Shown one piece after another: positions 1-64,000 of a stretch of DNA of 64,000 nucleotides. Positions within the stretch are counted from its first letter, which is position 1. Each line of letters begins with the position of its first letter. The DNA is from Oscillospiraceae bacterium (GTDB taxonomy: Bacteria; Bacillota; Clostridia; Oscillospirales; Acutalibacteraceae): assembly GCA_031265995.1 (NCBI GenBank), contig JAISBW010000025.1, forward strand, positions 9,264 through 73,263. The letters are read 5' to 3'. The translations under genes were made by a program, and so were the position numbers. Below the pieces are notes generated by a model. That model searched no databases and was not told where the DNA came from. It saw nothing but the letters and a program-made list of their open reading frames with translations.

Positions 1-1211
1 GATATGCTGAATGGGCAAAGCAAAAAATAAAATCAAAGAAAATGTCACAGATTACGTGTTTTTTTTTGTCAATCCTTTTTTCGATAGATGATTATTTCAG
101 CTGTTTAACCGTTGGTACAGTAATGAAACCGATTATGGAGCAAAATCGCGTTTCGAAATCAAAATTTTCGTATATGGTTGATTCAATGGCAGCACCGATA
201 TGCATAATAATGCCGATTTCAAGCTGGGCAGCCACTGTTGTTTCTTGTTTTGAAAGTGCGGAAATCGGGGGTATGGATATGTTTATTAAGTGTATTCCAT
301 ATAATTTTTATGCGATATTTACAATTTTGACTGTTTTAATTACTATTTTTATACCAAAAAATTTAGGTTCGATGGCTAAGTTCGAAAAAGAGATAGAAAA
401 AAGAATAAGCATAAAAAAACAAGAAAATATTTCCCTAAAAACAAGAAATAGAATAAGTGATTTATTAATTCCAATCTTAACATTAGTATTAATTTCAGTC
501 ATTTTAATTTTAGAAACAGGCGGCTTTTTTTCTGGAAATAGAAATTTGATACAAATTTTGGGAAAATCGAATTCCGGTCTTTCTATTGCGATCGGGGCAA
601 TTGCCGCAATTTTGGTTTCATTTTTTCTAACTGTTCCGCAAAAATTAAAACTTGAAAAATTTAATTCTTCAATATGTGAAGGAATTAAATCAATGACGCC
701 GGCGTTTGTTGTGCTGACTCTTGCCTGGAGCATGACCTCAGTTTGCCGAAATTTTATTTTAACTGGAGATTACATAAGCGGAACAATTTCGTCTTCGAAT
801 TTTCCTGAAAAACTACTTCCGTTCGTAGTTTTTGTTGGTTCTGCGATACTTTCGTTCGCAATAGGTTCTTCATGGGGAGCATTTGGGATGCTTATCCCGG
901 TTGCAGCCGCGGCATGCCAAAACGCCGCGCCGGAAATGATGGTTTTTACCATATCTGCGGTTCTTTCTGGATCAATTTTCGGCGATCACTGTTCTCCAAT
1001 TTCAGATAGCACCATACTTTCTTCAGCAAGCACAGAATGCAATCACATCGATCATGTTTCAACGCAGCTTCCATACGCAATTTGCGTTGCTATAACCTCT
1101 TGTTTGGCGTTTTTATTGGTAAGTTTTATTTCCAATATATTATCAGTATATATTTTTGCAATAATTTTTCTTGCAATAATTTCTTTCTTTGCTGAAAAAT
1201 TTTTGAAATAG
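1..1211 (+). CDS. Na+/H+ antiporter NhaC-family transporter (5' end upstream of window)
   Basis: ORF 42..1211. The same frame stays open back to base 3, so the N-terminus is cut by the window. Polytopic hydrophobic protein with NhaC-type motifs (DDYFSCLTVGTVM, VDSMAAPICI). TAG stop. Confidence 0.6.
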   Translation, partial: YAEWAKQKIKSKKMSQITCFFLSILFSIDDYFSCLTVGTVMKPIMEQNRVSKSKFSYMVDSMAAPICIIMPISSWAATVVSCFESAEIGGMDMFIKCIPYNFYAIFTILTVLITIFIPKNLGSMAKFEKEIEKRISIKKQENISLKTRNRISDLLIPILTLVLISVILILETGGFFSGNRNLIQILGKSNSGLSIAIGAIAAILVSFFLTVPQKLKLEKFNSSICEGIKSMTPAFVVLTLAWSMTSVCRNFILTGDYISGTISSSNFPEKLLPFVVFVGSAILSFAIGSSWGAFGMLIPVAAAACQNAAPEMMVFTISAVLSGSIFGDHCSPISDSTILSSASTECNHIDHVSTQLPYAICVAITSCLAFLLVSFISNILSVYIFAIIFLAIISFFAEKFLK

Positions 1212-1218
1212 AAAAAAA

Positions 1219-1305
1219 TCTGTTCTCATAAACTTTAAAAACCTGTATTCAAAAGAATTAAAATATCTAATTTTCAATAATTTTTTTCAAAATTTTGTCA
1301 AAAAA
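1219..1305. repeat. Family-C end fragment followed by a half copy of the family-A MITE
   Basis: tctgttctcataaac matches family-C termini. aacctgtattcaaaagaattaaaatatctaattttcaataatttttttcaaaattttgtcaaaaa matches the left arm of family A. Confidence 0.7.
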
Positions 1306-1306
1306 G

Positions 1307-1329
1307 AAAAACTCCCAAACGGGAGTTTT
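1307..1329. terminator. Possible bidirectional rho-independent terminator between convergent genes
   Basis: Hairpin aaaaactccc-aaac-gggagtttt, flanked by an A-run upstream and a T-run in the 3' stem arm. It lies between the NhaC-like gene (+) and ORF 1402..1890 (-). Confidence 0.4.
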
Positions 1330-1401
1330 AAAAACGCACTTAAAGGTTTGCCTAATTTCAGGAGAAAATCACTAAAAAACTGCTAAACAACGTTTTTTGT
1401 C

Positions 1402-1890
1402 TTAAAAAGATCCTGCTTTTTTTGCCATATCACTTTTAAATTGATTCACACGAAAAAGGTTGTATAATTTGCCGGAAAAGAATAAAGAAAGTCCTGCTAA
1501 AGCCATACTCCATGAAACAATTAATGCATCACCTGGATGTATTGCTGTAAATAACGTATTAGCTGCCCTTCCGACTTCTCCATTTCTAGCTAAATAACGT
1601 GAAATACCTTGTGCATTTTTGGTAACGATGTTTATAAGTACTGCCATAGACATAAACACTTCTCCTGCTGTCATAAAACCTCTTCCAGCACTTTTTGCCT
1701 GATCCCGCTCGAGAAATATCCTAGCTGTTCGCTCAATTGCAGTATTTTCCGTGTCTGTATTCACACGAACCCTATCTGTTGTACCCATGAACGCCGAGCA
1801 ACTCTTTGATTGCGCTGGGATAAGTAAAGAAAATGCCATTGAAAGAGCCGCTACCGACCTAACTAACTTAGAACCACTGAACTTAAACAT
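1402..1890 (-). CDS. Hypothetical secreted/membrane protein
   Basis: 162-aa ORF with a GGAGG Shine-Dalgarno site 6 nt upstream of the ATG. It has an N-terminal signal-like segment and a C-terminal hydrophobic segment. G+C is visibly above the local background. No recognisable family motif. Confidence 0.5.
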   Translation of the reverse strand: MFKFSGSKLVRSVAALSMAFSLLIPAQSKSCSAFMGTTDRVRVNTDTENTAIERTARIFLERDQAKSAGRGFMTAGEVFMSMAVLINIVTKNAQGISRYLARNGEVGRAANTLFTAIHPGDALIVSWSMALAGLSLFFSGKLYNLFRVNQFKSDMAKKAGSF

Positions 1891-2023
1891 AAAGAACCTC
1901 CTAAAAAAATATCAAAGATGAATAACATCTCCACCCAAAGCATATCATAGAAATAATAAACTTTTCAATAATAATTTTAATTTTCATATAAACACACATT
2001 AATTATTACATATATTTGGTTTT

Positions 2024-3358
2024 TTATATTAAATTCCCCCATAGAAAACTTCTTTGAGCTGAAGTTATTTTACATTCAGCAAATGTGCCTAAAAGCTCAG
2101 AATATTTTCCTTTTATTTTCACAATCACACCGCCGCCTGTGCGGCACAAAGCCATATTATCTTGGCACGACTCGATTAAAATTTTGTGTTTTTTACCTAT
2201 TTCTTTTGTAAAAATTTTTTCAGAAATAGAGTTTTGTATATTTGCAAGCTCATTAAAACGTGAAATTTTTTCTGAATGCGGGGTTAAATCAGGCATTTTT
2301 TCCGCTACCGTGCCTTTTCTTTTAGAATATATAAATGTAAAAATAGATGAAAATTTCGCTAACTTTATTAAATCAAGTGTTTCTTCAAAATCTTCGCGTA
2401 ATTCACCTGGGAATCCCACTATTAAGTCGCTTGTTATTGTTAAATATGGAATTTTCAATCTAGCATAATTAATAATTTCAAGATATTTTTGTTTGGTGTA
2501 ATTTCGGTTCATAAGTTTTAAAATTCTGTTGCTCCCTGATTGAACCGGCAAATGGAATCTCCCACCAAAATGCGGGCTTTCGGCTAGGGCGTCTATAATT
2601 TCTTTATTCATATTTTTTGGATGAGATGTCATAAAATTAAGAAAAAAATCACCTTTTATTTTGTTAATTTCTAAAATAAGATCAGAAAAGCAAATTTTAC
2701 CGTCCTCATATGAATTTACATTTTGACCAAGAAGCGTAATATCTTTGTATCCTTTTTTAACTAGATGATTAATTTCATTTAAAATTTCAGAAGCAGAACG
2801 ACTCTTTTCTTGCCCGCGCACAAATGGCACAACACAATATGAACAAAAGTTATTGCACCCGCTTATAATAGAAACCCAAGCTTTAAAATTGCTTTTTCTT
2901 TTAACTGGCATTTCTTCCGGTATTTTTTCGCAAATATTATAATTTTCCCCAGTAATTTCTTCACATAATAACTTTGGGAAGGCATCTATTGATTTAGAGC
3001 CGATAACTAAATCTATAAATTTATAATGCAAGCGAATTTTTTCGCATATTTCTTTTTGCTCCGCCATGCATCCAAAAATTACTATGAAAACATTTGGATT
3101 TATCTCTTTTATTTTTTTAAGTCTTCCTATATGCCCGAAAATCTTATTTTGCGCAGTATGCCTAACTGCACATGTAACGAATATTATTAAATCTGATTCC
3201 TGCTCGCATTCCACAAAACGAAAGCCGGATTTTAAAACAAACCCACAAATTTTTTCGGCGTCAGCTTCATTTTGCTGGCATCCAAAAACCCTAATGAAAG
3301 CTTTGGGATCATCGGTTTTTGTCTTAATAAATAAATTTATTTTTTCTGAATATGTCAC
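2024..3358 (-). CDS. miaB: tRNA-2-methylthio-N6-dimethylallyladenosine synthase (radical SAM methylthiotransferase)
   Basis: N-terminal UPF0004 motif FGCQQNEADAE, radical-SAM CNNFCSYC (CxxxCxxC), and a C-terminal TRAM-like tail. 444 aa is typical of MiaB. Confidence 0.8.
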   Translation of the reverse strand: MTYSEKINLFIKTKTDDPKAFIRVFGCQQNEADAEKICGFVLKSGFRFVECEQESDLIIFVTCAVRHTAQNKIFGHIGRLKKIKEINPNVFIVIFGCMAEQKEICEKIRLHYKFIDLVIGSKSIDAFPKLLCEEITGENYNICEKIPEEMPVKRKSNFKAWVSIISGCNNFCSYCVVPFVRGQEKSRSASEILNEINHLVKKGYKDITLLGQNVNSYEDGKICFSDLILEINKIKGDFFLNFMTSHPKNMNKEIIDALAESPHFGGRFHLPVQSGSNRILKLMNRNYTKQKYLEIINYARLKIPYLTITSDLIVGFPGELREDFEETLDLIKLAKFSSIFTFIYSKRKGTVAEKMPDLTPHSEKISRFNELANIQNSISEKIFTKEIGKKHKILIESCQDNMALCRTGGGVIVKIKGKYSELLGTFAECKITSAQRSFLWGNLI

Positions 3359-3479
3359 AAAAGCATTATATCATAATTTTGTTGTTTATTTGATTTTTTT
3401 ATTAGTTTGGCTCCTATTCCTCGAAAATTAATTTCTGAGAAGATAGGAGCCGTAACGAACAGCATAGAAAATTTTTGAA

Positions 3480-5972
3480 TTAAGTCATATAAAATCCTTC
3501 GTTCTTTTTCATTTTTCTAACTATTACTAAAAACGCTGCCAATAATATCGATATGGCAATTCCATACGTTATGGTGATTGCGGCTCGATTTGTTGTTCCA
3601 GTTTTTGGATTTCCAATATCTTTGCCAGTATCAATTTTTTCGTTAATGCCCTTTTTTTCTTCAGTCGTCAAAACGTCTATGAGAGCATAAGGGGTAAAGT
3701 GTTCGACTTCAAAATTCGCGTGAGGTTCGCCGTTTAATGTTGTGAATGTTACGTCTAGTTCTTTATCAGGCCCAGATTTTAAATAAACGGCTTTGGTGTC
3801 AGGTTTATCCCAGTCTTCGTTTGTTATAGGAATTGACACCTTCGCTTTTTTGCCTTGCGGGATAGAAATCTGTTCGGTTTCGTCTTGATTCCAAATTTGA
3901 ATATCATATGGCAAAATATGCTCGATATCTTCTGGGTTATCCGCTAATTCTAAAACTTCGCCGCCTGTAAGTTTTCTAACCTTTAATTGTGCATCCTCTG
4001 GGAATACGCCTTCTGAGGCGGTAACACGCAAATTGGTGTTTTCATCGGTTTGGTCGAATGCAGGCATGAATTTTATTTCTCCTTCTGAAGCAAAAGCAGT
4101 CGCATAAATTAGATTATCCTGTGAATCTTTTTTCTCAAGCCATGCTTTAAAATTTTGAAATTCCGGCAATTCTAGTGAGCCGTCGCCTGATACTGATTGC
4201 GAATGCTCGAAGACGTTTCCGTCGTTAATTCCAATTACAACTAGTTTTGAATCTTCCGGTGCTTGAGTATAAGAAATTTTGTTTTCTTTTTTAACAAGTT
4301 GCCCGTTCCAATTTGAAAATGGTTTTTCATTTTCTTGCCCTTTTAATCTAAGTGTCATTGTTGGCAAACCTGAAATCTGCACATAACCTTCTACTTCACT
4401 TGTAGAATTAGCCGAAGCAAACGCCACTTTTTCTAAATTAAGTTCACAAGCTGGGGCAATTCCTGCCCATTGATTATAACTAAATTGAGCTGTGCTACCA
4501 TCACCTTTAACTACCCAAGCCTTATGATTAAAACTATTTTCTATTCCGCCACCACCTTCCGCTGAAGTCCACCAAACGTTGGGCGGTAAATCAGCTGGCA
4601 ATCCGTAATTACGGTGGTCTCTAGCGTAATCCATCCAAAATTCGGCATAACCTGTTTCTACTTTTTGCCTGGCGACATCTGTTAGCCCTATTGGTGGGTC
4701 AGCTTCAAAATCCTCTTGCAAATATCCGCACTTAGGGTCTTGAACACCTATACCGCTGTTATCTCCCGTCCAATTCATCGTTGGTAGCCAAAACTTAGTT
4801 TTTGAGATCAACCCGCCAATCGATAAGTTATTATTTTCTTTAGGCATGGTATAAGAAAGCGCGCTACTTACGCCTGAATTTATATAACCATCTTCATACT
4901 TAGTTCTAGGTAAAGGGATTGAAGGCTCGAAAGCATGCCAATTTATGGTATCTATGGTATATGGCGGACTTAGTCCCGGTTGCGCATGAATATATCCTCC
5001 TCCTTGAAAAACTGCTTCCGCCCAACCTTTTTCTTCAATAATTGCTAAAGATTTTTCTTTTAATAAATCAGAAGCATTTAACCCTCTTGAGTATCTGTGA
5101 CCTAAATTGTTATAAACGCCGTATCCAGAATTTATAAGGTGTGCTATTTCTTCGCTGTTTATAAACATTCCAAGTTCAGCTCCTGCCCAACCTTTTCCTT
5201 GTTTTAACCCAGTATTTTCTTCAAGGTATGAATTGTAATATAAAGTTGCATTACCCGAACTATCCCAAATATATTCTTTAACTCCACGAACATTCTCCCC
5301 TTTCTCGTCACAGCAGACACCCCTAGTAGAACTATTTTTCCCTATATCTAGTACAAGATCATATCCTCCGCTCTTATTTTTCAAAAAATATGAGTAACCA
5401 TTATAATAACCAGTACCAGGAATAGTAAAACCAGGAGCATTATTAGCATAATAATTTTCAATTTTAGCCGCCGGAACAGGCCCATGCTGCCCGCCGTCGT
5501 CTTTAAATTGTAGACCGGAATCAATAATTTGCTCTGTTTGAAGCACAACTCCTGTTTCTGTTTTGTGAAGAATTCGCCATTGTATTGGTTCAATTTTAAA
5601 AAACACATTTTTTTCTTCTGTGCTAATAAAAACATATTTTTCACCATTATATTCAACGGTTTCGCCACTTCTAACGGGAAATTTTTTAAGCTGGTTAATA
5701 ATATCTGAATCTGTAATCAAAGTTTTCGGATATTCGCCCAAATAAATATATTGGTTTGAACCGCCTGGATTTTGTGGTATGCCAACATCGCCTGACCTGT
5801 TGCTTGTCCAAGTTGTATCCAAATCTTCAGGCATGGCAAAAATATTTTTTGGGAATGGGTTACTGCTTTCTTGCGCGGCTCTTACCGGCTCGATTTGATA
5901 GTTAAAACAGCTGACTAAAAAAATAAAAACTAAAATTAATTTAAAGAAACGGCTTAACCTTTTTTTAAACAT
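3480..5972 (-). CDS. Large sortase-anchored surface protein
   Basis: 830 aa with an N-terminal signal peptide. The C-terminus reads NPKTG, then a hydrophobic stretch, then RKMKK, which is a cell-wall sorting signal of the (S/N)PxTG type. The N-terminal IEPIQWRIL-type module resembles DUF6273-like repeats. Confidence 0.7.
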   Translation of the reverse strand: MFKKRLSRFFKLILVFIFLVSCFNYQIEPVRAAQESSNPFPKNIFAMPEDLDTTWTSNRSGDVGIPQNPGGSNQYIYLGEYPKTLITDSDIINQLKKFPVRSGETVEYNGEKYVFISTEEKNVFFKIEPIQWRILHKTETGVVLQTEQIIDSGLQFKDDGGQHGPVPAAKIENYYANNAPGFTIPGTGYYNGYSYFLKNKSGGYDLVLDIGKNSSTRGVCCDEKGENVRGVKEYIWDSSGNATLYYNSYLEENTGLKQGKGWAGAELGMFINSEEIAHLINSGYGVYNNLGHRYSRGLNASDLLKEKSLAIIEEKGWAEAVFQGGGYIHAQPGLSPPYTIDTINWHAFEPSIPLPRTKYEDGYINSGVSSALSYTMPKENNNLSIGGLISKTKFWLPTMNWTGDNSGIGVQDPKCGYLQEDFEADPPIGLTDVARQKVETGYAEFWMDYARDHRNYGLPADLPPNVWWTSAEGGGGIENSFNHKAWVVKGDGSTAQFSYNQWAGIAPACELNLEKVAFASANSTSEVEGYVQISGLPTMTLRLKGQENEKPFSNWNGQLVKKENKISYTQAPEDSKLVVIGINDGNVFEHSQSVSGDGSLELPEFQNFKAWLEKKDSQDNLIYATAFASEGEIKFMPAFDQTDENTNLRVTASEGVFPEDAQLKVRKLTGGEVLELADNPEDIEHILPYDIQIWNQDETEQISIPQGKKAKVSIPITNEDWDKPDTKAVYLKSGPDKELDVTFTTLNGEPHANFEVEHFTPYALIDVLTTEEKKGINEKIDTGKDIGNPKTGTTNRAAITITYGIAISILLAAFLVIVRKMKKNEGFYMT

Positions 5973-5990
5973 CTAAATCACCTCTTTTTA

Positions 5991-7109
5991 TTATCTTGAT
6001 AATGCCATCATTCTGTAATATAGCCACCTGCTAAAACGCGGCATGGTTTTTTTATCGATGGATGAAAATCTATCTGAATTTAAGTATTCCATTGTTTTTC
6101 TTCGATAATTTCTTAATGGTTCTTGATTTTCTTCTGTATCCATCCTTGTGCTGTCTGCTACACTAACTGCCCATTCAAGGCAAAACATAAATAAGTGATA
6201 TCTATATTTTAAATCACCTCCATATTTTGATCCTAAAAACACATCTATACCTTTTTGAAGTGCTTCTCCCATATAATTAAGGCGCTTAGACGCATCGCGC
6301 CAATCACTGATTGATCCATCATGTCTGTTATAATTGTAAAGCCCTTGAGGGCAATGGACTGAGCATTCGGAATTACCATAGCATTGCATAACAAAAACGG
6401 TATCTTCAGGGCCTTTTAATTCTGGGTCAAATCTAATCTTATGGTCTTCTAAAAACTTTCTTCTAATCATTTTGTCGGTTACAAATCCGCCTGGTTTATA
6501 TATAAACATGCCCAAAGGTGAATTTTCTTTTAATACTTCTACTTGTTCTTTAGGTTTTTCATCGACAACTAGGCTCCAATCTTTTTTGTTGCGCATTTCA
6601 TGATATACAATTCTGGATTGGGCAATATCTGCGTTATTCTTTTTAGATGCATCAAAAAGAATTTCGCAATGATTTTTTTCCACCCAGTCATCTGAGTCAG
6701 TAAAAACTACATATTCGCCTGTTGCCTGTTCTAAGCCTTTATTTCTAGCAACCGAAGGTCCGGAATTTTTTTGGTCAAAAATTATCAGATCTGGACGTTT
6801 TTCGGTCTTATATTTTTCTAGTATTTCTAAAGAATTATCTGTGGAACCGTCGTTTACGCAAATTATTTCGATTTTATTCTTGGGCATAGTTTGCTCATTA
6901 ACGCTGTCAAGACATCTTTCTAGATAAGGCGCAGAATTATAAACTGGAATTATCACCGAAACACTTATAGGAGTTTTTTCCGGTATGGTCTTTTTGCCTT
7001 CTAAACCGCCGCCTGCAAAACAAAATTTTAAATTCAGCAGAGAAAAAACAACAATTAAAACTAGATTTAATATACCGCCAAATATTTTTTTCTTTTCCAT
7101 AATCAACAA
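5991..7109 (-). CDS. Family 2 glycosyltransferase with N-terminal membrane anchor
   Basis: VSVIIPVYNSAPYLERCLDSV...CVNDGSTDNS...FTDSDDW are classic GT2 (GT-A fold, DxD) motifs. Confidence 0.8.
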   Translation of the reverse strand: MLIMEKKKIFGGILNLVLIVVFSLLNLKFCFAGGGLEGKKTIPEKTPISVSVIIPVYNSAPYLERCLDSVNEQTMPKNKIEIICVNDGSTDNSLEILEKYKTEKRPDLIIFDQKNSGPSVARNKGLEQATGEYVVFTDSDDWVEKNHCEILFDASKKNNADIAQSRIVYHEMRNKKDWSLVVDEKPKEQVEVLKENSPLGMFIYKPGGFVTDKMIRRKFLEDHKIRFDPELKGPEDTVFVMQCYGNSECSVHCPQGLYNYNRHDGSISDWRDASKRLNYMGEALQKGIDVFLGSKYGGDLKYRYHLFMFCLEWAVSVADSTRMDTEENQEPLRNYRRKTMEYLNSDRFSSIDKKTMPRFSRWLYYRMMALSR

Positions 7110-7300
7110 ATCACCTACCTATTTATCTATATTTTTAGAGTTCGTTCGTCATTATATACTATAAGATTTTTGTAGTCAAGAAGTTTTTATTGATTTATAC
7201 AATTTTCAGATATAAGAGCTTTCGAACGCTTCTTTTCTGGAATTTGCGTTCATAAACTCAAAATGAAGATTTCAAAAATTTATTAATTTAGGAAATAATT

Positions 7301-8356
7301 TTGAAAAAATATAAGCTGTTTATTTTTGTACTATTGGGTATTATTATTTTATTTTTAAGTATATATATTATTTATTTTAAAAATATAAGGAAAAAATTTG
7401 AAGAACCTAAATCAGAGACCAAAGAAACAAATTTAATCAAAGACGACAATTTCATACCTGTGGTCGTGTGTTTTGATGACAATTATTTTTATCCCGCAAT
7501 GGTTTCGATGACGTCTATGCTGGAAAGCTCAAATAAAAAAATAAATTACAAAATTTTTGCCCTAATTTCTGGGGATATTATTGAAAATGACAGAAAAAAA
7601 TTTAAAACTTTAGAAGAAAAATATAGTAATGCAAAAGTAGAATTAATAGATATGGGAAACCAATTTGAAGAATATAGCAATAAAATGGATTTTTGCGAAG
7701 GTGGGTTCTACATATTAAAAATTCCGGATCTTTTGCCAAAAGAAATACATAAATGTATATATTTAGATTCAGATACACTTGTTATTAAAGATTTAAAAGA
7801 ATTATACGATTACGATATTGATGATAATTATATTTCTGGGATTCCAGATTTAATAAGAACAGGGTTTGATTGGGGAAAACCTGAAAAATTTATTTTTGGC
7901 ATACCTAAACTTGACCAGTATATTAATTCTGGCGTAATGCTATGGAATTTAGATGAATGCAGAAAAGATGAACTTACAAAGAAATTTATGTTATTTTTAA
8001 AAAATAATTGGAATGGTCATTTCCACGATCAATGTGTTATTAACAAAATTTGTTATGGAAAAATAAAAGATTTGCCATTTAAATTTAATGTATGCAAAAA
8101 TAGTTTTCAAAATGATTTTAAATTTGAGCATAAAACTGGAGAATCTGATATTGATGAACCAGTTCGCAAAGAAGTCATAGAAGACCCCGTTATTTTGCAC
8201 CTTTGTTTTTGCAAACCTTGGAGAGCGTTTGGCCCTTGCGCGGAAGACTGGTGGAAAACAGCCCGAAAAACACCTTTCTATAATGAAATTTTTAACAAAT
8301 ATTCGAAAAATTTTAATGATAAAGATAAAGAAAAAATTTTAAATTTTTTTAATTGA
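7301..8356 (+). CDS. Family 8 glycosyltransferase (LPS glucosyl/galactosyltransferase-like)
   Basis: N-terminal TM segment, then IPVVVCFDDNYFYPAMVSMTSM, YLDSDTLV (DxD) and INSGVMLWNL, all typical of GT8. TTG start. Confidence 0.75.
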   Translation: MKKYKLFIFVLLGIIILFLSIYIIYFKNIRKKFEEPKSETKETNLIKDDNFIPVVVCFDDNYFYPAMVSMTSMLESSNKKINYKIFALISGDIIENDRKKFKTLEEKYSNAKVELIDMGNQFEEYSNKMDFCEGGFYILKIPDLLPKEIHKCIYLDSDTLVIKDLKELYDYDIDDNYISGIPDLIRTGFDWGKPEKFIFGIPKLDQYINSGVMLWNLDECRKDELTKKFMLFLKNNWNGHFHDQCVINKICYGKIKDLPFKFNVCKNSFQNDFKFEHKTGESDIDEPVRKEVIEDPVILHLCFCKPWRAFGPCAEDWWKTARKTPFYNEIFNKYSKNFNDKDKEKILNFFN

Positions 8357-8431
8357 TGCAAAATCCCGTAGTACAATGGAACAGAAAATAAATCCAATGA
8401 AGAATGAAAAATTATGGAACAAATATTACAC

Positions 8432-8594
8432 GGCTACGTCTATTCAAAAGGGCAAATTTCAAATTTTCGAAGAATTTTTCTTCAAAATGAGGAAAAAGCA
8501 TGATGAATATTTTATGTATCAATTGCGCTTTTTCATCATTACTAGAGAAAAATTCTTCGAAAATTTGAAATTTGCCCTTTTGAAGACAGGTTCT
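8432..8594. mobile_element. Family-A MITE, palindromic variant (two right-arm-type halves)
   Basis: tattcaaaagggcaaatttcaaattttcgaagaattttt... is mirrored by ...aaaaattcttcgaaaatttgaaatttgcccttttgaagacaggttct. The mirror-image track ORFs 8376..8600 and 8412..8606 are artefacts of this palindrome. Confidence 0.8.
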
Positions 8595-8622
8595 AAATAA
8601 ATCCAAGCAAATACCATTTTAT

Positions 8623-9702
8623 TTATATTGTTAATTGTTCGACCTTTTTGTGATATTCAATTCCGAGATAAGAATAAGCTAATTTTGTAGCTATTCTTCC
8701 TCTTGTTGTTCGCGCCAAAAAACCAATTTTAAGAAGGTAAGGCTCGTATATATCCTCAATTGTCACGGCTTCTTCGCCTACTGCCGCCGCAAGGGTTTCT
8801 ATTCCAACAGGGCCTCCGCCATAGAATTTTATAATCGCTTCCAAAATTCTCCTGTCATTGGCTTCGAGCCCAAGTTCGTCAACCTCAAGGCGTTCCAGTG
8901 CGTAATTTACGATATCAAGATTTATCTCACCATTATTTTTAACCTGCGCGAAATCACGAACTCGCTTTAATAAACGATTCGCAATTCTTGGCGTTCCACG
9001 AGAGCGGCGTGCGATTTCCTCGGCGCCTTCTTTTGTTGTTTTTATATCTAAAATCGAAGCGCTTCTTATTATAATTTGTTCAAGTTCTTCCTGTGAGTAC
9101 ATATCGAGGCGCAAGACAACGCCAAAACGATCGCGAAAAGGAGCTCCTAGCTGACCAGCACGAGTCGTAGCGCCTACCAATGTAAACTTTTCAAGCGGCA
9201 AATGAATTGAATTTGCCATTTGGCCTTTGCCTATAACAACGTCAATTGAGAAATCTTCCATGGCGGGATACAATATCTCTTCTACGACTCTCGGAATTCT
9301 ATGTATTTCATCCATGAACAATACGTCACCGGCACCTAAATTGGTAAGAATAGAGGATAAATCACCGGCATGCGATATTGCTGGCCCTGAGGTGATTTTT
9401 ATTCCTACACCCATCTCCGCCGCAATAATCATTGAAAGCGTAGTTTTGCCAAGTCCAGGCGGACCATAAAGAAGCACGTGATCCAATGTTTCGCCGCGAA
9501 TTTTTGCTGCGTTAATAAAAACAGAAAGATTTTCTTTTACCTTTTTTTGACCGATATAGTCATGCAAAAATCGTGGTCTGAGGGGATTTTCGAACTCATT
9601 TTTATCAGATCTATCTGGATTTTCCGTTGAAATTGCCGAATATTCTATATTTTCTTGCTCATAATTTTCATTTTCTAAGTTTTCTATATTTTTTTTCTTC
9701 AA
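8623..9702 (-). CDS. ruvB: Holliday junction branch-migration ATPase RuvB
   Basis: [19 protein letters not shown], Walker [11 protein letters not shown], and the FMDEIHR and RTTRGR motifs are near-canonical RuvB. It has an acidic N-terminal extension. Confidence 0.95.
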
Positions 9703-9756
9703 AATCGCTCCATTTTTAAAATGCTTTTGGTAATTATATGTTTTTTTAAAAAAAAA

Positions 9757-10431
9757 TCAATTATGGAAAATTTTAGAACCTGTCTTCGAAAATTTGGAAT
9801 TTACTCTTTTGAATACAGGTTCTAAGCTTTTTTGAGGCTCCCTCATTATTAAAAACATCGCAAGATATATACACAAAGCTAAAAGTGAAATGTTAACTTT
9901 CGACCTTAAAAATATAAAAAAACCAAATACCGCAAGCGGGATTAAAAATAAAATTGAAATTATAAATGAAATTTTTTCAGCTAATTCAAGTTCCATTTTT
10001 TTTTCTAATATAATTTGCATTATTTTACCTCCATCAAGAGATGAAATAGGTAAAAGGTTTAGAATTCCTATACTTAAGCTTTCCGTTGAAATCAAATTTA
10101 AAATATTTTTATAAAAAAATAAAGATAGCAAAAAGCAAATCAAAGAAATAAGAAAATTCATAAAGGAACCGCTTAAAAGCATAACAATATCTTTTTTATA
10201 CGACTGATTTTGATTTTCTTCGACAATATCGAAACTAAATGGTTCTATTTTTATTATTTTTATACGTCTTCCGCTTAAAATAAAAGCGATAATATGACCT
10301 AATTCATGAATGATAGACAAAACCGCGGCAATCGGAACTTCGATATTTGGGCGTAATATCATTATTATCGCAAATATGAATAAAAAGAAAAAACTTATAT
10401 AAATTCGGCATCCGAAAATTTTTAAATTCAT
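9757..10431 (-). CDS. M50 site-2 metalloprotease (SpoIVFB-like, no CBS domain)
   Basis: Polytopic membrane protein with HELGH and the NLLPISSLDGG (NxxPxxxLDG) motif of the S2P/M50B family. The last ~20 codons are encoded by a mini MITE. Confidence 0.7.
   Translation of the reverse strand: MNLKIFGCRIYISFFFLFIFAIIMILRPNIEVPIAAVLSIIHELGHIIAFILSGRRIKIIKIEPFSFDIVEENQNQSYKKDIVMLLSGSFMNFLISLICFLLSLFFYKNILNLISTESLSIGILNLLPISSLDGGKIMQIILEKKMELELAEKISFIISILFLIPLAVFGFFIFLRSKVNISLLALCIYLAMFLIMREPQKSLEPVFKRVNSKFSKTGSKIFHN
9775..9823. repeat. Mini family-A MITE (49 bp) inside the 3' end of the M50 protease gene
   Basis: agaacctgtcttcgaaaatttggaatttactcttttgaatacaggttct contains both family-A termini with the interior deleted. 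Confidence 0.75.
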
Positions 10432-10509
10432 AAATTTATTTTATAATATTTTTAATTAATAAGAACTCTAAACACCAAAAGAATTATTTTCAGAAATAGC
10501 TTTAAAAAA

Positions 10510-10690
10510 TAGATATGTCTTAGAACTGAAATTTTTTTGTCAATTTTACAAAATTCGGTTTAATGACATGTCTAATATTATGATACTTCTTTTTTAGATT
10601 ATTCTGCTTTAAAATTTGGTATCTAAAACCTGTTCTCATAGACTTGGAACATCAGTTTTAAAGAAAATTTTGAATAATTTTTGTTGGAAA
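10510..10690. repeat. Cluster of degenerate MITE fragments (B-like, A-like and family-C end)
   Basis: gacatgtctaatatta is B-terminus-like. aaacctgttctcatagacttggaacatcagttttaaagaaaattttgaataatttttgttgg is the family-C left arm. Confidence 0.6.
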
Positions 10691-10802
10691 TTGCATCGCG
10701 TTGTATTTTGTTTTATTTACATATATAATCAGATTGTGCCCAAATAATAAATATTTTTTTAAAAAATTAGAATCTAGAAAATTTTAAATTCAAGAGATTT
10801 AA

Positions 10803-12983
10803 ATGGAAAAAAAATCCAAAAAAAAAATTAATTTAGCATTGCGAATCCTAATTTTCTTAGTGTCTTTTTTTGTTTTTATACTTTTGGGATTAATGCTAAT
10901 GTTTAAAATTTTTGTAATGTCATTCAAAGATGATGTTATAGATCTAAATTTAACGGCGGCAAAAATGAGAATTAACAGCACGGTTTATTCTCTTTCTTCA
11001 GACGGTTCTTATAAAGAATATCAGCAAATTTTTAGTAATGAAAATCGAATTTGGGTTGATTTTGCTAAAATTCCACGATATATGAAAGATGCGATTGTTG
11101 CAATCGAAGATAAACGTTTCTATCATCACGGAGGCGTGGATCCTGTTCGTGTTTCCGGCGCAGTTTTTAATACTCTCGTAGGGAAAAAAAGCTACGGTGG
11201 TTCGAGTTTAACCCAGCAGCTTATAAAAAATGTAACTGAAGACAGCGAAATTACTTTCTCGCGCAAAATAAGAGAAATGGCACGCGCAGTAAGGCTTGAG
11301 GAACGATATTCAAAAGATGAAATTCTTGAAAGTTATCTTAATGTTGTGAATTTCGGAGCCGGCACGCGCGGAGTACAAGCGGCGTCGTCTACCTATTTTG
11401 GCAAAGATATTTGGAATTGCAGTATTGCAGAGTGCACCGCAATTGCTGCGATAACGCAAAATCCAAGTGCGCATAATCCATTTGTTAATCCAGAAAACAA
11501 TAAAAAACGCAGAAACGTAATTATTGACGAAATGTTTTTTCAAAAAAAAATAAGTAAAGCCGAATATGAAAAAGCCCTTAAAGACTCAGAAAACATAAAA
11601 CTTTCAAAACCAAATTCCAAGATTGAGTCCGCAAATAATTTTATAAGAAATTGGTATGTTGAGATGCTTTGCAAAGATATTATTCAAGACATTGCTAATA
11701 AATATAAAATTAAGAAAAGTTTGGCGGAAGATATTTTTTATTCAAGCGGACTTAAAATTTATTCATGTATAGATCCAAATGCTCAGCGTATTGCTGAAGA
11801 AACAATAAGAGATTCAAAAATAATGCCTAAAGACCCTGATTTGGAACTTGGTTTTTTAATGCTTGATTATAGCGGAAAAATACTTGCTTCTATAGGAAGT
11901 TCCAAACTCAAGACCACGAATTTTGTCTATGACAGAGCAAATACCGCTCGACGTCAGCCTGGATCTATAATTAAACCTATAGCGGTTTATGCTCCGGCTG
12001 TTGATTTGGGAATTTTTAATTATTCCTCAAAAATTCCAGATAAACCCTTGCGTATAGATGTTGACGGAAGCGGAAATTTAAAAGATTGGCCGGAAAACTG
12101 GTATAAAGGATATAAGGGCGAAGTAACTTTGCAATGGGCTTTGGAAAAGTCCGCAAATGCACCTGCCGCACAGATTCTTAAGTTATTAGGAACTAATAGA
12201 AGTTATAAGTTTCTAACCCAGAGATTAGGTCTTTCGAGCCTTGATATTAGTGATTCGAATTCACTTGCCGCGCTTGCCGCCGGGGGTACTCACGTCGGAG
12301 TTACCGTTAAAGAAATAACTTCCGCTTTTCAAATTTTTGGGTCAGGTGGCAAATTTTTTAAGCCGAAATCTTACCTATATGTTACCGATAAAGATAATAA
12401 AATTATTCTTGATAATCGTGATGGTTCCCCGAAGCAGGTTATAAGCGAAGAAAGCGCCTATATACTAAATCGATTAATGCGCCAAGTAATTGTTGGGCCG
12501 GAAGGTACGGGCAGGAAAGCAGATATTCCGGGCAAAGAAATTATAGGAAAAACCGGAACGACGACCGATGATTTTGATTCTTGGTTTATCGGCTTAAGTC
12601 CTAGTGTGATCGCTGGAATTTGGATTGGATATGATCGCCCGAAAAGAATTAAAGATACAAGCGCATCTTTGAGGATTTGGAAAAACATTATGACTGATTT
12701 TTTACTTATGTCCGTAAGTGAGAGTGAATTTTTGGTTCCTGAAAACGTTGTTTCGTTTCCATATTGCATAGAAACGGGTTTATTATCAAACTCAGAGTGT
12801 TTACATACATCCGTGGGATATTATGCGGTCAAAAGCATGCCTTCGTTTTGTTCTTTACATGGTAGCTTACCTAAAAAAGATGAAAATTTAAATGAAAATT
12901 TGAAAGAAATTAAGGATTTAGAACAGAAAAACGATCAGGAAAATAATTATGAAAATAGATCTTTACCTTTGCATCCTAGTTAA
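10803..12983 (+). CDS. Class A penicillin-binding protein (transglycosylase/transpeptidase, PBP1A type)
   Basis: N-terminal TM segment, GT51 motifs (AIVAIEDKRFYHHGGVD, RKIREM), transpeptidase SxxK (GSIIKP) and KTGTT. Confidence 0.9.
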   Translation: MEKKSKKKINLALRILIFLVSFFVFILLGLMLMFKIFVMSFKDDVIDLNLTAAKMRINSTVYSLSSDGSYKEYQQIFSNENRIWVDFAKIPRYMKDAIVAIEDKRFYHHGGVDPVRVSGAVFNTLVGKKSYGGSSLTQQLIKNVTEDSEITFSRKIREMARAVRLEERYSKDEILESYLNVVNFGAGTRGVQAASSTYFGKDIWNCSIAECTAIAAITQNPSAHNPFVNPENNKKRRNVIIDEMFFQKKISKAEYEKALKDSENIKLSKPNSKIESANNFIRNWYVEMLCKDIIQDIANKYKIKKSLAEDIFYSSGLKIYSCIDPNAQRIAEETIRDSKIMPKDPDLELGFLMLDYSGKILASIGSSKLKTTNFVYDRANTARRQPGSIIKPIAVYAPAVDLGIFNYSSKIPDKPLRIDVDGSGNLKDWPENWYKGYKGEVTLQWALEKSANAPAAQILKLLGTNRSYKFLTQRLGLSSLDISDSNSLAALAAGGTHVGVTVKEITSAFQIFGSGGKFFKPKSYLYVTDKDNKIILDNRDGSPKQVISEESAYILNRLMRQVIVGPEGTGRKADIPGKEIIGKTGTTTDDFDSWFIGLSPSVIAGIWIGYDRPKRIKDTSASLRIWKNIMTDFLLMSVSESEFLVPENVVSFPYCIETGLLSNSECLHTSVGYYAVKSMPSFCSLHGSLPKKDENLNENLKEIKDLEQKNDQENNYENRSLPLHPS

Positions 12984-13019
12984 TGTTAAATTTTAATATT
13001 TTTTAATGGAGGCCACTCA

Positions 13020-13523
13020 ATGAGCAATGAAATTTTAAATACAGTCTTGTTTTCTTCTCCGCGCACGGATGGTTTTACTGCAAACGTTCTTAAGAAATTC
13101 TTCCCTAGATTAGATGATTTTAATTTTATAAATTGTTTTAATATGAAGATAAGTCCTTGTATCGATTGTAGATTTTGCAAAGAACACAAAAAGTGTGCTT
13201 TTGATGATGACATGAGCAAAATTTATCAGCTACTCGAGAATTCAAAATTTTTAATTGTAGCTTCTCCTATTTATTGTCTATCCTTCCCAGTGCCTTTAAA
13301 AGCCATTTTAGAAAGAACACAGGTATATTATTATCATAAAAACACAAAAGAATATAAAAAATTTGCGTTTTTAATTACATCCAGCGGTTCTTCTGATGAA
13401 TTAGGAGCATTTGTTGCCGAAAATCAAATTAGATCACTATGTGGCGTTACTGGTTTTGAATTCATGGGTTCTATGTCTTTTTTCGGAACAGATTCAAAAA
13501 CTATTGTCAGCGGAAGCGATTAA
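13020..13523 (+). CDS. Flavodoxin-like NADPH-dependent FMN reductase / iron-sulfur flavoprotein family
   Basis: SSPRTDGFT, a Cys cluster CIDCRFCKEHKKC, and DDMSKIYQLLENSKFLIVASPIY match this family's pattern. Confidence 0.6.
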   Translation: MSNEILNTVLFSSPRTDGFTANVLKKFFPRLDDFNFINCFNMKISPCIDCRFCKEHKKCAFDDDMSKIYQLLENSKFLIVASPIYCLSFPVPLKAILERTQVYYYHKNTKEYKKFAFLITSSGSSDELGAFVAENQIRSLCGVTGFEFMGSMSFFGTDSKTIVSGSD

Positions 13524-13549
13524 GCACTTATATATTAGATTAAATTTAA

Positions 13550-13665
13550 AAACCTGTTTCCACGGATTTGAAATATCAATTTTAAAGAAAATTTTGAATA
13601 ATTTTTATTAATAACCCATTATCACAAATTTGAAAATGGCATTTTAGGTCTGTAAGAACGGGTTC
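13550..13665. mobile_element. Family-C MITE, near-complete copy
   Basis: The left arm aaacctgtttccacggatttgaaat... and right arm ...aaaatggcattttaggtctgtaagaacgggttc are inverted. TAA direct repeats flank it at 13547-13549 and 13666-13668. A further solo end (acgggttc) lies at about 13679-13686. Confidence 0.7.
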
Positions 13666-13777
13666 TAAATTTAAAGTTACGGGTTCTTATTTTTATAATT
13701 CCTAATGTTGTATAATCTTCAAATATAAATATTTTATAAAAATTGGTAAACTGCCTTAAATAAGGAGGCGTAAATAT

Positions 13778-16525
13778 TTGGAAGAACTTAATAATGAAAC
13801 AGAAGAAATTATAAAATCTTTTCTTGTACCTTTTCTAAAAAAGATTAAAAAAAACGGAATAAAATTGAGTGTTGAAAAAATTCTGCCAGGTTTTAATGTA
13901 AATAATTTTTTGATTGAAAAAGTGAGACGTGCATTAAAATTTAAAAAAAAATTAAATTTAGGAAGGCTCGGTTATGTAAATATTTATTATTCGGGGGAAA
14001 TTATCCTTGAACCCGTTGGTTTGGCTTGCTTAGCCGTTAAAAATATTGCTGTGACAGATGAAAAAATTTTAGCAGTTTTTGACGATATTTTAAATCAAAT
14101 AGAATTTAACTTTTTATATGATGAAACGTATTTGTCTAATAAAATCAATAAAGTATTATCTAATCTTAATAAGACGGAGTTTTATTCCTTTGGAACGTCG
14201 GAAGAAAGAACGCTTTATGATTTTTTTGTATTTATTTTAATTAGATATTATAAACATACAAACAAAGAGTCGCCTAATTGGTTTAAAAATATAGTTAAAA
14301 ACATAAGCAGAAAAGAATTTGCGCGCGATTGTCTCAATTTTTTTTCTGAAAATTCATTCAAAGCTTTTGAGAAAATCAGCGAAAATATTTATTTTGATTA
14401 CAAAGTAGCGTTTGATTCTTGGATTTTAAGATTTTTTCTTAATAAAAAAACTAATCGGGGACAAATTTCCAAATTATTAAATCTTTTTAAATTAGATTTG
14501 CGTGCGAATGTAGAAAAATTTATTAAAAAATATACGGGAGAAAGTTTTCTTAACGGATTAGGCGAAATGCTACTTGCCATGGTTGACGCACTGATATGCG
14601 GAGTTTCAGATGATTGTTTGAATATTCCTAAAAATTACTTTAATTTTACAATGACATTCGGAGAAAATGAATTTTCGCGACGTTTTAGATGGTTTGGTAT
14701 AAAAGATCATGAGGAATTTGTTGAAATTTCCGAAAATAAAAATTTTAATGACTGTATTATTGTCCGTGCTGAAAAAGAACCGGTGATTTTAGCTCGGCCT
14801 ACAATTTTAAATTTTGGAACCGTAGCAAAATATAAGATTGAACATAAATTTAAATACTCGGCGGCAATCAAAAATTTAAAAGAGGATACTAATTATTATT
14901 TTAAAATAAAAAGAGCTGGTAAAAATTATTTAAACAATTTTAAAACTTGCAAAAAAAATAATTTTTTTGATTTCTTAATTTTTTCAGATTCTCAAGGAAT
15001 GCTTGAAAGTGATTACAAATTATTTAAAACAGTTCTTGAAAAAAGCTTTGAAACGTTTCCTGATGCAGAGTTTTTGGTTCATCTTGGTGATTTTGTAGAC
15101 GATGGTAATAATGAAAATTATTGGGATTTCATTTTAGATTCTAAAATTTGGGGTTCTTCCGCAGTTTTACCTATGGCCGGCAATCATGAAACAAAATTTA
15201 ATCCTCCATTAAAATTTGCAGGAGTTAAAAACTCCATACTTACGCATTTTAATCTTGATTTTAAAAATAATGAAAATATAATTTATTATTATTTTGAATA
15301 TAAAAATGCACTTTTTTTAGTTTTAGATACGAACAATCCGGATGGGCTCGGAAAAAGCCAGATAATGTGGGCACGCCAGATCTTAAAAAGATCAAAAATG
15401 AAGTGGAAAATAATCTTGACCCATAAAAATGCGTATTCAAACGGTCCGCATTGTTTGGATCATGATATGCGCACATCTGCTTCAGAAATCGCTGAACTTG
15501 CTGCGATCGGGGGCGTTTGTTTAATTGTAGGAGGCCATGAGCATGTTTATTCGCGATCAGCCCCAATGTGTATGGGCAAACCTACAAACGAAGAAAAAAA
15601 AATTGAAAACAAGCTTGAAATTTTTGAAAATCCAGACGGAGCTATTTTTGTGACCATGGGGACTTCCGGTGTAAAAAATTACAAAATTGCTAAAAAACCT
15701 CTTCATAAAAATGATGTTGTTATCGATCTTAATGTTCCAATGTTTGCAAGAATTGAAATTGAAGAAAATTATCTAAAATTTACTGCTTTTAAGTATGAAT
15801 CTGACAATTTTAAAACCATTGATGAATTTTGGATTAAAAAAAATGAAGAAATTGAATTTAATTCAAATTCGGTTATTAAAAAAATAGAAAATCTTCCTGA
15901 TTATCCTTTTGTTTCGTTTAGCACAAAAATTAATCAAATTATAGACATTTATAAAAAACTTTCTACAAATGAAAAATTAAAAGTGAATAATTTATCAAGA
16001 TTTAATAGAATTTGCGGAAACGATTTTTCCTTAAATGAAATATTAAGTAGTGATATCGCCATAGTTTGTTCATTTTCTGAGTTTATGAGTGCTATATCAA
16101 ACAACTCCATTAGGATTATTATTATAAATTGCCAAGAAATTAAATTTGGGAATAGTTTCGGGTTCAAAAGAAAAATTAAAATAGAACGTAATTTAATGAT
16201 CCGAGGAAATGCAAAATTAAGTTTTGTGAGTTTTTTGGTAAAAAAAAATACAATTCTAATTATTAATGGCACAATAAGAGTAGATAATAACCGAAACATT
16301 TTTTCTATTTTTCCGGCAATACATACTTTTGAGATGCATCAAAATTCAGTTCTGGTTTTAAGCGGAAATACAAATTTTGAAAATAATTTTGGCATTGGAA
16401 AAAAATCGTGCATAAAAGTTATAGGTAATAATGTTTATGTTTATTTAAAAGGAAATAATTTTATAAAAATTCCTAAAAAATTCACGACAGGAAAGCAAGC
16501 GAATGTAATTTTAGATATTGTTTAA
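13778..16525 (+). CDS. Large calcineurin-like metallophosphoesterase
   Basis: 915 aa. The central domain carries GDFVDDG, GNHE and GGHEH metallophosphatase motifs. There is an AAGGAGG SD before the TTG start. The flanking domains are uncharacterised. Confidence 0.7.
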   Translation: MEELNNETEEIIKSFLVPFLKKIKKNGIKLSVEKILPGFNVNNFLIEKVRRALKFKKKLNLGRLGYVNIYYSGEIILEPVGLACLAVKNIAVTDEKILAVFDDILNQIEFNFLYDETYLSNKINKVLSNLNKTEFYSFGTSEERTLYDFFVFILIRYYKHTNKESPNWFKNIVKNISRKEFARDCLNFFSENSFKAFEKISENIYFDYKVAFDSWILRFFLNKKTNRGQISKLLNLFKLDLRANVEKFIKKYTGESFLNGLGEMLLAMVDALICGVSDDCLNIPKNYFNFTMTFGENEFSRRFRWFGIKDHEEFVEISENKNFNDCIIVRAEKEPVILARPTILNFGTVAKYKIEHKFKYSAAIKNLKEDTNYYFKIKRAGKNYLNNFKTCKKNNFFDFLIFSDSQGMLESDYKLFKTVLEKSFETFPDAEFLVHLGDFVDDGNNENYWDFILDSKIWGSSAVLPMAGNHETKFNPPLKFAGVKNSILTHFNLDFKNNENIIYYYFEYKNALFLVLDTNNPDGLGKSQIMWARQILKRSKMKWKIILTHKNAYSNGPHCLDHDMRTSASEIAELAAIGGVCLIVGGHEHVYSRSAPMCMGKPTNEEKKIENKLEIFENPDGAIFVTMGTSGVKNYKIAKKPLHKNDVVIDLNVPMFARIEIEENYLKFTAFKYESDNFKTIDEFWIKKNEEIEFNSNSVIKKIENLPDYPFVSFSTKINQIIDIYKKLSTNEKLKVNNLSRFNRICGNDFSLNEILSSDIAIVCSFSEFMSAISNNSIRIIIINCQEIKFGNSFGFKRKIKIERNLMIRGNAKLSFVSFLVKKNTILIINGTIRVDNNRNIFSIFPAIHTFEMHQNSVLVLSGNTNFENNFGIGKKSCIKVIGNNVYVYLKGNNFIKIPKKFTTGKQANVILDIV

Positions 16526-16573
16526 AAATTTTGTTTTTAATAGATTTTTTAATAGCGGAGAGCATAAAATCTA

Positions 16574-16612
16574 GAACCTGCTCTAATAAACCATGAAACG
16601 CTATTTTCAAAT
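16574..16612. repeat. Family-C MITE terminal fragment
   Basis: gaacctgctctaataaaccatgaaacgctattttc is the reverse complement of the gcgtttcata(g/a)tctg(c/t)(g/a)agaac ends at 19112-19135 and 45791-45815. Confidence 0.55.
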
Positions 16613-16770
16613 AAACTTTACTGCCCCTACATATATAGGAATAAATTGTCTGCAGATTTCATCTTAGGATTTTTCTAATTCGATTTTGTTGTCATTATTG
16701 TAAATCTTCACTTTAATAAATTGTTTTTTACAAAGATTATATTTAAATCTATAAAAATGCAAATATGGCA

Positions 16771-16800
16771 TTGACAATCATAAAAACGTGGTGTTAGAAT
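16771..16800 (+). promoter_or_regulatory. Candidate sigma-A promoter with extended -10
   Basis: TTGACA (16771-16776), an 18-nt spacer, then TGtTAGAAT ending at 16800. It lies about 85 nt upstream of the ATG at 16886. Confidence 0.4.
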
Positions 16801-16885
16801 CCAGCCGAAAATTGTTAGATTTTAAGAGATTATGGCGATATGGAGCCAGTCTGATCTATCAAAATTTGTCTGTGGAGGGGCGTTT

Positions 16886-17926
16886 ATGGCTAATAAAGTT
16901 GGGTTTTGGTCTCTACTCGTGGTGATGATAATGGCAGGCGTGTCCGTTTGTTTTGCGGTGATAGTAGAAATAAAAGATGTCCAAGGTGGGGTTGTTTTTG
17001 TTTATAACACCGAAACTCGAACGATTACAGATGTGAGGACTGGAACCGTTTACTTGTTAAGAGAACAACATGAAGAAACTCTTGAGTTACTTACCTTCGG
17101 TGGCAAGTGTGTTGTATTTAGCGACAAGATTTTTCAGGAAGGTTCCAGCAGTGCGGTATGCGAGTTGGAGGGAAGTGAAATAGAACCGGTGGAAGGATGC
17201 TTGGGTTGTTTTTTGTTTGCTGTTATGGGCACTCAAAAAGAGGTCACATTTCGTGTGTTCACAACAAGGCCGAGGTGTGAATCTCCGGGCAGTATGGCAG
17301 GGGCAAATACGTTGAATATTCCGTCGTTTGCTATAGGCGGGAATTTTGTATGCAAACCGGGGATGGATGAATTTAGAGAAATAGACCGGGGGATTGTTGC
17401 CGAAAGCTCTGCTACTCATGATGCTCGCTTTAAATTACGCGATGGTAGGATTTTTTGCCGCCAGTCGATTAATAGAGCTAGTTGGTTACGCTCTGGTCCG
17501 ACTTTAAGAACTACTCAGCCAAGTAATCTTCGTCAAGGTGATTTTCAAATGGAAATGATTTTGCAATATCAGCCCGGCGCTCCGATTCCTACCCTGGTTA
17601 AGCTGTTTGCGGCACAGTGTTTTGTAGGTCTTAGGGACCAGATGGACGGAATAAACGATATGTCTATCTATAGATGTGGGCTGCAGCAGCAATATAATAC
17701 AGCAACGGATTCAGGGCGTTCGTTTGCTGTCGAAAGAGGGATCATTGAAAGATACAACAGAGAAATAGATAGCGGTCGAAGAAGACCTGGAAATTACCGA
17801 GATGAAATAACCCAAGAGTTAGAAAGATTGGCAGAGGAGCAAGGTTTTCGACCTGTGCCGCCAGAAGAAAGGATCGGTGTAGTGGAATATGTAGAAGGAT
17901 TGGAACAGCAACAACCGCAAGTATAG
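16886..17926 (+). CDS. Hypothetical membrane-anchored protein in a G+C-elevated island
   Basis: The track ORF starts at 16832, but the ATG at 16886 has a GGAGGGG SD 5-6 nt upstream and begins MANKVGFWSLLVVMIMAGVSVCFA (TM/signal). No family motif recognised. G+C is clearly above the flanks. Confidence 0.55.
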   Translation: MANKVGFWSLLVVMIMAGVSVCFAVIVEIKDVQGGVVFVYNTETRTITDVRTGTVYLLREQHEETLELLTFGGKCVVFSDKIFQEGSSSAVCELEGSEIEPVEGCLGCFLFAVMGTQKEVTFRVFTTRPRCESPGSMAGANTLNIPSFAIGGNFVCKPGMDEFREIDRGIVAESSATHDARFKLRDGRIFCRQSINRASWLRSGPTLRTTQPSNLRQGDFQMEMILQYQPGAPIPTLVKLFAAQCFVGLRDQMDGINDMSIYRCGLQQQYNTATDSGRSFAVERGIIERYNREIDSGRRRPGNYRDEITQELERLAEEQGFRPVPPEERIGVVEYVEGLEQQQPQV

Positions 17927-18084
17927 GAAATTTGAAATGTTGGTTTTTTAAAAATCCAGAATTAGAAGAAATTCAAAAGAAAAAATCCGAAAGTGCAAGC
18001 AATAAAAAAGAATCCGCTAGTTGGGTTCTTCTTTATTTTAATTTTAAATTATTTTAAAGTTAACCTTTTTAACTACTATTGCAG

Positions 18085-18843
18085 TCATCTAACAGCCTTC
18101 AAAAACATTGGAATCACCGCTTCAATGTCTGTTGCATCAGCGATTTTTGCAGCAGTTGTGACTTTTTTTTCAGTACTTGAATATGCCTCAATCCCAGCCC
18201 ATACAAGTGGAAAAATGTCAGGACCTGGAGATTTTTCAATACCATCACTTTTGCCCAAAGATTGATGTCTTATGGTCACTCCTACTTTTGCTTTAAGCGG
18301 TTCTCCATAAGGGGAGAAGCAAGAATATTCACAATCCACACTAGTAATAGACCCGAAAAATTCAATATCACCCCACCTAAATAAAGCAAAATAATCTTGT
18401 GTATTTGAATATTGAAATAGTTTTTCAATGATTACAAAATTTTCATTAGCCAAAGACAAAGAAAAATCTAAAGGCGTTCTAGAAAACGCAAAAGGTGCTG
18501 CTCCATTTCTTGTGCGGGCATTATACTCATCGTATATATCAAATTCCAAGTCTAAAGTTAACTCTTCTTCTTTATTTTTCCCTCCGCCTACAAGTGCATA
18601 AGAAACAGATTTTGGATCAACAGGAGGCAATGGTAGGTCTATTGCTTTTTGTTCTGCTCGATTGCGTTTTAATTTTTGAGGATTTACCTGTACTGGCAAT
18701 GCTTCTTCTGCATCGTAATCATAAGGATGAATAGGACTAATACCTGGTCTAGCCCTAACAATAAATATAACAGCTTTAACCACTGAAGAGAAATCATACA
18801 TAACGCTGGTGCGGTATTTTGTCAAAACTGATGTTCCGAACAT
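18085..18843 (-). CDS. Hypothetical protein with a possible contractile-injection-system tube-like domain
   Basis: 252-aa ORF with a GAGGG SD. TLDLEFDIYDEY ... FALFRWGDIEFFGSITSVDCEYSCFSPYGEPLKAKVGVTI resembles the L.L.FDtY ... F.WG...F.G.I.S....y.lF.pdG.P.rA.V pattern of CIS tube / Afp5-like proteins. The pattern is recalled from memory, not searched. Confidence 0.45.
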   Translation of the reverse strand: MFGTSVLTKYRTSVMYDFSSVVKAVIFIVRARPGISPIHPYDYDAEEALPVQVNPQKLKRNRAEQKAIDLPLPPVDPKSVSYALVGGGKNKEEELTLDLEFDIYDEYNARTRNGAAPFAFSRTPLDFSLSLANENFVIIEKLFQYSNTQDYFALFRWGDIEFFGSITSVDCEYSCFSPYGEPLKAKVGVTIRHQSLGKSDGIEKSPGPDIFPLVWAGIEAYSSTEKKVTTAAKIADATDIEAVIPMFLKAVR

Positions 18844-18879
18844 AAAACCCTCTTTATTTAATTAAATTTTAAGAAAAAC

Positions 18880-19065
18880 ACTAGTGTATTTAACTAACGA
18901 GCAATGCAAAATTTTAAAATTTTAACTAAAATATGTGCTATTTCAGAGATATTAGATAGGCTCTTATATTGTTTGCAGAATTTGTACTGATTATTCGTAA
19001 TTATCAACAATTGCGCTTTTTAGTATCTTGCGATAAAATCTGGTTAGAGATATTAGACAGGTTCT
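18880..19065. repeat. Family-B MITE fragments (a partial copy plus an extra solo terminus)
   Basis: ctagtgtatttaactaacgagcaatgcaaaattttaaaattttaactaaaatatgtgctatttcagagatattagataggctc is followed by a second terminus, ataaaatctggttagagatattagacaggttc. Confidence 0.7.
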
Positions 19066-19147
19066 AACGTCAAGCAGGGGATTTTAAAAAAATTATCAAA
19101 ATTTATTTAAAAATTGCGTTTCATAGTCTGCGAGAACAAGTCCTGGA

Positions 19148-19223
19148 TGGGCTGTAGCCAAGCGGTAAGGCAACGGGCTCTGACCCCGTGATTTCATCGG
19201 TTCAAATCCGATCAGCCCAGCCA
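19148..19223 (+). tRNA. tRNA-Gln (anticodon CTG)
   Basis: Acceptor TGGGCTG pairs with CAGCCCA, followed by discriminator G and encoded CCA. The D arm GCCAAGCGGTAAGGC is identical to the bacterial tRNA-Gln pattern. Anticodon stem ACGGG/CCCGT with loop CT-CTG-AC. T arm ATCGG-TTCAAAT-CCGAT. Confidence 0.9.
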
Positions 19224-19283
19224 TTTTCAGAATTTCACTATAATTGGCTATTTTTTAGTACACATCATTTAAAAGCGTAGTAA

Positions 19284-19431
19284 GAACCTGTATTCAAGAG
19301 AATCAAAATACCTAATTTTCAATATTTTTTTTAAAATGCTCAGAATACATAAAGTATTCATTGTGCTTTTTTCCTCATTTTGAAGAAAAATTCTTCGAAA
19401 ATTTGGAATTTACCCTTTTAAATACAGGTTC
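19284..19431. mobile_element. Family-A MITE (internal deletion variant)
   Basis: GAACCTGTATTCAAGAG ... CCTTTTAAATACAGGTTC, flanked by TAA at 19281-19283 and 19432-19434. Confidence 0.85.
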
Positions 19432-19490
19432 TAAGAGCATTCTTGTTTTTATAATTGTGAATTGTTGATTTAGTTTTGTGAGGGATCTGT

Positions 19491-20708
19491 TTACGGTTCG
19501 ATAATTTTAATTTCAGAATTATCTAAAGTATCTTTTATTAATTCTTCTATATTTTTGATCTTACTTTCTGCAATTTTGACAAATTTTAATTTAGGATTCA
19601 CTTTTGGATATTTAGGACTAAAGATCGAACAGCAATCATCAAAGGGCTCTATCGAAATTTCGAAAGTTCCTATGTTTTTAGCAATTTCAATTATTTCGCT
19701 TTTATCCATTCCTATAAGAGGGCGAAAAATTGGAATACCAATTTCATCAGATGTGCAAACCATTGCCGGCAAAGTTTGGCTGGCAACTTGACCGAGGCTC
19801 TCGCCAGTTATTAAGCATGAACATCCTCCTTTTGAAGCGATTTCAGACGCGATCTTTCCCATTATTCTTCGGGAAATAATAGTAAAAAGTTCTTCCGGAC
19901 AATTCATTTTTATATTTTTTTGCAATTGAGTTAAGCTCACTGTGTAGAGTCTTACAGATCCGCAAAAATGTGATAACTTTTCTAAAATGCGCTGCACTTT
20001 TTCAATCGATTTTAGACTTGTGTAAGGCGGAGTAGAAAAATGAACTGCTGTTAAAGAAAGACCACGTTTAGCCATCATAAACGAGGCTACAGGGCTATCG
20101 ATGCCCCCGGACATCAAAACCAAACCTTTGCCGCTTGTACCTTTTGGCAATCCGCCAGCGCCTTTATATGAGCGCAAAACAACATATGCATAATCATTGT
20201 GTATTTCTGTAAAAACAACAATATCCGGATTATGAACATCCACAGAAATATTTGTTTTTTCAAGAACAAACTCACCGACTTGATTGCAAATTTCCGGTGA
20301 TTTTAAGCTAAAATTTTTGTCAATTCGTTTTGTTTCTATTTTAAAACTTTTCGCCTTGGATTCGCTTACAACATACAAGGCCGCTTCGCAAATGTTTTTA
20401 ATATTTTTCTCTACTTTTAGCGATAAAGAAAAAGAAGAAATACCGAAAATTTTTTTAATTTTTGGAATTAAATCTTCCAAATTATCGCCAGAAACAAAAA
20501 AAACCGAACCTACACGTTTTACACAAAAATTATTATTCAAAAACCCATTTGTTTGATTATCTTGATTTAACACTTTTTTTATCGATTTAAATAACGCAGA
20601 CTCAAAAATGCTTCTATTTTTTCCTTTAAGATAAATTTCACCAATTTTTAATAATATCTCTTTCTGAAACACAGATCCAATCTTAACTAAAATGCGTAAA
20701 AAAATCAA
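19491..20708 (-). CDS. thiI: tRNA 4-thiouridine synthase ThiI
   Basis: THUMP-like N-terminal half and the PP-loop LMSGGIDSPVA. Length and order are typical of ThiI without a rhodanese domain. The exact start is uncertain. Confidence 0.85.
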   Translation of the reverse strand: MIFLRILVKIGSVFQKEILLKIGEIYLKGKNRSIFESALFKSIKKVLNQDNQTNGFLNNNFCVKRVGSVFFVSGDNLEDLIPKIKKIFGISSFSLSLKVEKNIKNICEAALYVVSESKAKSFKIETKRIDKNFSLKSPEICNQVGEFVLEKTNISVDVHNPDIVVFTEIHNDYAYVVLRSYKGAGGLPKGTSGKGLVLMSGGIDSPVASFMMAKRGLSLTAVHFSTPPYTSLKSIEKVQRILEKLSHFCGSVRLYTVSLTQLQKNIKMNCPEELFTIISRRIMGKIASEIASKGGCSCLITGESLGQVASQTLPAMVCTSDEIGIPIFRPLIGMDKSEIIEIAKNIGTFEISIEPFDDCCSIFSPKYPKVNPKLKFVKIAESKIKNIEELIKDTLDNSEIKIIEP

Positions 20709-20819
20709 TCGATTTTTTAAAATTTATATTAATAAATTCTAAGAACCCACTCTCATAGACCTGTAATGTCAGTTTAAAAACAGACTCTTAGTTCGGAACT
20801 TTATATTTAATTTAAAATT

Positions 20820-20848
20820 TTGACAATTCAAATTAAATTTGATATAAT
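20820..20848 (+). promoter_or_regulatory. Consensus sigma-A promoter
   Basis: TTGACA (20820-20825), a 17-nt spacer, then TATAAT (20843-20848). It is 40 nt upstream of the ATG at 20889, which has a GAGGA SD. Confidence 0.55.
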
Positions 20849-20888
20849 CGAAATGATTTAATTTTGAATTAGTTCCGAGGAACAAATT

Positions 20889-21736
20889 ATGAAAAACAAA
20901 ATAACCAAGAGCTTATCTTTAATTTTATCGATTTTATGTTTTTTACCTCAAGTTACAGCGTTACAAAGAAAAAATGAGATTTCAAATAAAGTTTCTAAAG
21001 TCAAATCAGGATTAAGGAAAAAACAAAAAAAAGAACAGGATTACGAAAAAAATTAAAAAAGGAACTGGAAGAAAATCTTAAAAACAAATTCAAAACGTTG
21101 ACTCCCGCTAGATTTGTCAAACCATCGGAAGGGATGTTGTGGTCTCTCCCGACGTGTATTCAAGCGATCTTAAAATGTCATAAAAAATCGTTCACCCAGT
21201 CCTGTATAAGTAGTTGGTTTGCAGTTCCAACCAAGCCCATGTGGCACAAGAGAGACTTTTCTGTCTTTTGGAGTAGTGTAATACAAGATTATAGTTCATA
21301 CAAACATAATATTCACGATGTTTTCTTCTTAAAAACTGGTTTAAGATTTTGTATTATTTACATTCACACCGACGATATGCCAAATAATGCCAAAATGAAA
21401 AAGCAATTTCGAAAGTGTTTAAAGTTTGCTTCAAATATGTCATCGGGTAAACCGTTTGCTATTATGAACCCTTTTTATCTGTGGGAGTATATTTTTTCCC
21501 TTTTTGCTACAGATCTTAGAGAAATGCCAAAAAACGGATGTCAAGTAAGAGTCGAAGAGACACTAGCAGCATTAGCTTATGAAACTCATATAGACTTTTT
21601 TTTCGGTGCTGTTATATCTAGAAATATTAACGGTATTAAGTTAGTAGTGGTGTCAGAATCTCCGAAAACTCCTGAACAGGTGCATTTTTTTCTCAATAAA
21701 GAAAAAAATGGTTTTAATCGTGCCATTTGTTCATAG
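20889..21736 (+). pseudogene. Frameshifted gene for a secreted protein, possibly a papain/C39-like cysteine peptidase
   Basis: ATG 20889 encodes the signal peptide MKNKITKSLSLILSILCFLPQVTA and stops at 21054. The frame of ORF 21098..21736 is open back to 20999. One extra A in the A7 run 21046-21052 would join them (..DYEKKLKKELEENL..). The downstream part contains a WSLPTCIQAIL Cys motif. Confidence 0.5.
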
Positions 21737-21967
21737 AAGAAAAAAATGGTTTCAATCGCGTATTTTCTCACAATAATAGTGATTATAGCTAAGCGTCTTG
21801 AAAAAAGTTTTAGAATGACCTTTGGACATTTTCATAATTTCTTGAATAATTTCCTAAAAAACATTTTAAATTTGCCAAAAATTTTTCGATCGAATTTAAA
21901 TCTGGAGAATGCAGAGGCAAAAAACTTGAAAATCACATATTATATTAAGGATTTTTGCTCTGAAAGT

Positions 21968-23935
21968 CTATGATGGCGCCGTATTCCCATTTCTATCCTC
22001 TACAATAATTTCATCTCCGTCGAAACTTATCAAAATATCTTTGCATGAAGGATTTTTGCTCTGAAAGTCTATGATGGCGCCGTTTATCCTTATTAATAAT
22101 TCTCTACCAACTCTAGCTCCTCGATTTGCCATTTTGCAAAATTTCGCCATTGCTTTAATGCTTTTTTCTTTTATTAATATATTCAATTTAAATTTTTTCT
22201 CTGCATTAGGCAAATAATTGTCTAATCCGCTTTTTAAAATTTCAACAAAAGCATCTTCGTTTAAATAATCAAATTCAATAACGGCAAAACGTTTACTCAT
22301 CGAGCTGTCTATTGGAATTTTTTTTCTTGCATTGTCTTTTTTGGATCTTAAAGAATCTGGTATACCCCACGGTGAAGTTAGCTCGTTAGAAGTGAAAAAA
22401 AACAAGCACTTACTGACATCTAAAGCTATGCGTTCATCTTTTAATCCTCTCACCATCATTATGCCGGTATCTGCAGCATTTCTAAAATATTCAAAAAAAA
22501 TGTTTCTGAATTCTATATTTGCTTTATCAATTTCTTCGATAACAATTACAGTTCCATCACGGCAAACACGTTTAAGTACTTCGAAAATAGGATTTTTCAT
22601 ACTAAAACATTCACTGGGATCATTTTTGTACCTCGTGGAAAGTTCACTTAAATCTGCATGAAGTCTGGGATTAGTTGCTTTACCAAATACACATTTTGAT
22701 ACCAAATTTATATAATCTGATTTTCCTACACCTGTTCCACCTGTTAAAAGAATTAATTTAGATCCTACTCTTTGATCTTGTGATTGTAATAATTTCCAAG
22801 CGACAATCGTTTTATTGCATTCTTCTATTGCTTTGGATTGCCCTTTTAAAAATCGCTGTATTACTGAATTCATTTTTTTCAAAGTCTTGACTGGATTTTT
22901 AGCAAGATTAAGCTTTGGAATAGTAAACCAGTCATAAACTTTTTTATAAGTTTCGGAAAATATATCTCCAGCTACATGACCAACCGCAGAGACAGGTTTA
23001 TAAGCAATACCTAAAAAAATGGGAATAAAAATAGCTGAAAGAGGAACCGCATTATTACGAATTCGAAACCAAATTAAATCTAAACTTGTTTCAACGATTC
23101 CGGGCCTTTGAAACCAATCAGAATATTTTAGAAAGTCTGACGCTCTTAGTTTTTCTATTTTTTTAAAAGCGGTATCAATAACAAGTAAGAAATTAACGTC
23201 TTGTAAAATTTCTGAAGGGCTAGCATCGGGAAGACGTCTTAACGTGTATTCCCAAATAGCTCTTAGTATATTAATTTTAACTACTGTTTTTGAGAGATCA
23301 AATATTTTAAAGCCACTTTTATTTTCATTGTTATAAAACAACTGATGACTTTTTTTTGTTTGAGTAGTTAAAACTACAAAATCAATCCACCAAGCTGGAG
23401 CGTCGTCGCAATATGAATCTGGAATCTTTGAAACATCTAAAATATCAAGAACTTCTTTGTTTAAATCTGAAACTTTTGGATTTCCTCCAGCAAAATTAGG
23501 ATGTTGTTTTTCATAAGCTTCTATCAGCGATCGATCGCCATTTTGTTTTGCTTTTTCTCTTGCATATTTTTCGTCTCTTTCACGATATTGTGAAATAAGA
23601 TATGCCTCAGTCCCTCCTGAACACAAATATTCGAATTCACTCGCTCCAGCAACTTTAATTCTTTCTTCTGAATTAAATTCTCCTTCTAATGCACTAAATC
23701 CAGTAGAGCTTTTTATCACCTCTAAAGAATATTTGAATTTTTCCCTAACTTCTTTTATATTCCACGGACTTCTCAATTCCGGACATTTACCCAAAACATC
23801 CAATCTTTCTGCCATAACTTTGGAAAATAACAAATTATCAGAAATAGAAGGTGCAAAACCGCATCCCAATGTAGTCATAACTAATAATCCCGAAAGAGCA
23901 TACTTGCTTGCTTTTTTATTTAAGGTTTTGTTCAT
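21968..23935 (-). CDS. Membrane-spanning AAA+ ATPase with a ClpA/B D2-like module
   Basis: The start was moved to ATG 23935 (AAGGAG SD 5 nt upstream), giving MNKTLNKKASKYALSGLLVMTTLGC (signal, lipobox-like). There is a mid-protein TM segment, then KGQSKAIEE.., Walker A GGTGVGKS, Walker B VIVIEEID and sensor FFFTSN, arranged as in the ClpB D2 domain. Confidence 0.6.
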   Translation of the reverse strand: MNKTLNKKASKYALSGLLVMTTLGCGFAPSISDNLLFSKVMAERLDVLGKCPELRSPWNIKEVREKFKYSLEVIKSSTGFSALEGEFNSEERIKVAGASEFEYLCSGGTEAYLISQYRERDEKYAREKAKQNGDRSLIEAYEKQHPNFAGGNPKVSDLNKEVLDILDVSKIPDSYCDDAPAWWIDFVVLTTQTKKSHQLFYNNENKSGFKIFDLSKTVVKINILRAIWEYTLRRLPDASPSEILQDVNFLLVIDTAFKKIEKLRASDFLKYSDWFQRPGIVETSLDLIWFRIRNNAVPLSAIFIPIFLGIAYKPVSAVGHVAGDIFSETYKKVYDWFTIPKLNLAKNPVKTLKKMNSVIQRFLKGQSKAIEECNKTIVAWKLLQSQDQRVGSKLILLTGGTGVGKSDYINLVSKCVFGKATNPRLHADLSELSTRYKNDPSECFSMKNPIFEVLKRVCRDGTVIVIEEIDKANIEFRNIFFEYFRNAADTGIMMVRGLKDERIALDVSKCLFFFTSNELTSPWGIPDSLRSKKDNARKKIPIDSSMSKRFAVIEFDYLNEDAFVEILKSGLDNYLPNAEKKFKLNILIKEKSIKAMAKFCKMANRGARVGRELLIRINGAIIDFQSKNPSCKDILISFDGDEIIVEDRNGNTAPS

Positions 23936-24162
23936 TTTAACTCCTTGTTTTAATATTAGGTATAGGATAAACTCTGTTTTTCGCATAATCATTGCTTATA
24001 GGCACAAATCCCGCCACAATTTTGAGATTTTTAGCAAAATGTCCACAAATAGCTGTAAAAATTGCTTATCCATTCCTAATTACAATTGTAACAGATAAAA
24101 AATTTTTGTCAAATATTACGATAATTTTAGCATGCACATAAAATGTCTTGAAAATAATCTAA

Positions 24163-24487
24163 GAGCCTGTCTAATATCTCCGAAATAGCACATATTTTAG
24201 AACTTGTATTCAAAAGGACAAATTCCAAATTTTTGAAGAATTTTTCTTCATTAATGATAAAAAAAGCGCAATGAATACTTTATGTATTCTGAGCATTTTT
24301 GACAAAATTTTGAAAAAAATTATTGAAAATTAGGTATTTTGATCCTTTTGAATACAGGTTCTTAGTTAAAATTTTAAAATTTTGCATTGCTCGTTAGTTA
24401 AATACGCTAGTATTCGCCTTCCTCGTACTTTAAATTTTAAAAATTTTATCATAAAATCTGCACTACTTAGAGATATTAGATAGGCTC
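24163..24487. mobile_element. Family-B MITE carrying a nested family-A MITE
   Basis: GAGCCTGTCTAATATCTCCGAAATAGCACATATTTTA | A insert | GTTAAAATTTTAAAATTTTGCATTGCTCG...GAGATATTAGATAGGCTC. The uninterrupted B copy at 29877-30036 reads straight through the insertion point. Confidence 0.85.
24200..24361. mobile_element. Family-A MITE inserted into the family-B element
   Basis: GAACTTGTATTCAAAAGG...CCTTTTGAATACAGGTTC, flanked by TTA at 24197-24199 and 24362-24364. The empty site in other B copies has a single TTA. Confidence 0.85.
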
Positions 24488-24686
24488 TTAGCATACAAAC
24501 GAAATACTTTGAAAATAATCTGGTACTTAAAAACTCTTAAAATCAGCCTCTTTTCGTAATTTTTCACAATTTTTAGGACACACTGATATTTAGGCTATTG
24601 AATTACCTGCTTGAAATCTATCGCAATGATGCTGACTCCGACCAGACTTCAGCAGAGCAGATAATTATCGTTGAATATAAAGGTAA

Positions 24687-24779
24687 GAACCTGTATTCAA
24701 AAGGATCGAAATACCTAATTTTCAATAGTTTTCTTCAAAATTTTGTCAAAAATGCTCAGAATACATCAAGTATTCATTA
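24687..24779. repeat. Family-A MITE left half, truncated at the G+C-rich island boundary
   Basis: TAA then GAACCTGTATTCAAAAGGATCGAAATACC...GCTCAGAATACATCAAGTATTCATT. The consensus continuation (gcgcttttt) is replaced by aattaacgacacgatgcaacc. Confidence 0.75.
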
Positions 24780-24849
24780 ATTAACGACACGATGCAACCG
24801 TTATCTGGCAATGCGAGACTTGGGCGGATAATTAAAGAGAGGTAAAGCG

Positions 24850-26913
24850 ATGAACGCTTTCAAAAGCAATATCTACAAATATCTTGGCGGAACGTGCCAA
24901 TATATGATACCACTGTACCAAAGAATTTACAGTTGGGAGCGCGAGCAGTGCGCCCGCCTTTGGAGAGACATCGTAAACCTCCACATCATGCACAGGGAGG
25001 GTCATTTCGTCGGTTCGATTGTTCGCATCGACGAGGATTCGGCGGCGGGGTCCACCCTTGCCATGATTATCGACGGCCAGCAGAGGCTCACCACGCTGAC
25101 CCTGCTTCTTGTCGCCTTGCGCGACTATGCGGCAGCTCACACAGACTGCGGTGTGAATCCAAACAAAATAACGAATATGCTGCTCTTGAACCAATACGAA
25201 ACGGGCAACGCAAAGTACAAGCTGCTCCTCACGCAGTCCGACAGGGGCGCGCTGATAAAGAAGATTGAAAACGCACCGATTCCCGACACGTTGAAATCTC
25301 GTGTGTTGGACAACTACGGCTTTTTCTCATGGCAGATAGGCAAAGGTGAGATTGCTCCATCCGACCTCTACGATGCCATCGGCAAGTTACAAATCGTGGA
25401 CATCGTCCTCGACCGCCAATACGACGACTCGCAGGCGATTTTTGAGAGCCTGAACTCTACTGGTATGGACTTGAAGGACTCCGACCTCATCCGCAACCAT
25501 CTATTGATGGGTTTGGATTCCGCGGCCCAGACGGACGTTTACAACAGCATCTGGCGGCCTACGGAACTGCTCTTTGGCTACGAGCATCAGAGCGAGTTGC
25601 TGGACAACTTCTTTCGTGACTATCTCACGATGAAATTGTGCAGGATTCCCCGCAAGAATGAGGTCTACAAAGAGTTCCGTACCTATCACAATGGCAACGG
25701 GATGACCATCCGCGACCTCTGCCGAGATATCTACAGCTTTTCCAAGCATTATACGGACATGTATTTTGTTAAGAGTAGCGATGCCATGCTGAAATCACTT
25801 TACGGCGATATGAAGACAATTCGTATGGAGGTTGCTTACCCGTTTCTTCTGAAAGCCCATGAAGACTACAGCAAGGGTTTAATAACCATCGAGGAACTTC
25901 GGGAAATCCTGCAGCTCTGCGTGAGCTACGTCCTGCGCCGTGCTGTATGCGACATACCGACGAACTCCCTGAACAAGACTTTCGCTACGATGAAAAACGA
26001 CATCAGACCGGACGATTACCTGAACTCGATGAAGGCGTTCTTTATACTTCTCGATTCCTACAAGGAGTTTCCGAACGACAGGCGTTTCCTCGACACCTTC
26101 CTGACAAGGGACATCTATCATATGAACCGCTGCGGTTATATCCTCGGGCGGCTTGAAAACTGGGGCAACAAGTCGGCGGTCAATGCGGAAAAGCTGACTA
26201 TTGAACACATTATCCCACAAAACTCGCACCTTTCCGCTGACTGGATATCCGTCCTCGGTAACGACTGGAGCAAAATTCAAAAGAAATACCTGCACACTAT
26301 TGGTAACCTGACGCTGACGTCGTACAACTCCGAGATGAGCGATTCGCCGTTTGCCGACAAGATGACGATGGACGGCGGATTCCAGCAGAGTGCACTTCGT
26401 CTTAATAAGTACGTCGTTACCCAGATTACTTGGGGTGAGCAGCAAGTTAACGAACGCGCTGCCCAGCTTGGCGAGATAGCAAAAAAGGCGTGGCCGTACC
26501 CGACACTCACGGAAGCTGAGCTTGCTCCTTATTGTAAGCAAGACAATGCCACTACAGAGTATACCCTCGAAAGCTATCAGTACTCGAATGCTTTTAACCG
26601 TATGCTATTTGAGAAACTAAACACCCGAATCCTCAATCTTGGTACCTATGTGAAACGGGAGTTCAAAAAGCTGTATATCGCCTACAAAACCAACACTAAC
26701 TTTGTAGATGTCATTATTCAGAATTCGCGGCTTCGATTGATAATCAATATGAAGTTTGCCGATATCATCGACCCGAAAGGCATCTGCAAGGACATCACTT
26801 GTGTCGGCAGATGGGGAAACGGCGATGTCGAGGTAGAGCTAAACAGCTTGGATGATCTTGACGATGTGATGGAGATTATCACACAGTCATTCAGGCAACA
26901 GGTTGTATCCTAA
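24850..26913 (+). CDS. DUF262/DUF1524 nuclease-family protein (GmrSD-like type IV restriction / SspE-BrxU-like)
   Basis: N-terminal DUF262 motif IIDGQQRLTTL. Central His-Me-finger DUF1524 motifs TIEHIIPQ and HTIGNLTLTSYN. An extra ~120-aa C-terminal domain. G+C is far above the surroundings. Confidence 0.8.
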   Translation: MNAFKSNIYKYLGGTCQYMIPLYQRIYSWEREQCARLWRDIVNLHIMHREGHFVGSIVRIDEDSAAGSTLAMIIDGQQRLTTLTLLLVALRDYAAAHTDCGVNPNKITNMLLLNQYETGNAKYKLLLTQSDRGALIKKIENAPIPDTLKSRVLDNYGFFSWQIGKGEIAPSDLYDAIGKLQIVDIVLDRQYDDSQAIFESLNSTGMDLKDSDLIRNHLLMGLDSAAQTDVYNSIWRPTELLFGYEHQSELLDNFFRDYLTMKLCRIPRKNEVYKEFRTYHNGNGMTIRDLCRDIYSFSKHYTDMYFVKSSDAMLKSLYGDMKTIRMEVAYPFLLKAHEDYSKGLITIEELREILQLCVSYVLRRAVCDIPTNSLNKTFATMKNDIRPDDYLNSMKAFFILLDSYKEFPNDRRFLDTFLTRDIYHMNRCGYILGRLENWGNKSAVNAEKLTIEHIIPQNSHLSADWISVLGNDWSKIQKKYLHTIGNLTLTSYNSEMSDSPFADKMTMDGGFQQSALRLNKYVVTQITWGEQQVNERAAQLGEIAKKAWPYPTLTEAELAPYCKQDNATTEYTLESYQYSNAFNRMLFEKLNTRILNLGTYVKREFKKLYIAYKTNTNFVDVIIQNSRLRLIINMKFADIIDPKGICKDITCVGRWGNGDVEVELNSLDDLDDVMEIITQSFRQQVVS

Positions 26914-27005
26914 AATAGTTTACGATTAAATTCGACGACATTTATAAACAAGCCAATCATAATTTTATGCATTTCAGAATACTCAAAGAGTACTAAAAAA
27001 TCTAA

Positions 27006-27166
27006 GAACCTGTATTCAAAAGGATCAAAATACCCAATTTTCAATAATTTTTTTCAAAATTTTGCCAAAAATGCTCAGAATACATAAAGTATTCATTGCG
27101 CTTTTTTATCATTACTGAAGAAAAATTCTTTAAAAATTTGGAATTTGCCCTTTTGAATACAGGTTC
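27006..27166. mobile_element. Family-A MITE, full length (161 bp)
   Basis: GAACCTGTATTCAAAAGGATCAAAATACC...GCCCTTTTGAATACAGGTTC with TAA direct repeats at 27003-27005 and 27167-27169. Confidence 0.9.
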
Positions 27167-27363
27167 TAAAATCGGCAAAAATAAAATTGTCACCAAGTCC
27201 TAAAGAATTTGCAGACTAAAGTCCGTGGTTTTTGATCAAACGACAGAAAATAAACGGCTTGAAAAACGCCAGCTATTAGTGTATAGTCCGGAGTGTAAAT
27301 GCTGCCGAAGACATATTGAAGCCTGTGTTTTCTGGTATCGACGTTTCAGTTTTAGTTTAGCAA

Positions 27364-29763
27364 GTGGTAGATTTAATGGGCTGTGATTTTAAGAAAATAG
27401 AAGAAAAATGGCAAAAAAAATGGGATGAAATTCAACCGTTTAAGGCGTTTAATTTTTCAAAAAAGCCAAAATTTTACGCGCTGATTGAATTCCCTTATCC
27501 TTCAGGTCAAGGGCTGCACGTAGGTCATCCGAGGAGCTATATAGCTATGGATATTATTGCCCGAAAGCGCAGGATGCAGGGATATAATGTCTTGTTCCCA
27601 ATCGGGTGGGACGCTTTTGGCTTGCCGGCCGAAAATTTTGCTATAAAAAATAAAATTCATCCAAAGTTGGTTACTAAAAAAAACATTTCAAAGTTCAAAG
27701 AACAAATTAAATCTTTAGGCATTTCTTTCGATTGGAATCGAGAGGTCAACACTACTGACCCTGGATATTACAAATGGACACAATGGATTTTTTCACGTCT
27801 TTTTGAAAAAGGTTTGGCAATCAAAGAAGAGACCGCAGTTAACTGGTGCACGTCATGCAAGTGTGTTTTGGCAAACGAAGAAGTGATCGAAGGCAAATGT
27901 GAACGATGCGGAAGTGGTATTTTCCAAAAACGTAAATTTCAATGGATCTTAAAGATTACAAAGTATGCACAGCGTTTAATTGATGACTTAAAAACTGTGG
28001 ACTATCCCGAGCGTGTTAAACAGCAGCAGATAAATTGGATAGGTCGTTCCGAAGGCGCGCTAATTAGATTTAAGACCACTTCTTCTGACCAAATTTTAGA
28101 AGTTTTTACAACAAGGCCCGAAACAATATTTGGCGTTTCTTATATGGTTGTCGCACCGGAACATAAGATCATCGAGTCGAACACTAAACTTATAGAAAAT
28201 ATGGAGGAAATAAATAAATACAAAACAGAAGCTTCGAAAAAAAGTGAATTTCAGCGTTCCCAAATGCTAAAAGAAAAAACAGGAGTAGAAATTAAGGGTA
28301 TTAGGGCGATAAATCCTGCAAACGGAAAAGAAATTCCTATTTTTATGGCTGATTATGTTTTGATAGGCTACGGAACTGGCGCTATCATGGCTGTTCCGGC
28401 ACATGATGAAAGGGATTGGGAATTTGCGATAAAATATAGTCTTCCTAAGCCTGTTGTAATTTTAGGCGGAAAAGACGGCGAAGCTTTCATTGGTGACGGT
28501 ACTCTTGTTAATTCGGATTTTCTCAATGGTTTAGATACCAGCAAAGCTAAAACGAAAATCATTAAATTTTTAGAACAAAACAAAAATGGGGAATCTAAAG
28601 TAAGTTTTAAATTAAGAGATTGGATTTTTTCACGCCAGCGCTATTGGGGCGAGCCTATTCCGATAATTAATTGCAAACGTTGCGGTCTTGTTTTGGATAA
28701 AAATTTGCCTTTAATTTTACCTGAAACCGAAGAGTACGAAACGTCGGAAGACGGAGAATCGCCTTTGGCTAATTTGCCTTGGATTCATGTCAATTGCCCT
28801 AAGTGTTTAGGCAAGGCTTTGAGGGAAACTGACACTATGCCGCAATGGGCAGGTTCTTCTTGGTACTTTTTAAGATATTCAGATAATGAAAATGATTCGG
28901 AATTAGCAAGCAAAAAGGCCATTGATTATTGGTTTCCGGTCGATTGGTATAATGGTGGAATGGAACACACTACCTTACATTTACTTTATAGCAGGTTTTG
29001 GCACAAGTTTTTATATGACATCGGTGTCGTTTCAATGCCGGAGCCGTATGCCAAACGAACAAGTCACGGCATGATTCTAGGCGAGAACGGCGAAAAAATG
29101 AGTAAGTCACGTGGCAACGTCGTAAATCCTGATGAAATTATCCAAGAATTTGGAGCCGACGCTTTTCGGCTTTATGAAATGTTTATAGGGGACTTTGAAA
29201 AAGCCGCACCATGGAGCGCTTCAGGAATAAGGGGTTGTAAGCGTTTCCTCGAAAAATTTTGGGATATGGCATTTAATATTTCTGATGGCGAAATACGTCC
29301 CGATTTTCAAACATTAATCAATAAAACAATAAAAAAAGTCGGGGAAGATATTGAAAAACTTAAATTCAATACAGCGATAGCCTCGCTTATGGATTTATTA
29401 GGCCAGATTAAAAAAACCGGTAAAATTACGCGTGATGAGCTAGAGGTTTTCCTTGTTCTCATTAGTCCTTTTGCTCCTCATGTTTCCGAGGAAATTTGGA
29501 AAAGATCAAATTTCGAAGGTTTGGCTTCCGAGTCAGTTTGGCCAAGTTATAATGAAAAACTGATTAAACTTGAGCAAAATACAATTGTTTTGCAGATTAA
29601 CGGTAAAATAAGATCAAAAATGGTCGCGGATTCACAAATTTCTGGAAAAGAATTAATAGATCTTGCAAAGAAAGATGAAAAAATAAGCAGTATTATAAAA
29701 AATCAAAACATTATTAGAGAAATTTGTGTTCCGAGCAAACTAGTAAATTTTGTAATAGAATAG
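27364..29763 (+). CDS. leuS: Leucyl-tRNA synthetase
   Basis: HVGH (HIGH) and KMSKS motifs, a CP1 editing domain and the Cys-rich CTSCKC..CERCG zinc knuckle. The likely real start is ATG 27376 (MGCDFKKIEEKWQKKW). Confidence 0.95.
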   Translation: MVDLMGCDFKKIEEKWQKKWDEIQPFKAFNFSKKPKFYALIEFPYPSGQGLHVGHPRSYIAMDIIARKRRMQGYNVLFPIGWDAFGLPAENFAIKNKIHPKLVTKKNISKFKEQIKSLGISFDWNREVNTTDPGYYKWTQWIFSRLFEKGLAIKEETAVNWCTSCKCVLANEEVIEGKCERCGSGIFQKRKFQWILKITKYAQRLIDDLKTVDYPERVKQQQINWIGRSEGALIRFKTTSSDQILEVFTTRPETIFGVSYMVVAPEHKIIESNTKLIENMEEINKYKTEASKKSEFQRSQMLKEKTGVEIKGIRAINPANGKEIPIFMADYVLIGYGTGAIMAVPAHDERDWEFAIKYSLPKPVVILGGKDGEAFIGDGTLVNSDFLNGLDTSKAKTKIIKFLEQNKNGESKVSFKLRDWIFSRQRYWGEPIPIINCKRCGLVLDKNLPLILPETEEYETSEDGESPLANLPWIHVNCPKCLGKALRETDTMPQWAGSSWYFLRYSDNENDSELASKKAIDYWFPVDWYNGGMEHTTLHLLYSRFWHKFLYDIGVVSMPEPYAKRTSHGMILGENGEKMSKSRGNVVNPDEIIQEFGADAFRLYEMFIGDFEKAAPWSASGIRGCKRFLEKFWDMAFNISDGEIRPDFQTLINKTIKKVGEDIEKLKFNTAIASLMDLLGQIKKTGKITRDELEVFLVLISPFAPHVSEEIWKRSNFEGLASESVWPSYNEKLIKLEQNTIVLQINGKIRSKMVADSQISGKELIDLAKKDEKISSIIKNQNIIREICVPSKLVNFVIE

Positions 29764-29784
29764 ACAAGATATATCAAGATTTTA

Positions 29785-29876
29785 GAACCTGTATTTAAAA
29801 GGGAAAATTCCAAATTTTCGAAGAATTTTTATTTAAAATGAGGAAAAAAGCGCAATGAATACTTTACGTATTCTGA
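29785..29876. repeat. Family-A MITE half copy abutting a family-B element
   Basis: TTA then GAACCTGTATTTAAAAGGGAAAATTCC...GCGCAATGAATACTTTACGTATTCTGA. It stops at the same TGA/TCA trinucleotide where B is inserted in the 49979-50279 composite. Confidence 0.8.
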
Positions 29877-30036
29877 GAGTCTATCTAGTATCTCCGAAAT
29901 AACACATATTTTAGTTAAAATTTTAAAATTTTGCATTGCTCGTTAGTTAAATACGCTAGTATTTGCCTTCCTCACATTTTAAATTTTAAAAATTTTATAA
30001 TAAAATCTGCACTACTTGGAGATATTAAACAGGCTC
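29877..30036. mobile_element. Family-B MITE, uninterrupted 160-bp copy
   Basis: GAGTCTATCTAGTATCTCCGAAATAACACATATTTTAGTTAAAATTTT...CTACTTGGAGATATTAAACAGGCTC, with terminal inverted repeats of about 35 bp. Confidence 0.85.
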
Positions 30037-30143
30037 TCAGACTATTGACGATTAGCGTTAAATAATAAACTTAAAATTGTGTTAAATAATTGTATGTTTT
30101 TCATTGAATATTAATTAGAGTTTAATTATGCTTTCAAAAATTA

Positions 30144-30172
30144 TTGACAAATCGAAAAAAGTATGATAAAGT
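30144..30172 (+). promoter_or_regulatory. Candidate sigma-A promoter with extended -10
   Basis: TTGACA (30144-30149), a 17-nt spacer ending in TGa, then TAAAGT (30167-30172). It lies about 65 nt upstream of ATG 30239. Confidence 0.4.
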
Positions 30173-30238
30173 AAAATTACGTTGAATTGAGTTATATTTC
30201 AATTTACATATTAGATTTATTAAAAGGGGTATTTAAGA

Positions 30239-31225
30239 ATGTTGGGTTCAAAATTTAATTTCTTTAACAAATCTTTAGCAATGTTGCTTTCGATTGTAAT
30301 TAATGGTTCGGTAATTACTCAAATCGCATATTGTGAAGTTGATAAATCATCAGGAATTAAAGAACGGGCAAAAAGCTGGATAAGTGGAGAAATTAAGCGT
30401 ATAGCTATTGGAACAGTTGCAACTGTTGCACTAACAGGCTTAGCAATTGTTCTTGAAAATGAGTCAAGAAAATATAGAGTAGAACAATATGCCAGCGAAT
30501 TAAGAAAAACTTTCAATGTTGTCGATAACGTATTTACAAAAAAGCAGGAAGGTGTAGGTTGGTGTTGGATAGCGTGTTTACAAGGAATGTACAAACATAA
30601 AGGTATTGAATTATCTCAAGAACATATTTTTAGGGCAATATTTAATAGAAACCCAGAGTATCTTGAATCACGCAGAACAGAAAAGTTAATCATTGGCACT
30701 ACAGCACCAAATCATCTTGTAAGGTCAATAAATTCTTTAAATACAAATTACGAATATAATAAAGCAATAATTCATATTAATGGTCGCCGAGACGAAACTG
30801 CGATAAAAAATAGTATATTAGATTACTACAATTTAATAGGTAGAACAGTGTTCGCTATCATTGATAGCTTTACTGGGAGTTTTGCGGTTAATGATATAAT
30901 TGTTGTGCACTTTGTAAATGTTACAAATATTTCAGAAGACGCTATTACATTAGAAGATCCCCAGACTGGTTTGTCGCGTACAGAAAAATTGCAAGACTTC
31001 TGCCAACGTTACTATACCAGTGGTATAATAGGTAGTGCACCAATGATTGAGATGTATAGTGTGACGGCCTCAGGACTTAATTTGGCAACCGAAACCCACT
31101 ATGTTTGTGATTCTGGCGAAGATACTGGCTTTCACAAATTTTCGGTCTGTAATTCAGGTTTTATTCAACCACAGACACTTCTTACAGCTCTTGCATCAGC
31201 CAGTGTTCGGGGGAGTAAGAAATAA
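30239..31225 (+). CDS. Membrane-anchored papain-fold (C39-like) cysteine peptidase candidate
   Basis: Signal peptide plus a second TM segment, then KKQEGVGWCWIACLQGMY (a Gln ... Cys motif as in C39-like peptidases) and a downstream IIVVHFVNV His. Confidence 0.45.
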   Translation: MLGSKFNFFNKSLAMLLSIVINGSVITQIAYCEVDKSSGIKERAKSWISGEIKRIAIGTVATVALTGLAIVLENESRKYRVEQYASELRKTFNVVDNVFTKKQEGVGWCWIACLQGMYKHKGIELSQEHIFRAIFNRNPEYLESRRTEKLIIGTTAPNHLVRSINSLNTNYEYNKAIIHINGRRDETAIKNSILDYYNLIGRTVFAIIDSFTGSFAVNDIIVVHFVNVTNISEDAITLEDPQTGLSRTEKLQDFCQRYYTSGIIGSAPMIEMYSVTASGLNLATETHYVCDSGEDTGFHKFSVCNSGFIQPQTLLTALASASVRGSKK

Positions 31226-31370
31226 GCTCAACTTATTTCCTGCGAAATGAGAACCTCAAAGCGCCACTTAAGAGCGGAACTTTGTTCATAGAAACAAAAC
31301 TAAATAAACAAATTGAAGCACAAATTGAACTGGCGGCTCTTTTAAAAAAATTCATCTAAAAACTTCTTAT

Positions 31371-32351
31371 CTACATCGAAATTTCTAAAGCTTTTTTGTA
31401 AAGCCCAAGATTGAATTCTTCTTTAGAATTTATTGCAGTCGAGATATCAACTGAAGAGATTTTGTTATTTTTTGTTATTATAACTTTGTTCCCTATACCA
31501 CTGAAAAGAAGTTCAACGGCATAGCATCCCATCTCGCTTGCAATTATTCGATCAAAAGCAGTTGGCGGGCCTCCGCGTTGAACATGACCTAAAATTGTGG
31601 CGCGCGATTCTATTTTTGTCCTTTTTGTAATTTCTGATGTAATTTTACTTGCAATTTTTAATCCCTCGGCAACAATAATTATAAAATGTTTTTTACCCAT
31701 TTTTTGTGAAAAAAATATTCTTTCAATAATATCCTTTTCAAAATCAAAATCGCATTCAGGTATCAAAATAGATGTTGCCCCAACGGCAATTCCCACGTGC
31801 AGAGCAATATTTCCGCATTTTCTGCCCATGACTTCAACCACACTGCATCTGTCATGAGATTGTGCTGTATCTCGAATTTTATCAATCATAAACATTGCGG
31901 TATTTACTGCCGTATCAAATCCAATCGAATTTTCGCTGCAAGCGATGTCATTGTCAATTGTTCCCGGCAAACATACACATCTTATGCCTTTTTCAGAAAG
32001 CTTATGAGCGGCCTTGGCGGAACCATCCCCGCCGATAACAATAACACCGTCAATCTTCATATCTCGGCAAGCCTTGGCAGCTTTTAGAATTCCTTCTTCA
32101 GTTAAAAGTTCAGGGCTTCTTGCGGTGTAAAGAATCGTTCCGCCGCGTTCAATAATGTCCGATACCGTTTGAATGCTCATTTCGAAAACATCTCGGCTGA
32201 CAATTCCGCTGTAACCCCTCATTACACCTAAAGGTCGAATTCCTTTTGATATGGAAGAACGAACGACAGCACGAATTGCCGCATTCATCCCCGGAGCATC
32301 CCCGCCGCTTGTTAACACTGCAACAGTTTTGCATTTCATATCTAATCCCAC
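31371..32351 (-). CDS. pfkA: ATP-dependent 6-phosphofructokinase
   Basis: VLTSGGDAPGMNAAIRAVVR, IGGDGS, PGTIDND and MGR motifs. 326 aa. Confidence 0.9.
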   Translation of the reverse strand: MGLDMKCKTVAVLTSGGDAPGMNAAIRAVVRSSISKGIRPLGVMRGYSGIVSRDVFEMSIQTVSDIIERGGTILYTARSPELLTEEGILKAAKACRDMKIDGVIVIGGDGSAKAAHKLSEKGIRCVCLPGTIDNDIACSENSIGFDTAVNTAMFMIDKIRDTAQSHDRCSVVEVMGRKCGNIALHVGIAVGATSILIPECDFDFEKDIIERIFFSQKMGKKHFIIIVAEGLKIASKITSEITKRTKIESRATILGHVQRGGPPTAFDRIIASEMGCYAVELLFSGIGNKVIITKNNKISSVDISTAINSKEEFNLGLYKKALEISM

Positions 32352-32389
32352 TTGTTTATTTCTGCCAAATTTATCAATTTTAAAACTTA

Positions 32390-32550
32390 GAACCTGTATT
32401 CAAAAGAATTAAAATACCTAATTTTCAATAATTTTTTTCAAAATTTTGTTAAAAATACTTAGAATATATAAAGTATTCATTGTGTTTTTTTCCTCATTTT
32501 GAAGAAAAATTCTTCAAAAATTTGGAATTTTCCCTTTTGAATACAGGTTC
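32390..32550. mobile_element. Family-A MITE, full length
   Basis: Canonical termini with TTA direct repeats at 32387-32389 and 32551-32553. Confidence 0.9.
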
Positions 32551-32698
32551 TTACGTTCGAAAAATTTTAAATTTTCACGATTTTGTTTGGAAATTTAAAA
32601 AACTGCCCAAGAATTGCTATCACTTTATCACGAAATGAAATATTTTACAATTGATTTGTTTTTCAAATTAGGGGTGAAAAATCGTAACCTTGAACTTA

Positions 32699-32895
32699 GA
32701 ACCTGTATTCAAAAGAATCAAAATACCTAATTTACAATAAATTTTTTTCAAAATTATGTCAAAAATGCTCAGAATACGTAAAGTATTCACTGCGATTTTT
32801 TCCTCATTTTGAAGAAAAATTCTTCAAAAATTTGGAATAGGTTTTTTAGAATACCAGTTTTGAAGAAAATTTTGAATAATTTTTGTTGAGAACTA
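32699..32895. repeat. Family-A MITE truncated at its right end and fused to a family-C fragment
   Basis: TTA then GAACCTGTATTCAAAAGAATC ... aaatttggaat, then cagttttgaagaaaattttgaataatttttgttgagaac (a family-C arm). Confidence 0.7.
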
Positions 32896-32916
32896 ATGTT
32901 TATAGGTTTCAAACAT

Positions 32917-33414
32917 TCAACTTTGCGAACCTTTGCGAATCAAAGAAACAGCATGAGCAGCTATTCCGCTACCGTTGCCAGTAAATCCCAAATTTTCTTC
33001 CGTTTTAGCTTTTACGCTTACTTTTTCTTCTTCAATTTTGCAAACCTTCGCTATATTTTTTCTCATGTTTGGTATAAAAGGACTTAATTTAGGCTTTTGT
33101 GCTAAAATTATACTATCAATATTAACTATAACATAATTTTTTCTAAAAACAACATCGATCACTTTGTTTAATAAACATAAACTATTGGAATTTTTGTAAT
33201 TCTGATTAGAATCAGGAAAAAACGTCCCGATATCCCCTAAAGCGGTTGCTCCTAGAATTGAGTCGATTATCGCGTGGATAAGGACGTCGGCATCAGAATG
33301 ACCCAAAAGTCCTGTTCCGTTCGCAATCTTAATTCCGCCGAGAATAAGATTCCTTCCTTTAACAAGTCTATGTACGTCGTAACCATGACCAATTCTAAAA
33401 TTATCAAATGGCAA
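32917..33414 (-). CDS. ispF: 2-C-methyl-D-erythritol 2,4-cyclodiphosphate synthase
   Basis: RIGHGYDVHRL and GHSDADVLIHAIIDSILGA are canonical IspF metal-binding motifs. 165 aa. Confidence 0.9.
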   Translation of the reverse strand: MPFDNFRIGHGYDVHRLVKGRNLILGGIKIANGTGLLGHSDADVLIHAIIDSILGATALGDIGTFFPDSNQNYKNSNSLCLLNKVIDVVFRKNYVIVNIDSIILAQKPKLSPFIPNMRKNIAKVCKIEEEKVSVKAKTEENLGFTGNGSGIAAHAVSLIRKGSQS

Positions 33415-33434
33415 GATTCTTACCCAAATTCTTA

Positions 33435-33594
33435 GAATCTATATTCAAAACGGTAAATTTCAAACTTTCGAAGAATTTTTCTTTAAAATGAGGAAAAAAA
33501 CACAACGAATGCTTTATGTATTCTAAGCATTTTTGACAAAATTTTGAAAAAATTATTGAAAATTAGATATTCTGATCCTTTTGAAGACAGGTTC
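33435..33594. mobile_element. Family-A MITE between tatD and ispF
   Basis: GAATCTATATTCAAAACGG...CCTTTTGAAGACAGGTTC with TTA repeats at 33432-33434 and 33595-33597. The right-hand repeat is the TAA stop codon of tatD on the minus strand. Confidence 0.85.
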
Positions 33595-34359
33595 TTAGGT
33601 TAAAGACATATCAAAAAGACTAAAAGCATTGTTTTTTGTTATTTCGAAAATCAAACCCAAAGGCATATCTTTGATCTCGGCAAGCTTTGCACCAGTATAT
33701 TTTATATACGAAGAATCACAGCGACCTCCTCGCACAGGAACAGGCGCAAGGTAAGGCGCATCCGTCTCCAAGAGAATTTTTTCAATAGGTATTTTTTTTA
33801 TTGTTTCTGCTAATTTCTTTGAATTCTTAAACGTCAAGACTCCGCCAACTCCAATTCTAAACCCTATACCAAAAAGCGTCTCGGCAAACTCTAAGTCTCC
33901 CGAAAAACAGTGAACAACACCCCTTGGTCTTGTTTTTTTCAAAATCTCAATCATATCTAAAGAAGCATCTCGGGAATGAACAATTATCGGCAAATCAAAA
34001 TCTTTAGCTAAACTAATCTGTTCTAGAAAAACCTTTTTTTGTAATTCGGCATCGGCAAAATTTCTGCTATAATCTAAACCGATTTCTCCAACGGCCACTA
34101 CCTCTTTATTTTCGATAAGCTTTCCTAAGTCAGACAGAAAATCACTTGAAAGATCGGAAACATTTTGAGGGTGAACTCCAACTGATGCAAAAACAAAACT
34201 GTAATCTCTTGCAATCTCTAAACACTTTAGGCTACTTTTGGGATCAGACCCGACATTAAGCACCCCGCTTACGTTTTTAGACGGAAGAGAATCTAAGAGT
34301 TCGCATCTATCCTCATCAAACGCCGAATCGTCATAATGGGCGTGAGAATCAAAAATCAT
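33595..34359 (-). CDS. tatD: TatD-family metal-dependent DNase/hydrolase
   Basis: FDSHAHYDD, VAVGEIGLDY, IVHSRDA, VVHCFSG and ETDAPYL are the TatD/YabD motif series. Confidence 0.85.
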   Translation of the reverse strand: MIFDSHAHYDDSAFDEDRCELLDSLPSKNVSGVLNVGSDPKSSLKCLEIARDYSFVFASVGVHPQNVSDLSSDFLSDLGKLIENKEVVAVGEIGLDYSRNFADAELQKKVFLEQISLAKDFDLPIIVHSRDASLDMIEILKKTRPRGVVHCFSGDLEFAETLFGIGFRIGVGGVLTFKNSKKLAETIKKIPIEKILLETDAPYLAPVPVRGGRCDSSYIKYTGAKLAEIKDMPLGLIFEITKNNAFSLFDMSLT

Positions 34360-34367
34360 ACTTCCTC

Positions 34368-34847
34368 TTAACTATCGAGTGTACTTTCTAAATCATCTTC
34401 GGAGTCACATACCTTGGAGTCGCAATCTGATTTCTTTCTGTTTTTATAATCTTGAGGATCATTATTTAACCGTGCACCACAAGCCCTACAATAATATGAA
34501 TCTTTATCGACTTTTTCCTTGCAAACTCCACATGTGGCTTTTCTTTTAAGTTCATCGATTTCACGCTTTACGTCCTCTATTTTTTTGCCCAAAGCATCAA
34601 TTTCAGAAACACAGCTCTCGATATCAACACTATCGATATTTCCTCTTTTTTTAGCGTGATAAATAGTGCGCCCTAAATTTTCAAACTCACGCCGTCTTTC
34701 GCCTTCACATTCAGCAACAACAATTTTCAACTTTGAAATCCCGACCAATTGACCCGCTTTATCACTCACTATTCCTAAAGCTGTTTTTGTTTTAACATAA
34801 ATCTCTTCGAAAATTCCCATAAAACTCACCCCAAAAAAATTAATCAC
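34368..34847 (-). CDS. Zinc-ribbon / coiled-coil hypothetical protein
   Basis: 159 aa with CGVCKEKV...YYCRACGARL (a CxxC...CxxC zinc ribbon) after a coiled-coil region. The stop is 9 nt from the tatD start. Confidence 0.5.
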   Translation of the reverse strand: MINFFGVSFMGIFEEIYVKTKTALGIVSDKAGQLVGISKLKIVVAECEGERRREFENLGRTIYHAKKRGNIDSVDIESCVSEIDALGKKIEDVKREIDELKRKATCGVCKEKVDKDSYYCRACGARLNNDPQDYKNRKKSDCDSKVCDSEDDLESTLDS

Positions 34848-34962
34848 AAAAACCCTACTTTGACTATTGTATCAGAAAATTTTAATAGGTGTCAAATCAA
34901 AAAAAATCATAAAATTTTTGTTATCATACAATTTCAATTTTGAACTATTAAGCGAATTCTAA

Positions 34963-35124
34963 GAACCTGTATTCAAAAGAGCAAATTCCAAATTTTTGAA
35001 GAATTTTTCTTCAGCAATGATAAAAAAAGCACAATGAATACTTTATGTATTCTGAGAATTTTTGACAAAATTTTGAAAAAAATTATTGAAAATTAGGTAT
35101 TTTGATCCCTTTGAATACAGGTTC
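34963..35124. mobile_element. Family-A MITE, full length
   Basis: Canonical termini. The flanks are TAA (34960-34962) and TTA (35125-35127), so they are not identical here. Confidence 0.85.
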
Positions 35125-35255
35125 TTACTCTTCCCATTTTTAAAACCTCCAAAATTTTAGTGTATCTTTACTCTACACCTTTTAGGAGGTTTACACTGAA
35201 TTGGGGGTAAAATTCTATATTTTTTAAACCATTTCCACCTACAGGCATCTGGGCC

Positions 35256-36320
35256 CTAATCGGAGGGAAACATTTTTTTAAATATTCTTATATACATTCT
35301 GGAATTTTCAAAGTTTATATCTTTAAAACTACTTAAGTTCGTGCCATCGTTAATACGTCCTATCTTTGTTTCATAGATGTATGCGTTTGCTGCTGCACAT
35401 AAACTTTTCCAAAAGAATTCATTCCTATCGTCTTGTTGTTCGGGAGATCTTGATATAATTTGGTCCCATGCTGGAATAGCATATAAAATACCAAAAGAAT
35501 CTACTAGACCTAACGCTATTATGTTTGCTAAGCGACTTTCAGACAGTGAATTATGTTCGTGCTTAATTTTATCAAATATCCACAACATTGAAGTGGCTAT
35601 TTTTTGATACACAAAAAAAGCTTTTGCTTCTTTTTCTTCCGTCAGCATGCCGTTTGAATCAGCAAACGCATACACCATAAGTGCGGCAAAAACATTAAGC
35701 CCTTGCCGGTACTCAAATTTCCCTAACCCTGCCAACAATATTCTCTCGAATGCTTTAGATCCTTCGTTAACTTCGCTCAGGTATCGTTGCGTGTCCTCGC
35801 CGATTCTTTTCAGGTCTTCCATTATTTGTGTAAATTGACTTCCATATTTTGATTTGATATCTTCGAGCAGTTGGAATTCGGTATTGTAATTAGTTAAATC
35901 TTCTCGAGTACCACCCAATTTAGTAAACCAAATATCTGCGCGGTTGCTGGGTTTGGTTTTTATGTCTATCTCAAGTTGCTTGGCTTTTGCATCGTCTATC
36001 TCAAGTTGCTTGGCTTCTGTGTTCAGCTTTAACTGCCATACTAACATACCTGCTGTTAATGTTACTGCTACCCCTGTTCCTACTATCTTCAACACTTTAG
36101 CTAAAACGTCTGACTCTGAATTGACTATTTTTTCCCTCTTTCGGTCTAGATGATCAATCGTTAATTTAACAGCCGTGCTTGCACCACCGCTAAAACCAAT
36201 CAAAGCCGCCGTGAGAGTTGCTAAAAAAAAATCAAACTTTTCGCCTGTGGCTTTTCCCAGATTGTTTTGGCCAAAATTTCGTCTATTTCTAAAAAAATAC
36301 CTTTTCATGGATTTATTCAC
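35256..36320 (-). CDS. Hypothetical protein: N-terminal 2-TM hairpin plus helical domain
   Basis: 354 aa with two hydrophobic segments near the N-terminus and an internal 30-bp tandem duplication encoding AKQLEID twice. No family motif recognised. G+C is elevated. Confidence 0.55.
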   Translation of the reverse strand: MNKSMKRYFFRNRRNFGQNNLGKATGEKFDFFLATLTAALIGFSGGASTAVKLTIDHLDRKREKIVNSESDVLAKVLKIVGTGVAVTLTAGMLVWQLKLNTEAKQLEIDDAKAKQLEIDIKTKPSNRADIWFTKLGGTREDLTNYNTEFQLLEDIKSKYGSQFTQIMEDLKRIGEDTQRYLSEVNEGSKAFERILLAGLGKFEYRQGLNVFAALMVYAFADSNGMLTEEKEAKAFFVYQKIATSMLWIFDKIKHEHNSLSESRLANIIALGLVDSFGILYAIPAWDQIISRSPEQQDDRNEFFWKSLCAAANAYIYETKIGRINDGTNLSSFKDINFENSRMYIRIFKKMFPSD

Positions 36321-36421
36321 CTAGTTTTTAAATCTATTTTTATTTGACGTAAAGTGCCCTGATACTAGATAACGCCTAGTTTCACCGAAAAAAATTATAT
36401 TTATGATATCGCTGATAAATT

Positions 36422-37372
36422 TTAATTTTGATTTTGAAACATGGATAACCAAGTTTGCAATGCCTTAGAGTAGTCAACTTTGTCTACTCCGTCTAGTTCG
36501 TTTAACTTGTTGAGAGCTATTGGCCCTACGCGTTGAATCCATTCGAACAAACTTTTATTTTCTAATTCACTTATTTTTTTTACTAAGAAATCAAAATTTC
36601 CTATTTTTTCAGGTGTTATTGCCATTTTATGTATTAATTGTATTGATTGCCTTAATGACACTAATGATTGTACTTCGAATGCTCCAAGTGTAAATACTAA
36701 TGAATTAAAATTTTTCGTTTCCTCTTGTGTTATTCCCTCAAATGATAAAAGTTTTGTTATTGATAATTCTTCTTTTTCAAATCTTCCTATATCTTCTGAA
36801 GTAAATTGGCATTCTATTTTGAATAATTCAACTAAATAAAACAAAATATCTCTGTTTAGTTGGTTTATTAGTCCAGTTATATCTTCATCAGAATTTAATC
36901 GTAATAACTTTTCCTGAATTGAAAAAACTTCGAGAAACTGGTCTATTTCCAAATGATCAAACCTTGTAAAATAAGGTATACGCAAAAGCAACGCCATTAG
37001 CATTCTGTCTAATTCGCTTAAAGGATTTTTATTTCCAATTTCTAAATACATTTTTGTTAATTTTAAATTGTTATCCAGAATTAATTTATATCCTGATTTT
37101 ACATAAAGAATACGTCCGCCAATTATAACTGGTATAGAAAATAATGCTATCTTACCAAATACCTTTACTGGCTTAGGTGTCTTCGCCCAGTACCCACCCA
37201 ATTTCTTCTTTACTGCTTGCCAAGTGGATTCTTTTGTAATACTTCGAAAATCAGTGATGGGCGAACTTGCACCCGCCATTGTTCCTGTAAGTGCAAGCAT
37301 TGCTGCTATTCCTGCGCTTGCAAGCTTTTTTACAGCATTTGTCATTTGGCTTTCGAATTTTTCAATGTTCAT
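36422..37372 (-). CDS. Hypothetical protein: N-terminal 2-TM hairpin plus helical domain
   Basis: 316 aa with the same architecture as the downstream neighbour (two TM segments, then an all-helical-looking C-terminal domain). No family motif recognised. Confidence 0.5.
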   Translation of the reverse strand: MNIEKFESQMTNAVKKLASAGIAAMLALTGTMAGASSPITDFRSITKESTWQAVKKKLGGYWAKTPKPVKVFGKIALFSIPVIIGGRILYVKSGYKLILDNNLKLTKMYLEIGNKNPLSELDRMLMALLLRIPYFTRFDHLEIDQFLEVFSIQEKLLRLNSDEDITGLINQLNRDILFYLVELFKIECQFTSEDIGRFEKEELSITKLLSFEGITQEETKNFNSLVFTLGAFEVQSLVSLRQSIQLIHKMAITPEKIGNFDFLVKKISELENKSLFEWIQRVGPIALNKLNELDGVDKVDYSKALQTWLSMFQNQN

Positions 37373-37713
37373 AGCACCACCCCATTCATCAAAAATAGAA
37401 ACAAAAGTTTCGTTTTTAAATTTTCTTATTTGATTATATAATGTTTTTCTAGAAATTGCAAATTGTTGAAAATTGTAATTTTAAAATAATAAGACAAAAT
37501 TTAGTTTTAATTTTCACGTGTCGAGTTTAAATTTCTCAAAACTTGACTTTTTCAAAAACCTTAACCCGATCTTTAAAACTATTTTTACATCCGAAACTCC
37601 TCAGTCAAAAGCAGTGCTAAAAGATTTTCTAAGCGCTTTTACAGAGCAAAGTGCTATATGCGCTATATAAAGTAAATTTGTTAAAATAATTATTATTTTT
37701 TAAAAAATAAATC

Positions 37714-37742
37714 TTGACAATTTAAATAAAAAATTGTAAAAT
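37714..37742 (+). promoter_or_regulatory. Candidate sigma-A promoter
   Basis: TTGACA (37714-37719), a 17-nt spacer, then TAAAAT (37737-37742). It is about 38 nt upstream of GTG 37780. Confidence 0.45.
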
Positions 37743-37779
37743 AAAGATAGTGACATATTTTGTGCAATGGGGGTAAAAC

Positions 37780-39244
37780 GTGAAAAATTCATTATTTAAA
37801 AAATTCATCTTAAACACCATGTCTGCTCTTGTTTTATTTCCGACAATGAACACTCGCGTAGCTGCTGATCCTATAGAGGTCACTGTTCGGGTTGGATTTG
37901 TCGGTAAGTCAGGGGGTTGGCAAAACAATGATTATCAATAGTATGTATAGTAGGGACGATGCGAAACATAAAGAGTATACATCACCTAACTCGAAAGCTC
38001 ATTCCATGGTCCTAGAAAATGAGGATGGAATTAAAACCAGAGCTTTGTACACTGAGGACTTAAGCGGGCGGGAAAAACAGGAGGACGTTACTACTCATTG
38101 TCTTCGCAATTGTTCACTAGCCGTAATGACCGCTGATTTAAGAAGAGAAAGCGTTGAAGAATTTTCACAATGGTTTCCAATACGAACAAAAGAATGCCCT
38201 GGAGCAAAAATTGTTTTTGTGATAAATGGGCATGCGCCGTCTTCTTGTAACGCTAGTGAAAGATTTAATTCCGCAGTAGAAGCGGAGGATAGACTCAAAG
38301 AATTGTGTGAAAATATAGATCTTGGAGAATTTAATATTTACTGTGCCGATCTGTCAAAAGGAGACGAACTTACCGAACTGGTGAATAGACTAACTGGTCT
38401 GGCTTTGCAGTGTGCAAGAGAAAAAGAAGAAAAAATGAAAGAAGAGGAAGAAAAAAGGAAAGAAAGAGAAGAAAAAAGGAGAGAAGAGAAAGAAAGAGCA
38501 GCGGTTGCTAAATTAAATGCCGCCCATCTTACTGCTGTGATTTTTGGCGAGCCAGGGGTTGGGAAAACATCAATTTCAAAGATATGGCTTGGTGAAACCA
38601 TAAATCTTGGTGAAACCATAAATTTGGAAAGGGCAAATTTTGGTACTTCGTTGGAACGTGGATTCATAAAAAAACATGGAGATGTGATATCACTAATTCT
38701 TTACCTAGAACCAACTACGTCATCAGCCACAATTAATTTTGGAAGTCGTATCTTACCAATTGTAATGGTCTCTGACTTAAGACGAAAAAGCGTTGAATCC
38801 GAGGCATTTGCGCAATGCCTTCGAAGACTAAGAAGAAAATACCCTGAAGCAAAAATTGTTTTTGTGGTAAATCAACATGCGCCGTCTTCTTGTAACACTA
38901 GTGAGAAATTTGATTCCGTAGAAGAAGCGGAGAATAAACTCAGAGAATTGTATGAAAATGAGCGTAGTAGAAGACTTAATATTTGCCATGCCGATCTGTC
39001 AAAAGAAGATGAACGCACCAAACTGGCGGATAGATTAATTGATCTTGCTTTCAAGTGTGTGGAAGAGGGTAAATTACTGGGCGACGTACCTAAATCTAGG
39101 TATAATATCTTTGGAATATTGCCTTTCGCCATATTGCCGGTAGGCGGTTGGTATTGTTTTAAGTTCAGAAGAAAATCAATTGATAAGCAAATAAGTGCAC
39201 AGCCCGACCAGGAACCGAAAGAAAATGAAAATCAGATTGCTTGA
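37780..39244 (+). pseudogene. Tandem Ras-superfamily-like GTPase protein with C-terminal TM anchor, interrupted by a frameshift in a G5 run
   Basis: GTG 37780 (GGGGG SD) encodes a hydrophobic leader, then VRVGFVGKSG, and terminates at 37940. ORF 37892..39244 continues with VGKTMIINSMY in another frame. Removing one G from G5 (37912-37916) restores the P-loop GKSGVGKT. Domain 1 has DLSG (DxxG). A second P-loop, GEPGVGKT, follows a KE-rich linker. A TM segment lies near the C-terminus. Confidence 0.55.
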
Positions 39245-39402
39245 ATAATTCATATTATGTTATACTGTCCGCACGGGTGTTCTCCTTTGGTTAGTTTTTT
39301 CGTATTTTAACTTCACCGAACGAGGTCCGTTGTTATCTTGTTTTCTGTAGTGTATGCACTTGAGAATCTTAATTAAATTGCAAAATAATAGGGAGAATTT
39401 AG

Positions 39403-40134
39403 GTGTCCGGCCATTCAAGATGGAGCACAATAAAAAGAAAAAAAGAAAAAAGTGATGCCAATAAAGGCAAAGTTTTTACTAAAATTGGGCGTGAGCTTGC
39501 AGTTGCGGTGAAGGAGGGCGGTTCTGACGCCGGTGTTAATTCCCGTTTGCGCGAGTGTATTTTAAAAGCCAAAGCGTATAATGTTCCGAACGAAAATATA
39601 GAAAGAATCATAAAAAAAGCGTCCGGTTCGGATTCGGATGAAAATTATGAAAGTTTTATATACGAAGGCTACGGTCCGGCGGGAAGCGCTTTTATGGTTG
39701 ATATTTTAACGGAAAACCGAAACCGTACGTCAGCAAGCATAAGGAAGTATTTTAACAAAAACGGGGGAAATTTAGGAACATCTGGGTGTGTTTCTTTTAT
39801 GTTCAGACAAAAAGGTGTAGCTATTATAAAGAAAAATGAAAATTATAAAGAAGAAAAAGTTATGGAAGACGCAATTTTATCTGGTGCTGAAGATTTTGAA
39901 TCTGAAAAAGATTGTTTTATAATTATTTCGGAGAAAAGTGGTTGTGAATCAGTGAAAAGAAATCTTTTGGAATTAAACTATGAGTTTTTATCAACTGAAA
40001 TAGCTATGATTCCAGATTCTTACATAAAAATTACTGATTACGATTTAAAACTTAAAGCCAAGAATTTGATAGACGCACTCGAAGACGATGATGATGTGCA
40101 AAATGTTTGGCATAACTGTGAGTTTGATGATTAA
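39403..40134 (+). CDS. yebC: YebC/PmpR-family transcriptional regulator
   Basis: MSGHSRWSTIKRKK... is the invariant YebC N-terminus. 243 aa, GTG start. Confidence 0.9.
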   Translation: MSGHSRWSTIKRKKEKSDANKGKVFTKIGRELAVAVKEGGSDAGVNSRLRECILKAKAYNVPNENIERIIKKASGSDSDENYESFIYEGYGPAGSAFMVDILTENRNRTSASIRKYFNKNGGNLGTSGCVSFMFRQKGVAIIKKNENYKEEKVMEDAILSGAEDFESEKDCFIIISEKSGCESVKRNLLELNYEFLSTEIAMIPDSYIKITDYDLKLKAKNLIDALEDDDDVQNVWHNCEFDD

Positions 40135-40204
40135 AGGCGTGATTTAGCCTGTGTTTTATATTGTGGTGAACACGTTGAGTAAATTTTGTTTTTAGGTAAA
40201 TATT

Positions 40205-42022
40205 TTGAAATTTGTTTCGGTTGTCGTCCCCCTGTTCAATGAAGAAAGATATATCGATGATTTAATAAGTTCGATTTTAAAACAAGATTATAGTAAAGAA
40301 AACCTGGAAATATTATTTATAGACGGTGGTTCTTGTGATCTAACTCTTAAAATTATAGAAAAAAATATAAATTCTTCTTGCTTTGATATAAAATTAATAA
40401 ACAACCCGATGCGTACAGTCCAGCACGCGATGAATTTAGGGATAAAAAATTCAAAAGGCGAAATAATCGTAAGAATGGATGCCCATGCCGTTTATTCGCC
40501 GGATTATGTCTCAAAATGTGTTGAAGTCATTAGAAAAACAGGCGCTCAAAATGTTGGCGGGTTAATGCTTGCCAAAGGCAAAACAAAAATGCAAAAAATT
40601 ATCGCGGCCGCTTATCATATTAAATTTGTCCTTGGAGGCGGAAAGAATCACGATGAAAATTACGAAGGTTTTACGGATACCGTTTTTCTTGGGGCGTTTA
40701 ATAAAAAATATTTAAATATGATTGGCATGTATGACGAAAATTTTATTATTAATGAAGACGACGAATTAAATTATAGAATTATTGAAAACGGAGGTAAGAT
40801 TTTTGTTACGCCAGAGATAAAAAGTGTTTATTATCCGAGGGATAATATAAAAGAATTATTTAAACAGTACTTAAATTACGGACTTTGGAAGGTAGCAGTA
40901 ATAAAAAAACATAAAAAACCGGCTAGAATTTCTCATTTAGTGCCTGCTTTATTTGTTGTTTTTTTGTTATTTTTCCCGTCTTTATTTTTTGTTTATAAAT
41001 CGCTTTTTTTCTCATATATTTTAGTTCTAGTTATTTACGCTTGTCTAAATATTTATTTTTCGTTTGGAAGTAAAATCATATCTGGTTTTTTTGAAAAAAT
41101 TACGCTTGCCTGGGTTAGTTTTATAATCCATACATCTTACGGATTGGGGTTTTTATTTGGATTATTTAAATTTTGTTTTAAAAAATTTAAAAAAAGTTAT
41201 TCAAAAATAAAAATTTCGCCTGAAAATTTACGTGAACTACAGTTAAAAAGTTTGGACTTATTTATTCGTTTTAAAGATTTTTGTGAAAAAAACAACTTAA
41301 AGTTTTTCCTTTGCGGTGGGTGTTGTATAGGTGCAATAAGGCATAAAGGGTTCATACCGTGGGATGACGATATCGATGTTTTTATGCCAAGAGAAGATTA
41401 TGAAAGATTATATAGAATTTATAATGAAGAAAATTCCTATTGCATTAAAACTACAGAAAAAGTGTTTTCCGGAAATATTTTTACTACAATAGTCGATAAA
41501 AATACAACACTAATAAAAAAAGAACAGATTGGAACTAAAATACCAAAAGGCATAACAATAGATATTTTGCCGCTCGATGCGTGTCCTTCGAGCTTTTTTG
41601 ATCGAAAAATCCAAAAGATTAGCGCTATGATTTATTCGCTTTATACCGCGCGGGTGATACCTAAAAATCACGGTAAAGCTATTGAGTTAATGGGAAAATT
41701 AGCTTTGAAGTTGGTGTTTAATGATAAGATCAGATATAGGATTTCTAGATTTTGCGAAAAAAATATGTCAAAATATAAAATCGATGAATGCGAATTTTTT
41801 ACCGAACTTTGTTCGGGTCTTGGTTACATGAACAATAAATATCCTAAAGAAATTTTCAAATCATCTATTTTAAAGGAATTCGAAGGAATTTTAGTACCGC
41901 TGCCATATGATTATGATAAATATTTAAAAATCGTTTTTGGGGAATATATGAAACTTCCTCTAAAAGAGGAACGGATTCCACACCACGATATAATTTTTAT
42001 GGATTTGTCTCATGGAAATTAG
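40205..42022 (+). CDS. Fusion protein: GT2 glycosyltransferase, TM region and LicD-family phosphotransferase
   Basis: N-terminus VSVVVPLFNEERYI..FIDGGSCD..NEDDE (GT2). The middle has about 3-4 TM helices. The C-terminus has LKFFLCGGCCIGAIRHKGFIPWDDDIDVFM (LicD motif). The TAG stop overlaps the first base of a MITE. Confidence 0.75.
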   Translation: MKFVSVVVPLFNEERYIDDLISSILKQDYSKENLEILFIDGGSCDLTLKIIEKNINSSCFDIKLINNPMRTVQHAMNLGIKNSKGEIIVRMDAHAVYSPDYVSKCVEVIRKTGAQNVGGLMLAKGKTKMQKIIAAAYHIKFVLGGGKNHDENYEGFTDTVFLGAFNKKYLNMIGMYDENFIINEDDELNYRIIENGGKIFVTPEIKSVYYPRDNIKELFKQYLNYGLWKVAVIKKHKKPARISHLVPALFVVFLLFFPSLFFVYKSLFFSYILVLVIYACLNIYFSFGSKIISGFFEKITLAWVSFIIHTSYGLGFLFGLFKFCFKKFKKSYSKIKISPENLRELQLKSLDLFIRFKDFCEKNNLKFFLCGGCCIGAIRHKGFIPWDDDIDVFMPREDYERLYRIYNEENSYCIKTTEKVFSGNIFTTIVDKNTTLIKKEQIGTKIPKGITIDILPLDACPSSFFDRKIQKISAMIYSLYTARVIPKNHGKAIELMGKLALKLVFNDKIRYRISRFCEKNMSKYKIDECEFFTELCSGLGYMNNKYPKEIFKSSILKEFEGILVPLPYDYDKYLKIVFGEYMKLPLKEERIPHHDIIFMDLSHGN

Positions 42023-42183
42023 AACCTATATTCAAAAGGGCAAATTCCAAATTTTTTAAGAATTTTTCTTCAGCAATGATAAAAAAAACACAATGAATAC
42101 TTTATGTATTCTGAGTATTTTTAATAAAATTTTGAAAAAAATTATTGAAAATTGGGTATTTTGATCCTTTTGAATACAGGTTC
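42022..42183. mobile_element. Family-A MITE between the GT2-LicD gene and tarI
   Basis: GAACCTATATTCAAAAGGG...CCTTTTGAATACAGGTTC with TTA repeats at 42019-42021 and 42184-42186. Confidence 0.9.
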
Positions 42184-42215
42184 TTATATAGCTTAAAAAA
42201 ATTTTGGAGATAGAA

Positions 42216-42932
42216 ATGATTTTTGCCGGAATAGTTGCGGGCGGGATTGGCGCGAGGTTTGGAGGCGATATACCAAAGCAATTTTTAATTCTTGAAAAAA
42301 AACCTATTATTGTTCATACGATTGAGAAGTTTTTGCTTTGTGAAAAATTTGATTCAATTTGCGTAGGAATTCATAAAAACTGGAAGTCTTATACTGAAGA
42401 TATTTTTAAAAAATTTAATTTAAATGACGAGCGTTTATTAGTCACGAGCGGCGGGGAAAATAGGAACGAAACTATTATGAACATAATAAATGCGCTTGAA
42501 TCTAAATTTGAAAAAAATGATGATAACGTTCTTGTTACTCATGACGTCGTGCGGCCGTTTGTTACTTTGAGAATCATTGAAGAAAACATAAAAACGGCAC
42601 TGAAATACGGTGCATGCGATACAGTAGTGCGGTCGCATGATACAGTAGTTGAATCTAATAAAGAAAAAACCGAAATCTTAAATGTTCCCAACAGAGAGTT
42701 TGTTTTTTTAGGTCAGACACCGCAAAGTTTTAACATGAAGAAATTAAGTGAATTTTATAATGAGTTAACATATGAAGAAAAGTCAAATTTGACCGATGCG
42801 TGTAAGATATTCGTCATTAAAGGCGAATCTGTAAAACTCATTGAAGGGGAATTTTCCAACATGAAAATTACAACTGTCGGCGATTATCAGATTGCCCAAA
42901 GTTTGTTCGCCAGGCATTCGGAGAAAGCTTGA
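42216..42932 (+). CDS. tarI: Ribitol-5-phosphate cytidylyltransferase (IspD/TarI family)
   Basis: FAGIVAGGIGARFG..PKQF nucleotidyltransferase motif. The start was set at ATG 42216 (GGAG SD). It is called TarI rather than IspD because it overlaps by 4 bp a zinc-ADH-type reductase (TarJ-like) and follows a LicD gene. Confidence 0.65.
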   Translation: MIFAGIVAGGIGARFGGDIPKQFLILEKKPIIVHTIEKFLLCEKFDSICVGIHKNWKSYTEDIFKKFNLNDERLLVTSGGENRNETIMNIINALESKFEKNDDNVLVTHDVVRPFVTLRIIEENIKTALKYGACDTVVRSHDTVVESNKEKTEILNVPNREFVFLGQTPQSFNMKKLSEFYNELTYEEKSNLTDACKIFVIKGESVKLIEGEFSNMKITTVGDYQIAQSLFARHSEKA

Positions 42933-43939
42933 TTAATTGTATTTATCAGCTTATATCTCCAAAAATTATTGACGTAAAATTTCAAGATATCGACTTTTCA
43001 AAAAAAGTTTTGATAAGGCCGCGTTTTATGTCTGTTTGCCATGCTGATTTAAGATACTATAACGGCAAACGAAAACGTGAGATTTTAGAAAAAAAATTAC
43101 CCATGGCGCTTATTCACGAGTGTTGCGGGGTGGTTTTGCGTGATGAGACTTTAAATTTTCCACAAGGAACAAACGTCGTAATGATCCCAAATGATCCGCC
43201 GAGCGATTTAAAGCCAGGAATATTTGAAAATTACGCGGAAAATTCGAAATTTCTTTCAAGCGGATCAGACGGATTTATGCAAGAATTCATAGTTTTAAAT
43301 CCCGACAGAGTAGTGCCATTTAATTTTGTTGAAGAGACTGTTTTTTGTATTTCGGAGTTAGTAAGCGTAGCGGTTCACGCCGTAAATAGATTTATTAACT
43401 GTTCTCATAAAAATCGTGAGAAAATCGCAGTTTTTGGTGATGGTAGCGTCGGTTTTTTAGTTTCTTTAATTTTAAAAAAAATAATACCTGATGCTTTTGT
43501 TATTTTAATTGGCAAACACACTGAAAAAATCAGGCATTTTTCTTTTGTCGACGATTCTTTTATTGAACTCCATGAAAATTTTAAATTCGATCATGCTTTT
43601 GAGTGCATTGGAAATCAGGGAAGTTCTGAGGCTATTGATAAGATTATAAACCATATAAGACCACAAGGGACTGTAATTCTAATGGGTGTAAGCGAAGAAA
43701 AAATTGCTGTAAATACTCGTAATATTCTTGAAAAAGGTTTAACTTTTATAGGATCTAGCAGATCTGGACGTAAAGATTTTGAAACGGCGGTTGAATTTTT
43801 GGAAAATGAAGAATTCAGAAATCGCGTTTCTTCAATTCTTTCATTTGAGGGCAGCGTAAACAAAATAAACGATATACATAAAATTTTTGAAAAATCCCTA
43901 ACAATTCCTTTTAAACTGGCATTCAAATGGAATTTATAA
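42929..43939 (+). CDS. tarJ: Zinc-dependent alcohol-dehydrogenase-family ribulose-5-phosphate reductase
   Basis: MDR/ADH fold motifs (VCHADLRY, HECCG, GDGSVG Rossmann). TTG start overlapping the tarI stop (TTGA). Confidence 0.6.
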   Translation: MINCIYQLISPKIIDVKFQDIDFSKKVLIRPRFMSVCHADLRYYNGKRKREILEKKLPMALIHECCGVVLRDETLNFPQGTNVVMIPNDPPSDLKPGIFENYAENSKFLSSGSDGFMQEFIVLNPDRVVPFNFVEETVFCISELVSVAVHAVNRFINCSHKNREKIAVFGDGSVGFLVSLILKKIIPDAFVILIGKHTEKIRHFSFVDDSFIELHENFKFDHAFECIGNQGSSEAIDKIINHIRPQGTVILMGVSEEKIAVNTRNILEKGLTFIGSSRSGRKDFETAVEFLENEEFRNRVSSILSFEGSVNKINDIHKIFEKSLTIPFKLAFKWNL

Positions 43940-43969
43940 GAGTGAGAATACCCCGGACATTCAATAAAA

Positions 43970-44040
43970 CTTGGAATTTACCCTTTTTGAACACGGGCCT
44001 CAAGATCCTGTCTAATGTCTCTAAATAGTGCAGATTTTAT
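43970..44040. repeat. Degenerate family-A right end followed by a family-B left end
   Basis: acttggaatttaccctttttgaacacgggcctc, then gatcctgtctaatgtctctaaatagtgcagattttat. Confidence 0.6.
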
Positions 44041-44046
44041 TAAGAA

Positions 44047-44295
44047 TTACTGCACTTCTTTGCTAATTTTAAGTTTTTGATTATCGCTTTTTTTCCATTC
44101 TCCGTATCCCCAAAAACTTATAACTAAATTAATAACCCCCATTGCCAGACAACCATAAAGACCTTTTTGTATATCGAATATAATCCACACAATCTCGCTC
44201 AACATCTTTAAAGCAAAATGATATCTATTTTGCTTCACTTTTAAGACACTGCTCGCAACACTTACAATTATTAACGCGAACTCAATAGTTTCCAC
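44047..44295 (-). CDS. Small 3-TM membrane protein (PnuC-half / SemiSWEET-like?)
   Basis: 82 aa with three hydrophobic helices and a C-terminal FWGYGEWKK, reminiscent of PnuC-type repeats. The family assignment is weak. Confidence 0.35.
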   Translation of the reverse strand: METIEFALIIVSVASSVLKVKQNRYHFALKMLSEIVWIIFDIQKGLYGCLAMGVINLVISFWGYGEWKKSDNQKLKISKEVQ

Positions 44296-44647
44296 TGAGA
44301 TTTTGCCTCAATAAATATTTTGAAGACTTTGTTCCTTATTTGTTATTGCGCAGTTGCTAACTTGTCCATATTAAATAGTTCTAAAAACCAAATTGAATTC
44401 CTAAAAAAACTTCGATCATCTTATAACATGAGAATTGTGTTTCGAAAAACAAAACAACTTTGGGCAATTGTATCATATTTTTTAAGTATTGTCAATTTGC
44501 AAAATATAACAAAACTGCTCAAAACGTTTTTCTAAAGAAATTGAAAACCCGCTCTCATAAACTATTAAACACTACAGCTGACCTATTTTTCAAAAAGTCT
44601 CAGTTAGATTATAAAACAGGTATGTCATGAAAAATAGTTGAAGTTTA

Positions 44648-45649
44648 TCAAAGCCCTATTTTTTCATAAATGCGTGAAAGCGTAATTGATGCTTTTTCTG
44701 ACGCCTTTCGTGTGGATTCTTTTTGGCATTTTTCAAGAAAATCTTTATCTTTTATTAATAAATCGAATTTTTTTTGAATAGAAGAAAATTTCTCAATAAT
44801 GGCCTCAGCAACTTTGTTTTTGAAAAATCCATAGCCTTTGTTTTCGAATTCAATTTCAATTTCCAAAAAAGTTTTATTTGTTATGCATGAATATATCACA
44901 ATCAGATTGTTAATTCCGGTGGTTTCGTTTTCAGTAAATTTTACTGAAGATTCAGAATCAGTTACCGCTCGTTTTATTTTTTTGATAATTAAATCCGGTT
45001 TATCTAGAATAAAAATAGTAGAATCTTCATCTAAAGAGGATTTCGACATTTTTTTTTCGGGGTTTTTCAATGACATTATTTTAGCTCCAAGCTTAGGGAT
45101 TAAAGGCTCGGGTAAAATAAAAGTTTCTCCGTATGTGGAATTAAACCTTTGAGCAATATTGCGTGCAATTTCAACATGTTGTTTTTGATCCCTGCCAACA
45201 GGGACGAAATTTGTGTCATAAAGTAAGATATCCGCCGCCATTAAGCATGGATAGGTAAACAATCCTGCGTTAATATTTTCAGTGTGTTGCTTAGATTTAT
45301 CTTTAAATTGCGTCATACGAGAAAGCTCACCTATTTGTGTATGGCAATTAAGTATCCAAGCCAATTGAGAATGCGCCGTAACATGGCTTTGTATAAAAAA
45401 ATTGCATTTTTCAGGTTCGATTCCACATGCAATAAAAAGAGCGTAATTACGAATTACATTTTCTTTTAATTCTTTAGGTTTTTGCCTAACAGTAATTGCA
45501 TGCAAATCAGCAAGCGCAAAAATACAATCGTATTCATCTTGCATGTCGCGCCAATTTTTTATTGCTCCTAAATAATTCCCAAGAGTAGCATTACCGCTTG
45601 GCTGAATTGCACTGAATACAATCTTTTTTTTATATTTTATCAAAAACAC
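44648..45649 (-). CDS. trpS: Tryptophanyl-tRNA synthetase
   Basis: Class I signature FSAIQPSGNATLGNYLGAI, the KMSKS loop and GxDQ (VGRDQKQH). 333 aa. Confidence 0.9.
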   Translation of the reverse strand: MFLIKYKKKIVFSAIQPSGNATLGNYLGAIKNWRDMQDEYDCIFALADLHAITVRQKPKELKENVIRNYALFIACGIEPEKCNFFIQSHVTAHSQLAWILNCHTQIGELSRMTQFKDKSKQHTENINAGLFTYPCLMAADILLYDTNFVPVGRDQKQHVEIARNIAQRFNSTYGETFILPEPLIPKLGAKIMSLKNPEKKMSKSSLDEDSTIFILDKPDLIIKKIKRAVTDSESSVKFTENETTGINNLIVIYSCITNKTFLEIEIEFENKGYGFFKNKVAEAIIEKFSSIQKKFDLLIKDKDFLEKCQKESTRKASEKASITLSRIYEKIGL

Positions 45650-45966
45650 ACTCCTATATTTGGTTTTATTTTATAATTTATAATAACAAATTCAAGGAAA
45701 ATTTTGAACAATTTCTATTGAAAATTATGTAGTTTGGCTGACACCAGGCAAGGAATTCGAAAAGAAAATTAGAAAAATTCATTTTAAAGTGGCGTTTCAT
45801 AATCTGTAAGAACGAATTCTTAATAAAAATTATTCAAAATTTTCTTTAAAATTGACATTCCAATTTCGTTAGAATTAGATTATTAGATTATACCACTAAA
45901 AACTGACTTTAAAATTTGTTTATTCATACAAATAGTTGATTTAAATTGTATTTTTTTAGAAAATCA

Positions 45967-45995
45967 TTGACTAAAGAACAAATATATAGTACTAT
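45967..45995 (+). promoter_or_regulatory. Possible promoter upstream of spo0A
   Basis: TTGACT (45967-45972), a 17-nt spacer, then TACTAT (45990-45995). Chance matches are frequent in DNA this AT-rich. Confidence 0.25.
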
Positions 45996-46072
45996 TTTAC
46001 TAGATTTGATAAAACGCGTCAAATAAGCTTTTTTATAGACCTTGAATATTTTTAGAAGGAGTACATACTTAC

Positions 46073-46855
46073 ATGATGGAAAAATTTATTAATGTTTTGA
46101 TTTCCGAAGACAGCGAAATGTTTTTGAACAAGGCACCGAGGATTTTTGCCGATTATTCAATTAGTGTTAATTTTGCGCCAAAAGACGGCGTAAAAGTCAT
46201 AGAAGCAACAAAAACTCAGCGTCCGGATTTTGTCGTAACCGATCTTTTTATGCCAAGGACCGACGCTATAGGGGTTATATCTAAAATAAAAAAATGCGCC
46301 GACGTTTCACCAGAATTTATAATAACTTCAAGTTTTTTAAATCAAACGCTTGAACGAGAAGTTATGAGCGCAGGTGCTGCTTATTTTATGCTTAAACCGT
46401 TTGAAATTTGCGAACTCGCCGAAAGGATAATTAGAATTTCCGCGTTAAGTCAAAAAAAGATAGAATTACCCGATAATGATGGAAATGAGATGGAAATTAA
46501 AGTTACTGATATTTTGCACGAAATAGGCGTTCCTGCTCACATTAAAGGCTATCAGTATTTGCGAAGTTCCATCATGATTTCCATAAATAATCCTGATCTT
46601 ATAAATGCGGTTACAAAACAACTTTATCCCGCGGTTGCGAAAGGATATAAAACAACGTCTTCTCGTGTAGAAAGAGCTATGCGGCACGCGATTGAAGTCG
46701 CTTGGGATCGTGGAAATGTCGACGTTCTTAATTCGCATTTTGGTTATACGATACAAAACTCCAGAGGAAAACCTACAAATGCCGAATTTATAGCCATGAT
46801 CAGCGATAAATTAAGACTTCAGATAAAGGGTAAGAAAATGGTAATGTGCCGGTAG
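46073..46855 (+). CDS. spo0A: Sporulation master response regulator Spo0A
   Basis: Receiver domain (FVVTDLFMP, LKPF) plus the Spo0A-specific C-terminal domain: HEIGVPAHIKGYQYLR, TSSRVERAMRHAIEVAW, KPTNAEFIA. Confidence 0.9.
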   Translation: MMEKFINVLISEDSEMFLNKAPRIFADYSISVNFAPKDGVKVIEATKTQRPDFVVTDLFMPRTDAIGVISKIKKCADVSPEFIITSSFLNQTLEREVMSAGAAYFMLKPFEICELAERIIRISALSQKKIELPDNDGNEMEIKVTDILHEIGVPAHIKGYQYLRSSIMISINNPDLINAVTKQLYPAVAKGYKTTSSRVERAMRHAIEVAWDRGNVDVLNSHFGYTIQNSRGKPTNAEFIAMISDKLRLQIKGKKMVMCR

Positions 46856-46862
46856 CGATTAA

Positions 46863-47062
46863 GAATCTGTATTCAAAGAGGAAAAAAACACAATGAATAC
46901 TTTATGTATTCTGAGTATTTTTGACAAAATTTTGAAAAAAATTATTGAAAATTGGGTATTTTGATCCTTTTGAATACAGGTTCCAAAATTTAAAGCGCGA
47001 GGAAGGCGAATACTAGCGTATTTAACTAACGAGCAATGCAAAATTTTAAAATTTTAACTAAA
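46863..47062. repeat. Family-A MITE (121 bp, left-arm deletion) abutting an internal family-B fragment
   Basis: GAATCTGTATTCAAAGAGG...CCTTTTGAATACAGGTTC (46863-46983), then aaaatttaaagcgcgaggaaggcgaatactagcgtatttaactaacgagcaatgcaaaattttaaaattttaacta. Confidence 0.8.
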
Positions 47063-47070
47063 TTCTTGAG

Positions 47071-47934
47071 CTATTTGTTTTTAATTGAATTTAATGTGAT
47101 ATTCGTAAAAAAATTAATCGCAAAAACAAAAATTAGCAATATTAGCGCGTACAAAAAAGCAATCGCAACAGAATCGTCCGTATTTGCTTGTTTAACTGTC
47201 TGATAGAGATGTAGTGTTAAAGTTCTTCCGCTTGAAAACATGTGAGAAAAAAAATTTTTCGGCATTTTACACATCATTCCGGAAGTGTATATCAAGGCGG
47301 CGGATTCTCCGGCTATTTTCCCGATGCAGAGCATTATTCCAGTAAAAATCCCAGGTACGGCGCAAGGTATTGTAGCGCTTCTTAGGGTTTTAGCTCTCCC
47401 TGCGCCAAGAGAAAAAGAAGCCTCTTCATAGGTTAATGGAACAGAATTTATCGCCTCTTCTGAGGCTTTTATTATGGTCGGAAGTGTACATAAAACCATT
47501 GTGAGACAGCCTGCAATGATTGAAGTCCCCATTCCCAGTTTTATACAAAAAAAATCATATCCGAATAAACCTAATACCAATGATGGTAAACCAGAAAAAA
47601 TTTCAATCGTAAAATGCAATACACGTGAAAAAATTCCTTTTTTTGAATATTTCGAAAGCCAAATTGCTGTTCCGATCCCTATCGGAAGTACAAAAAAAAG
47701 CGCAAGAATGATGATATACAGTGTATTTATTATTGTAGCCAGCATATTTTTTCCATTGAGTATGTTTTTGTTTAAAAAATCCAAATTAACATACATGGCT
47801 GATTTTACTAAAATATAAACAACAACCGACAATAACACAAAAAATACGGCAAAAGCCGAAAAATAGGTTACTGACCTAAGAACAAAACTTATAAATTTTG
47901 TTTTTTTTATGTGTTTTTCGTTATTAAAAATCAA
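47071..47934 (-). CDS. pstA: Phosphate ABC transporter permease PstA (orphan)
   Basis: 6-TM ABC permease with EAA loop EEASFSLGAGRAKTLRSATIPCAVPGI and GESAALIYTSG (PstA-like GETAPL). No pstS, pstC or pstB is adjacent. Confidence 0.65.
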   Translation of the reverse strand: MIFNNEKHIKKTKFISFVLRSVTYFSAFAVFFVLLSVVVYILVKSAMYVNLDFLNKNILNGKNMLATIINTLYIIILALFFVLPIGIGTAIWLSKYSKKGIFSRVLHFTIEIFSGLPSLVLGLFGYDFFCIKLGMGTSIIAGCLTMVLCTLPTIIKASEEAINSVPLTYEEASFSLGAGRAKTLRSATIPCAVPGIFTGIMLCIGKIAGESAALIYTSGMMCKMPKNFFSHMFSSGRTLTLHLYQTVKQANTDDSVAIAFLYALILLIFVFAINFFTNITLNSIKNK

Positions 47935-48089
47935 TCTTATTTTTATCCTATCTTCTCTAAAGAAAAATTTAAAGTCTAACTTTTTTAGTAATACATTGCG
48001 AAGTATACTTTTTAAATAATACTATTGCAAGAGTTTTTTAAAAAATATTAAAAGATTTATAATTATTCATGATTTTTTCGCACTTCTAA

Positions 48090-48174
48090 GAACCTGTATT
48101 CAAAAGGGCAAATTCCAAATTTTTGAAAAAAATTATTGAAAATTGGGTATTTTGATCCTTTTGAATACAGGTTC
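48090..48174. mobile_element. Mini family-A MITE (85 bp)
   Basis: Both termini and sub-terminal arms are kept and the centre is deleted. TAA repeats lie at 48087-48089 and 48175-48177. Confidence 0.85.
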
Positions 48175-48246
48175 TAAATATTTCCGACAATATTTTTAAT
48201 TTAAATAATTTATTTTTATTGTTTTAAACAATTATTTAAAAATCTA

Positions 48247-48275
48247 TTGAAACTTAGTAATGATTAATATATAAT
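48247..48275 (+). promoter_or_regulatory. Candidate sigma-A promoter
   Basis: TTGAAA (48247-48252), a 17-nt spacer, then TATAAT (48270-48275). It is 55 nt upstream of ATG 48331. Confidence 0.45.
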
Positions 48276-48330
48276 TTAATCATAAGCTTTGCTGCATTGC
48301 TTAATTTTATTTTATAAAAAGGAGTTCGAT

Positions 48331-49020
48331 ATGAGTTTTTTTAAAAAAGCCTTTAGTTTGGCTTGTGTTTTAGCTTGTTTTTCAGGATTTATTTCAAATG
48401 GGGTTTCAGCAGGGAAAGTAGTTTATACGGCAGAAGCTAAAAGAGATCCAAAAGATGAATATAGACTATTGGTATCAGAAGATTCACTGGTTCCTGAGTC
48501 TAAACAAATTTTAAGACAATTTTTAGAATTGTTTCCATTAGTGCCACTGAATAAACCGGTGAGATCACCATTTGGTTTTGATAATGCTCCATTCTTTGAG
48601 GTCGGAAAAGTCATTGAAGGAATGGAAGGAAGAGAAGAGGTGGGTATTCCTTTAGTAAAAGATGGAAGCTTGGCTTTTGTTGTTTTCGAATCAATAGTAA
48701 GTCCACAGATGAAAAAAATCGTAGGGAGATGCCGCCCAACATTTAATCCTGATGGAACAATTAGTCTTAACCTCAATGGTCGCCCGTCTTCGTTTCCGGA
48801 TTCTGTTGTTTTAACCATTACAGAGCATACAGGTTTCAATCCAAAAAAACTTTTTCAAGAAATAAAAGAACGTGCAGAAAGTAGGCGTCATTTTCGAATC
48901 CAAACTGAGCGTGGGAGTCGAATTTATTTCCCTTGCGATGAACAGACAGAAAATGAGTATGATCGTTTGCTTCAACATCTCGGTGCTGCATTCTGCTTAC
49001 CATCAAGTGTTGAAGAATAA
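48331..49020 (+). CDS. Secreted/lipoprotein-like hypothetical protein, paralogue 1
   Basis: ATG 48331 is preceded by an AAGGAG SD (the track start at 48289 is upstream of the SD). Signal peptide MSFFKKAFSLACVLACFSGFISNGVSA. It shares SPFGF..GMEG..NGRP..FP blocks with the next gene. Confidence 0.65.
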   Translation: MSFFKKAFSLACVLACFSGFISNGVSAGKVVYTAEAKRDPKDEYRLLVSEDSLVPESKQILRQFLELFPLVPLNKPVRSPFGFDNAPFFEVGKVIEGMEGREEVGIPLVKDGSLAFVVFESIVSPQMKKIVGRCRPTFNPDGTISLNLNGRPSSFPDSVVLTITEHTGFNPKKLFQEIKERAESRRHFRIQTERGSRIYFPCDEQTENEYDRLLQHLGAAFCLPSSVEE

Positions 49021-49086
49021 TCGATAATAATTTAATTATAAGCTTTGCTGCATTGCTTAATTTTATTTTATAAAAGGAGTTTCGAT

Positions 49087-49896
49087 ATGAGTTTTTTAAA
49101 AAAAGCCTTTAGTTTGGCTTGTGTTTTGGCTTGTTTTTCAGGATTTATTTCAAATTGGGTTTCAGCGTTCGAGGTTTTTGAGGTAATTGCTAGAAGAAAT
49201 CCAAGTGATGAATACGAGCTATTGTATGATAAAGGAAGTTCTCCATCAAATTCTGAACTTAATGAAATTTTTGGACAGCTTACAACACTCTATTCGGGTA
49301 GAGGGTCGGGAGTGCAGAGTAAATCGCCATTTGGTTTTGTAAATAATGTTCCGTCTTGGTTTCCGTCTAGGGAACTCAGTAAAGTTATTACAGGAATGGA
49401 AGGATGCGAAGAGGATGGCTTTTTCCTTAGAAAAGAAAACGGAGATTTAATTTTTGTTACTTTTAGTACAACTCCGGAATCATTTGGTGTTTGCTGGGAT
49501 TTTGGTGGAAGTAAAAAACTTTTTTTAACTTTTACAGAAGAGGAAGCTACTGAAGGCAGAACTCTGTATGAACTTGGGGATTTAGCTTCAGGAACCCCTT
49601 GGAAAGATCCTAGCATTGATGCGGGAAGTGAAATTTTAGTCAAGTTAGAACCATTTATGAAAGAACCGAGTAAAAGTTGTCCAATAAGTTTTGATAGAGA
49701 TGTAATATTCAGACTTAATTATAACGGAAGACCGTATCTCTTTCCAAACGTTGTTAGGGTTTTCATAAAGGTGCATGAAATAACACAACCTCAAAAAGAA
49801 AATTTTATAGGAAGAATGAAAAAAGAAGTAATAGGAATACTTGGCTGGCCTGAATGGCTTAACTATCTTGTTAGTGGAGTTTTACCGACTCAATAA
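49087..49896 (+). CDS. Secreted/lipoprotein-like hypothetical protein, paralogue 2
   Basis: ATG 49087 with an AAGGAG SD. The signal peptide is almost identical to paralogue 1. The mature part is homologous but strongly diverged. Confidence 0.65.
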   Translation: MSFLKKAFSLACVLACFSGFISNWVSAFEVFEVIARRNPSDEYELLYDKGSSPSNSELNEIFGQLTTLYSGRGSGVQSKSPFGFVNNVPSWFPSRELSKVITGMEGCEEDGFFLRKENGDLIFVTFSTTPESFGVCWDFGGSKKLFLTFTEEEATEGRTLYELGDLASGTPWKDPSIDAGSEILVKLEPFMKEPSKSCPISFDRDVIFRLNYNGRPYLFPNVVRVFIKVHEITQPQKENFIGRMKKEVIGILGWPEWLNYLVSGVLPTQ

Positions 49897-49978
49897 TAAG
49901 AAGTGGTTTATTTTATAAACCGGCACAAACCCGTTCTCATAGGCTTGGAGTGCCATTGTCCACGAGGACGGGTTTTTG

Positions 49979-50279
49979 GAACCTGTATTCAAAAGGATCA
50001 AAATACCTAATTTTCAATAATGCTCAGAGCCTATCTAATATCTCTAAGTAGTGTAGATTTTATGATAAAATTTTTAAAATTTAAAGCGCGAAAAAGATAA
50101 ATACTGGCGTATTTAACTGACGAACAATGCAAAATTTTAAAATTTTAACTAAAATACGTGCTATTTCGGAGATATTAGGCAGGTTCTCAGAATACATAAA
50201 ATATTCATTGCGATTTTTTTATCATTACTGAAGAAAAATTCTTCAAAAATTTGGAATTTACCCTTTTAAATACGGGTTC
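49979..50279. mobile_element. Family-A MITE carrying a nested family-B MITE (50027-50186)
   Basis: GAACCTGTATTCAAAAGGATC...aataatgcTCA | GAGCCTATCTAATATCTC...GAGATATTAGGCAGGTTC | TCAgaatacataaa...CCCTTTTAAATACGGGTTC. TCA is duplicated at 50024-50026 and 50187-50189. Confidence 0.85.
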
Positions 50280-50367
50280 TAAGATAGTTTTAAGTTTAAA
50301 TTTTTAAAAAAGGATAAAATAATGAAAAAAAATTAAATTTTTATCTGGTGTTTTAAGTCCTATAATT

Positions 50368-51288
50368 ATGGGTAGTAATTTTTGTTGCTGCCAAAAGATA
50401 GAAACTAAAAAAACTTTTTCAAATAATGTAATATTTGTGCCAGATGAAAAAATAACTATTGATAGTCAAGCGTTAAGCGAAACTTTAGATACTCGGGCTA
50501 CTGTTTTTTTATCTAAGATACCTTTAATAGGGCATTTACTTGATTATTTTTTTAGTTCGCCAGAAAAAAACAGACTATGTTTCGTAAAACCTAATAAATA
50601 TTCTGATAATCCACTTGAATTTGAATTGTTTCCAGAAGGATCACCGAAACCAGAAGATGTGCTGCAAGGTCACTTAGGGCTGTGCTACTTTTTCGCAGTA
50701 CTGTCAACAGTCGCCGAAAGAGATCCAAATTTAATAAAAACTAACATGGTAGAAGATAACGAGGGAAACGTTTCAGTTAAATTTTTTGATCCGAGTGATG
50801 GCAACCCGTTTTACATTAAGGTACAAAAAACAGTACCTGAACTTCCTAAAAACTTTAAATTCGTTTATAATAATTGTCTTTGGGTTCAAATATATTTAAA
50901 AGCCTTTATAGCTTCGCAATTTTCAGGTTTGCAGGGTTATATATTAGATTTTAATTGTATAAATTATAAATATGCTGAAGGTGGACTTATGGATTTAGTT
51001 ATAAGAATGATAACAGGAAAAGAGACAGAAACATCTAATGCTTTAAGCGTGTGGCTTGCAAAAAAAAATGATCTATATTCAAAAATTGAAAAAACTTTAT
51101 CAGATTCTGGATACGTAACGTGTGATTTCGCATCTCATTTGAATGTGATAAAGCTTTTTTTGGGCGGAGTTTCCAACGAAGGGTTGGTTCGAGGTCATGC
51201 TTATTCCATAGAAAAGGTGTACAAAGATAAAAACGGTCAAAGATGGATAATTATAAGAAACCCATGGGGATATTTTTCCTCAACATAG
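50368..51288 (+). CDS. Calpain-type (peptidase C2-like) cysteine protease, C-terminally truncated
   Basis: QGHLGLCYFFAVLS (calpain QGxLGDCW Cys motif), RGHAYSI (His) and IIRNPWG (Asn). The N-terminus reads MGSNFCCCQK. The ORF stops 5 codons after RNPWG at the prophage boundary. Confidence 0.7.
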   Translation: MGSNFCCCQKIETKKTFSNNVIFVPDEKITIDSQALSETLDTRATVFLSKIPLIGHLLDYFFSSPEKNRLCFVKPNKYSDNPLEFELFPEGSPKPEDVLQGHLGLCYFFAVLSTVAERDPNLIKTNMVEDNEGNVSVKFFDPSDGNPFYIKVQKTVPELPKNFKFVYNNCLWVQIYLKAFIASQFSGLQGYILDFNCINYKYAEGGLMDLVIRMITGKETETSNALSVWLAKKNDLYSKIEKTLSDSGYVTCDFASHLNVIKLFLGGVSNEGLVRGHAYSIEKVYKDKNGQRWIIIRNPWGYFSST

Positions 51289-51468
51289 CATGAAAGGTTT
51301 ACACTTTTTTACACTCTTTCAAAAAAAGTTTTCAAAAGACAAACAGATAAAATGTATAAGTTTTGCTTTATACTTTATATTTATTTATATTTATTTTATT
51401 TTTAAACATTTCTTTATTTTGAATTTATTTAAGATTTATTTATTTTAAATATTTCAAAGTTAAATTTT

Positions 51469-53271
51469 CTATACCGCATACGTAATCCCGCTCCCTTCAA
51501 AAATAATGCCCTGCTGTAAAAGATAAATCGCGTTGATAAGTGCCGCGACCATATCGACTTTACCTGAACTCTTCTTTTTATGGATGTATCTATTCATATT
51601 TGTGTCGTAAACACACATGGCATTTGAAAAATTGATTTCAAGCAAAGTATTCTTTTCATATGAAAATTCTGTATTGATAATTTTTTCCTGCAAAAGTTTT
51701 GTCGGGGCATGGAGCGTATCGCTGTGCTGCCTAATCTCGACAACACTATATTTTGTCAGCCACTTTTGCGCAGAGCTAAGGCAGTTGTATCTATCAAAGC
51801 CGATTGCCCTGATTGTTACACCGAACCTATCTTCAAGTTTAAAGACAAAATCTTCAACAAAACCATAATCTATTGTCTTATTGCCGCAAGGATAACATTT
51901 TTTGTGTTTTATAAATCTTTTGTAATCAAGCTTTTCAAATTTGTTTTTCTCTTCGATTCTTCCTTCAGGAATAAAGCACCAAGCGTCTGCCAGAATATGG
52001 TTGTCTTCATCGACCGCGCACATCACAACGGCGGTATTGTCCGTCGTCATTGACAGATCAACTCCGACATAGACTTCTCTTCCTTTCCAATCGATTTTGT
52101 TAACTTTGCATCTTTTCACGTCCGAGATATCTATAAAGCTTTCAGTTCCGGCCCCTTGATAAATGATATTGCAGTGTTTAGTAAGGAAGTTTTCTCTTGC
52201 GGATTCCATCGCAATTGCTTTTGCTCTCTTTTTTAGAAGATCTTCCCAAATTTCTGGGATTTCAAGAGCGACCGGATTTGCGTGTTTAAGAATCAGATCA
52301 TCGGAGGTCCAGCTTTGAGAAGTCTGATTAGGTTCACTTTGATTTTGGGAATCTTTTATCTGAAACTTGTTGGATTTGTCGTAGAATTCCGATTCAATCG
52401 ATGTATTTACCGATGTATTTGATGCACTGAAGTCCGGCTCATAAAGAAGCGCAAAAAGAGTTTCGTCTTCTGTAATGCCATCTAAAACTTGTTTTGCATA
52501 TTTAATTTCTTCTTCAAACGGATTATCAATTGTCGGGTATTTTGTGCTGATTATGCATCCAAGCTTATTTAAAATATTAAGCTGACCGCTTCTCATTGAT
52601 TCAATTGCATACGCGTTCGGCAATGCTCCGACTTCATCTGCTAAAAAAACATTGGGGAGTTTGCCGTCCATTCTTGAATTAGAGTAATTAAGGGGAAAGT
52701 ACTGATTTTCATTAAGCTCGAATTTAATGTAATCTCGAAGAATTTTAAACCTTGGAGTTTCGTCCTTCATATACACTTTTGGGCTACTCTTTAAAATTTC
52801 TTCAATTGCGGTTTTTACTTCTCGACTTAAACTTCCATCTGGGGCCACAGAGTAGAACTTGGAGAACTTCGGTTCCAGCAAGAAAAGAAGGATAAAAGTA
52901 GTTGCAATTGTAAAAGTCTTAAAGTTCTTTCTTGCGATTTCAAGAATTGCGGTTTCATATCTTCTTCTGGTTGGGTTGTCTTTGTAAACTACGCAAAGAA
53001 TCGATGTATAAAACAGCCACTGATACCCGGTTGAGCAGTCATAAATTGTTTCGCCGGCCTTTAAGCCTCGAGGCATGATTAACAATTTTAGGGTGTTTTC
53101 TATGCGTTCGAGCATTTCTAAATTCACAAAATATTTTGTATTTTTGATATTTTTATCTTTGTTGTTTTCGCCATTTGAGATATCTAAAAACTTTTGACAT
53201 TGTAATTTTACATATTTTGGTGCATCTTCTGATTTGATTGCCCGATTTGCGTATTTTGAAGCTTTAATCAA
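51469..53271 (-). CDS. Phage terminase large subunit
   Basis: 600 aa with a Terminase_1-like layout: an N-terminal ATPase region and a C-terminal RNaseH-like nuclease (VGVDLSMTTDNTAVV, GFDRYN, KVDMVAAL). It follows a P27-type TerS. Confidence 0.8.
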   Translation of the reverse strand: MIKASKYANRAIKSEDAPKYVKLQCQKFLDISNGENNKDKNIKNTKYFVNLEMLERIENTLKLLIMPRGLKAGETIYDCSTGYQWLFYTSILCVVYKDNPTRRRYETAILEIARKNFKTFTIATTFILLFLLEPKFSKFYSVAPDGSLSREVKTAIEEILKSSPKVYMKDETPRFKILRDYIKFELNENQYFPLNYSNSRMDGKLPNVFLADEVGALPNAYAIESMRSGQLNILNKLGCIISTKYPTIDNPFEEEIKYAKQVLDGITEDETLFALLYEPDFSASNTSVNTSIESEFYDKSNKFQIKDSQNQSEPNQTSQSWTSDDLILKHANPVALEIPEIWEDLLKKRAKAIAMESARENFLTKHCNIIYQGAGTESFIDISDVKRCKVNKIDWKGREVYVGVDLSMTTDNTAVVMCAVDEDNHILADAWCFIPEGRIEEKNKFEKLDYKRFIKHKKCYPCGNKTIDYGFVEDFVFKLEDRFGVTIRAIGFDRYNCLSSAQKWLTKYSVVEIRQHSDTLHAPTKLLQEKIINTEFSYEKNTLLEINFSNAMCVYDTNMNRYIHKKKSSGKVDMVAALINAIYLLQQGIIFEGSGITYAV

Positions 53272-53307
53272 TTTGGTTCACCTCCCGTTAAAATTTTTAA
53301 ATATTTT

Positions 53308-53688
53308 TTAGTCAATCGAATTTCTTCTGCCGGAAATGAATTCAAGCAAAGGATCCGGTTCGTCACTGCCGCCTCTGGCTCTTAGCAAAGTTATGATTTT
53401 AACAAGCGTCGCCACGGTTTTATTCGCACAGTCCGCGGTTTTGTTGTAAGCGCTTACGGCAGGATGAACATAAGTATTTTTTGTTCCTTTGGAATAACTT
53501 TTCTCCACAGTCATTCCTTCTTCATAAATAGTCTTTTCAAGATCGGTAAGCATTTTGATTTGCACTTGATATCTTTTAAAAGTCGTCAAGAAGAAAAAGT
53601 TTGATTCGACGCCGTATTTTTCGGCAATTCGAAGAATTTCTTTTGCTTGCTCGTTTAAATTAAGATTCTGGTTCATAATTTCCTCCAA
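53308..53688 (-). CDS. Phage terminase small subunit (P27 family)
   Basis: 126 aa with a pattern typical of P27-family TerS (YVHPAVSAYNKTADCANK). Located immediately upstream of TerL. Confidence 0.65.
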   Translation of the reverse strand: MEEIMNQNLNLNEQAKEILRIAEKYGVESNFFFLTTFKRYQVQIKMLTDLEKTIYEEGMTVEKSYSKGTKNTYVHPAVSAYNKTADCANKTVATLVKIITLLRARGGSDEPDPLLEFISGRRNSID

Positions 53689-53690
53689 AT

Positions 53691-54943
53691 TTATGAAATT
53701 AATTCCGCTTTCTTATCGGTTAAATTTTCCCATCGTTTTATGATCACATCGCAGTATCGTGGGTCTAGTTCCATCATGAAACATTTTCTGTTTAGTTCTT
53801 CACAGGCAATTAAAGTTGTTCCGGAGCCGCCGAATAAATCTAGAACGATTTCTCCTTCTTTACTGCTGTTTTCAATTAGTTTTGCAATCATCGGAACCGG
53901 TTTCATTGTCGGATATTCATCATTTCTTAAAGGTCTGTTAAATTCTAAAATTGTAGTTTGCGTTCTGTCGTCAATAAAATAATGTGAATCTCCGGATTTC
54001 CAGCCGTAGACGCAAGGTTCGTGTTTCCACTGGTAGTCTTGGCGTCCAAGGACTAAAGCGTTTTTATTCCAGATAAGCTGTTGTTTGATTTCCCAATCTA
54101 TTTCCCGGCAAGCTTGATAAACGGATAATGATTCTTTATTTGCAAACCAGATGTAGAAAGCTCCGCCTTGTTTAAGATACTTATCAGCATTTTAAAAGCC
54201 AAAATCAAAAACGAGCGAAATTCTTCGCTCGTCTGTTTGTCATTTAAAATTTTATTCCTTTCTTTTGTTTTACCTTCGTATCCAATATTGTACGGCGGGT
54301 CTGTAACAAATAAATCAATTATTTCATTTACTTTATTTATTTTATTTCCTTTTAGCTCAGAATTAATTAGCTTAGAATTCATAAGTTTAGAGACGTCTTC
54401 AGGATTTGTCGAATCTCCGCACATCAGGCGATGCCGGCCAAGACTGTAAATTTCACCGAGCTTTGATTTCGGTTCTTCTTTTAAAATTTCATTGATTTTG
54501 TCTGAATCAAAATTATCATCTGTTATTTCTTTTGAATCATTCAAAACCAAATCAAAATTAAGATCATCAAACCCGGTTAGAGAAATATCAAAATCAAGAC
54601 TTTTTAAATCTTCAAGCTCAATCTTAAGAATATCAAAGTCCCATCCTGCATCTAAAGCCAATTTGTTGTCGGCAATTATGTAAGCTTTCTTTTGTGTTTC
54701 TGTCAGGTCCTCTACAAACAGGCATGGAACTTCTTCCATCCCAATTTGCTTTGCTGCTAAAACTCTGCAGTGGCCTGCGATTATTCCAAAATCTGCGTCA
54801 ATTAAGACTGGATTTACGAAACCGAATTCTTCTATTGATTTTGCAATCTTGGAAATCTGTTCTTCACTGTGAGTTCTGGCGTTATGTTCATATGGCTTTA
54901 ATTTTTCAATCGCGATATTTTGGTATTTTCTCATTTTTCTCAC
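53691..54943 (-). pseudogene. ParB-N-domain / beta-class DNA N6-adenine (DPPY) methyltransferase with one frameshift
   Basis: ORF 54098..54943 carries the ParB-like N-domain (GHCRVLAAKQIG) and motif IV DPPYN. The other frame continues NADKYLKQGGAFYIWFANKE...EYPTMKPVPMIAKLI..LDLFGGSGTT (motif I) to 53691. One extra base in the T4 run 54190-54193 (A4 on the coding strand) would fuse them. Confidence 0.7.
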
Positions 54944-55294
54944 CTCAAAAAAAATAGCCTCAAACTCAGCTACAATACTGGTTTAAAGCAAATTTCAAAA
55001 AATACATGAATTGTAAATCCGGTGTAAACGGAGGGCCAGCGTGGTGTTGATTTGTTTTATTTTTTGGTCTATCCGATACCCGGGGGATGCTCTTTACTCT
55101 TAAAAATAAATTTTTGTTTAAAAAATAAACGGTTGCTTGAAACATTTATTTAGATTAGATTTATTTTTGTGTTTAAAAACAAAAGCTTGTTTGAAATAGA
55201 TTTTACTTAGATTTTAATTTTTTAAACTTCTTAAGCATAATTTGCTACGATTTCTTTTTATCGGATCCATTTCCGTACTTTTCATTTCTTGTTC

Positions 55295-55534
55295 CTAAAT
55301 TTTTTTAATCATTTCTTGCTCATTAATAATTGCTTTAATAATTTCAAGCTTGATCTTTCCATCGTCTGCTTGATCATGATGCTTCTTGCATAGTGTGACA
55401 AGGTTGTTTGGTTTAAACGCAAGCTCTTTGCCCTCATCAATCTTGATTGCGTGATGGACTTCAATATCGCTGCAGTTGTACACGCCTTGACGCAAACAAA
55501 CTTGGCACAAATACATATCTCGTTTTCGAATCAT
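55295..55534 (-). CDS. Phage HNH endonuclease (true start probably further upstream)
   Basis: CQVC...EVHH...N..TLCKKHH is an HNH core. The frame stays open upstream to 55696 and encodes a Cys-rich KSCKHCSRIH..ICP segment, but with no ATG, GTG or TTG. An ATT at 55658-55660 lies 9 nt after a GAAGGAG SD. Confidence 0.65.
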   Translation of the reverse strand: MIRKRDMYLCQVCLRQGVYNCSDIEVHHAIKIDEGKELAFKPNNLVTLCKKHHDQADDGKIKLEIIKAIINEQEMIKKI

Positions 55535-55750
55535 TTCACGGGTTTTGCCCCATTTATACGTGCTTCTCAGGGCGAATTGTTCGGTTTTGTTTTTTGGTCT
55601 TTTAGGGCAAATGTAGTCTTCTTTGTGGATTCGAGAGCAATGTTTACAGGATTTTAGAATTAGGTTCAGCTCCTTCTTCAGACGTAAAAAGCCGCCTCAA
55701 TCGAAGCGGTGATTAAAACTTGTCGGCAAATAAGATTTTCTTTTTGTGGG

Positions 55751-55782
55751 AAAATAAAAGTCCTGCAAAATTTATTGCAGGA
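55751..55782 (-). terminator. Rho-independent terminator between the late-regulator gene and the HNH/packaging genes
   Basis: 8-bp stem tcctgcaa/ttgcagga (55761-55782) with a 6-nt loop. On the minus strand it is followed by CTTTTATTTT. Confidence 0.55.
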
Positions 55783-55893
55783 TTTATTAAAAAATTAAGG
55801 AGTTGATTAAAGCTTTCGTAAACCCTGTGGATGAATTTATAAAAGCTTTCAATTTACACTATAACACAGCTAAACCGAACAAAACGAACAACT

Positions 55894-56289
55894 TTAATTT
55901 CTGCTCAAAAAACGATTATGAATCATTCTTACAGTGTCTTCAGTATTTCTCCCGCCAACCGAAAAAGCTACTTTTCTCCAGCTCATACCGCCAATATACC
56001 GAAGCGAAAGAATTTGCCTGACGAGACTGTCGTCTACTGAATTGATATATCTGTTTATACGGTTAAATTCAAAGAAGCACTTTTTTATATTCAAATCGAT
56101 CAGACTTTTAAGATCCGCAATTTCTGCCGCATATTCCGATATTTTATCTCTAAATCCAGGGATTCTGGGCATTCCGGTAATAAACCGAGAACAGGAAGTC
56201 GCTAAATTTTCAAATTCCTCAAGCTGTTTTGTTTGCATCTCTATTTCTTTCTTAAGCCAATAAACCTGGGAAAGTTCTTTCTTAGTCAC
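55894..56289 (-). CDS. Phage sigma-70 region-4-like late transcriptional regulator (DUF1492/ArpU-like)
   Basis: 131 aa. Coiled N-terminus, then a C-terminal HTH segment (LVRQILSLRYIGGMSWRKVAFSVG) typical of phage sigma-like regulators located before packaging genes. Confidence 0.55.
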   Translation of the reverse strand: MTKKELSQVYWLKKEIEMQTKQLEEFENLATSCSRFITGMPRIPGFRDKISEYAAEIADLKSLIDLNIKKCFFEFNRINRYINSVDDSLVRQILSLRYIGGMSWRKVAFSVGGRNTEDTVRMIHNRFLSRN

Positions 56290-56455
56290 AGATTTTGTCC
56301 TCCGAAAAAGGTTCTCTGATTGTCGGAGGTTGACTTTTGTTGGCCTTGTTTTTCTAAGATTGACTTTAATTGTATTTAGTTTACTTTTATTTTACTTTTA
56401 ATTTTTTTAACTATTTTAACTATTTTTAGTTTACAAAACTATTTTACTAATTCTT

Positions 56456-57946
56456 TTAAGAAATTCTAGCCTTAACAGCTTCAATTAAATCATTTTGGAC
56501 CTTATCTTTCTTCTTTAAAGCCCTCATAACATCCTCATCAATCGTATCCTGGGAAATTATGTGATGAATCACGACTGTATCTTTTTGTCCTTGTCTCCAG
56601 AGCCTGGCATTAGTTTGTTGGTAGAGCTCCAAACTCCAGGTAAGACCAAATCAGACTAAAGACGAGCCGCCTTCTTGAAGATTAAGACCATGGCCCGCGG
56701 AGGCAGGATGAATTAAGGCTACTGGCAGTTCTCTTTTATTCCAGAGATTAATGCTTTGTGGACTGTCAAGTTTTAAGAATTTAATTTTAAGATCGATCAA
56801 ACGTTTTTTAATTCTTTCAAAGTCGTGTTTAAACCAGTATGCAATTAAAACAGGCTTGCCGTTTGCAGATTCAATTAAGTCCTCGAGAGCGTCAAGTTTT
56901 CTGTCGTGAATTAAGATAATTTCCTTTTTGTTTTCTATTTTTATTTCTTCATTTTCTTTAATTTTCTCATCTTCTTTAATTTTTCTTTCTTTTTCTTCTT
57001 CTCCTTTAGCTTCCTTGTCATTTTCTAAAACATTACCATAAACAGCACCATTTGCCATTTGAAGGAGTTTATTCGAAAGTGCCGCAGCATTGACTGCGTC
57101 AATTTCTTTATATTTGATTTCATTGCCGTCATCATTATCACCATTGTCTTTAATAGAAACAATTAAATCTCTTTTCAGTTTTTGATAAATATTCATTTCA
57201 CTTTCTGAAAGTCTAACTTTAACTTCATTATAAATAACTTCAGGAAGATTTAAAAAATCTGTATTTTTCATACTGATTGTGATATCAGATATTTTCTCAT
57301 AAATCTTTTCTTCAGCCCCAACAATGGGTTTGTATGTGAAAACCTGCATCCAGTTCCTTTCATCGGGAACAAAATAATCATTTCTAAAGTGGGTTATATA
57401 TCTTCCAAGCCTTTCGCCCCAATCCAGGATCCCGATCTCGGCCCATAAATCCATAAGACCATTTGAAGATGGAGTTCCGGTTAACCCCACAATTCTCTTT
57501 ATTTTTGGTCTTATCTTTTTTAAAGCCTTAAACTTTAGAGTTCTATGATTTTTAAAAGAACTAAGCTCATCAATGACAATCATATCAAAGTCAAATTTAA
57601 ATCCGCTTCTGTGAACAAGCCATTCCACATTCTCGCGGTTTATTATGCAGATCTGAACTCTTTTATTTAAAGCCGTTTTGCGCTCTTTTTCATTCCCTAC
57701 GGCTACTGAATACCATAAACCCTTCAGATGCTCCCATTTCTCAATTTCAGAAGGCCAGGTGTTTTTTGCTACCCTCAAAGGTGCAATAACTAAAACTTTT
57801 CTTATCCGGAAACTGTCAAGGAGCAAATCATAGAGCGCCGTTAAGGTAATTACGCTTTTTCCAAGACCGCATTCAAGAAAAAGAGCCGAGATTGGATTTT
57901 CAATTATGAATTCAGTTGAATACTTTTGGTATTTGTGAAGTTTTAT
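56456..57946 (-). pseudogene. SNF2-family helicase with an in-frame TGA and no canonical start codon
   Basis: Helicase motif I (LECGLGKS) lies upstream of the track start, in a frame open to 57970 that has only ATA (57944-57946) after a GAAGGTGGG SD. TGA at 56651-56653 sits where SNF2 proteins have Trp (..GGSSLV*FGLTWSLELYQQTNARLWRQGQ..). The frame continues to TAA at 56456. Confidence 0.75.
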
Positions 57947-58126
57947 TTTTTGCCCACCTTCTTGACTTAATTAGAAAAATTAATTGCAATCAACCGTTAT
58001 TTCTTAATTAATTATTATTAACTTAATCACACATTAGCATTAATTATAATTAATTATCAGCTAATAATAATTTAGTTCTTTTAAAACTAGTTTAAATTCT
58101 CTGATATTGTCTTAAACTTTCCGATA

Positions 58127-58405
58127 TCATTTCAATTCCTGTCTCGTTATCATTTCAATCTCTGTCTCACTGTTTATTACAAAGACTTTAAACCCAAGAT
58201 TCTCCAGCTGTTGTTTTCTCCTTACCTGAATCGGTCTCATCTTTCCTTCTGGAGATTTTAGTTCCGCAAAGACACTTCTTCCTCCGGGAAAAAGAATTAT
58301 TCTGTCGGGTGCGCCTACAAATCCGGGGGAAATAAATTTAAGAGCAAGACCTCCGAAATTTCTAATTGCTTTGATTAGTTTTTGTTCTATTTTCTTTTCT
58401 GTCAT
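58127..58405 (-). CDS. VRR-NUC domain nuclease
   Basis: 92 aa. GAPDRIILFPGGRSVFAELK matches the VRR-NUC (PD-(D/E)xK) core pattern. This is the typical position between primase and SNF2. Confidence 0.75.
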   Translation of the reverse strand: MTEKKIEQKLIKAIRNFGGLALKFISPGFVGAPDRIILFPGGRSVFAELKSPEGKMRPIQVRRKQQLENLGFKVFVINSETEIEMITRQELK

Positions 58406-58446
58406 GCCAATTTCTCACTTATAAATTAATTTCCCTCGCCAAAAAT

Positions 58447-58646
58447 AGTAGTTGGCCAGTATTTTTGAGATTGATGATCAGTCCGAAGCCGCGTAAAACC
58501 TGGATTTAAGAAAAAATTACTGGCCAACTGGCCAACTGGCCACGTTTTCTATATAAACCTCTACGAGCTATATTACTGTGTACCCCTATATAACTCCTAT
58601 TCCCCTATATATATACATACACATTTATATAGATATAGTTGGCCAG
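58447..58646. promoter_or_regulatory. Cluster of five TGGCCA palindromes plus CCCCTATATA repeats (candidate phage origin or operator)
   Basis: TGGCCA occurs at 58452, 58520, 58528, 58536 and 58639. The middle three form an 8-bp tandem, ctggccaa x3. The 11-bp tagttggccag occurs at both edges. Between them is cccctatataactcctattcccctatatatatacataca. Confidence 0.5.
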
Positions 58647-58657
58647 ATGGCATGAAT

Positions 58658-61387
58658 TCAGTTATACTCTATGTTTGCTTCCCTGGCCATCTTTTTTTCG
58701 CCAGAGTTTTCAGAGTTGGCAAGGTTTTTAGAAACTCTAATCCATGCCGGAGTGTTCCCATAAAGTTTAAACCACTGCTTTTTCTTCGATTTAACCCATC
58801 CTCCGATTTTTTCCATAATTAACGTAACCGTATATGAAAATTTCCGCCCAAAATCCTCACGTCTATTTTCAAAACACTCACACCATATCTCCATGTTACA
58901 GACGAATTGTCTTTGAACTGTTCCGACCTCATCGCTTCTGAGGAACTGTTGTCTTTGGAAAGTATCCAAATCATTCCAGTTTTCAGGCAGAAGTCTTTCC
59001 AGATATTCTCTGATAAATCCTTCGCGTTCGTCTGATTCAAGAGCGTCCTTTTGAGCGCTTTCAGCCATTTGCTCTAAACTTGAATCCAAAAACAGTCTTT
59101 CACCTTTATTCCAAATCTCCTTTGCCTCGGCCCAGATTTGCGGAATATCACTATCAGAAATGTCCCAGCCTCTCTTTTCACATGCGCCTGTTACTGCTAC
59201 TGGCCAGAATCTCCTGTTTCCGGTCACATCCTGCAGAAATCCTAAACTTTCGCTATTTGTAGAGCCTACAATTATGCACTGTCTTGGATGGCTTTCTGTA
59301 ACCCTTCCGTAACAAGCTCTGTAATTGTCGTCTCTGCATGAAAGAAAAGCCTTAACATTGTTAACATCCGTTCTTCTTATACCGGCAAGTTCCGGAATTT
59401 CAATAATCCAAAAGCCTTGTATCTTTTCAGGAGCTTCTTTTCCTTTTGCCATATCAGAAAAACTGAGACTATCTGAAAACCATTTTCCGGCAAGTTTACC
59501 GAAGAATGCCGATTTCCCAAGGCCAGTCATGCCGTTAAGAACGAGCATGTAATCGAATTTAATCCCCGGACTATAAATCCTTGCAATGGCCGCAGCTAGA
59601 GTCTTTCTTGTCACCGCCTTTACATAAGCATTATCTTCGGCTCCGAAATATTCGATTAGAAGTGTTTCTACTCTCTTGTTCCCATCCCACACCGGAAGGC
59701 TTTCAAGATAATTCTTAATTGGATGAAAAACTCTTTTTGAGGCAGCGGCTATAACGGCATGATTTGATTTATTTGGGGAATAAAGTCTATAGCTGTGCTG
59801 TAAATATTCATAAAGCTTAACGCTGTCAGTCTCGTTCCATCCCGGTTTTATTCTTTGCCAAGGGACTTTTCCTCTGACGTCGACTCCGTCTCTCATTTGA
59901 TTAAAAGCTATATTTTTAAGATTCGGGTCATTATTTAAAATCAGAAGATAATTCCCAAAAGTTTCTTTGATATGGCCGGTTTTGTCGAGTTCGAGGAGTT
60001 TTTTCCAGGAATTGTCTTTAGGTCCGTTAGTTACTTCGTTTTTATCAGTTTCTAAATTAATGATTTCTGAGTTGTTTTGATTGTTTGAATTAAAAATGTA
60101 GCCAAAATCATCACCAAAATCTTCCTTAGCTTTATCATTGCAATTTTTTAAAAGTTCTTCTTTTACTTTCTCATTTTGAACCGCAAACCCGTACATTTTA
60201 TTAAAAGATATTTTATCTTTAAATTCCCCAAATCTATGAATTCTTACCAAATCAAAAGAATTAAGAAGCTTGCCGTGTGCCGGATCTGTGGCGTGATGAG
60301 AGTAGGCAAATTTATCGTCATAGACTACCAGACCTGAGGAACATTCGCCCGGAGTATAGGTGTATCTTTCAGGGTTTAAACCGCAAATTCCGTTAGATTC
60401 ACTGTTCCAAGTTCCATTTGTGCTTGGCTCATAAACATCCGAGAGAAAGTTCTCAATTGCTTCATGGATATTAAAAGATCTGCAGAATGCTCCGACCACT
60501 CCTTCTTTCAAAAGAGGGTCGGCTTGTTTTCTTCCTATTTCTCTCTTAATTATTTCGGATTGCCTCTTTGATGTAGGCCACAAAGAGCAGTCACGCCAAT
60601 CTCCGTTAGTTTTACTATTACTTCTGTTATCAATTCCGCCATTATCCCCACCAAGTTTTCGCAGATATAAATCAGCACTAATTTCCTTTCCTTCAAAAAC
60701 TTTAAATATGTATCTACCGTCAAACGAAGTGGAAGGCCAATACATAAGTCTGCTTGGTTCATACGTGCTGTCGTCAAAGCAGTCTATGCCGATTTCATTT
60801 GCCAGAATCCTTGAAACCGGAGTGTATTCCTCTGGAGTAAGTCTTCTGTCTGTAAAAACGATGAGCCTATACCTTGGATTTTCATTTGTGTGGCTGTGGG
60901 TTGAATAGAGAACGGCATCGTAATCAAAATCAGTCTCAAGCCTTTTTAAGAAATCAGGATCTGGGAAATCAGCGTCAAGCGTAATTGCGCTTCGGCAGTG
61001 GATTGTGTTATTTCTTCGGACTCCGTTTTTAAGATGACCAAGAACAAAGCCTCCGACATCTTTAATAGCGTCTTTTTTGGATTTGCTCATCTTTTGATAT
61101 TCAGATACTGATTCCGGAGTTCTTTTTGTAACTTTTAATATTTCAATAAATTCAAGCTTGGTAAATTCTTTATTTATCCATTTCTTCTCAAAACGGCTTC
61201 TGCCAATTGATATTTTAAGTTTTCTTTCCGGTATAGCCTTTACAGTTTTTATAACTTCTATAGTTTTTATAGTTTCTATAACTTTTGATTTGTTATTTGG
61301 TTTGTTATCCAATTCTGTAACTTGTGCTTTGTTACTTAAATTTATAACTTTTGTTTCAATGCTCAATTTGTTATCCAATTTAATCAC
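58658..61387 (-). CDS. Phage primase/helicase (VirE / P4-D5-type, N-terminal primase-polymerase-like domain)
   Basis: 909 aa. N-terminal half with ITLDADF..YSTHSHT (primase-like acidic/His motifs). C-terminal VirE-type P-loop LNGMTGLGKS and Walker B FWIIEIPE. Confidence 0.75.
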   Translation of the reverse strand: MIKLDNKLSIETKVINLSNKAQVTELDNKPNNKSKVIETIKTIEVIKTVKAIPERKLKISIGRSRFEKKWINKEFTKLEFIEILKVTKRTPESVSEYQKMSKSKKDAIKDVGGFVLGHLKNGVRRNNTIHCRSAITLDADFPDPDFLKRLETDFDYDAVLYSTHSHTNENPRYRLIVFTDRRLTPEEYTPVSRILANEIGIDCFDDSTYEPSRLMYWPSTSFDGRYIFKVFEGKEISADLYLRKLGGDNGGIDNRSNSKTNGDWRDCSLWPTSKRQSEIIKREIGRKQADPLLKEGVVGAFCRSFNIHEAIENFLSDVYEPSTNGTWNSESNGICGLNPERYTYTPGECSSGLVVYDDKFAYSHHATDPAHGKLLNSFDLVRIHRFGEFKDKISFNKMYGFAVQNEKVKEELLKNCNDKAKEDFGDDFGYIFNSNNQNNSEIINLETDKNEVTNGPKDNSWKKLLELDKTGHIKETFGNYLLILNNDPNLKNIAFNQMRDGVDVRGKVPWQRIKPGWNETDSVKLYEYLQHSYRLYSPNKSNHAVIAAASKRVFHPIKNYLESLPVWDGNKRVETLLIEYFGAEDNAYVKAVTRKTLAAAIARIYSPGIKFDYMLVLNGMTGLGKSAFFGKLAGKWFSDSLSFSDMAKGKEAPEKIQGFWIIEIPELAGIRRTDVNNVKAFLSCRDDNYRACYGRVTESHPRQCIIVGSTNSESLGFLQDVTGNRRFWPVAVTGACEKRGWDISDSDIPQIWAEAKEIWNKGERLFLDSSLEQMAESAQKDALESDEREGFIREYLERLLPENWNDLDTFQRQQFLRSDEVGTVQRQFVCNMEIWCECFENRREDFGRKFSYTVTLIMEKIGGWVKSKKKQWFKLYGNTPAWIRVSKNLANSENSGEKKMAREANIEYN

Positions 61388-61406
61388 TCTCCAAATTTAA
61401 TAATCC

Positions 61407-63656
61407 TTAAGCTTTCCTGTAAAAATCACATTCAAACCCTTCGGCTTTCAGAGCTAAGCCTTTTGCCCAGTCTGGGGATTTGCACATGATATCGCAGACT
61501 TTCCTAACATCAGCACTATCAGAGCTTATTGTTTCATTTTGTCGTCGATTTCCGTTCGGAACTTCAATTACAACTTCGTCATGGCAATGCATAACAATCC
61601 TGTAACCCTCATCATCAAGATTTTTCATTGCGTGACAGAGAAGATCTCTAGCAGTGGCCTGAATAATATTTTCAACAAACTTAGCCCCGTAGCTCTCAAT
61701 TCTTGCCCAGCCGATAATTTTGCTTTTGATTATTTTCCTTGCGTCTTTAACTGTTGATTTGCCTTCATACGTAACTGACATTCCGCCAAACTTGTTTGGC
61801 TCTATCCTTGGCCTTACATACGAAAGCTTTCTGCCGGATGGAAGCTTTATCATCAGAAGCCCGCTCTGATATTCAAAACCGATTAAAGGAGACAAAAAAG
61901 AAGTAAAAGACGTGGAAGATGTGGGGAACGTAGAAGACGCGGGAATCACTAAAGAATTGCTGTATGATTCGGATAATCCAGGCAATCCGAATGATCCAAT
62001 TGATCCAGCATAAAAAAGCGAAGCTTTATTCTTGACTGTCCGTATTACATTTCTGCCCACTTCATACCAAAGCTTTACAATGTTTGGATTTGCCATCCTC
62101 CAGGAATCTACCAATGGCTGCAATTCTTCCGGGCTAAGCCCCATTTCAAGCGCTCCCATAGCTTTAAGCGCTCCGACTGAGCCGCCGTAACCTAAAGCAA
62201 GTTCTGCTATTTTCCCCTTTTGTCTTAAAGGGCTGTCTTTTGTAATCTCATCAAGTGAAACTTTAAACATTCTGCTTGCCGAAGCTTCGTAAATCTTTCC
62301 GTGACTTGAAAAAACTTCGTTTCTCCACTTTTCTCCCGCTAGCCAGGAGATAACTCTTGCCTCGATTGCAGAGAAGTCGGCAACAATAAACTTCTTGCCT
62401 TTTTCTGGGATAAATGCAGTACGGATAAGTTCAGAAAGCACTGCCGGAACAGAATCATAAACATAAGATAAAGCGCCGTAATCTCCCGTTTTTACAAGTT
62501 CTCTTGCCATTACCAAGCTTTGAACATGATTTTGAGGAAGGTTTTGAAGCTGAATAAGTCTTCCCGCCCATCTTCCGGTTCTGTTTGCTCCGTAGAATTG
62601 GAATAAACCTCTTGCTCTTTTGTCTTTGCAGCAGCAGTTTTTCATTGCTTCATATTTTTTAATGCTGCTTTTGGCTAGATTTTGTCTTAGTTTAAGAACT
62701 TTTTCTAAAATTTTAATGTTTTTGTTATTTTGAAGTTCTTTGCTTTTAAGAAGCTTTTCAACATCTTTTTTACCCAAAGAATCAGTCTTCAGATCATTTT
62801 CGGAGAGCCAGATTTTTAATTGATGAACTGATCTTGGATTTTCAATTCCGGTTATCTCTTTAATTTCAGAAATTAATTTTAAACTTGACTTTTCGCTAAA
62901 AATTAGTGCGTTCTTAACTAATCTAGAATCAAGCATAATTCCACAGTCATTAATTTTCTGATCGAGAATATAATTTTCCCACTCAAGCTCAGGCATCGGG
63001 AATTTCTTTAACCTGTTATAGATCGCGATTTCAGTTTCAACATCTCGTTTGTTGTATTCTTTGAATTTATTCCATTTTTCGGGATTGTTTTTTGGAAGAT
63101 TTCTTTTGACGCCACATTCAATGCCGCATTTAACTGTAGCCCCAGTATTTAATTTTTGCGGCATTGAAAAATACCTGACTAAATCCTTTCCTTCACTCAT
63201 CTTCTGTTTCTCAATCCTGAGAACTTCTCCCGCTGTCTTTAAAGACAGCGGAAGTCCAAGATATGCGCACCAAACAAGAGTGCAGCGCCAGGATTCAGGG
63301 TTTAGAAATTCCTTAAAGCATTCGGAATTATTTTTGGATTTGTTTGCAAAACGATTATGCAAATATTTTGAAAGACAAATTCTTTCAAAAGCTGCGTTAT
63401 GAGCCCACTTCATCACATTTTTGTCTTCCAAAGCTTTAAGAATTTCATTTGGGATCTCCTCACCTGAGGCAAGATCAACAATTTTAACTTCTTTGCCGTT
63501 ATCCTTGTCATTACCATCATCACCGTAATCACAATCATCAATCGAATAGCCGAATAAAAGAATTTCAAAATCATTGGATTGGGTGTATTTATACACTCCT
63601 GCCTTTATGAGATTGACTGAAGAAAAAGTTTCGATGTCGATAAAAAGATTTTTCAT
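61407..63656 (-). CDS. Family A DNA polymerase with 3'-5' exonuclease domain
   Basis: ExoI IDIETFS. Polymerase motif A VADFSAIEARV, motif B RQKGKIAELALGYGGS, motif C MHCHDEVVIE. AAGGAG SD. Confidence 0.9.
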   Translation of the reverse strand: MKNLFIDIETFSSVNLIKAGVYKYTQSNDFEILLFGYSIDDCDYGDDGNDKDNGKEVKIVDLASGEEIPNEILKALEDKNVMKWAHNAAFERICLSKYLHNRFANKSKNNSECFKEFLNPESWRCTLVWCAYLGLPLSLKTAGEVLRIEKQKMSEGKDLVRYFSMPQKLNTGATVKCGIECGVKRNLPKNNPEKWNKFKEYNKRDVETEIAIYNRLKKFPMPELEWENYILDQKINDCGIMLDSRLVKNALIFSEKSSLKLISEIKEITGIENPRSVHQLKIWLSENDLKTDSLGKKDVEKLLKSKELQNNKNIKILEKVLKLRQNLAKSSIKKYEAMKNCCCKDKRARGLFQFYGANRTGRWAGRLIQLQNLPQNHVQSLVMARELVKTGDYGALSYVYDSVPAVLSELIRTAFIPEKGKKFIVADFSAIEARVISWLAGEKWRNEVFSSHGKIYEASASRMFKVSLDEITKDSPLRQKGKIAELALGYGGSVGALKAMGALEMGLSPEELQPLVDSWRMANPNIVKLWYEVGRNVIRTVKNKASLFYAGSIGSFGLPGLSESYSNSLVIPASSTFPTSSTSFTSFLSPLIGFEYQSGLLMIKLPSGRKLSYVRPRIEPNKFGGMSVTYEGKSTVKDARKIIKSKIIGWARIESYGAKFVENIIQATARDLLCHAMKNLDDEGYRIVMHCHDEVVIEVPNGNRRQNETISSDSADVRKVCDIMCKSPDWAKGLALKAEGFECDFYRKA

Positions 63657-63853
63657 AATTTCTTATCTTTCTCCTTAATTTTTAATTTTGATTGACATCG
63701 TTTTTCTTTAGTTTTCTTTAGATTGGCTTAATTTGGCGTTGTTTTTCTCTGGTTTTCTTTGTTTGACTTATTTGACTTTGATTAACTTAATTCGGCTATG
63801 CCTTTCTTTGGTTTTCATTGATTGTCTTTTATGGGCTTAATTTGTCTTAATTT

Positions 63854-64000
63854 CTATAAAATATCCTCATCGCTAACACTAAACCCATCATCAAAATCTT
63901 CCTCAGGATTTGGCTTTCCTCCCAAAGGTTCTCCGTCTCTGACCTTTTGAATATTTTGAAGACCGCAGGCAACGCCTTTATTCCCGTTAACATTAAAGGC
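63854..64000 (-). CDS. DUF2815-like phage protein, C-terminal part only (gene continues beyond the window)
   Basis: The minus-strand frame reads ..AFNVNGNKGVACGLQNIQKVRDGEPLGGKPNPEEDFDDGFSVSDEDIL with TAG at 63854-63856. The NGNKG(I/V)A.GL..(I/V)Q pattern and the position upstream of PolA fit the DUF2800/DUF2815/PolA module. Confidence 0.45.
   Translation of the reverse strand, partial: AFNVNGNKGVACGLQNIQKVRDGEPLGGKPNPEEDFDDGFSVSDEDIL

Follow-up and report, generated by a model that had tools for sequence, protein, structure and literature searches.

The IS1031 group of the IS5 family is characterized by GAG or GAA termini, a preference for 5'-TNA-3' targets, and an exclusive 3-bp target duplication (PMC12016507). 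Its member ISLrh, from Lacticaseibacillus rhamnosus, is 857 bp long, carries the inverted repeat (IR) GAACCTGTCTAGTATCT, generates TNA duplications, and has been observed to transpose (PMC12016507). Short elements derived from the IS5 family have also been described, namely, BrickBuilt, MITEPgRS (Porphyromonas gingivalis), and ATR (Neisseria), which are MITEs recognized by the identity of their ends (PMC4596501). We analyzed a 64-kb stretch of DNA (the window) from an uncultured gut Oscillospiraceae MAG, in which three previously undescribed families of short repeats (A, B, and C) are very probably non-autonomous MITEs of the IS1031 group. Their copy structure, TNA duplications, nested insertions, and end identity with bona fide autonomous elements were directly observed, and as genomic parasites they are densely packed but of a kind that is well understood.

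Like families A to C, BrickBuilt, MITEPgRS, and ATR are short, non-coding, and mostly intergenic, occur in tens of copies, nest in other mobile elements, and resemble full-length IS5-family elements only in their terminal inverted repeats (TIRs). However, they belong to other IS5 subgroups, with GAGACC... ends and irregular or absent duplications, whereas the window elements have a clean TNA footprint and a much higher density. A 3-bp target duplication is also shared with the eukaryotic Tourist MITEs and PIF/Harbinger transposons (PMC2213677), which differ from the window elements in their hosts, their ends, and their requirement for a second protein. We found no indication of a eukaryotic origin for the window elements. 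Tourist and PIF/Harbinger elements usually duplicate TTA or TAA, and the PIF/Harbinger transposases have a distant relationship to enzymes of the IS5 family.

Copies and extent of the three families

Pattern searches allowing up to three mismatches returned 26 matches to the family A end GAACCTGTATTCAAAAGG (0.09 expected), 9 to the family B end (0.01 expected), and 6 to the family C end (0.04 expected); the end sequences by family are GAACCTGTATTCAAAAG (A), GARCCTGTCTAATATCTC (B), and GAACCCGTTCTYAYAGAC (C). Profile searches resolved 17, 7, and 6 distinct loci, respectively, and five extra C-type ends found by pattern or by eye bring family C to ~11 loci or ends. The original prediction had counted 17 A, 7 B, and 11 C copies, and the combined searches arrive at the same totals. 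All elements lie between positions 1215 and 50279. As had also been proposed, the phage-like region and the interior of a GC-rich island are free of copies: profile searches covered 0 bases beyond 51000, with nothing past 50279, and detected no element inside the GC~50% GmrSD island (24779 to 26975). Elements range from 47 to 162 bp and have no transposase coding capacity. MITE sequence adds up to ~3.5 kb, or 35% of the intergenic DNA in positions 1 to 51288 (~0.7 loci per kb), and all but 61 bp of it is intergenic, with at least one element in 21 of 35 intergenic gaps. No orientation bias was found.

Full family A copies are 148 to 162 bp long and 82 to 96% identical (mean, 90%). The reference copy (27006 to 27166, plus strand, 161 bp) has TAA on both sides, as does a 148-bp copy with a 13-bp internal deletion (19284 to 19431, plus strand). 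TTA/TTA duplications flank the copies at 32390 to 32550 (plus strand, 161 bp), 33435 to 33594 (minus strand, 160 bp), and 42022 to 42183 (minus strand, 162 bp), while the 162-bp copy at 34963 to 35124 (minus strand) has non-identical flanks. Two plus-strand copies are degenerate at one end: that at 32699 to 32859, on the right, abutting a family C fragment (32847 to 32913), and a variant with two right-type arms at 8436 to 8593, on the left. A plus-strand left part comprising family A positions 1 to 92 (24687 to 24778) is cut exactly at the start of the GmrSD island. The deletion derivatives noted earlier are real. They include an 85-bp family A element missing its center (48090 to 48174, minus strand, TAA/TAA), a ~121-bp derivative (46861 to 46983, minus strand; 121 bp from 46863) abutting a family B fragment at 46984 to 47075, and two plus-strand mini elements, one of family A (9776 to 9822, 47 bp) and one with C-type ends (49927 to 49975, 49 bp).

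Family B copies are 160 bp long. One full copy (29877 to 30036) adjoins a truncated family A copy (29785 to 29876) in a minus-strand composite at 29785 to 30036. A cluster at 18871 to 19141 (strand unassigned) combines a family B right half (18871 to 18963), a second B-type end (19016 to 19064), and a family C fragment (19076 to 19141); the cluster adjoins tRNA-Gln. At 43966 to 44046 (plus strand), a family A right-end fragment (43966 to 43999) lies beside a family B left-end fragment (44004 to 44046).

Apart from the 49-bp mini copy, family C has a single two-ended, near-complete copy (13550 to 13665, plus strand, 116 bp, TAA/TAA), which is followed by a further solo end at 13670 to 13685. 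The remainder are fragments: a left part at 10626 to 10692 and solo C-type ends at 20743 to 20800 and 44545 to 44580 (all plus strand), two abutting pieces (45682 to 45726 and 45787 to 45873) within 45682 to 45873 (strand unassigned), and a C-type end (1215 to 1236) that precedes a family A left part (1240 to 1304) in a plus-strand unit at 1215 to 1304.

Relationship to the IS1031 group and the mobilizing transposases

An IS5-like source for the repeats had been suggested, and the comparison of ends sharpens this to the IS1031 group. The family B ends GAACCTGTCTAATATCTC (19047 to 19064) and GAGCCTGTCTAATATCTC (24163) match the ISLrh IR at 15 to 16 of 17 bases, and the family B end matches that of a Bacillus thuringiensis element at 15 of 17. 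ISLrh and other IS1031-group elements further resemble the window elements in their exclusive 3-bp T-N-A duplications and in IRs of 17 to 20 bp starting GAA or GAG. On plasmid pLC1 (NC_013200), we verified four copies of ISLrh, each 857 bp long and flanked by T-N-A. In contrast to ISLrh, the window elements are 50 to 160 bp long, lack a transposase gene, and lose similarity after ~18 bp; the hosts also differ (a Clostridia MAG versus Lactobacillales).

For family A, a metagenome scan recovered five complete elements of 820 to 846 bp (L059, L061, L068, L073, and L074; contigs of 41 to 48% G+C) with GAACCTGTATTCAAAAG at both ends, identical to the family A end at 17 of 17 bases. Three of the five have TTA/TTA duplications, and the A-like elements L081 (30% G+C) and L083 (40% G+C) have TAA/TAA duplications. 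In a search for the host's own enzyme among homologues of the A-type transposase, three candidates from low-GC or NCBI sources all proved to come from other samples and added only examples of A-like ends with TAA duplications. Unlike family A, the ~840-bp elements are autonomous, each of the five encoding a 253-amino-acid transposase whose two frames join at an A-run, with full-length homology to the ISLrh transposase (E values down to 9e-36), and their internal sequences show no relationship to that of family A. Contigs of these elements also carry small MITEs with the same ends that are otherwise unrelated (L058, L062, L069, and L071). In NCBIfam, both the A-type and the ISLrh-like transposases pass the curated cut-off for NF033580 (IS5 family transposase), and Pfam domains PF13340, PF01609, and PF13586 occur in the ISLrh-like transposase as well as in database relatives of the A-type transposase. 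A GARCC-type start and TNA duplications are found in other IS1031-group elements from Bacillus thuringiensis, Companilactobacillus, Lactiplantibacillus plantarum, Picosynechococcus, and Gluconobacter (IS12528).

Since the MITEs resemble the autonomous elements only in the terminal 17 to 19 bp, they did not arise from the elements found by simple internal deletion. No autonomous partner was found for family C, which has only the group-wide GAACCYGT start in common with the group. In the 64-kb window, tblastn with both transposase lineages gave no match to a gene or remnant, in agreement with the earlier statement that the window holds no transposase gene. A search of GTDB species genomes for the exact family A end gave 24 single, chance occurrences with no T-N-A flanks, second end, or transposase, so the source species is not among these representatives. 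Viral contigs scanned with A, B, ISLrh-type, and C ends yielded nothing or unpaired chance matches in coding sequence, a 26-base degenerate family A pattern had 0 matches in a metagenome scan, and blastn of family B against plasmids returned only AT-rich noise.

Each short, AT-rich, non-coding copy (~50 to 160 bp) is bounded by TIRs of the kind recognized by an IS1031-type DDE transposase, an enzyme with DUF4096 at its N terminus and DDE_Tnp_1 as its catalytic domain. A full-length insertion sequence present, or formerly present, elsewhere in the genome would supply this transposase in trans. The enzyme would excise or copy the element and insert it at T-N-A with a 3-nucleotide stagger, repair of which would leave the duplicated triplet; successive rounds would load the intergenic regions and place elements inside one another. 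Elements of families A, B, and C were presumably mobilized in trans in this host. Because copies are only 82 to 96% identical and many are truncated, this activity appears to be old rather than current.

It had been proposed that a single TWA-targeting transposase mobilized all three families, given their common GA(A/G)CC(T/C)GT terminus. The first 8 bases and the TNA target are indeed common to all three, the insertion of A in B and of B in A implies that both were active in overlapping periods, and 12 of 18 positions match between the A and C ends, whose subterminal arms are also similar. However, the first 8 bases are conserved throughout the IS1031 group across unrelated phyla, in elements from Lactobacillales, Bacillus, cyanobacteria, and Acetobacteraceae. 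Of the 10 positions beyond position 8, 9 differ between the A and B ends (9 of 18 agree overall), and A-type ends pair with the L068 clade while B-type ends pair with the clade of ISLrh and Bacillus elements, the partner transposases of the two clades being 32.4% identical. The shared GAACCTGT start is therefore a group-wide terminus that should not be counted as evidence for one enzyme, and a single transposase for all three families is unlikely. Two or more cognate transposases, with A and B served by different ones, are more likely, because the A and B ends belong to two different IS1031-group lineages; family C ends are closer to A.

Three gene ends coincide with elements. The right copy of the target duplication (33595 to 33597) of the family A element at 33435 is the TAA stop codon of a minus-strand TatD gene, and the TA of the duplication plus the first G of the element at 42022 forms the TAG stop of a LicD-type gene (40205 to 42022). 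An M50 peptidase open reading frame (9757 to 10431, minus strand) extends 21 codons into the mini element at 9776. A broader scenario, which we consider improbable, is that three co-active IS1031-type families underwent an unusually large burst and then lost all autonomous partners, leaving fossils (possibly about a thousand copies genome-wide) of which some were co-opted as gene ends, providing stop codons or C-terminal extensions (at 9776, 33594, and 42022), or else that one transposase of relaxed specificity cross-mobilized all three families.

Target duplications and nested insertions

Among 15 two-ended elements, 9 have identical 3-bp flanks (TAA four times, TTA four times, and TCA once), compared with 2.4% expected per element (P = 1.3e-11), and all nine duplication pairs quoted in the original prediction were exact on checking. 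T-N-A lies beside 32 of 34 recognizable ends. The flanks differ for five two-ended elements that the original prediction had left unmentioned, those at 34963 (TAA/TTA), 24163 (TAA/TTA), 29877 (TGA/TCA), 46863 (TAA/CAA), and 49979 (TTG/TAA). Non-identical flanks are ordinary for the IS1031 group, since identical flanks are also missing from three of the four pLC1 copies of ISLrh. A 3-bp duplication was borne out, but since TCA and TGA also occur, TNA describes the target better than TWA.

Two nested insertions identify the triplet as a true target duplication. The 160-bp family B reference copy (50027 to 50186, plus strand) is inserted at TCA into a family A copy (49979 to 50279, plus strand; A parts at 49979 to 50023 and 50190 to 50279), where the A consensus reads aatgcTCAgaatac and the insertion produced TCA-B-TCA. 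Conversely, a family A copy (24200 to 24361, minus strand) is inserted at TTA into a family B copy (24163 to 24487, minus strand; B parts at 24163 to 24199 and 24365 to 24487), where the B consensus reads atattTTAgttaaaa and the insertion produced TTA-A-TTA. For both insertions, a paralogous empty site can be reconstructed, with the triplet present once in the consensus of the host element. The A-B junction of the composite at 29785 to 30036 falls at the same TCA position of family A as in the composite at 50027.

These footprints also bear on whether the repeats are structured-RNA genes or mainly transcription terminators rather than insertions, which is very improbable. Every copy could form a long hairpin through its inverted repeats, and family A has a small central hairpin followed by a T run; however, no element matched Rfam at the gathering score (the only such match in the window was tRNA-Gln), and permissive Rfam searches gave only plant miRNA hairpins far below threshold, that is, noise. 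The covariation term from RNAalifold was unfavorable (+1.09), with double changes in only 4 of 52 pairs. No terminator was detected within the elements, with no excess over shuffled sequences, a promoter and terminator scan showed no enrichment, and the same gene context holds elements in both orientations. The target duplications, the nested insertions, and the lack of terminators within elements uphold the original view of a transposition footprint rather than a REP or terminator signature. REP/BIME-type palindromes (~20 to 40 bp, linked to RAYT transposases and with no target duplication) were rejected for elements of 116 to 162 bp with 3-bp duplications and IS-type ends. That the repeats are MITEs of a TA-duplicating family (IS630/Tc1-mariner, such as Correia, RUP, or Stowaway), with the third base belonging to the element, is extremely improbable: nearly every end is bordered by T and A, but the duplicated unit spans 3 bp, its middle base varies yet agrees on both sides in nine elements (TCA included), the whole triplet occurs exactly once in the host-element consensus of both nested cases, and the ends agree with IS1031-group elements rather than with IS630.

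A composite transposon at 24687 to 27166, where TAA triplets bracket the GmrSD island together with a family A left end on one side and a full family A copy on the other, is unsupported, because TAA serves as a target more often than any other triplet and the A fragment shows no more than a truncation at the edge of the island.

Host and genomic context

The host MAG is related to intracellular symbionts of gut protists. Among named organisms, it is closest to Candidatus Improbicoccus, whose members are endosymbionts of termite-gut flagellates (~67 to 69% PFK identity). Eukaryote-like proteins encoded in the window include Roc, RabGAP-like, and calpain-like ones. The databases contain no closely related strain, and no orthologous empty site was seen: the nearest relatives there share only ~70% PFK identity and are not syntenic. 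A, B, and C copies were absent from ~63 kb of relatives at ~67 to 72% PFK identity, including two Candidatus Improbicoccus genomes. The MITE density is high for a bacterium and fits the mobile-element expansion of lineages heading for host-restricted life. The three families now have a firm family assignment and a predicted mobilizing enzyme. The repeats break short-read assemblies of this organism, and they can also be used as insertion-polymorphism markers when further strains have been sequenced. Short Logan contigs of run SRR14710922 that match window proteins stop within repeats.

Abundance and insertion sites of families A, B, and C

The three short noncoding repeat families of the window's intergenic DNA are real and were well described in the original prediction. 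Pattern searches of the window allowing up to three mismatches matched the A, B, and C ends 26, 9, and 6 times against expectations of 0.09, 0.01, and 0.04, respectively, confirming as repeats, far above chance expectation, the three terminal motifs picked out by eye. Profile HMMs made from full copies located 17 A, 7 B, and 6 C loci in the window, and pattern searching and visual inspection added five C-type ends, for the same totals (17, 7, and 11) as first estimated. Full family A copies were 148 to 162 bp long, with a mean pairwise identity of 90% (range, 82 to 96%), and family B copies were 160 bp; family C was heterogeneous, with one two-ended copy of 116 bp, one mini copy of 49 bp, and fragments. 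All copies fell within 1215 to 50279, and the profile search of the window assigned no bases beyond 51000 to any family. Between 1 and 51288, the elements together make up ~3.5 kb, or 35% of intergenic DNA, and 21 of 35 intergenic gaps hold at least one.

All nine 3-bp target duplications proposed earlier were exact on re-examination. Identical flanks were found in 9 of the 15 elements with two recognizable ends (P = 1.3e-11), given a 2.4% chance per element that random 3-bp flanks in window sequence are identical. The flanking triplet was T-N-A, with a variable middle base, at 32 of 34 recognizable ends. Where both flanks were T-N-A, the middle base agreed in 9 of 13 elements, which is only modestly significant (P = 0.024), and the decisive evidence for duplication therefore comes from two nested insertions. 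aatgcTCAgaatac is present once in the A consensus, and at 50024 to 50189 a complete B element lies between two copies of TCA; reciprocally, atattTTAgttaaaa is present once in the B consensus, and at 24197 to 24364 a complete A element lies between two copies of TTA. Serving as reconstructed empty sites, both prove that 3 bp are duplicated and that the duplicated sequence is the target's. Their reciprocity shows that the activity periods of A and B overlapped. A family duplicating TA is ruled out by these insertions at TCA and TTA.

Against a structured RNA family, Rfam models found only a tRNA in the window at the gathering score, permissive searches of the elements gave noise only, and the consensus fold of nine A copies had an unfavorable covariation term with few double changes. 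A role as terminators or promoters fares no better, since scans showed no excess of either and no terminator inside the elements. The same gene contexts hold both element orientations.

Insertions at T-N-A frequently lie at or next to stop codons. The stop codon of TatD is itself a copy of the target duplication (33595 to 33597), and the TAG stop of a LicD-type gene consists of the duplication plus the element's first G, making the gene three residues shorter than in the reconstructed empty site. An M50 peptidase open reading frame (ORF) runs into a mini element of 47 bp for 21 codons. Overlap of the elements with coding sequence totals only 61 bp.

In two A/B composites (29785 to 30036 and 49979 to 50279), B occupies the same TCA position of A and points the same way; in the former, the other half of A is missing and B is flanked by TGA/TCA. 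Either a hot spot was hit twice or a single composite was later duplicated. In a family A variant at 8436 to 8593, only ~70% identical to other A copies, the left arm is a right-type arm in reverse complement, giving a symmetric right/right version.

Affiliation with the IS1031 group

A literature search on IS5-family subgroups led to ISLrh, an 857-bp IS1031 subgroup member from Lacticaseibacillus rhamnosus with 17-bp inverted repeats (GAACCTGTCTAGTATCT), whose transposition into a plasmid was observed with a TGA duplication; the group prefers 5'-TNA-3' targets and generates exclusively 3-bp repeats (PMC12016507). Family B ends, such as GAACCTGTCTAATATCTC (19047 to 19064) and GAGCCTGTCTAATATCTC (24163), differ from the ISLrh repeat at 1 or 2 of 17 positions. 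We verified four 857-bp ISLrh copies flanked by T-N-A on plasmid pLC1 (NC_013200), three of which have nonidentical flanks; the nonidentical flanks of five window elements (34963, 24163, 29877, 46863, and 49979) are thus normal wear for the group. The frameshifted ISLrh transposase, rebuilt from pLC1, matches Pfam DUF4096, DDE_Tnp_1, and DDE_Tnp_1_2. Among homologues sampled across plasmids, distant hosts share this architecture: elements of Bacillus thuringiensis (GAACCTGTCTAAAATCT, TTA/TTA), Companilactobacillus (GAAGCTGTTTAGTATCT, TAA/TAA), Lactiplantibacillus plantarum (GAACGTGTTTGGATAC, TGA/TGA), and Picosynechococcus (GAGCCTATCTATAAAG, TTA/TTA) and IS12528 of Gluconobacter (GAGCCCTTTTGGAAATTC, TAA/TAA). 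Families A, B, and C add new members to an established class, IS5-family, IS1031-group MITEs; their ends and TNA duplications bear out both the kind of element and the IS5-like affiliation first suggested.

A scan of metagenome contigs for TNAGAACCTGTATTCAAAAG yielded 24 loci. Five (L059, L061, L068, L073, and L074) hold complete elements of 820 to 846 bp in which each end carries the scanned sequence; three have TTA/TTA duplications, L073 has TGA/TCA, and the L059 contig ends in the right flank after the T. In each, two overlapping frames meet at an A-run and together encode a 253-amino-acid, full-length homologue of the ISLrh transposase, with its stop codon within the right inverted repeat. 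Four more of the 24 loci hold partial copies, and A-like ends with TAA/TAA duplications were present in two additional elements from other samples (L081 and L083). Both the A-type and ISLrh transposases passed the curated cutoff of NCBIfam NF033580 (IS5 family transposase). The window MITEs match these autonomous elements only over the terminal 17 to 19 bases and so did not arise from these particular elements by simple deletion. At another four of the 24 loci, other metagenomic organisms carry small MITEs of 51 to 193 bp with GAACCTGTATTCAAAAG ends, mostly with TAA or TTA duplications (L058, 894 to 944; L062, 689 to 851; L069, 4383 to 4575; L071, 750 to 911). Their interiors are unrelated, and the A-type transposase lineage has thus given rise to MITEs repeatedly.

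The shared beginning of the three families had suggested one transposase for all, a view that is wrong or at least unsupported: the first eight bases common to A, B, and C are common to the whole IS1031 group. Identity between the A-type and ISLrh-type transposases is 32.4%, and each of the two lineages has a characteristic end sequence. From this low identity and these lineage-specific ends, we infer that the three families derive from at least two IS1031-group lineages rather than being clients of one enzyme. Family C is closer to A, with 12 of 18 end positions the same and similar subterminal arms.

Host lineage and neighboring regions

As first noted, the window holds no transposase gene, judging from tblastn with A-type and ISLrh-type queries. 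The nearest database relatives, ~70% identical in PFK, include "Candidatus Improbicoccus pseudotrichonymphae" and "Candidatus Improbicoccus devescovinae," endosymbionts of termite-gut flagellates. No A, B, or C copies were found in ~63 kb from three relatives, and the MITE expansion therefore appears to be lineage specific. What chiefly sets these families apart is how densely they occur in a relative of protist endosymbionts. Short-read contigs of the same organism (L001 and L026; Logan, SRR14710922) break off inside A, B, and C copies, and several bases of the copy at the PFK locus differ from the window, probably through repeat collapse in assembly.

The window also encodes eukaryote-like proteins, namely, a Roc-type small GTPase, a weak RabGAP-TBC match, and a calpain-family protease (35256 to 36320, 37892 to 39244, and 50368 to 51288). 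In "Ca. Improbicoccus pseudotrichonymphae," Ras/Roc/Arf-like genes adjoin the PFK gene (L055, 5780 to 6820 and 11072 to 11728). The presence of such proteins here and in an endosymbiont relative suggests a protist-associated or intracellular lifestyle.

Two further repeats are not MITEs: 48271 to 48410 and 49027 to 49166 are 94%-identical 5' regions of tandem paralogous genes (48289 to 49020 and 49045 to 49896), and 38156 to 38414 and 38801 to 39059 (259 bp, 79% identical) lie within the Roc GTPase gene. The phage-like region at 51469 to 63656 encodes large and small terminases, ParB_N, an SNF2 helicase, a VapE-type primase, and a family A DNA polymerase. The profile search found no MITE copies in it, an absence that fits either acquisition later than the MITE burst or a lack of tolerant sites. 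A GC ~50% island (24779 to 26975) in this 33% GC genome includes the gene for a GmrSD type IV restriction enzyme (24850 to 26913; GmrSD_N, GmrSD_C, and DUF5655); the start of the island coincides exactly with the point at which a family A copy is cut off, at its position 92, and the island hence came after that MITE. A moderately GC-rich stretch (39 to 48%) at 16832 to 18843 contains an ORF assigned to no known family, together with a gene for a contractile-injection-system tube protein (18085 to 18843).

Follow-up and report, generated by a model that had tools for sequence, protein, structure and literature searches.

A frameshifted tandem Rab-like gene from a family of predicted surface-anchored proteins in an Oscillospiraceae bacterium

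The window analysed here is a stretch of 64,000 nucleotides from an Oscillospiraceae bacterium. A preliminary description had singled out positions 37780-39244 of its forward strand as two tandem Ras/Rab-like small GTPase domains, preceded by a hydrophobic leader, followed by a transmembrane (TM) anchor and split at a tract of five G residues. This raises the question of whether a single, recently broken gene is involved, and what a eukaryote-style GTPase with a duplicated G domain could be doing in such an organism.

As sequenced, the locus consists of an upstream ORF fragment of 53 amino acids (37780-37941, forward strand, annotated as LBK29_02395) and a downstream ORF of 450 amino acids (37892-39244, forward strand) that is open up to its natural stop codon. 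Reading of the sequence placed the GGGGG (G5) tract at 37912-37916 on the forward strand, within the P-loop codons of the first G domain. When one G is taken out of the tract, the two ORFs are fused into a 487-residue protein, which contains ...VRVGFVGKSGVGKTMIINSMYSRDD... across the G5 site. The tract and the split are therefore as first described, but the repair removes a G, whereas a base was said to need restoring. The fused protein comprises, in order, a predicted signal peptide, G domain 1, a Glu/Lys/Arg-rich linker, G domain 2, a TM segment and a basic tail, and the landmarks listed earlier (DLSG, TADLRRESVEEFSQW, AKIVFVINGHA, the KE-rich linker, GEPGVGKT, VSDLRRKSVESEAF and KIVFVVNQHA) were all located as claimed. 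For annotation, the lesson is that two 'hypothetical protein' coding sequences, LBK29_02395 and the next gene, represent one frameshifted Rab-like gene.

The direction of the change can be read from a paralog, P0001, which has TCAGGGGTTGG and carries G4 at the homologous P-loop codons; the G5 tract is thus a +1 insertion. One extra G among the P-loop codons breaks the frame, and the copy as sequenced has therefore most likely become a pseudogene only very recently, or represents an allele in the OFF state; either way it would have lost its function. A downstream frame of 450 codons that is fully open in a genome of 34% G+C speaks against long-standing inactivation. Damage is not confined to this copy, since P0001 has an in-frame TAA and another family member, P0007, is reduced to an 84-aa fragment. 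The fifth G might also stem from an erroneous consensus or from variation between strains. We consider it unlikely, however, that the gene is intact and the 487-residue surface protein made normally, with the additional G due to an error in assembly or consensus or to a minority allele. Such a reading would account for the lack of a second lesion in the open downstream frame, and for a promoter and signal peptide that are undamaged and match those of other paralogs. On the other hand, G5 is present both in the MAG contig and in a Logan contig from run SRR14710922, which is identical over 37716-42111, although the same reads possibly underlie both; short G5 runs are seldom miscalled in short-read consensus sequences; and the in-frame 487-residue protein was not found among 15 billion proteins, a collection in which a 438-residue product likewise had no exact match. 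The window contains 16 other G5 or C5 runs.

G domain 1 (37879-38413, forward strand; residues 34-211 of the corrected protein) is supported by Pfam matches to Roc and Ras, PDB matches and family alignments. After frame correction its P-loop reads GKSGVGKT, followed by the G3 motif DLSG, NGHA in place of the G4 motif NKxD, and DLSK as the G5 motif. The position after DLSG, normally that of the catalytic Gln, is occupied by Arg. In the proposed Pfam check this half of the protein exceeded both curated thresholds, in agreement with the Ras-superfamily assignment: Roc (PF08477) scored 48.7 bits with the full protein and 40.5 with domain 1 alone (cut-off 27), and Ras (PF00071) scored 24.6 and 22.6 bits, respectively (cut-off 21.6). 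The best PDB sequence matches to domain 1 were all Rabs, namely Ypt6, Rab6 and Rab11.

Between the two domains lies a Glu/Lys/Arg-rich linker built of tandem units of about 21 nt (38414-38527, forward strand). Tandem Repeats Finder gave a period of 21, 3.4 copies and 86% matches, and repeat family D2 covers the same stretch; the linker may form a single alpha-helix that acts as a spacer. G domain 2 follows (38528-39058, forward strand; residues 250-426). Here the P-loop, GEPGVGKT, is intact, G3 is gone (YLEPT, with no DxxG) and G4 reads NQHA, so that NKxD is replaced in both domains, as had been noted. Judged by these motifs domain 2 is likely to be a pseudoGTPase. On its own it fell below the Pfam threshold (Roc, 13.2 bits), giving only P-loop-level Pfam matches, but it is homologous to domain 1 (BLASTP, 9e-31) and to P0001 (tblastn, 8e-26), which bears out the idea of a repeated module; the loss of G3 also agrees with the first description. 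In the AlphaFold model of domain 2 the mean pLDDT was 73.4, with most of the core above 85. When this model was compared with known structures using Foldseek, the top matches were almost all Rabs, led by Rab35, Rab1, Rab21 and Rab8, at a probability of 1.0 and with TM-scores (normalized to the target) of 0.6-0.74. On the predicted structure, domain 2 has the alpha/beta fold of a small GTPase and is Rab-like, and the suggested structural check, run on this domain, thus came out in favour of the original assignment.

Repeat analysis also confirmed that the 18-bp tandem duplication at 38588-38623 (forward strand), which encodes LGETIN twice, is perfect. It falls in the alpha1-beta2/switch I region of domain 2 and opens a stretch of switch I modelled with low confidence (blocks within residues 31-50 of the construct average pLDDT values of 57 and 46). 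The relationship between the two domains is uneven. Hardly any similarity is left between their N-terminal halves (16% identity), where the P-loop and the two switch regions lie, whereas their C-terminal halves share 56% protein and 79% DNA identity. For the latter dS is 0.18 and dN is 0.27, giving an omega of about 1.5, a value above 1 that rests on about nine synonymous differences. Because the C-terminal halves are each other's closest relatives, the comparison points to an origin of the two domains by intragenic duplication or gene conversion. With NKxD missing from both domains, Arg in place of Gln in domain 1 and DxxG missing from domain 2, neither domain appears to be a canonical GTP switch, although the loss of NKxD is no proof that nucleotide binding has been lost.

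We then considered how the protein might be expressed and where it would reside. A sigma-A-type promoter, TTGACA-17-TAAAAT, is predicted at 37714-37742 (forward strand) and matches 11 of 12 consensus positions. It is the best promoter-like site within 35000-39500, a region in which such sites are present at the level expected by chance; the real support for the assignment is that the promoter core is conserved, nearly identical, upstream of four other paralogs (P0001, P0002, P0013 and the L007 279-aa gene). The earlier proposal of a near-consensus promoter therefore gains from the family comparison. The 5' untranslated region (37743-37779, forward strand) includes a G-rich ribosome-binding site (GGGGG, 37769-37773) and is partly conserved among the paralogs. 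Residues 1-29 (MKNSLFKKFILNTMSALVLFPTMNTRVAA; 37780-37866, forward strand) form a predicted signal peptide on the basis of hydropathy and family conservation, with a basic N-terminus, a hydrophobic stretch of 13-15 residues and a putative cleavage site before DP (VAA/DP). No other part of the family is as well conserved: nucleotide identity is 62-84% here, compared with 53-63% in the mature domains. At the other end of the protein, hydropathy indicates a C-terminal TM anchor (IFGILPFAILPVGGWYCFKF; 39107-39166, forward strand), and the hydrophobic segment is followed by RRK. A basic, presumably cytoplasmic tail (RRKSIDKQISAQPDQEPKENENQIA, with the stop codon; 39167-39244, forward strand) completes the protein. 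The hydrophobic leader and C-terminal anchor anticipated in the preliminary description are thus present, the leader having the shape of a Sec signal. Equivalent anchors were found in P0002, P0005, P0006, P0013, P0014 and the L007 279-aa gene, and P0001 likewise has the tail motif QPDQ behind its anchor. The family members agree with one another in hydropathy and in the positive-inside pattern. By the positive-inside rule the G domains are placed outside the bacterial cell, and we infer from these patterns a topology in which the protein is exported by Sec and displays both G domains on the outer face.

At least nine paralogs, this gene among them, are present in the NCBI 'Oscillospiraceae bacterium' MAG, whose locus tags begin with LBK29_. 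When 1.84 billion representative proteins were searched, only 16 matches were returned. Eight of these are family proteins, all with an MKNSLFKK-type leader and most with a C-terminal TM segment (seven full-length proteins with a single G domain, and P0007, an 84-aa fragment); one is the 53-aa fragment of the gene itself (P0004); and the remaining seven are Rab-like proteins ending in CC. With the addition of P0017, a named Rab from Pelomyxa, there are eight non-family Rabs, at least one of which, P0015, is encoded on a bacterial contig. Seven of the eight family proteins and the adjacent L007 279-aa paralog were traced to the same MAG or sample. For six of the family proteins the link is an NCBI accession or an LBK29_ tag, whereas no accession is recorded for P0007 or for the L007 279-aa gene. 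NKxD is absent from all seven full-length aligned paralogs, six of which retain only the Asn, while P0013 (LSDFGS) lacks that residue as well. Across 185,579 species, each represented by one genome, a single relative was found, a gene for a Rab-like protein in 'Candidatus Improbicoccus pseudotrichonymphae'. Other searches gave no match: a word-indexed homology search with the full 487-residue query, which was probably swamped by the KE-rich linker; an initial scan of genome contigs with a protein query; and a search of metagenome contigs with protein patterns and a 61-nt degenerate DNA pattern for the signal peptide, in a collection that evidently lacks these samples.

Across the paralogs the promoter, 5' untranslated region and signal peptide are conserved and the mature domains have diverged. 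A multigene surface family in which a conserved promoter and signal-peptide cassette precedes fast-diverging mature domains might be a phase-variable (contingency) system, with G-tract slippage and simple lesions in paralogs switching between surface Rab-like variants. At least two copies carry a single simple lesion with the frame intact downstream, namely the G5 tract here and, in P0001, a TAA codon in frame, beyond which the linker, anchor and tail are undamaged; in-frame tandem repeats are also suggestive of slippage. Even so, we regard phase variation as doubtful. At G4 or G5 the tract is shorter than the seven or more residues at which slippage generally becomes frequent enough to be useful, a TAA nonsense codon cannot be reversed by slippage, and no mixture of alleles was observed.

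The genes around the locus were inspected for related functions. On the reverse strand, a divergent 316-aa protein (LBK29_02390; 36422-37372) has one hydrophobic segment by hydropathy (residues 69-91) and an N-terminal alanine-rich, signal-like stretch that falls below the hydropathy cut-off; it gave no Pfam or PDB match and shows no relation to the protein encoded beyond it. The latter, two genes away from the Rab-like gene (LBK29_02385; 35256-36320, reverse strand), is a candidate TBC-type RabGAP-like protein. It scored 22.3-23.8 bits against PF00566 (E = 4e-5 to 1e-4), below the gathering cut-off of 25.2, and contains RADIW, IMEDLKR (Arg finger) and YRQG (Gln finger) in TBC order. A homologue, P0024, is 31-34% identical and has RADIW, IEDDLAR and FRQG; it gave no match to PF00566. 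Aligned with five solved TBC domains using hhalign, LBK29_02385 had both fingers in register without reaching significance (E = 0.11), and PDB searches with the whole protein, a two-sequence profile and the motif region gave no TBC match. The AlphaFold model from two sequences was all-helical and unusable (pLDDT 38.7), and Foldseek returned nothing for it. If confirmed as a TBC RabGAP, this protein would be the first of its kind in this group of bacteria.

Like the candidate TBC gene, a calpain-type protease gene in the window is eukaryote-like. The window also retains genes for Spo0A, phosphofructokinase and a class A penicillin-binding protein, as well as a prophage, which count against placing the MAG among the intracellular Clostridia with small genomes; no ATP/ADP translocase was found within the window. 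Its G+C content is 34%, with about 80% coding sequence. The G+C content of the Rab-like gene was said to be elevated, and 0.39 against 0.341 for the window is indeed higher, but only marginally and within the range of housekeeping genes; we therefore rejected it as a sign of recent transfer. Rfam detected only a tRNA in the window, and a high-G+C patch at 25-27 kb, considered as possible rRNA, proved to be a GmrSD gene.

These data bear on whether the family might serve the bacterium itself, for example in its envelope or in signalling, and not a eukaryotic host. Prokaryotic Ras-like GTPases such as MglA exist. Moreover, the TBC-like protein, a 328-aa protein and the Improbicoccus Rab-like protein share a layout of hydrophobic segment, loop, TM and domain, and classical rules would put the domains of those three proteins inside the bacterium. 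We nevertheless find an endogenous role improbable. Beyond the family itself, the nearest relatives are Rab-likes with a terminal CC, P0017 from Pelomyxa among them (P0015 is, however, on a bacterial contig); PDB matches were to Rabs only; and an exported P-loop domain would have no nucleotide supply except in host cytosol. In addition, the family is limited to one lineage, and the sole relative found among species representatives belongs to a known endosymbiont of protists. An origin from MglA- or Rup-like proteins was rejected because the non-family matches are CC-ending Rab-likes that include a named eukaryotic Rab. Finally, a programmed +1 ribosomal frameshift at TCA-GGG-G, where Gly-tRNA would re-pair perfectly from GGG to the next GGG and restore exactly GKSGVGKT, is extremely improbable, as the A-site codon GGT is neither slow nor a stop, no stimulator is recognizable and the paralog is simply G4 and in frame.

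Overall, the locus is probably a lineage-specific, eukaryote-derived Rab-type paralog, anchored at the bacterial surface and directed at a host, that does not act as a switch and has recently become a pseudogene or been turned OFF. According to this model, the family genes would be transcribed from their common strong promoter, and the common signal peptide would direct the proteins to export by Sec. Anchored by the C-terminal TM segment, they would then remain on the outside of the bacterial membrane, with the short basic tail inside the cell. Given the non-switch motifs, the role envisaged is mimicry of host Rabs, or the binding and sequestration of their partners at the bacterial surface, as opposed to a regulated GTPase cycle. 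That there are host targets, and that the bacterium lives inside cells, would follow from this model, and an indirect hint from gene counts suggests that the genome of the MAG may be small.

A more elaborate version, which we put forward as a long shot, is that the bacterium displays a variable set of pseudo-Rabs whose individual copies are switched on and off by lesions of the G4/G5 type. In such a scheme the TM helix would replace the prenyl group by which genuine Rabs are anchored, and inside a protist the surface pseudo-Rabs might present a chosen 'organelle identity' or titrate the host's regulators of Rabs. The co-located TBC-type GAP, in which the Arg and Gln fingers are intact, could supply the lost catalytic Gln in trans.

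Returning to the favoured reading of a host-directed, non-switch surface protein, its wider interest lies in the design. For a long time Legionella was taken to be the only bacterial genus with Rab-like GTPases; since 2023 they have also been known from Clostridia inside gut protists. The family described here is distinct in having at least nine genes in one MAG with a common promoter and signal peptide, and a TM helix where a lipid anchor would be expected; all members lack the guanine-specificity motif, and one has a duplicated G domain. If the domains face host cytosol, this would represent a Gram-positive, Sec-only route to Rab mimicry on the surface of a symbiont, and a tractable case of a switch protein decaying to a scaffold after horizontal transfer.

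Among known systems, eukaryotic Rabs resemble the present gene product in their G-domain fold and P-loop, in the DxxG motif that domain 1 retains, and in being attached to the membrane by the C-terminus. In contrast to them, the gene lacks NKxD, the catalytic Gln and the RabF motifs (IGxDF, KLQIWDTAGQE, YYRGA and others; the gene has TSPNSKAH and YTEDLSGRE), ends in a TM segment and tail in place of a C-terminal CC or CXC, and has a predicted N-terminal signal peptide. Paralog P0001 retains TIGADF and IWDTAG. The combination of two G domains with a C-terminal TM anchor resembles Miro/Gem1, but the resemblance is convergent only: the linker here is charged, the signal peptide implies the opposite topology, and a Miro-like origin was rejected because the duplication arose locally and Pfam detected no EF-hand in the protein. 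In organization, the family recalls the 'sequence-variable mosaic' proteins of phytoplasmas and the variable surface lipoproteins of mycoplasmas, in which a conserved promoter and signal peptide precede fast-diverging mature parts and which are exported by Sec from wall-less relatives of Firmicutes that are intracellular or attached to the host. The mature domains are, however, unrelated, and there is neither a lipobox nor an evident homopolymer switch in the promoter here.

The Rab-like effectors of Legionella are substrates of the Dot/Icm type IV system, whereas the present proteins are predicted to be exported by Sec and anchored by a TM segment, and their G4 and G3 motifs are degenerate. 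The likeness would be that intracellular bacteria have taken Rab domains horizontally from protists, presumably for mimicry. Across the genus Legionella, 184 small-GTPase domains have been reported; the proteins keep Rab structural features, and fusions to U-box, ankyrin or F-box domains are common among them (bioRxiv 10.1101/350777).

The closest parallel is with the endosymbiotic Clostridia. In 'Ca. Improbicoccus pseudotrichonymphae' CfP3-15, Takahashi et al. (2023; PMC10579323) found 18 small-GTPase genes, most of them of the Rab type and many encoding a Sec signal peptide; related MAGs of the 'Acutalibacteraceae' small-genome clade also have such genes, and for the Rab-likes of these related protist endosymbionts mimicry or binding of host Rab partners was proposed. 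The protist-dwelling members of the lineage are known to have acquired genes of this kind from the eukaryotes that house them. The idea that a Rab-like gene is unusual for a Firmicute therefore holds in general but is not new. The present gene resembles the small GTPases of this clade in its Rab/Roc domain (by Pfam) and predicted Sec signal peptide, in its multi-copy occurrence in low-G+C Oscillospirales and in its position beside other eukaryote-like genes (PMC10579323). TBC and TM segments are not mentioned in that study. The Improbicoccus protein encoded at 9593-10645 of L005 scored 85.9 bits against Ras, retains DISGQ, a CKSD G4 motif and SAK, and carries both signal peptide and TM segment on the N-terminal side of its G domain, whereas the present family anchors C-terminally. 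The present family also differs from Improbicoccus in the loss of NKxD throughout, in its common promoter and signal-peptide cassette and in having a tandem member. What is new with respect to the published clostridial Rab-likes is thus the tandem, TM-anchored design without NKxD.

The gene at 37780–39244 (+) had been read in the preliminary description as a tandem of Ras/Rab-like small GTPase domains. In Pfam searches, the repaired protein exceeded both the Roc cut-off of 27 (48.7 bits) and the Ras cut-off of 21.6 (24.6 bits) through residues 38–150, with a sub-threshold match to the NCBIfam small_GTP model. Among PDB sequences, domain 1, the first G domain, matched Rabs only, with Ypt6 first (9e-5) followed by Rab6 and Rab11; in these alignments DLSGRE lies over DTAGQE and INGHA over VGNK. 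Domain 2 gave P-loop-level matches only when searched alone in Pfam. Domain 2 is 54% identical to domain 1 over 102 residues (9e-31), and it also matches the paralog P0001 (8e-26). We modelled domain 2 with AlphaFold from a 16-sequence alignment. The model has a mean pLDDT of 73.4, exceeding 85 for most of the core, and the element order beta1-alpha1-beta2-beta3-beta4-alpha3-beta5-alpha4-beta6-alpha5. The best 50 Foldseek matches to it in the PDB were nearly all Rabs (Rab35, Rab1, Rab21 and Rab8 among them), with a probability of 1.0. The Ras/Rab-like assignment is upheld by these profile, sequence and fold matches.

The P-loop is intact in both domains. In domain 1, the DLSG of G3 precedes an Arg instead of Gln, and G4 reads NGHA; domain 2 has lost G3 and has NQHA as its G4. 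NKxD is replaced in both halves, as originally described. The perfect 18-bp tandem duplication (LGETIN) reported at 38588–38623 (+) is present in domain 2 and falls in the alpha1-beta2/switch I region, where the low-confidence stretch of the model begins. The KE-rich linker between the domains is built of ~21-nt repeats. The supposedly elevated G+C content is unremarkable (0.39 in the gene versus 0.341 in the window).

As sequenced, the gene consists of two ORFs that overlap in different frames, of 53 aa (37780–37941, +) and 450 aa (37892–39244, +), with a GGGGG tract (37912–37916, +) where they overlap. Removal of one G yields a single 487-aa product containing ...VRVGFVGKSGVGKTMIINS..., whereas two extra Gs disrupt the P-loop (GKSGGVGKT), and G4 is therefore the meaningful repair. 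At exactly homologous codons P0001 reads TCAGGGGTTGG, that is, G4, which identifies the lesion as a +1 G insertion. The split at this tract and its one-base repair stand, but the repair is a deletion and not the restoration of a base. A Logan contig (run SRR14710922) is identical to window positions 37716–42111, including G5.

Other members of the family are also damaged. P0001 stops at an in-frame TAA (686–688 of its locus, L002), after which the same frame runs on for 68 codons (689–895) and the linker, the TM anchor and the basic tail, which carries a QPDQ motif, are all intact; the tail of the paralog P0003 is aberrant, and P0007 is a fragment of 84 aa. Together with G5, these indicate that several copies carry single simple lesions and no further decay, which fits recent pseudogenisation within a birth-and-death family. 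On/off variation at the population level would also fit the lesions, and G5 itself could also reflect a consensus error. A programmed +1 frameshift at GGG-G is mechanistically possible and unsupported. The target copy as sequenced is probably non-functional.

Scanning 1.84 billion representative proteins with HMMER gave 16 matches in all: eight family proteins that open with the leader MKNSLFKKFISS.MAALVLFP..N.RV.ADP, the 53-aa fragment of the target gene itself (P0004), and seven Rab-like proteins with CC at the end. With P0017 from Pelomyxa schiedti, found in a separate search, the non-family Rabs total eight. Of the eight family matches, all except P0007 are full-length; each of these seven has a single G domain, and most have a TM segment at the C-terminus. 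Seven of the eight, and an adjacent 279-aa paralog on contig L007, originate from the same sample; six of these seven carry NCBI accessions or locus tags of the source MAG ('Oscillospiraceae bacterium'; LBK29_02385, _02390 and _02395 at the target locus). P0007 and the 279-aa gene have neither on record, and P0014 comes from another metagenome. NKxD occurs in none of the aligned paralogs, most of which retain just the Asn, while DTAG or DxSGQ persists in several and TIGADF in P0001. This combination argues that the family is of Rab ancestry and lost its guanine-specificity residues early.

The family also shares its 5' region. The near-consensus promoter noted previously (TTGACA-17-TAAAAT, 37714–37742, +) is the best promoter-like site locally, and its core (−35 box, spacer and −10 box) is nearly identical at five of six paralog loci. 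It precedes even P0013, though the mature domain of this paralog is only ~15–22% identical in protein to the two domains of the target gene. Pairwise DNA identity among the five promoter-sharing loci is 67–80% over the 61 nt upstream; between same-sample paralogs it is 62–84% in the signal peptide and 53–63% in the mature domain. Logan contigs of the target gene, P0001, P0002 and P0006 all open 60–70 nt before the start codon, which is expected where sequence is repeated. The conservation among paralogs supports the promoter much better than does its consensus match. P0006 (L007 ~20–40) and P0014 (L004 ~15–35) lack the family promoter; these two genes, from different samples, have the element GGTTTTAGAACAGGTCTAAT in common just upstream, and this element was not found in the window. 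Separately, the C-terminal 20 residues of P0005 in its JGI version match translated intergenic sequence at 29982–30041 (−) with 80% identity, which suggests a repeated intergenic element read through by the P0005 gene call.

From beta4 to the last helix, the C-terminal halves of domains 1 and 2 have each other as closest relatives (56% protein identity; 79% DNA identity over 259 nt), whereas identity between the N-terminal halves is 16%. Substitution rates for the C-terminal halves are 0.18 (dS) and 0.27 (dN), giving an omega of ~1.5 from only ~9 synonymous differences. This pattern fits a partial duplication or gene conversion of fairly recent date, with relaxed or diversifying change afterwards. 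Across the whole family, the fastest-evolving part is the face that contacts effectors, GAPs and GEFs in Rabs.

The hydrophobic leader and C-terminal anchor proposed earlier are both recognizable: residues 1–29 form a Sec-like pattern (basic N-terminus, hydrophobic core of 13–15 residues, VAA|DP), and residues 443–462 are hydrophobic and followed by RRK. The same arrangement recurs in the paralogs. From standard Sec and positive-inside rules, we infer G domains outside the membrane with a C-terminal anchor.

Two genes lie divergent from the target gene across a 407-nt spacer. One encodes a 316-aa protein (36422–37372, −) with an alanine-rich, signal-like N-terminus below the hydropathy cut-off, hydrophobic residues 69–91 and a C-terminal domain without assignment; nothing in Pfam or the PDB matches it, and its only homologue is itself. 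The other, LBK29_02385 (35256–36320, −; 350/354 aa), matches RabGAP-TBC at 22.3–23.8 bits, below the cut-off of 25.2 (E = 4e-5 to 1e-4). It carries the TBC signature motifs RxxxW, IxxDxxR and YxQ in order (RADIW, IMEDLKR and YRQG), and all three are conserved in P0024 (LBJ32_03205), a 31–34%-identical homologue from another Oscillospiraceae MAG; the P0024 locus (L006) has no Rab-like neighbour. Profile–profile comparison with five solved TBC domains aligned both catalytic fingers in register, though at E = 0.11, and structure prediction gave no usable model. We lean slightly towards a true TBC fold. The protein is laid out as hydrophobic segment, loop, TM and domain, as is the Rab-like protein of 'Ca. 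Improbicoccus pseudotrichonymphae'; under classical rules its domain would be inside the bacterium.

Flanking genes are housekeeping (LeuRS, PFK, IspF, TatD, YebC, a GT2-LicD protein and IspD). Elsewhere in the window, a 328-aa protein (LBK29_02360, 30239–31225, +) combines the layout 'signal peptide, loop, TM, domain' with a GWCWIAC motif like a cysteine-protease active site; it has no Pfam match. A calpain-family (Peptidase_C2) cysteine protease at 50368–51288 (+; E = 3e-16) is another eukaryote-like gene. The 915-aa protein at 13778–16525 (+) contains a metallophosphoesterase domain of the calcineurin-like type; in a related endosymbiont, the listed eukaryote-like genes include a Metallophos protein (PMC10579323). 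The gene for a restriction endonuclease of GmrSD type that includes a DUF5655 domain (24850–26913, +) lies in a patch of 45–51% G+C in a 34% G+C genome and was probably horizontally acquired. A lone gene at 18085–18843 (−) hits PF19266, a tube protein of contractile injection systems, at E = 6e-10; a related Acutalibacteraceae MAG from the rumen is reported to have an eCIS (bioRxiv 10.1101/2025.07.29.667580). A prophage-like block (51469–63656, −) encodes a terminase large subunit, ParB, SNF2 helicase, VapE-like primase and family A DNA polymerase. In 'Ca. Improbicoccus', adjacent ORFs of 119 and 147 aa just upstream of the Rab-like gene (L005 7919–9011) have identical N-terminal halves, including a signal-like leader, and form a local duplicate pair.

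Overall, the observation made in the preliminary description is confirmed and its interpretation supported; the interest lies in how the family is built, in its common 5' cassette, in the loss of NKxD throughout and in a possible TBC partner. Endosymbiotic Clostridia from protists of the termite gut, and related MAGs with small genomes from other animals, were described by Takahashi et al. (2023; PMC10579323). In one of these, CfP3-15, small-GTPase genes number 18, most of them Rab; signal peptides are present in at least 20 of 42 eukaryote-like genes, and host manipulation was proposed for these proteins. The text and supplement of that study mention neither TBC nor transmembrane anchoring. 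Legionella has 184 small-GTPase domains that keep Rab structural features (bioRxiv 10.1101/350777), and an Amoebophilaceae symbiont that lives with rumen ciliates is reported to have a TBC RabGAP. A hint of alternative anchoring may come from P0015 (L010 5620–6300), a non-family protein in which a signal-like leader precedes a canonical Rab domain with DTAGQE and NKQD, and which carries the prenylation motif CCK at its C-terminus. Its gene adjoins one for a ubiquitin C-terminal hydrolase (UCH; L010 3966–4877), on a contig whose other genes (GidB, RF-1, Sua5, CoaE) mark it as bacterial. Given the earlier reports of Rab-like proteins in Clostridia and Legionella, the target gene thus belongs to a known phenomenon, though its design is distinct.

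Follow-up and report, generated by a model that had tools for sequence, protein, structure and literature searches.

A probable pseudogene of a predicted exported calpain-like protease beside a truncated phage block in an Oscillospiraceae genome

The open reading frame (ORF) at 50368–51288 on the plus strand of the window (the whole 64,000-nucleotide stretch analysed here, part of an 84,587-nt contig) is probably the remnant of a gene whose product was a Sec-exported calpain-like cysteine protease (MEROPS/Pfam family C2), now a pseudogene carrying two or three lesions. The ancestral gene would have started at ATG 50322 behind an AAGGA sequence. Its product would have comprised a signal peptide (MKKIKFLSGVLSPIIMGSNFCCC...), then a short linker and a two-lobed calpain core; about 85–120 further codons would have followed, for the remaining four beta-strands and two helices of subdomain PC2 and for a C-terminal helix. 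One proposed lesion is an extra A in an A7 run, with which the true frame would halt after four codons; another is the loss of everything 3' of approximately 51295; and a possible third is a nonsense conversion of TAT to TAG at 51286, immediately 5' of the breakpoint. The finding is an ordinary one, a copy, now in decay, of a rare gene for a secreted calpain-like protease, and its main value is as a correction: the annotated product, recorded as a 306-aa "hypothetical protein" (NCBI MDR1240721.1, LBK29_02455), is the salvage of a broken gene.

As annotated, the ORF has the N-terminus MGSNFCCCQK and passes from the tail of a signal peptide (MGSNFCCC) through a linker and calpain subdomain PC1 into an incomplete PC2. 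A preliminary description had assigned it to the calpains on the strength of all three catalytic motifs, and this assignment is well supported. The Pfam profile PF00648 (Peptidase_C2) matches the ORF at profile positions 25–244 of 297 with an E-value of 3.2e-16 and a score of 59.7 bits, well over the curated cut-off of 23.8 bits, and phmmer aligns Cys106 (codon 50683–50685, within QGHLGLCYFF), His277 (codon 51196–51198, within RGHAYSI), and Asn298 (codon 51259–51261, within RNPWG) with Cys115, His272, and Asn296 of calpain-1. The triad is invariant or nearly so across our alignment of homologues (A1). The AF2 model of the ORF (pLDDT 83) has the calpain-core fold; its top 29 Foldseek matches in the PDB are all calpain protease cores, each at probability 1.0, with 7w7o the best (E 6.8e-10). 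By alignment and predicted structure, then, the ORF is a peptidase C2 homologue with an intact triad. No Pfam domain other than PF00648, and no penta-EF-hand or CIII/C2-like domain, was found in the ORF or in six homologues.

The protease resembles the eukaryotic core (PC1–PC2 of CAPN1/2/3/9; 7w7o, 1tl9, 6bkj) in fold, with a Foldseek probability of 1.0, in the alignment of all three catalytic motifs, and, in the family at large, in retaining the terminal strand-helix-strand segment ..G.F.M.F.DF....L.I... It differs in having only about 20% sequence identity, in showing no detected accessory domains, and in its likely location, the Clostridia family being predicted to be exported whereas eukaryotic calpains are cytosolic; the window copy, moreover, ends 5 residues past RNPWG with its PC2 lobe incomplete. 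Bacterial calpain homologues of MEROPS family C2 are known, for example Tpr of Porphyromonas gingivalis, and their rare and patchy occurrence suggests horizontal transfer (Rawlings 2015, PMC4631099). With these the present family shares a core that has the Cys/His/Asn triad but lacks EF-hand and CIII domains, a predicted signal peptide and/or membrane segment, and a rare, patchy distribution. Unlike them, the window copy has a frameshift within its signal-peptide region and is missing the last part of the core together with the C-terminal tail; the Clostridia/Oscillospiraceae clade of metagenome-assembled genomes (MAGs) to which it belongs is not treated in that survey.

This clade is small and uncharacterised, and is found in uncultured gut-type Clostridia/Oscillospiraceae MAGs. 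Only about 13 clusters at 50% identity were found in 1.84 billion representatives, and a scan of GTDB representatives gave three relatives, the present MAG not being among the genomes recovered. The 13 homologues compared (355–491 aa) all carry a Sec-type signal peptide, as judged from composition and alignment, and the family would accordingly be Sec-exported by way of its N-terminus. In some members (P0010–P0012) the C-terminal helix is hydrophobic, which suggests a membrane anchor. Neighbouring genes differ at every homologue locus, so that there is no conserved synteny from which to predict a downstream gene, and one homologue lies inside a serine-recombinase insert that splits feoB. The orthologue of P0010 at locus L033 is frameshifted twice, and in P0011 a Gly replaces the catalytic Cys; decay therefore recurs in the family. 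A minor gain of this work is that it outlines this very small clade of calpain-like proteases with signal peptides; that the clade is patchy, with at least one member on an integrative element and several inactivated, fits the view that bacterial calpain genes are dispensable and pass sporadically between genomes.

The 5' lesion lies at the start of the gene. Direct reading confirms what had been described there: an ATG at 50322–50324 preceded by a Shine-Dalgarno-like AAGGA (50310–50314, with a 7-nt spacer) is one base out of frame with the ORF across an A8 homopolymer (50325–50332), ATG 50368 has no Shine-Dalgarno-like sequence before it, and changing A8 to A7 restores the frame, which then reads MKKIKFLSGVLSPIIMGSNFCCC... 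from ATG 50322. At present that ATG opens only the mini-ORF MKKN*, with its stop at 50334–50336, 32 nt short of ATG 50368. Behind the tract, and 5' of the annotated start, the putative signal-peptide remnant KKIKFLSGVLSPII (50326–50367) is still open and in frame, and the tblastn alignments of homologues P0002, P0004, P0006, P0009, and P0012 begin at 50338–50341, right behind A8 and in the frame of the ORF. The A7 repair product MKKIKFLSGVLSPIIMGSNF... aligns with the signal peptides of the homologues; its n-region is MKKIK and its h-region, FLSGVLSPIIMG, has a Kyte-Doolittle value of 1.79, compared with 2.06–3.13 in all 13 homologues, each with a K/R-rich n-region and a hydrophobic h-region at its N-terminus, and with 0.67 in the ORF as annotated. 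In the model of homologue P0003 an N-terminal helix (residues 3–23) is followed by a disordered linker; residues 1–18 of the window ORF are disordered in its AF2 model. These comparisons place the ancestral start at ATG 50322 and mark A8 as a probable one-base insertion into A7, a +1 frameshift at signal-peptide codon 4. Ribosomal +1 frameshifting of the prfB type was considered and rejected, the codon before the TAA being AAT, which allows no re-pairing in the +1 frame.

The preliminary description had also read the MGxxxCCC start as a eukaryotic-style signal for myristoylation and palmitoylation. In permissive form, the PROSITE-type myristoylation pattern requires a G, a next residue that is neither charged nor aromatic, and a small residue at position 5; G-S-N-F-C-C fits it on our own reading, and Cys residues follow. 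On that interpretation the locus would encode a leaderless 306-aa MGSNFCCC protease that is delivered to a eukaryotic cell, where it becomes N-myristoylated and palmitoylated, in the manner of the effector proteases YopT and AvrPphB, in which processing exposes an N-terminal Gly that is myristoylated and nearby Cys residues are palmitoylated in the host cell. The likeness, in that a cysteine protease of the papain-like clan has a Gly after Met1 and then a Cys cluster, is superficial: here the motif would arise by a mis-start inside a signal peptide, it is neither conserved nor preceded by a ribosome-binding site, and neither a delivery system nor a eukaryotic-cell context accompanies it. A signal peptide is present in all 13 homologues and an N-terminal MG in none; opposite the Met of MG, P0002 (..AIVMSN..) and P0004 (..TLFMSN..) have a Met inside their signal peptides, and the Cys cluster corresponds to a semi-conserved feature just past the signal peptide. 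In 11 of the 13 homologues a Cys falls within about 10 residues of the h-region, by manual reading of alignment A1; read in the same way for a lipobox, only P0009 (LTSC) fits, the window sequence being S-N-F-C. 

The lipidation reading fails because the ancestral start is the upstream ATG and MG is internal to the signal peptide, the very circumstance in which, as the preliminary description itself had said, the motif would be buried. Against it stand also the position of ATG 50368 beyond the mini-ORF stop and without a Shine-Dalgarno sequence, the disordered remnant formed by residues 1–18 ahead of an incomplete protease core, a host that has Spo0A and is therefore one of the endospore-former-type Clostridia, and the lack of any secretion-injection machinery seen within the window. 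We consider it scarcely credible. The MG...CCC stretch is better explained, from the alignment, as the c-region and mature N-terminus of a signal peptide, and the 306-aa "protein" as a gene-caller's salvage from an internal signal-peptide Met; it should not be read as eukaryote-style lipidation in a gut Firmicute.

A homopolymer of this kind could also act as a switch, slippage of A8, by phase variation or by RNA polymerase, giving A7 or A10 and hence a secreted, C-terminally shortened protease in some cells or transcripts. The tract occupies codons 2–4, right behind a good Shine-Dalgarno sequence, either the loss of one A or the gain of two restores the frame, the remainder of the 306 codons is still open, and rescue of interrupted bacterial genes by poly-A slippage is documented (PMC4256274; reviewed in PMC5009743). 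In Citrobacter rodentium tssM1 an A11 run produces frameshifts at 20–25% (PMC4256274); there as here an A run parts two frames of one gene that the loss or gain of A rejoins. The present tract, however, is A8, shorter than the A11 of that documented rescue, the frame downstream of it is itself truncated, and it is not conserved in the homologues readable at that position: in both homologous genes read there (L003 and L033) the A runs are shorter and interrupted. With 43 A/T runs of at least 8 in the 64-kb window, A8 is statistically unremarkable and no specialised feature, and no heterogeneity is seen between the two assemblies compared. A contig of a separate Logan assembly (L001, from SRR14710922) carries the identical A8; the length of the tract is thus known from assemblies, and the Logan contig may share reads with the MAG. 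Both assemblies show A8, and even in the ON frame the product would be without about 47 PC2 core residues and the ORF would not be intact. We therefore regard a switch as distinctly unlikely, and as slimmer still the chance that a working one controls an exported protease with a folded, active shortened core, a stochastic "mini-calpain". A weaker variant would have reinitiation at ATG 50368 produce a Cys-rich fragment that stays in the cytosol and takes on a new role. The tract may nevertheless slip in replication or transcription, and some full-frame product may exist from what we take to be a pseudogene.

The second lesion of the proposed pseudogene is the loss of its 3' end. The ORF stops 5 codons after RNPWG, at a TAG (51286–51288), and the observation that calpain cores run on beyond this point holds for every relative: none ends at the same residue, and 53–143 residues follow NPW in the homologues as against 6 in the ORF. 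The first 47 or so of these extra residues complete the calpain core fold. In the family profile this segment (..dGysvlkfedFlsqcgriefs) aligns with calpain-1 up to residue 326; in a full-length model it forms strands at 328–330, 336–338, 348–352, and 360–370 and helices at 342–345 and 353–359, with block-mean pLDDT of 82–92. With the segment included, 309 columns align to 7w7o instead of 252, TMt reaches 0.64 instead of 0.52, and E improves from 6.8e-10 to 1.3e-16. Among the top-scoring subfamily matches listed from the search of 1.84 billion representatives none ends naturally at RNPWG, and the eleven full-length-looking ones (347–493 aa) among the matches listed all reach at least profile position 348 of 384. 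Pfam coverage was tried as a proof of truncation and discarded, the full-length homologues too ending at about 245 of 297, except P0014 (295 of 297). Judged from the family alignment, the profile-to-PDB alignment, and the models, the 3' truncation is real and the PC2 lobe incomplete. The complete two-lobed core (PC1 and the whole of PC2) that an active enzyme needs is absent from the ORF, and we infer that no active enzyme is made from the locus. Both the triad and the run of 306 in-frame codons survive; either decay set in recently, then, or the fragment may still have a function.

At the DNA level, homologous genes are about 0.7 identical to the window copy as far as 51294; from 51295 the value falls to about 0.4, the AT-rich background. 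The breakpoint would thus lie in a zone at 51289–51297, beyond which the last 53–143 codons are missing. The TAG stands opposite a Tyr codon (TAT) in 12 of the 13 homologues and is possibly a nonsense lesion, or merely the edge of the breakpoint; the similarity behind the former reading spans 9 nt only, with 7 of the 9 matching homologous locus L002. A 33-nt pattern just 5' of the stop gave no matches in a metagenome scan.

The preliminary description placed the truncation at a prophage junction. It is correct that phage DNA is the next recognisable feature on the 3' side, but phage-type sequence does not begin at the end of the ORF: the stop codon of terL, a complete phage terminase large-subunit gene on the minus strand (51469–53271), is separated from it by 180 nt, of which 51298–51468 is a low-complexity spacer of 15% GC. 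BLAST of these 180 nt against the window and all compared loci, including calpain genes and related phages, gave no meaningful match. On the other side, a composite MITE-like repeat of host type (49978–50284) lies directly upstream of the gene, with terminal inverted repeats AGAACCTGTATTCAAAAGG and CCTTTTAAATACGGGTTCT and split by a second repeat of about 145 nt at 50022–50165. Its left end occurs in 11 copies between 19283 and 50007 and in none in 51469–64000, and the 5' flank of the gene is therefore host DNA.

The phage-derived block, with terL as the last phage gene before the junction, continues on the minus strand to the end of the window (53308–64000), with terS, a ParB-DNA methyltransferase gene, an HNH-like ORF, a regulator, and genes for an SNF2 helicase, a VapE primase-helicase, and a family A DNA polymerase. 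Searches for exact matches to the proteins of the polA and TerL ORFs and to P0160 and P0280 found none. The block is itself decaying, the methyltransferase gene being broken by a frameshift at about 54173–54182 and the helicase gene having its C-terminal motif out of frame below 56651. A temperate phage might have entered the protease gene and left the 3' part intact beyond its far end: the first recognisable feature past the truncated ORF is phage genes, and the window stops short of the block's far end. However, in phages with a 67% identical TerL the portal gene follows 11 nt after terL, and then protease and capsid genes. The junction is not an att-site end, because this arrangement leaves no room for an attP; no integrase lies nearby, the window contains no homologue of the portal, protease, or capsid gene, and tblastn, which covered the 64 kb of the window (a fragment elsewhere being possible), found no displaced 3' calpain fragment of the kind proposed in the preliminary description. 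Disruption by integration is accordingly very unlikely. The block ends abnormally after terL, and the junction is best read, from its gene content, as a scar of deletion or rearrangement (or a mis-join) and not as an integration site. As the loss of the 3' coding sequence coincides with this abnormal end of a decaying prophage, the most economical history would be one event, a deletion or rearrangement, in which the end of the protease gene was lost along with the prophage's late half.

If the locus were an artefact of assembly, the gene would be intact in the organism: A8 would be a miscalled homopolymer, and the contig would be a chimera in which host DNA is wrongly joined to one of two closely related phage genomes. 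A second TerL, 94% identical, is encoded on a 40,101-nt contig of the MAG (the contig carrying MDR1240283.1), a repeat of the type that tangles assembly graphs, and the join lies within the 15% GC low-complexity sequence. The Logan contig, the sole record retrieved by exact match to protein P0001, is 1,109 nt long and base-for-base identical over 50238–51346; it ends inside the spacer short of terL, so that the join across 51347–51468 is seen in one assembly only. This same contig nevertheless spans both A8 and the loss of homology at about 51295, and a mis-join at or beyond 51347 would not bring back the missing 3' coding sequence. The window's other A8–A10 runs inside long ORFs are in frame, among them an A9 within the protease ORF itself (51060–51068); homopolymers are therefore generally called correctly. 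We consider an artefact unlikely.

Minor observations concern the surroundings of the gene. We found nothing relevant in the literature on SRR14710922, LBK29_02455, or MDR1240721.1. A search of the whole window against Rfam returned a tRNA-Gln only, and between 49850 and 51600 promoter-like sites were not more numerous than expected from shuffled sequence. The sole terminator-like hairpin in that interval lies upstream of the gene, at 49956–49971.

The protease ORF (50368–51288, plus strand) encodes 306 amino acids, beginning MGSNFCCCQK, with catalytic Cys106 (codon 50683–50685) in QGHLGLCYFF, His277 (51196–51198) in RGHAYSI, and Asn298 (51259–51261) in RNPWG; a TAG stop (51286–51288) follows five codons past RNPWG. 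The coordinates in the preliminary description for the ORF, motifs, stop, Shine-Dalgarno sequence, and A8 tract were rechecked on the sequence and are all correct. Its assignment to peptidase family C2 (calpain) is borne out by a Pfam Peptidase_C2 match (E = 3.2e-16, 59.7 bits, cut-off 23.8), by phmmer alignment of the three motifs with calpain-1 Cys115, His272, and Asn296 among PDB sequences, and by an AlphaFold2 model (14 sequences used; pLDDT 83, pTM 0.84), for which the top 29 PDB matches are all calpain protease cores (best 7w7o, E = 6.8e-10). NCBI lists an identical protein under accession MDR1240721.1 ([quoted passage not shown]), encoded by a contig of 84,587 nt; a Spo0A gene at 46073–46855 is consistent with a Clostridia host. 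We compared the ORF with 13 homologues (38–68% identity, 355–491 amino acids), each of which comes from a metagenome assembly or a MAG of uncultured Clostridia/Eubacteriales.

Truncation at the 3′ end, as first suspected, is real, and what is gone is part of the catalytic-domain fold, beyond a mere tail. Six residues follow NPW in the ORF, compared with 53–143 in the homologues, and DNA identity to the homologous genes, about 0.7 through 51294, drops to background (about 0.4) from 51295. The post-RNPWG segment of the family profile (..dGysvlkfedFlsqcgriefs) aligns to the final part of the calpain-1 core, up to residue 326, and in the predicted structure of P0003, a full-length homologue, this segment (residues 328–370) forms four strands and two helices with block-mean pLDDT of 82–92. 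With the segment, the match to 7w7o covers 309 aligned columns (TMt 0.64, E = 1.3e-16), versus 252 (TMt 0.52, E = 6.8e-10) without it. When 1.84 billion representative proteins were searched with the profile, about 13 clusters fell within this clade; all 11 full-length-looking matches (347–493 amino acids) extend to at least position 348 of the 384 in the profile, and no relative among the matches listed ends at RNPWG. Pfam coverage was dropped as evidence of truncation, as the profile alignment ends near 245 in most full-length homologues too. The TAG stop aligns with a Tyr codon kept in 12 of the 13 homologues (TAG CAT GAA versus TAT GAT GAA) and may be a separate nonsense mutation, the similarity of nine bases being too short to prove it. 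A tblastn search with the homologues found no 3′ calpain fragment elsewhere in the 64-kb window.

The N-terminus is damaged as well. A Shine-Dalgarno-like AAGGA (50310–50314, plus strand) precedes ATG 50322, which is directly followed by the A8 run (50325–50332, plus strand); as the sequence stands, this start reads MKKN*, and removal of one A gives MKKIKFLSGVLSPIIMGSNFCCC..., joining the main frame. All 13 homologues open with an n-region rich in K/R, then a hydrophobic stretch of 12 residues (Kyte-Doolittle mean 2.06–3.13), and these N-termini are predicted Sec-type signal peptides; in the P0003 model the N-terminus is a helix (residues 3–23) followed by a disordered linker. In tblastn against the window, the signal peptides align upstream of ATG 50368 in the ORF frame, from 50338–50341, just 3′ of the A8 run. 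Because they match this in-frame upstream sequence, ATG 50322 is taken as the ancestral start, and A8 as A7 plus one inserted base. The Met of "MG" aligns with an internal Met in two homologues, P0002 (..AIVMSNSICC..) and P0004 (..TLFMSNGLYC..), and at least one Cys lies within about 10 residues past the h-region in 11 of the 13, so that the CCC cluster reads as something the family shares, in the c-region of the signal peptide or at the mature N-terminus; a canonical lipobox occurs in P0009 (LTSC) only. The suggestion that the MG..CCC start directs myristoylation and palmitoylation fails on its own terms, the real start being the upstream ATG and none of the 13 homologues beginning with MG.

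The ancestral product was, on this reading, an exported calpain-like cysteine protease that began with a signal peptide and had a helix at its C-terminus; a strongly hydrophobic C-terminal tail in homologues P0010–P0012 (Kyte-Doolittle 2.0–2.4) points to membrane anchoring in part of the clade. The locus as it now stands combines a frameshift at codon 4 with the missing end of subdomain PC2, and translation from ATG 50322 stops after MKKN. ATG 50368, 32 nt downstream of that stop, has no Shine-Dalgarno sequence, making efficient reinitiation unlikely, and whatever protein was made would lack a leader and have an incomplete structure. We consider the locus quite likely to be a pseudogene. Slippage on the A8 run could bring the frame back at a low level; documented rescue uses longer runs, such as the A11 run in Citrobacter tssM1 (PMC4256274), and a protein rescued in this way would remain truncated. 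The finding matters because it puts right an annotation that misleads.

Runs of at least eight A or T number 43 in the window, so A8 is not unusual in this 30–38% GC genome. An A9 run at 51060–51068 within the ORF (..AKKND..) is in frame, which shows that the gene tolerates a long A run at another site and that such a run was assembled correctly there. A 1,109-nt Logan contig, separately assembled from run SRR14710922 and perhaps on reads shared with the MAG, matches window 50238–51346 without difference and spans both the A8 run and the breakpoint.

Phage genes do lie beyond the truncated ORF, as the term "prophage junction" implied, but the block ends abnormally and the term fits only loosely. 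They occupy the minus strand from 51469 through the window end (64000), in the order terL (complete), terS, ParB-DNA methyltransferase, HNH-like ORF, regulator, SNF2 helicase, VapE primase-helicase, and family A DNA polymerase. Among IMG/VR relatives whose TerL is 67% identical, the portal gene begins 11 nt past terL, and genes for a head protease and capsid come next; all of these are absent from the window, and DNA similarity to the relatives stops within terL. The methyltransferase gene (53691–54943, minus strand) is split by a frameshift at about 54173–54182, a site without a long homopolymer. The SNF2-type helicase (56290–57826, minus strand) is probably another broken gene, judging from an ORF end at 56651 and a conserved C-terminal motif (..ARLWRQGQKDTVVIHHII..) that runs on in another frame. 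The missing portal and capsid genes and the frameshifts indicate a decaying remnant, and a junction that is not an att site. In the simplest history, a single deletion or rearrangement would account for the loss of the late phage genes together with the protease 3′ end. The 180-nt spacer (15% GC) has no meaningful BLAST match in the window or the compared loci. The Logan contig ends within it, leaving the link from 51347 to terL to the MAG contig alone. A second TerL in the MAG (MDR1240283.1, P0160), 94% identical to that of the window, lies on a 40,101-nt contig; the MAG appears to hold two closely related prophages, or the bin two phage variants. Such paired copies are a possible substrate for recombination or mis-assembly, and a mis-join at 51347–51468 is possible, although it would not bring back the lost protease coding sequence.

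Bacterial calpain homologues, as surveyed by Rawlings, are rare and patchily distributed, lack EF-hand domains, have signal peptides or transmembrane regions in some cases, and were probably spread by horizontal transfer (PMC4631099). The present clade matches that description, and the window copy is a degraded member. P0003, the closest homologue with usable context, lies in the 4153–10722 region of locus L002, where an approximately 4.4-kb insert also holds a large serine recombinase, a 50-amino-acid ORF, and RadC. This insert divides feoB into an N-terminal and a C-terminal half and is thus a small integrative element with the protease as cargo. No conserved gene neighbourhood was found across the homologue loci compared. 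The P0010 orthologue in another MAG (locus L033, 9860–11055) carries two compensating frameshifts, of which one falls within the signal-peptide region and the other in a G-run where the catalytic Cys is encoded. In P0011, Gly replaces that Cys. Loss of activity, as read from these sequences, recurs in the clade.

The host part of the window contains a MITE-like intergenic element of about 190 nt, bounded by terminal inverted repeats of 19 nt (AGAACCTGTATTCAAAAGG ... CCTTTTGAATACAGGTTCT), spread over 19283–50284 and having no Rfam match. Its left end occurs 11 times there (19283, 24333, 24686, 27005, 32389, 32698, 35096, 42155, 46955, 48146, and 49978), versus none expected by chance, and is absent from the phage block. 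A second repeat of about 145 nt (..AAATTTAAAGCGCGA..AATACTGGCGTATTTAACT..AATGCAAAATTTTAAAATTTTAACTAAA) is found at 50022–50165, at 46974–47062, and beside the 24333 copy. At 50022–50165 it is nested in the MITE-like copy that directly precedes the protease gene, and this composite, ending 38 nt before ATG 50322, may supply or disrupt the protease promoter. Two tandem paralogous genes (48289–49020 and 49045–49896, plus strand), with signal-peptide-like N-termini (MSF[FL]KKAFSLACVLACFSGFISN..) and no Pfam or NCBIfam family, are 94% identical over their first 140 nt, upstream sequence included. A lone ABC-transporter permease gene (BPD_transp_1; 47071–47934, minus strand), by spo0A and without partner genes alongside, lies between two MITE copies, which hints at local rearrangement.
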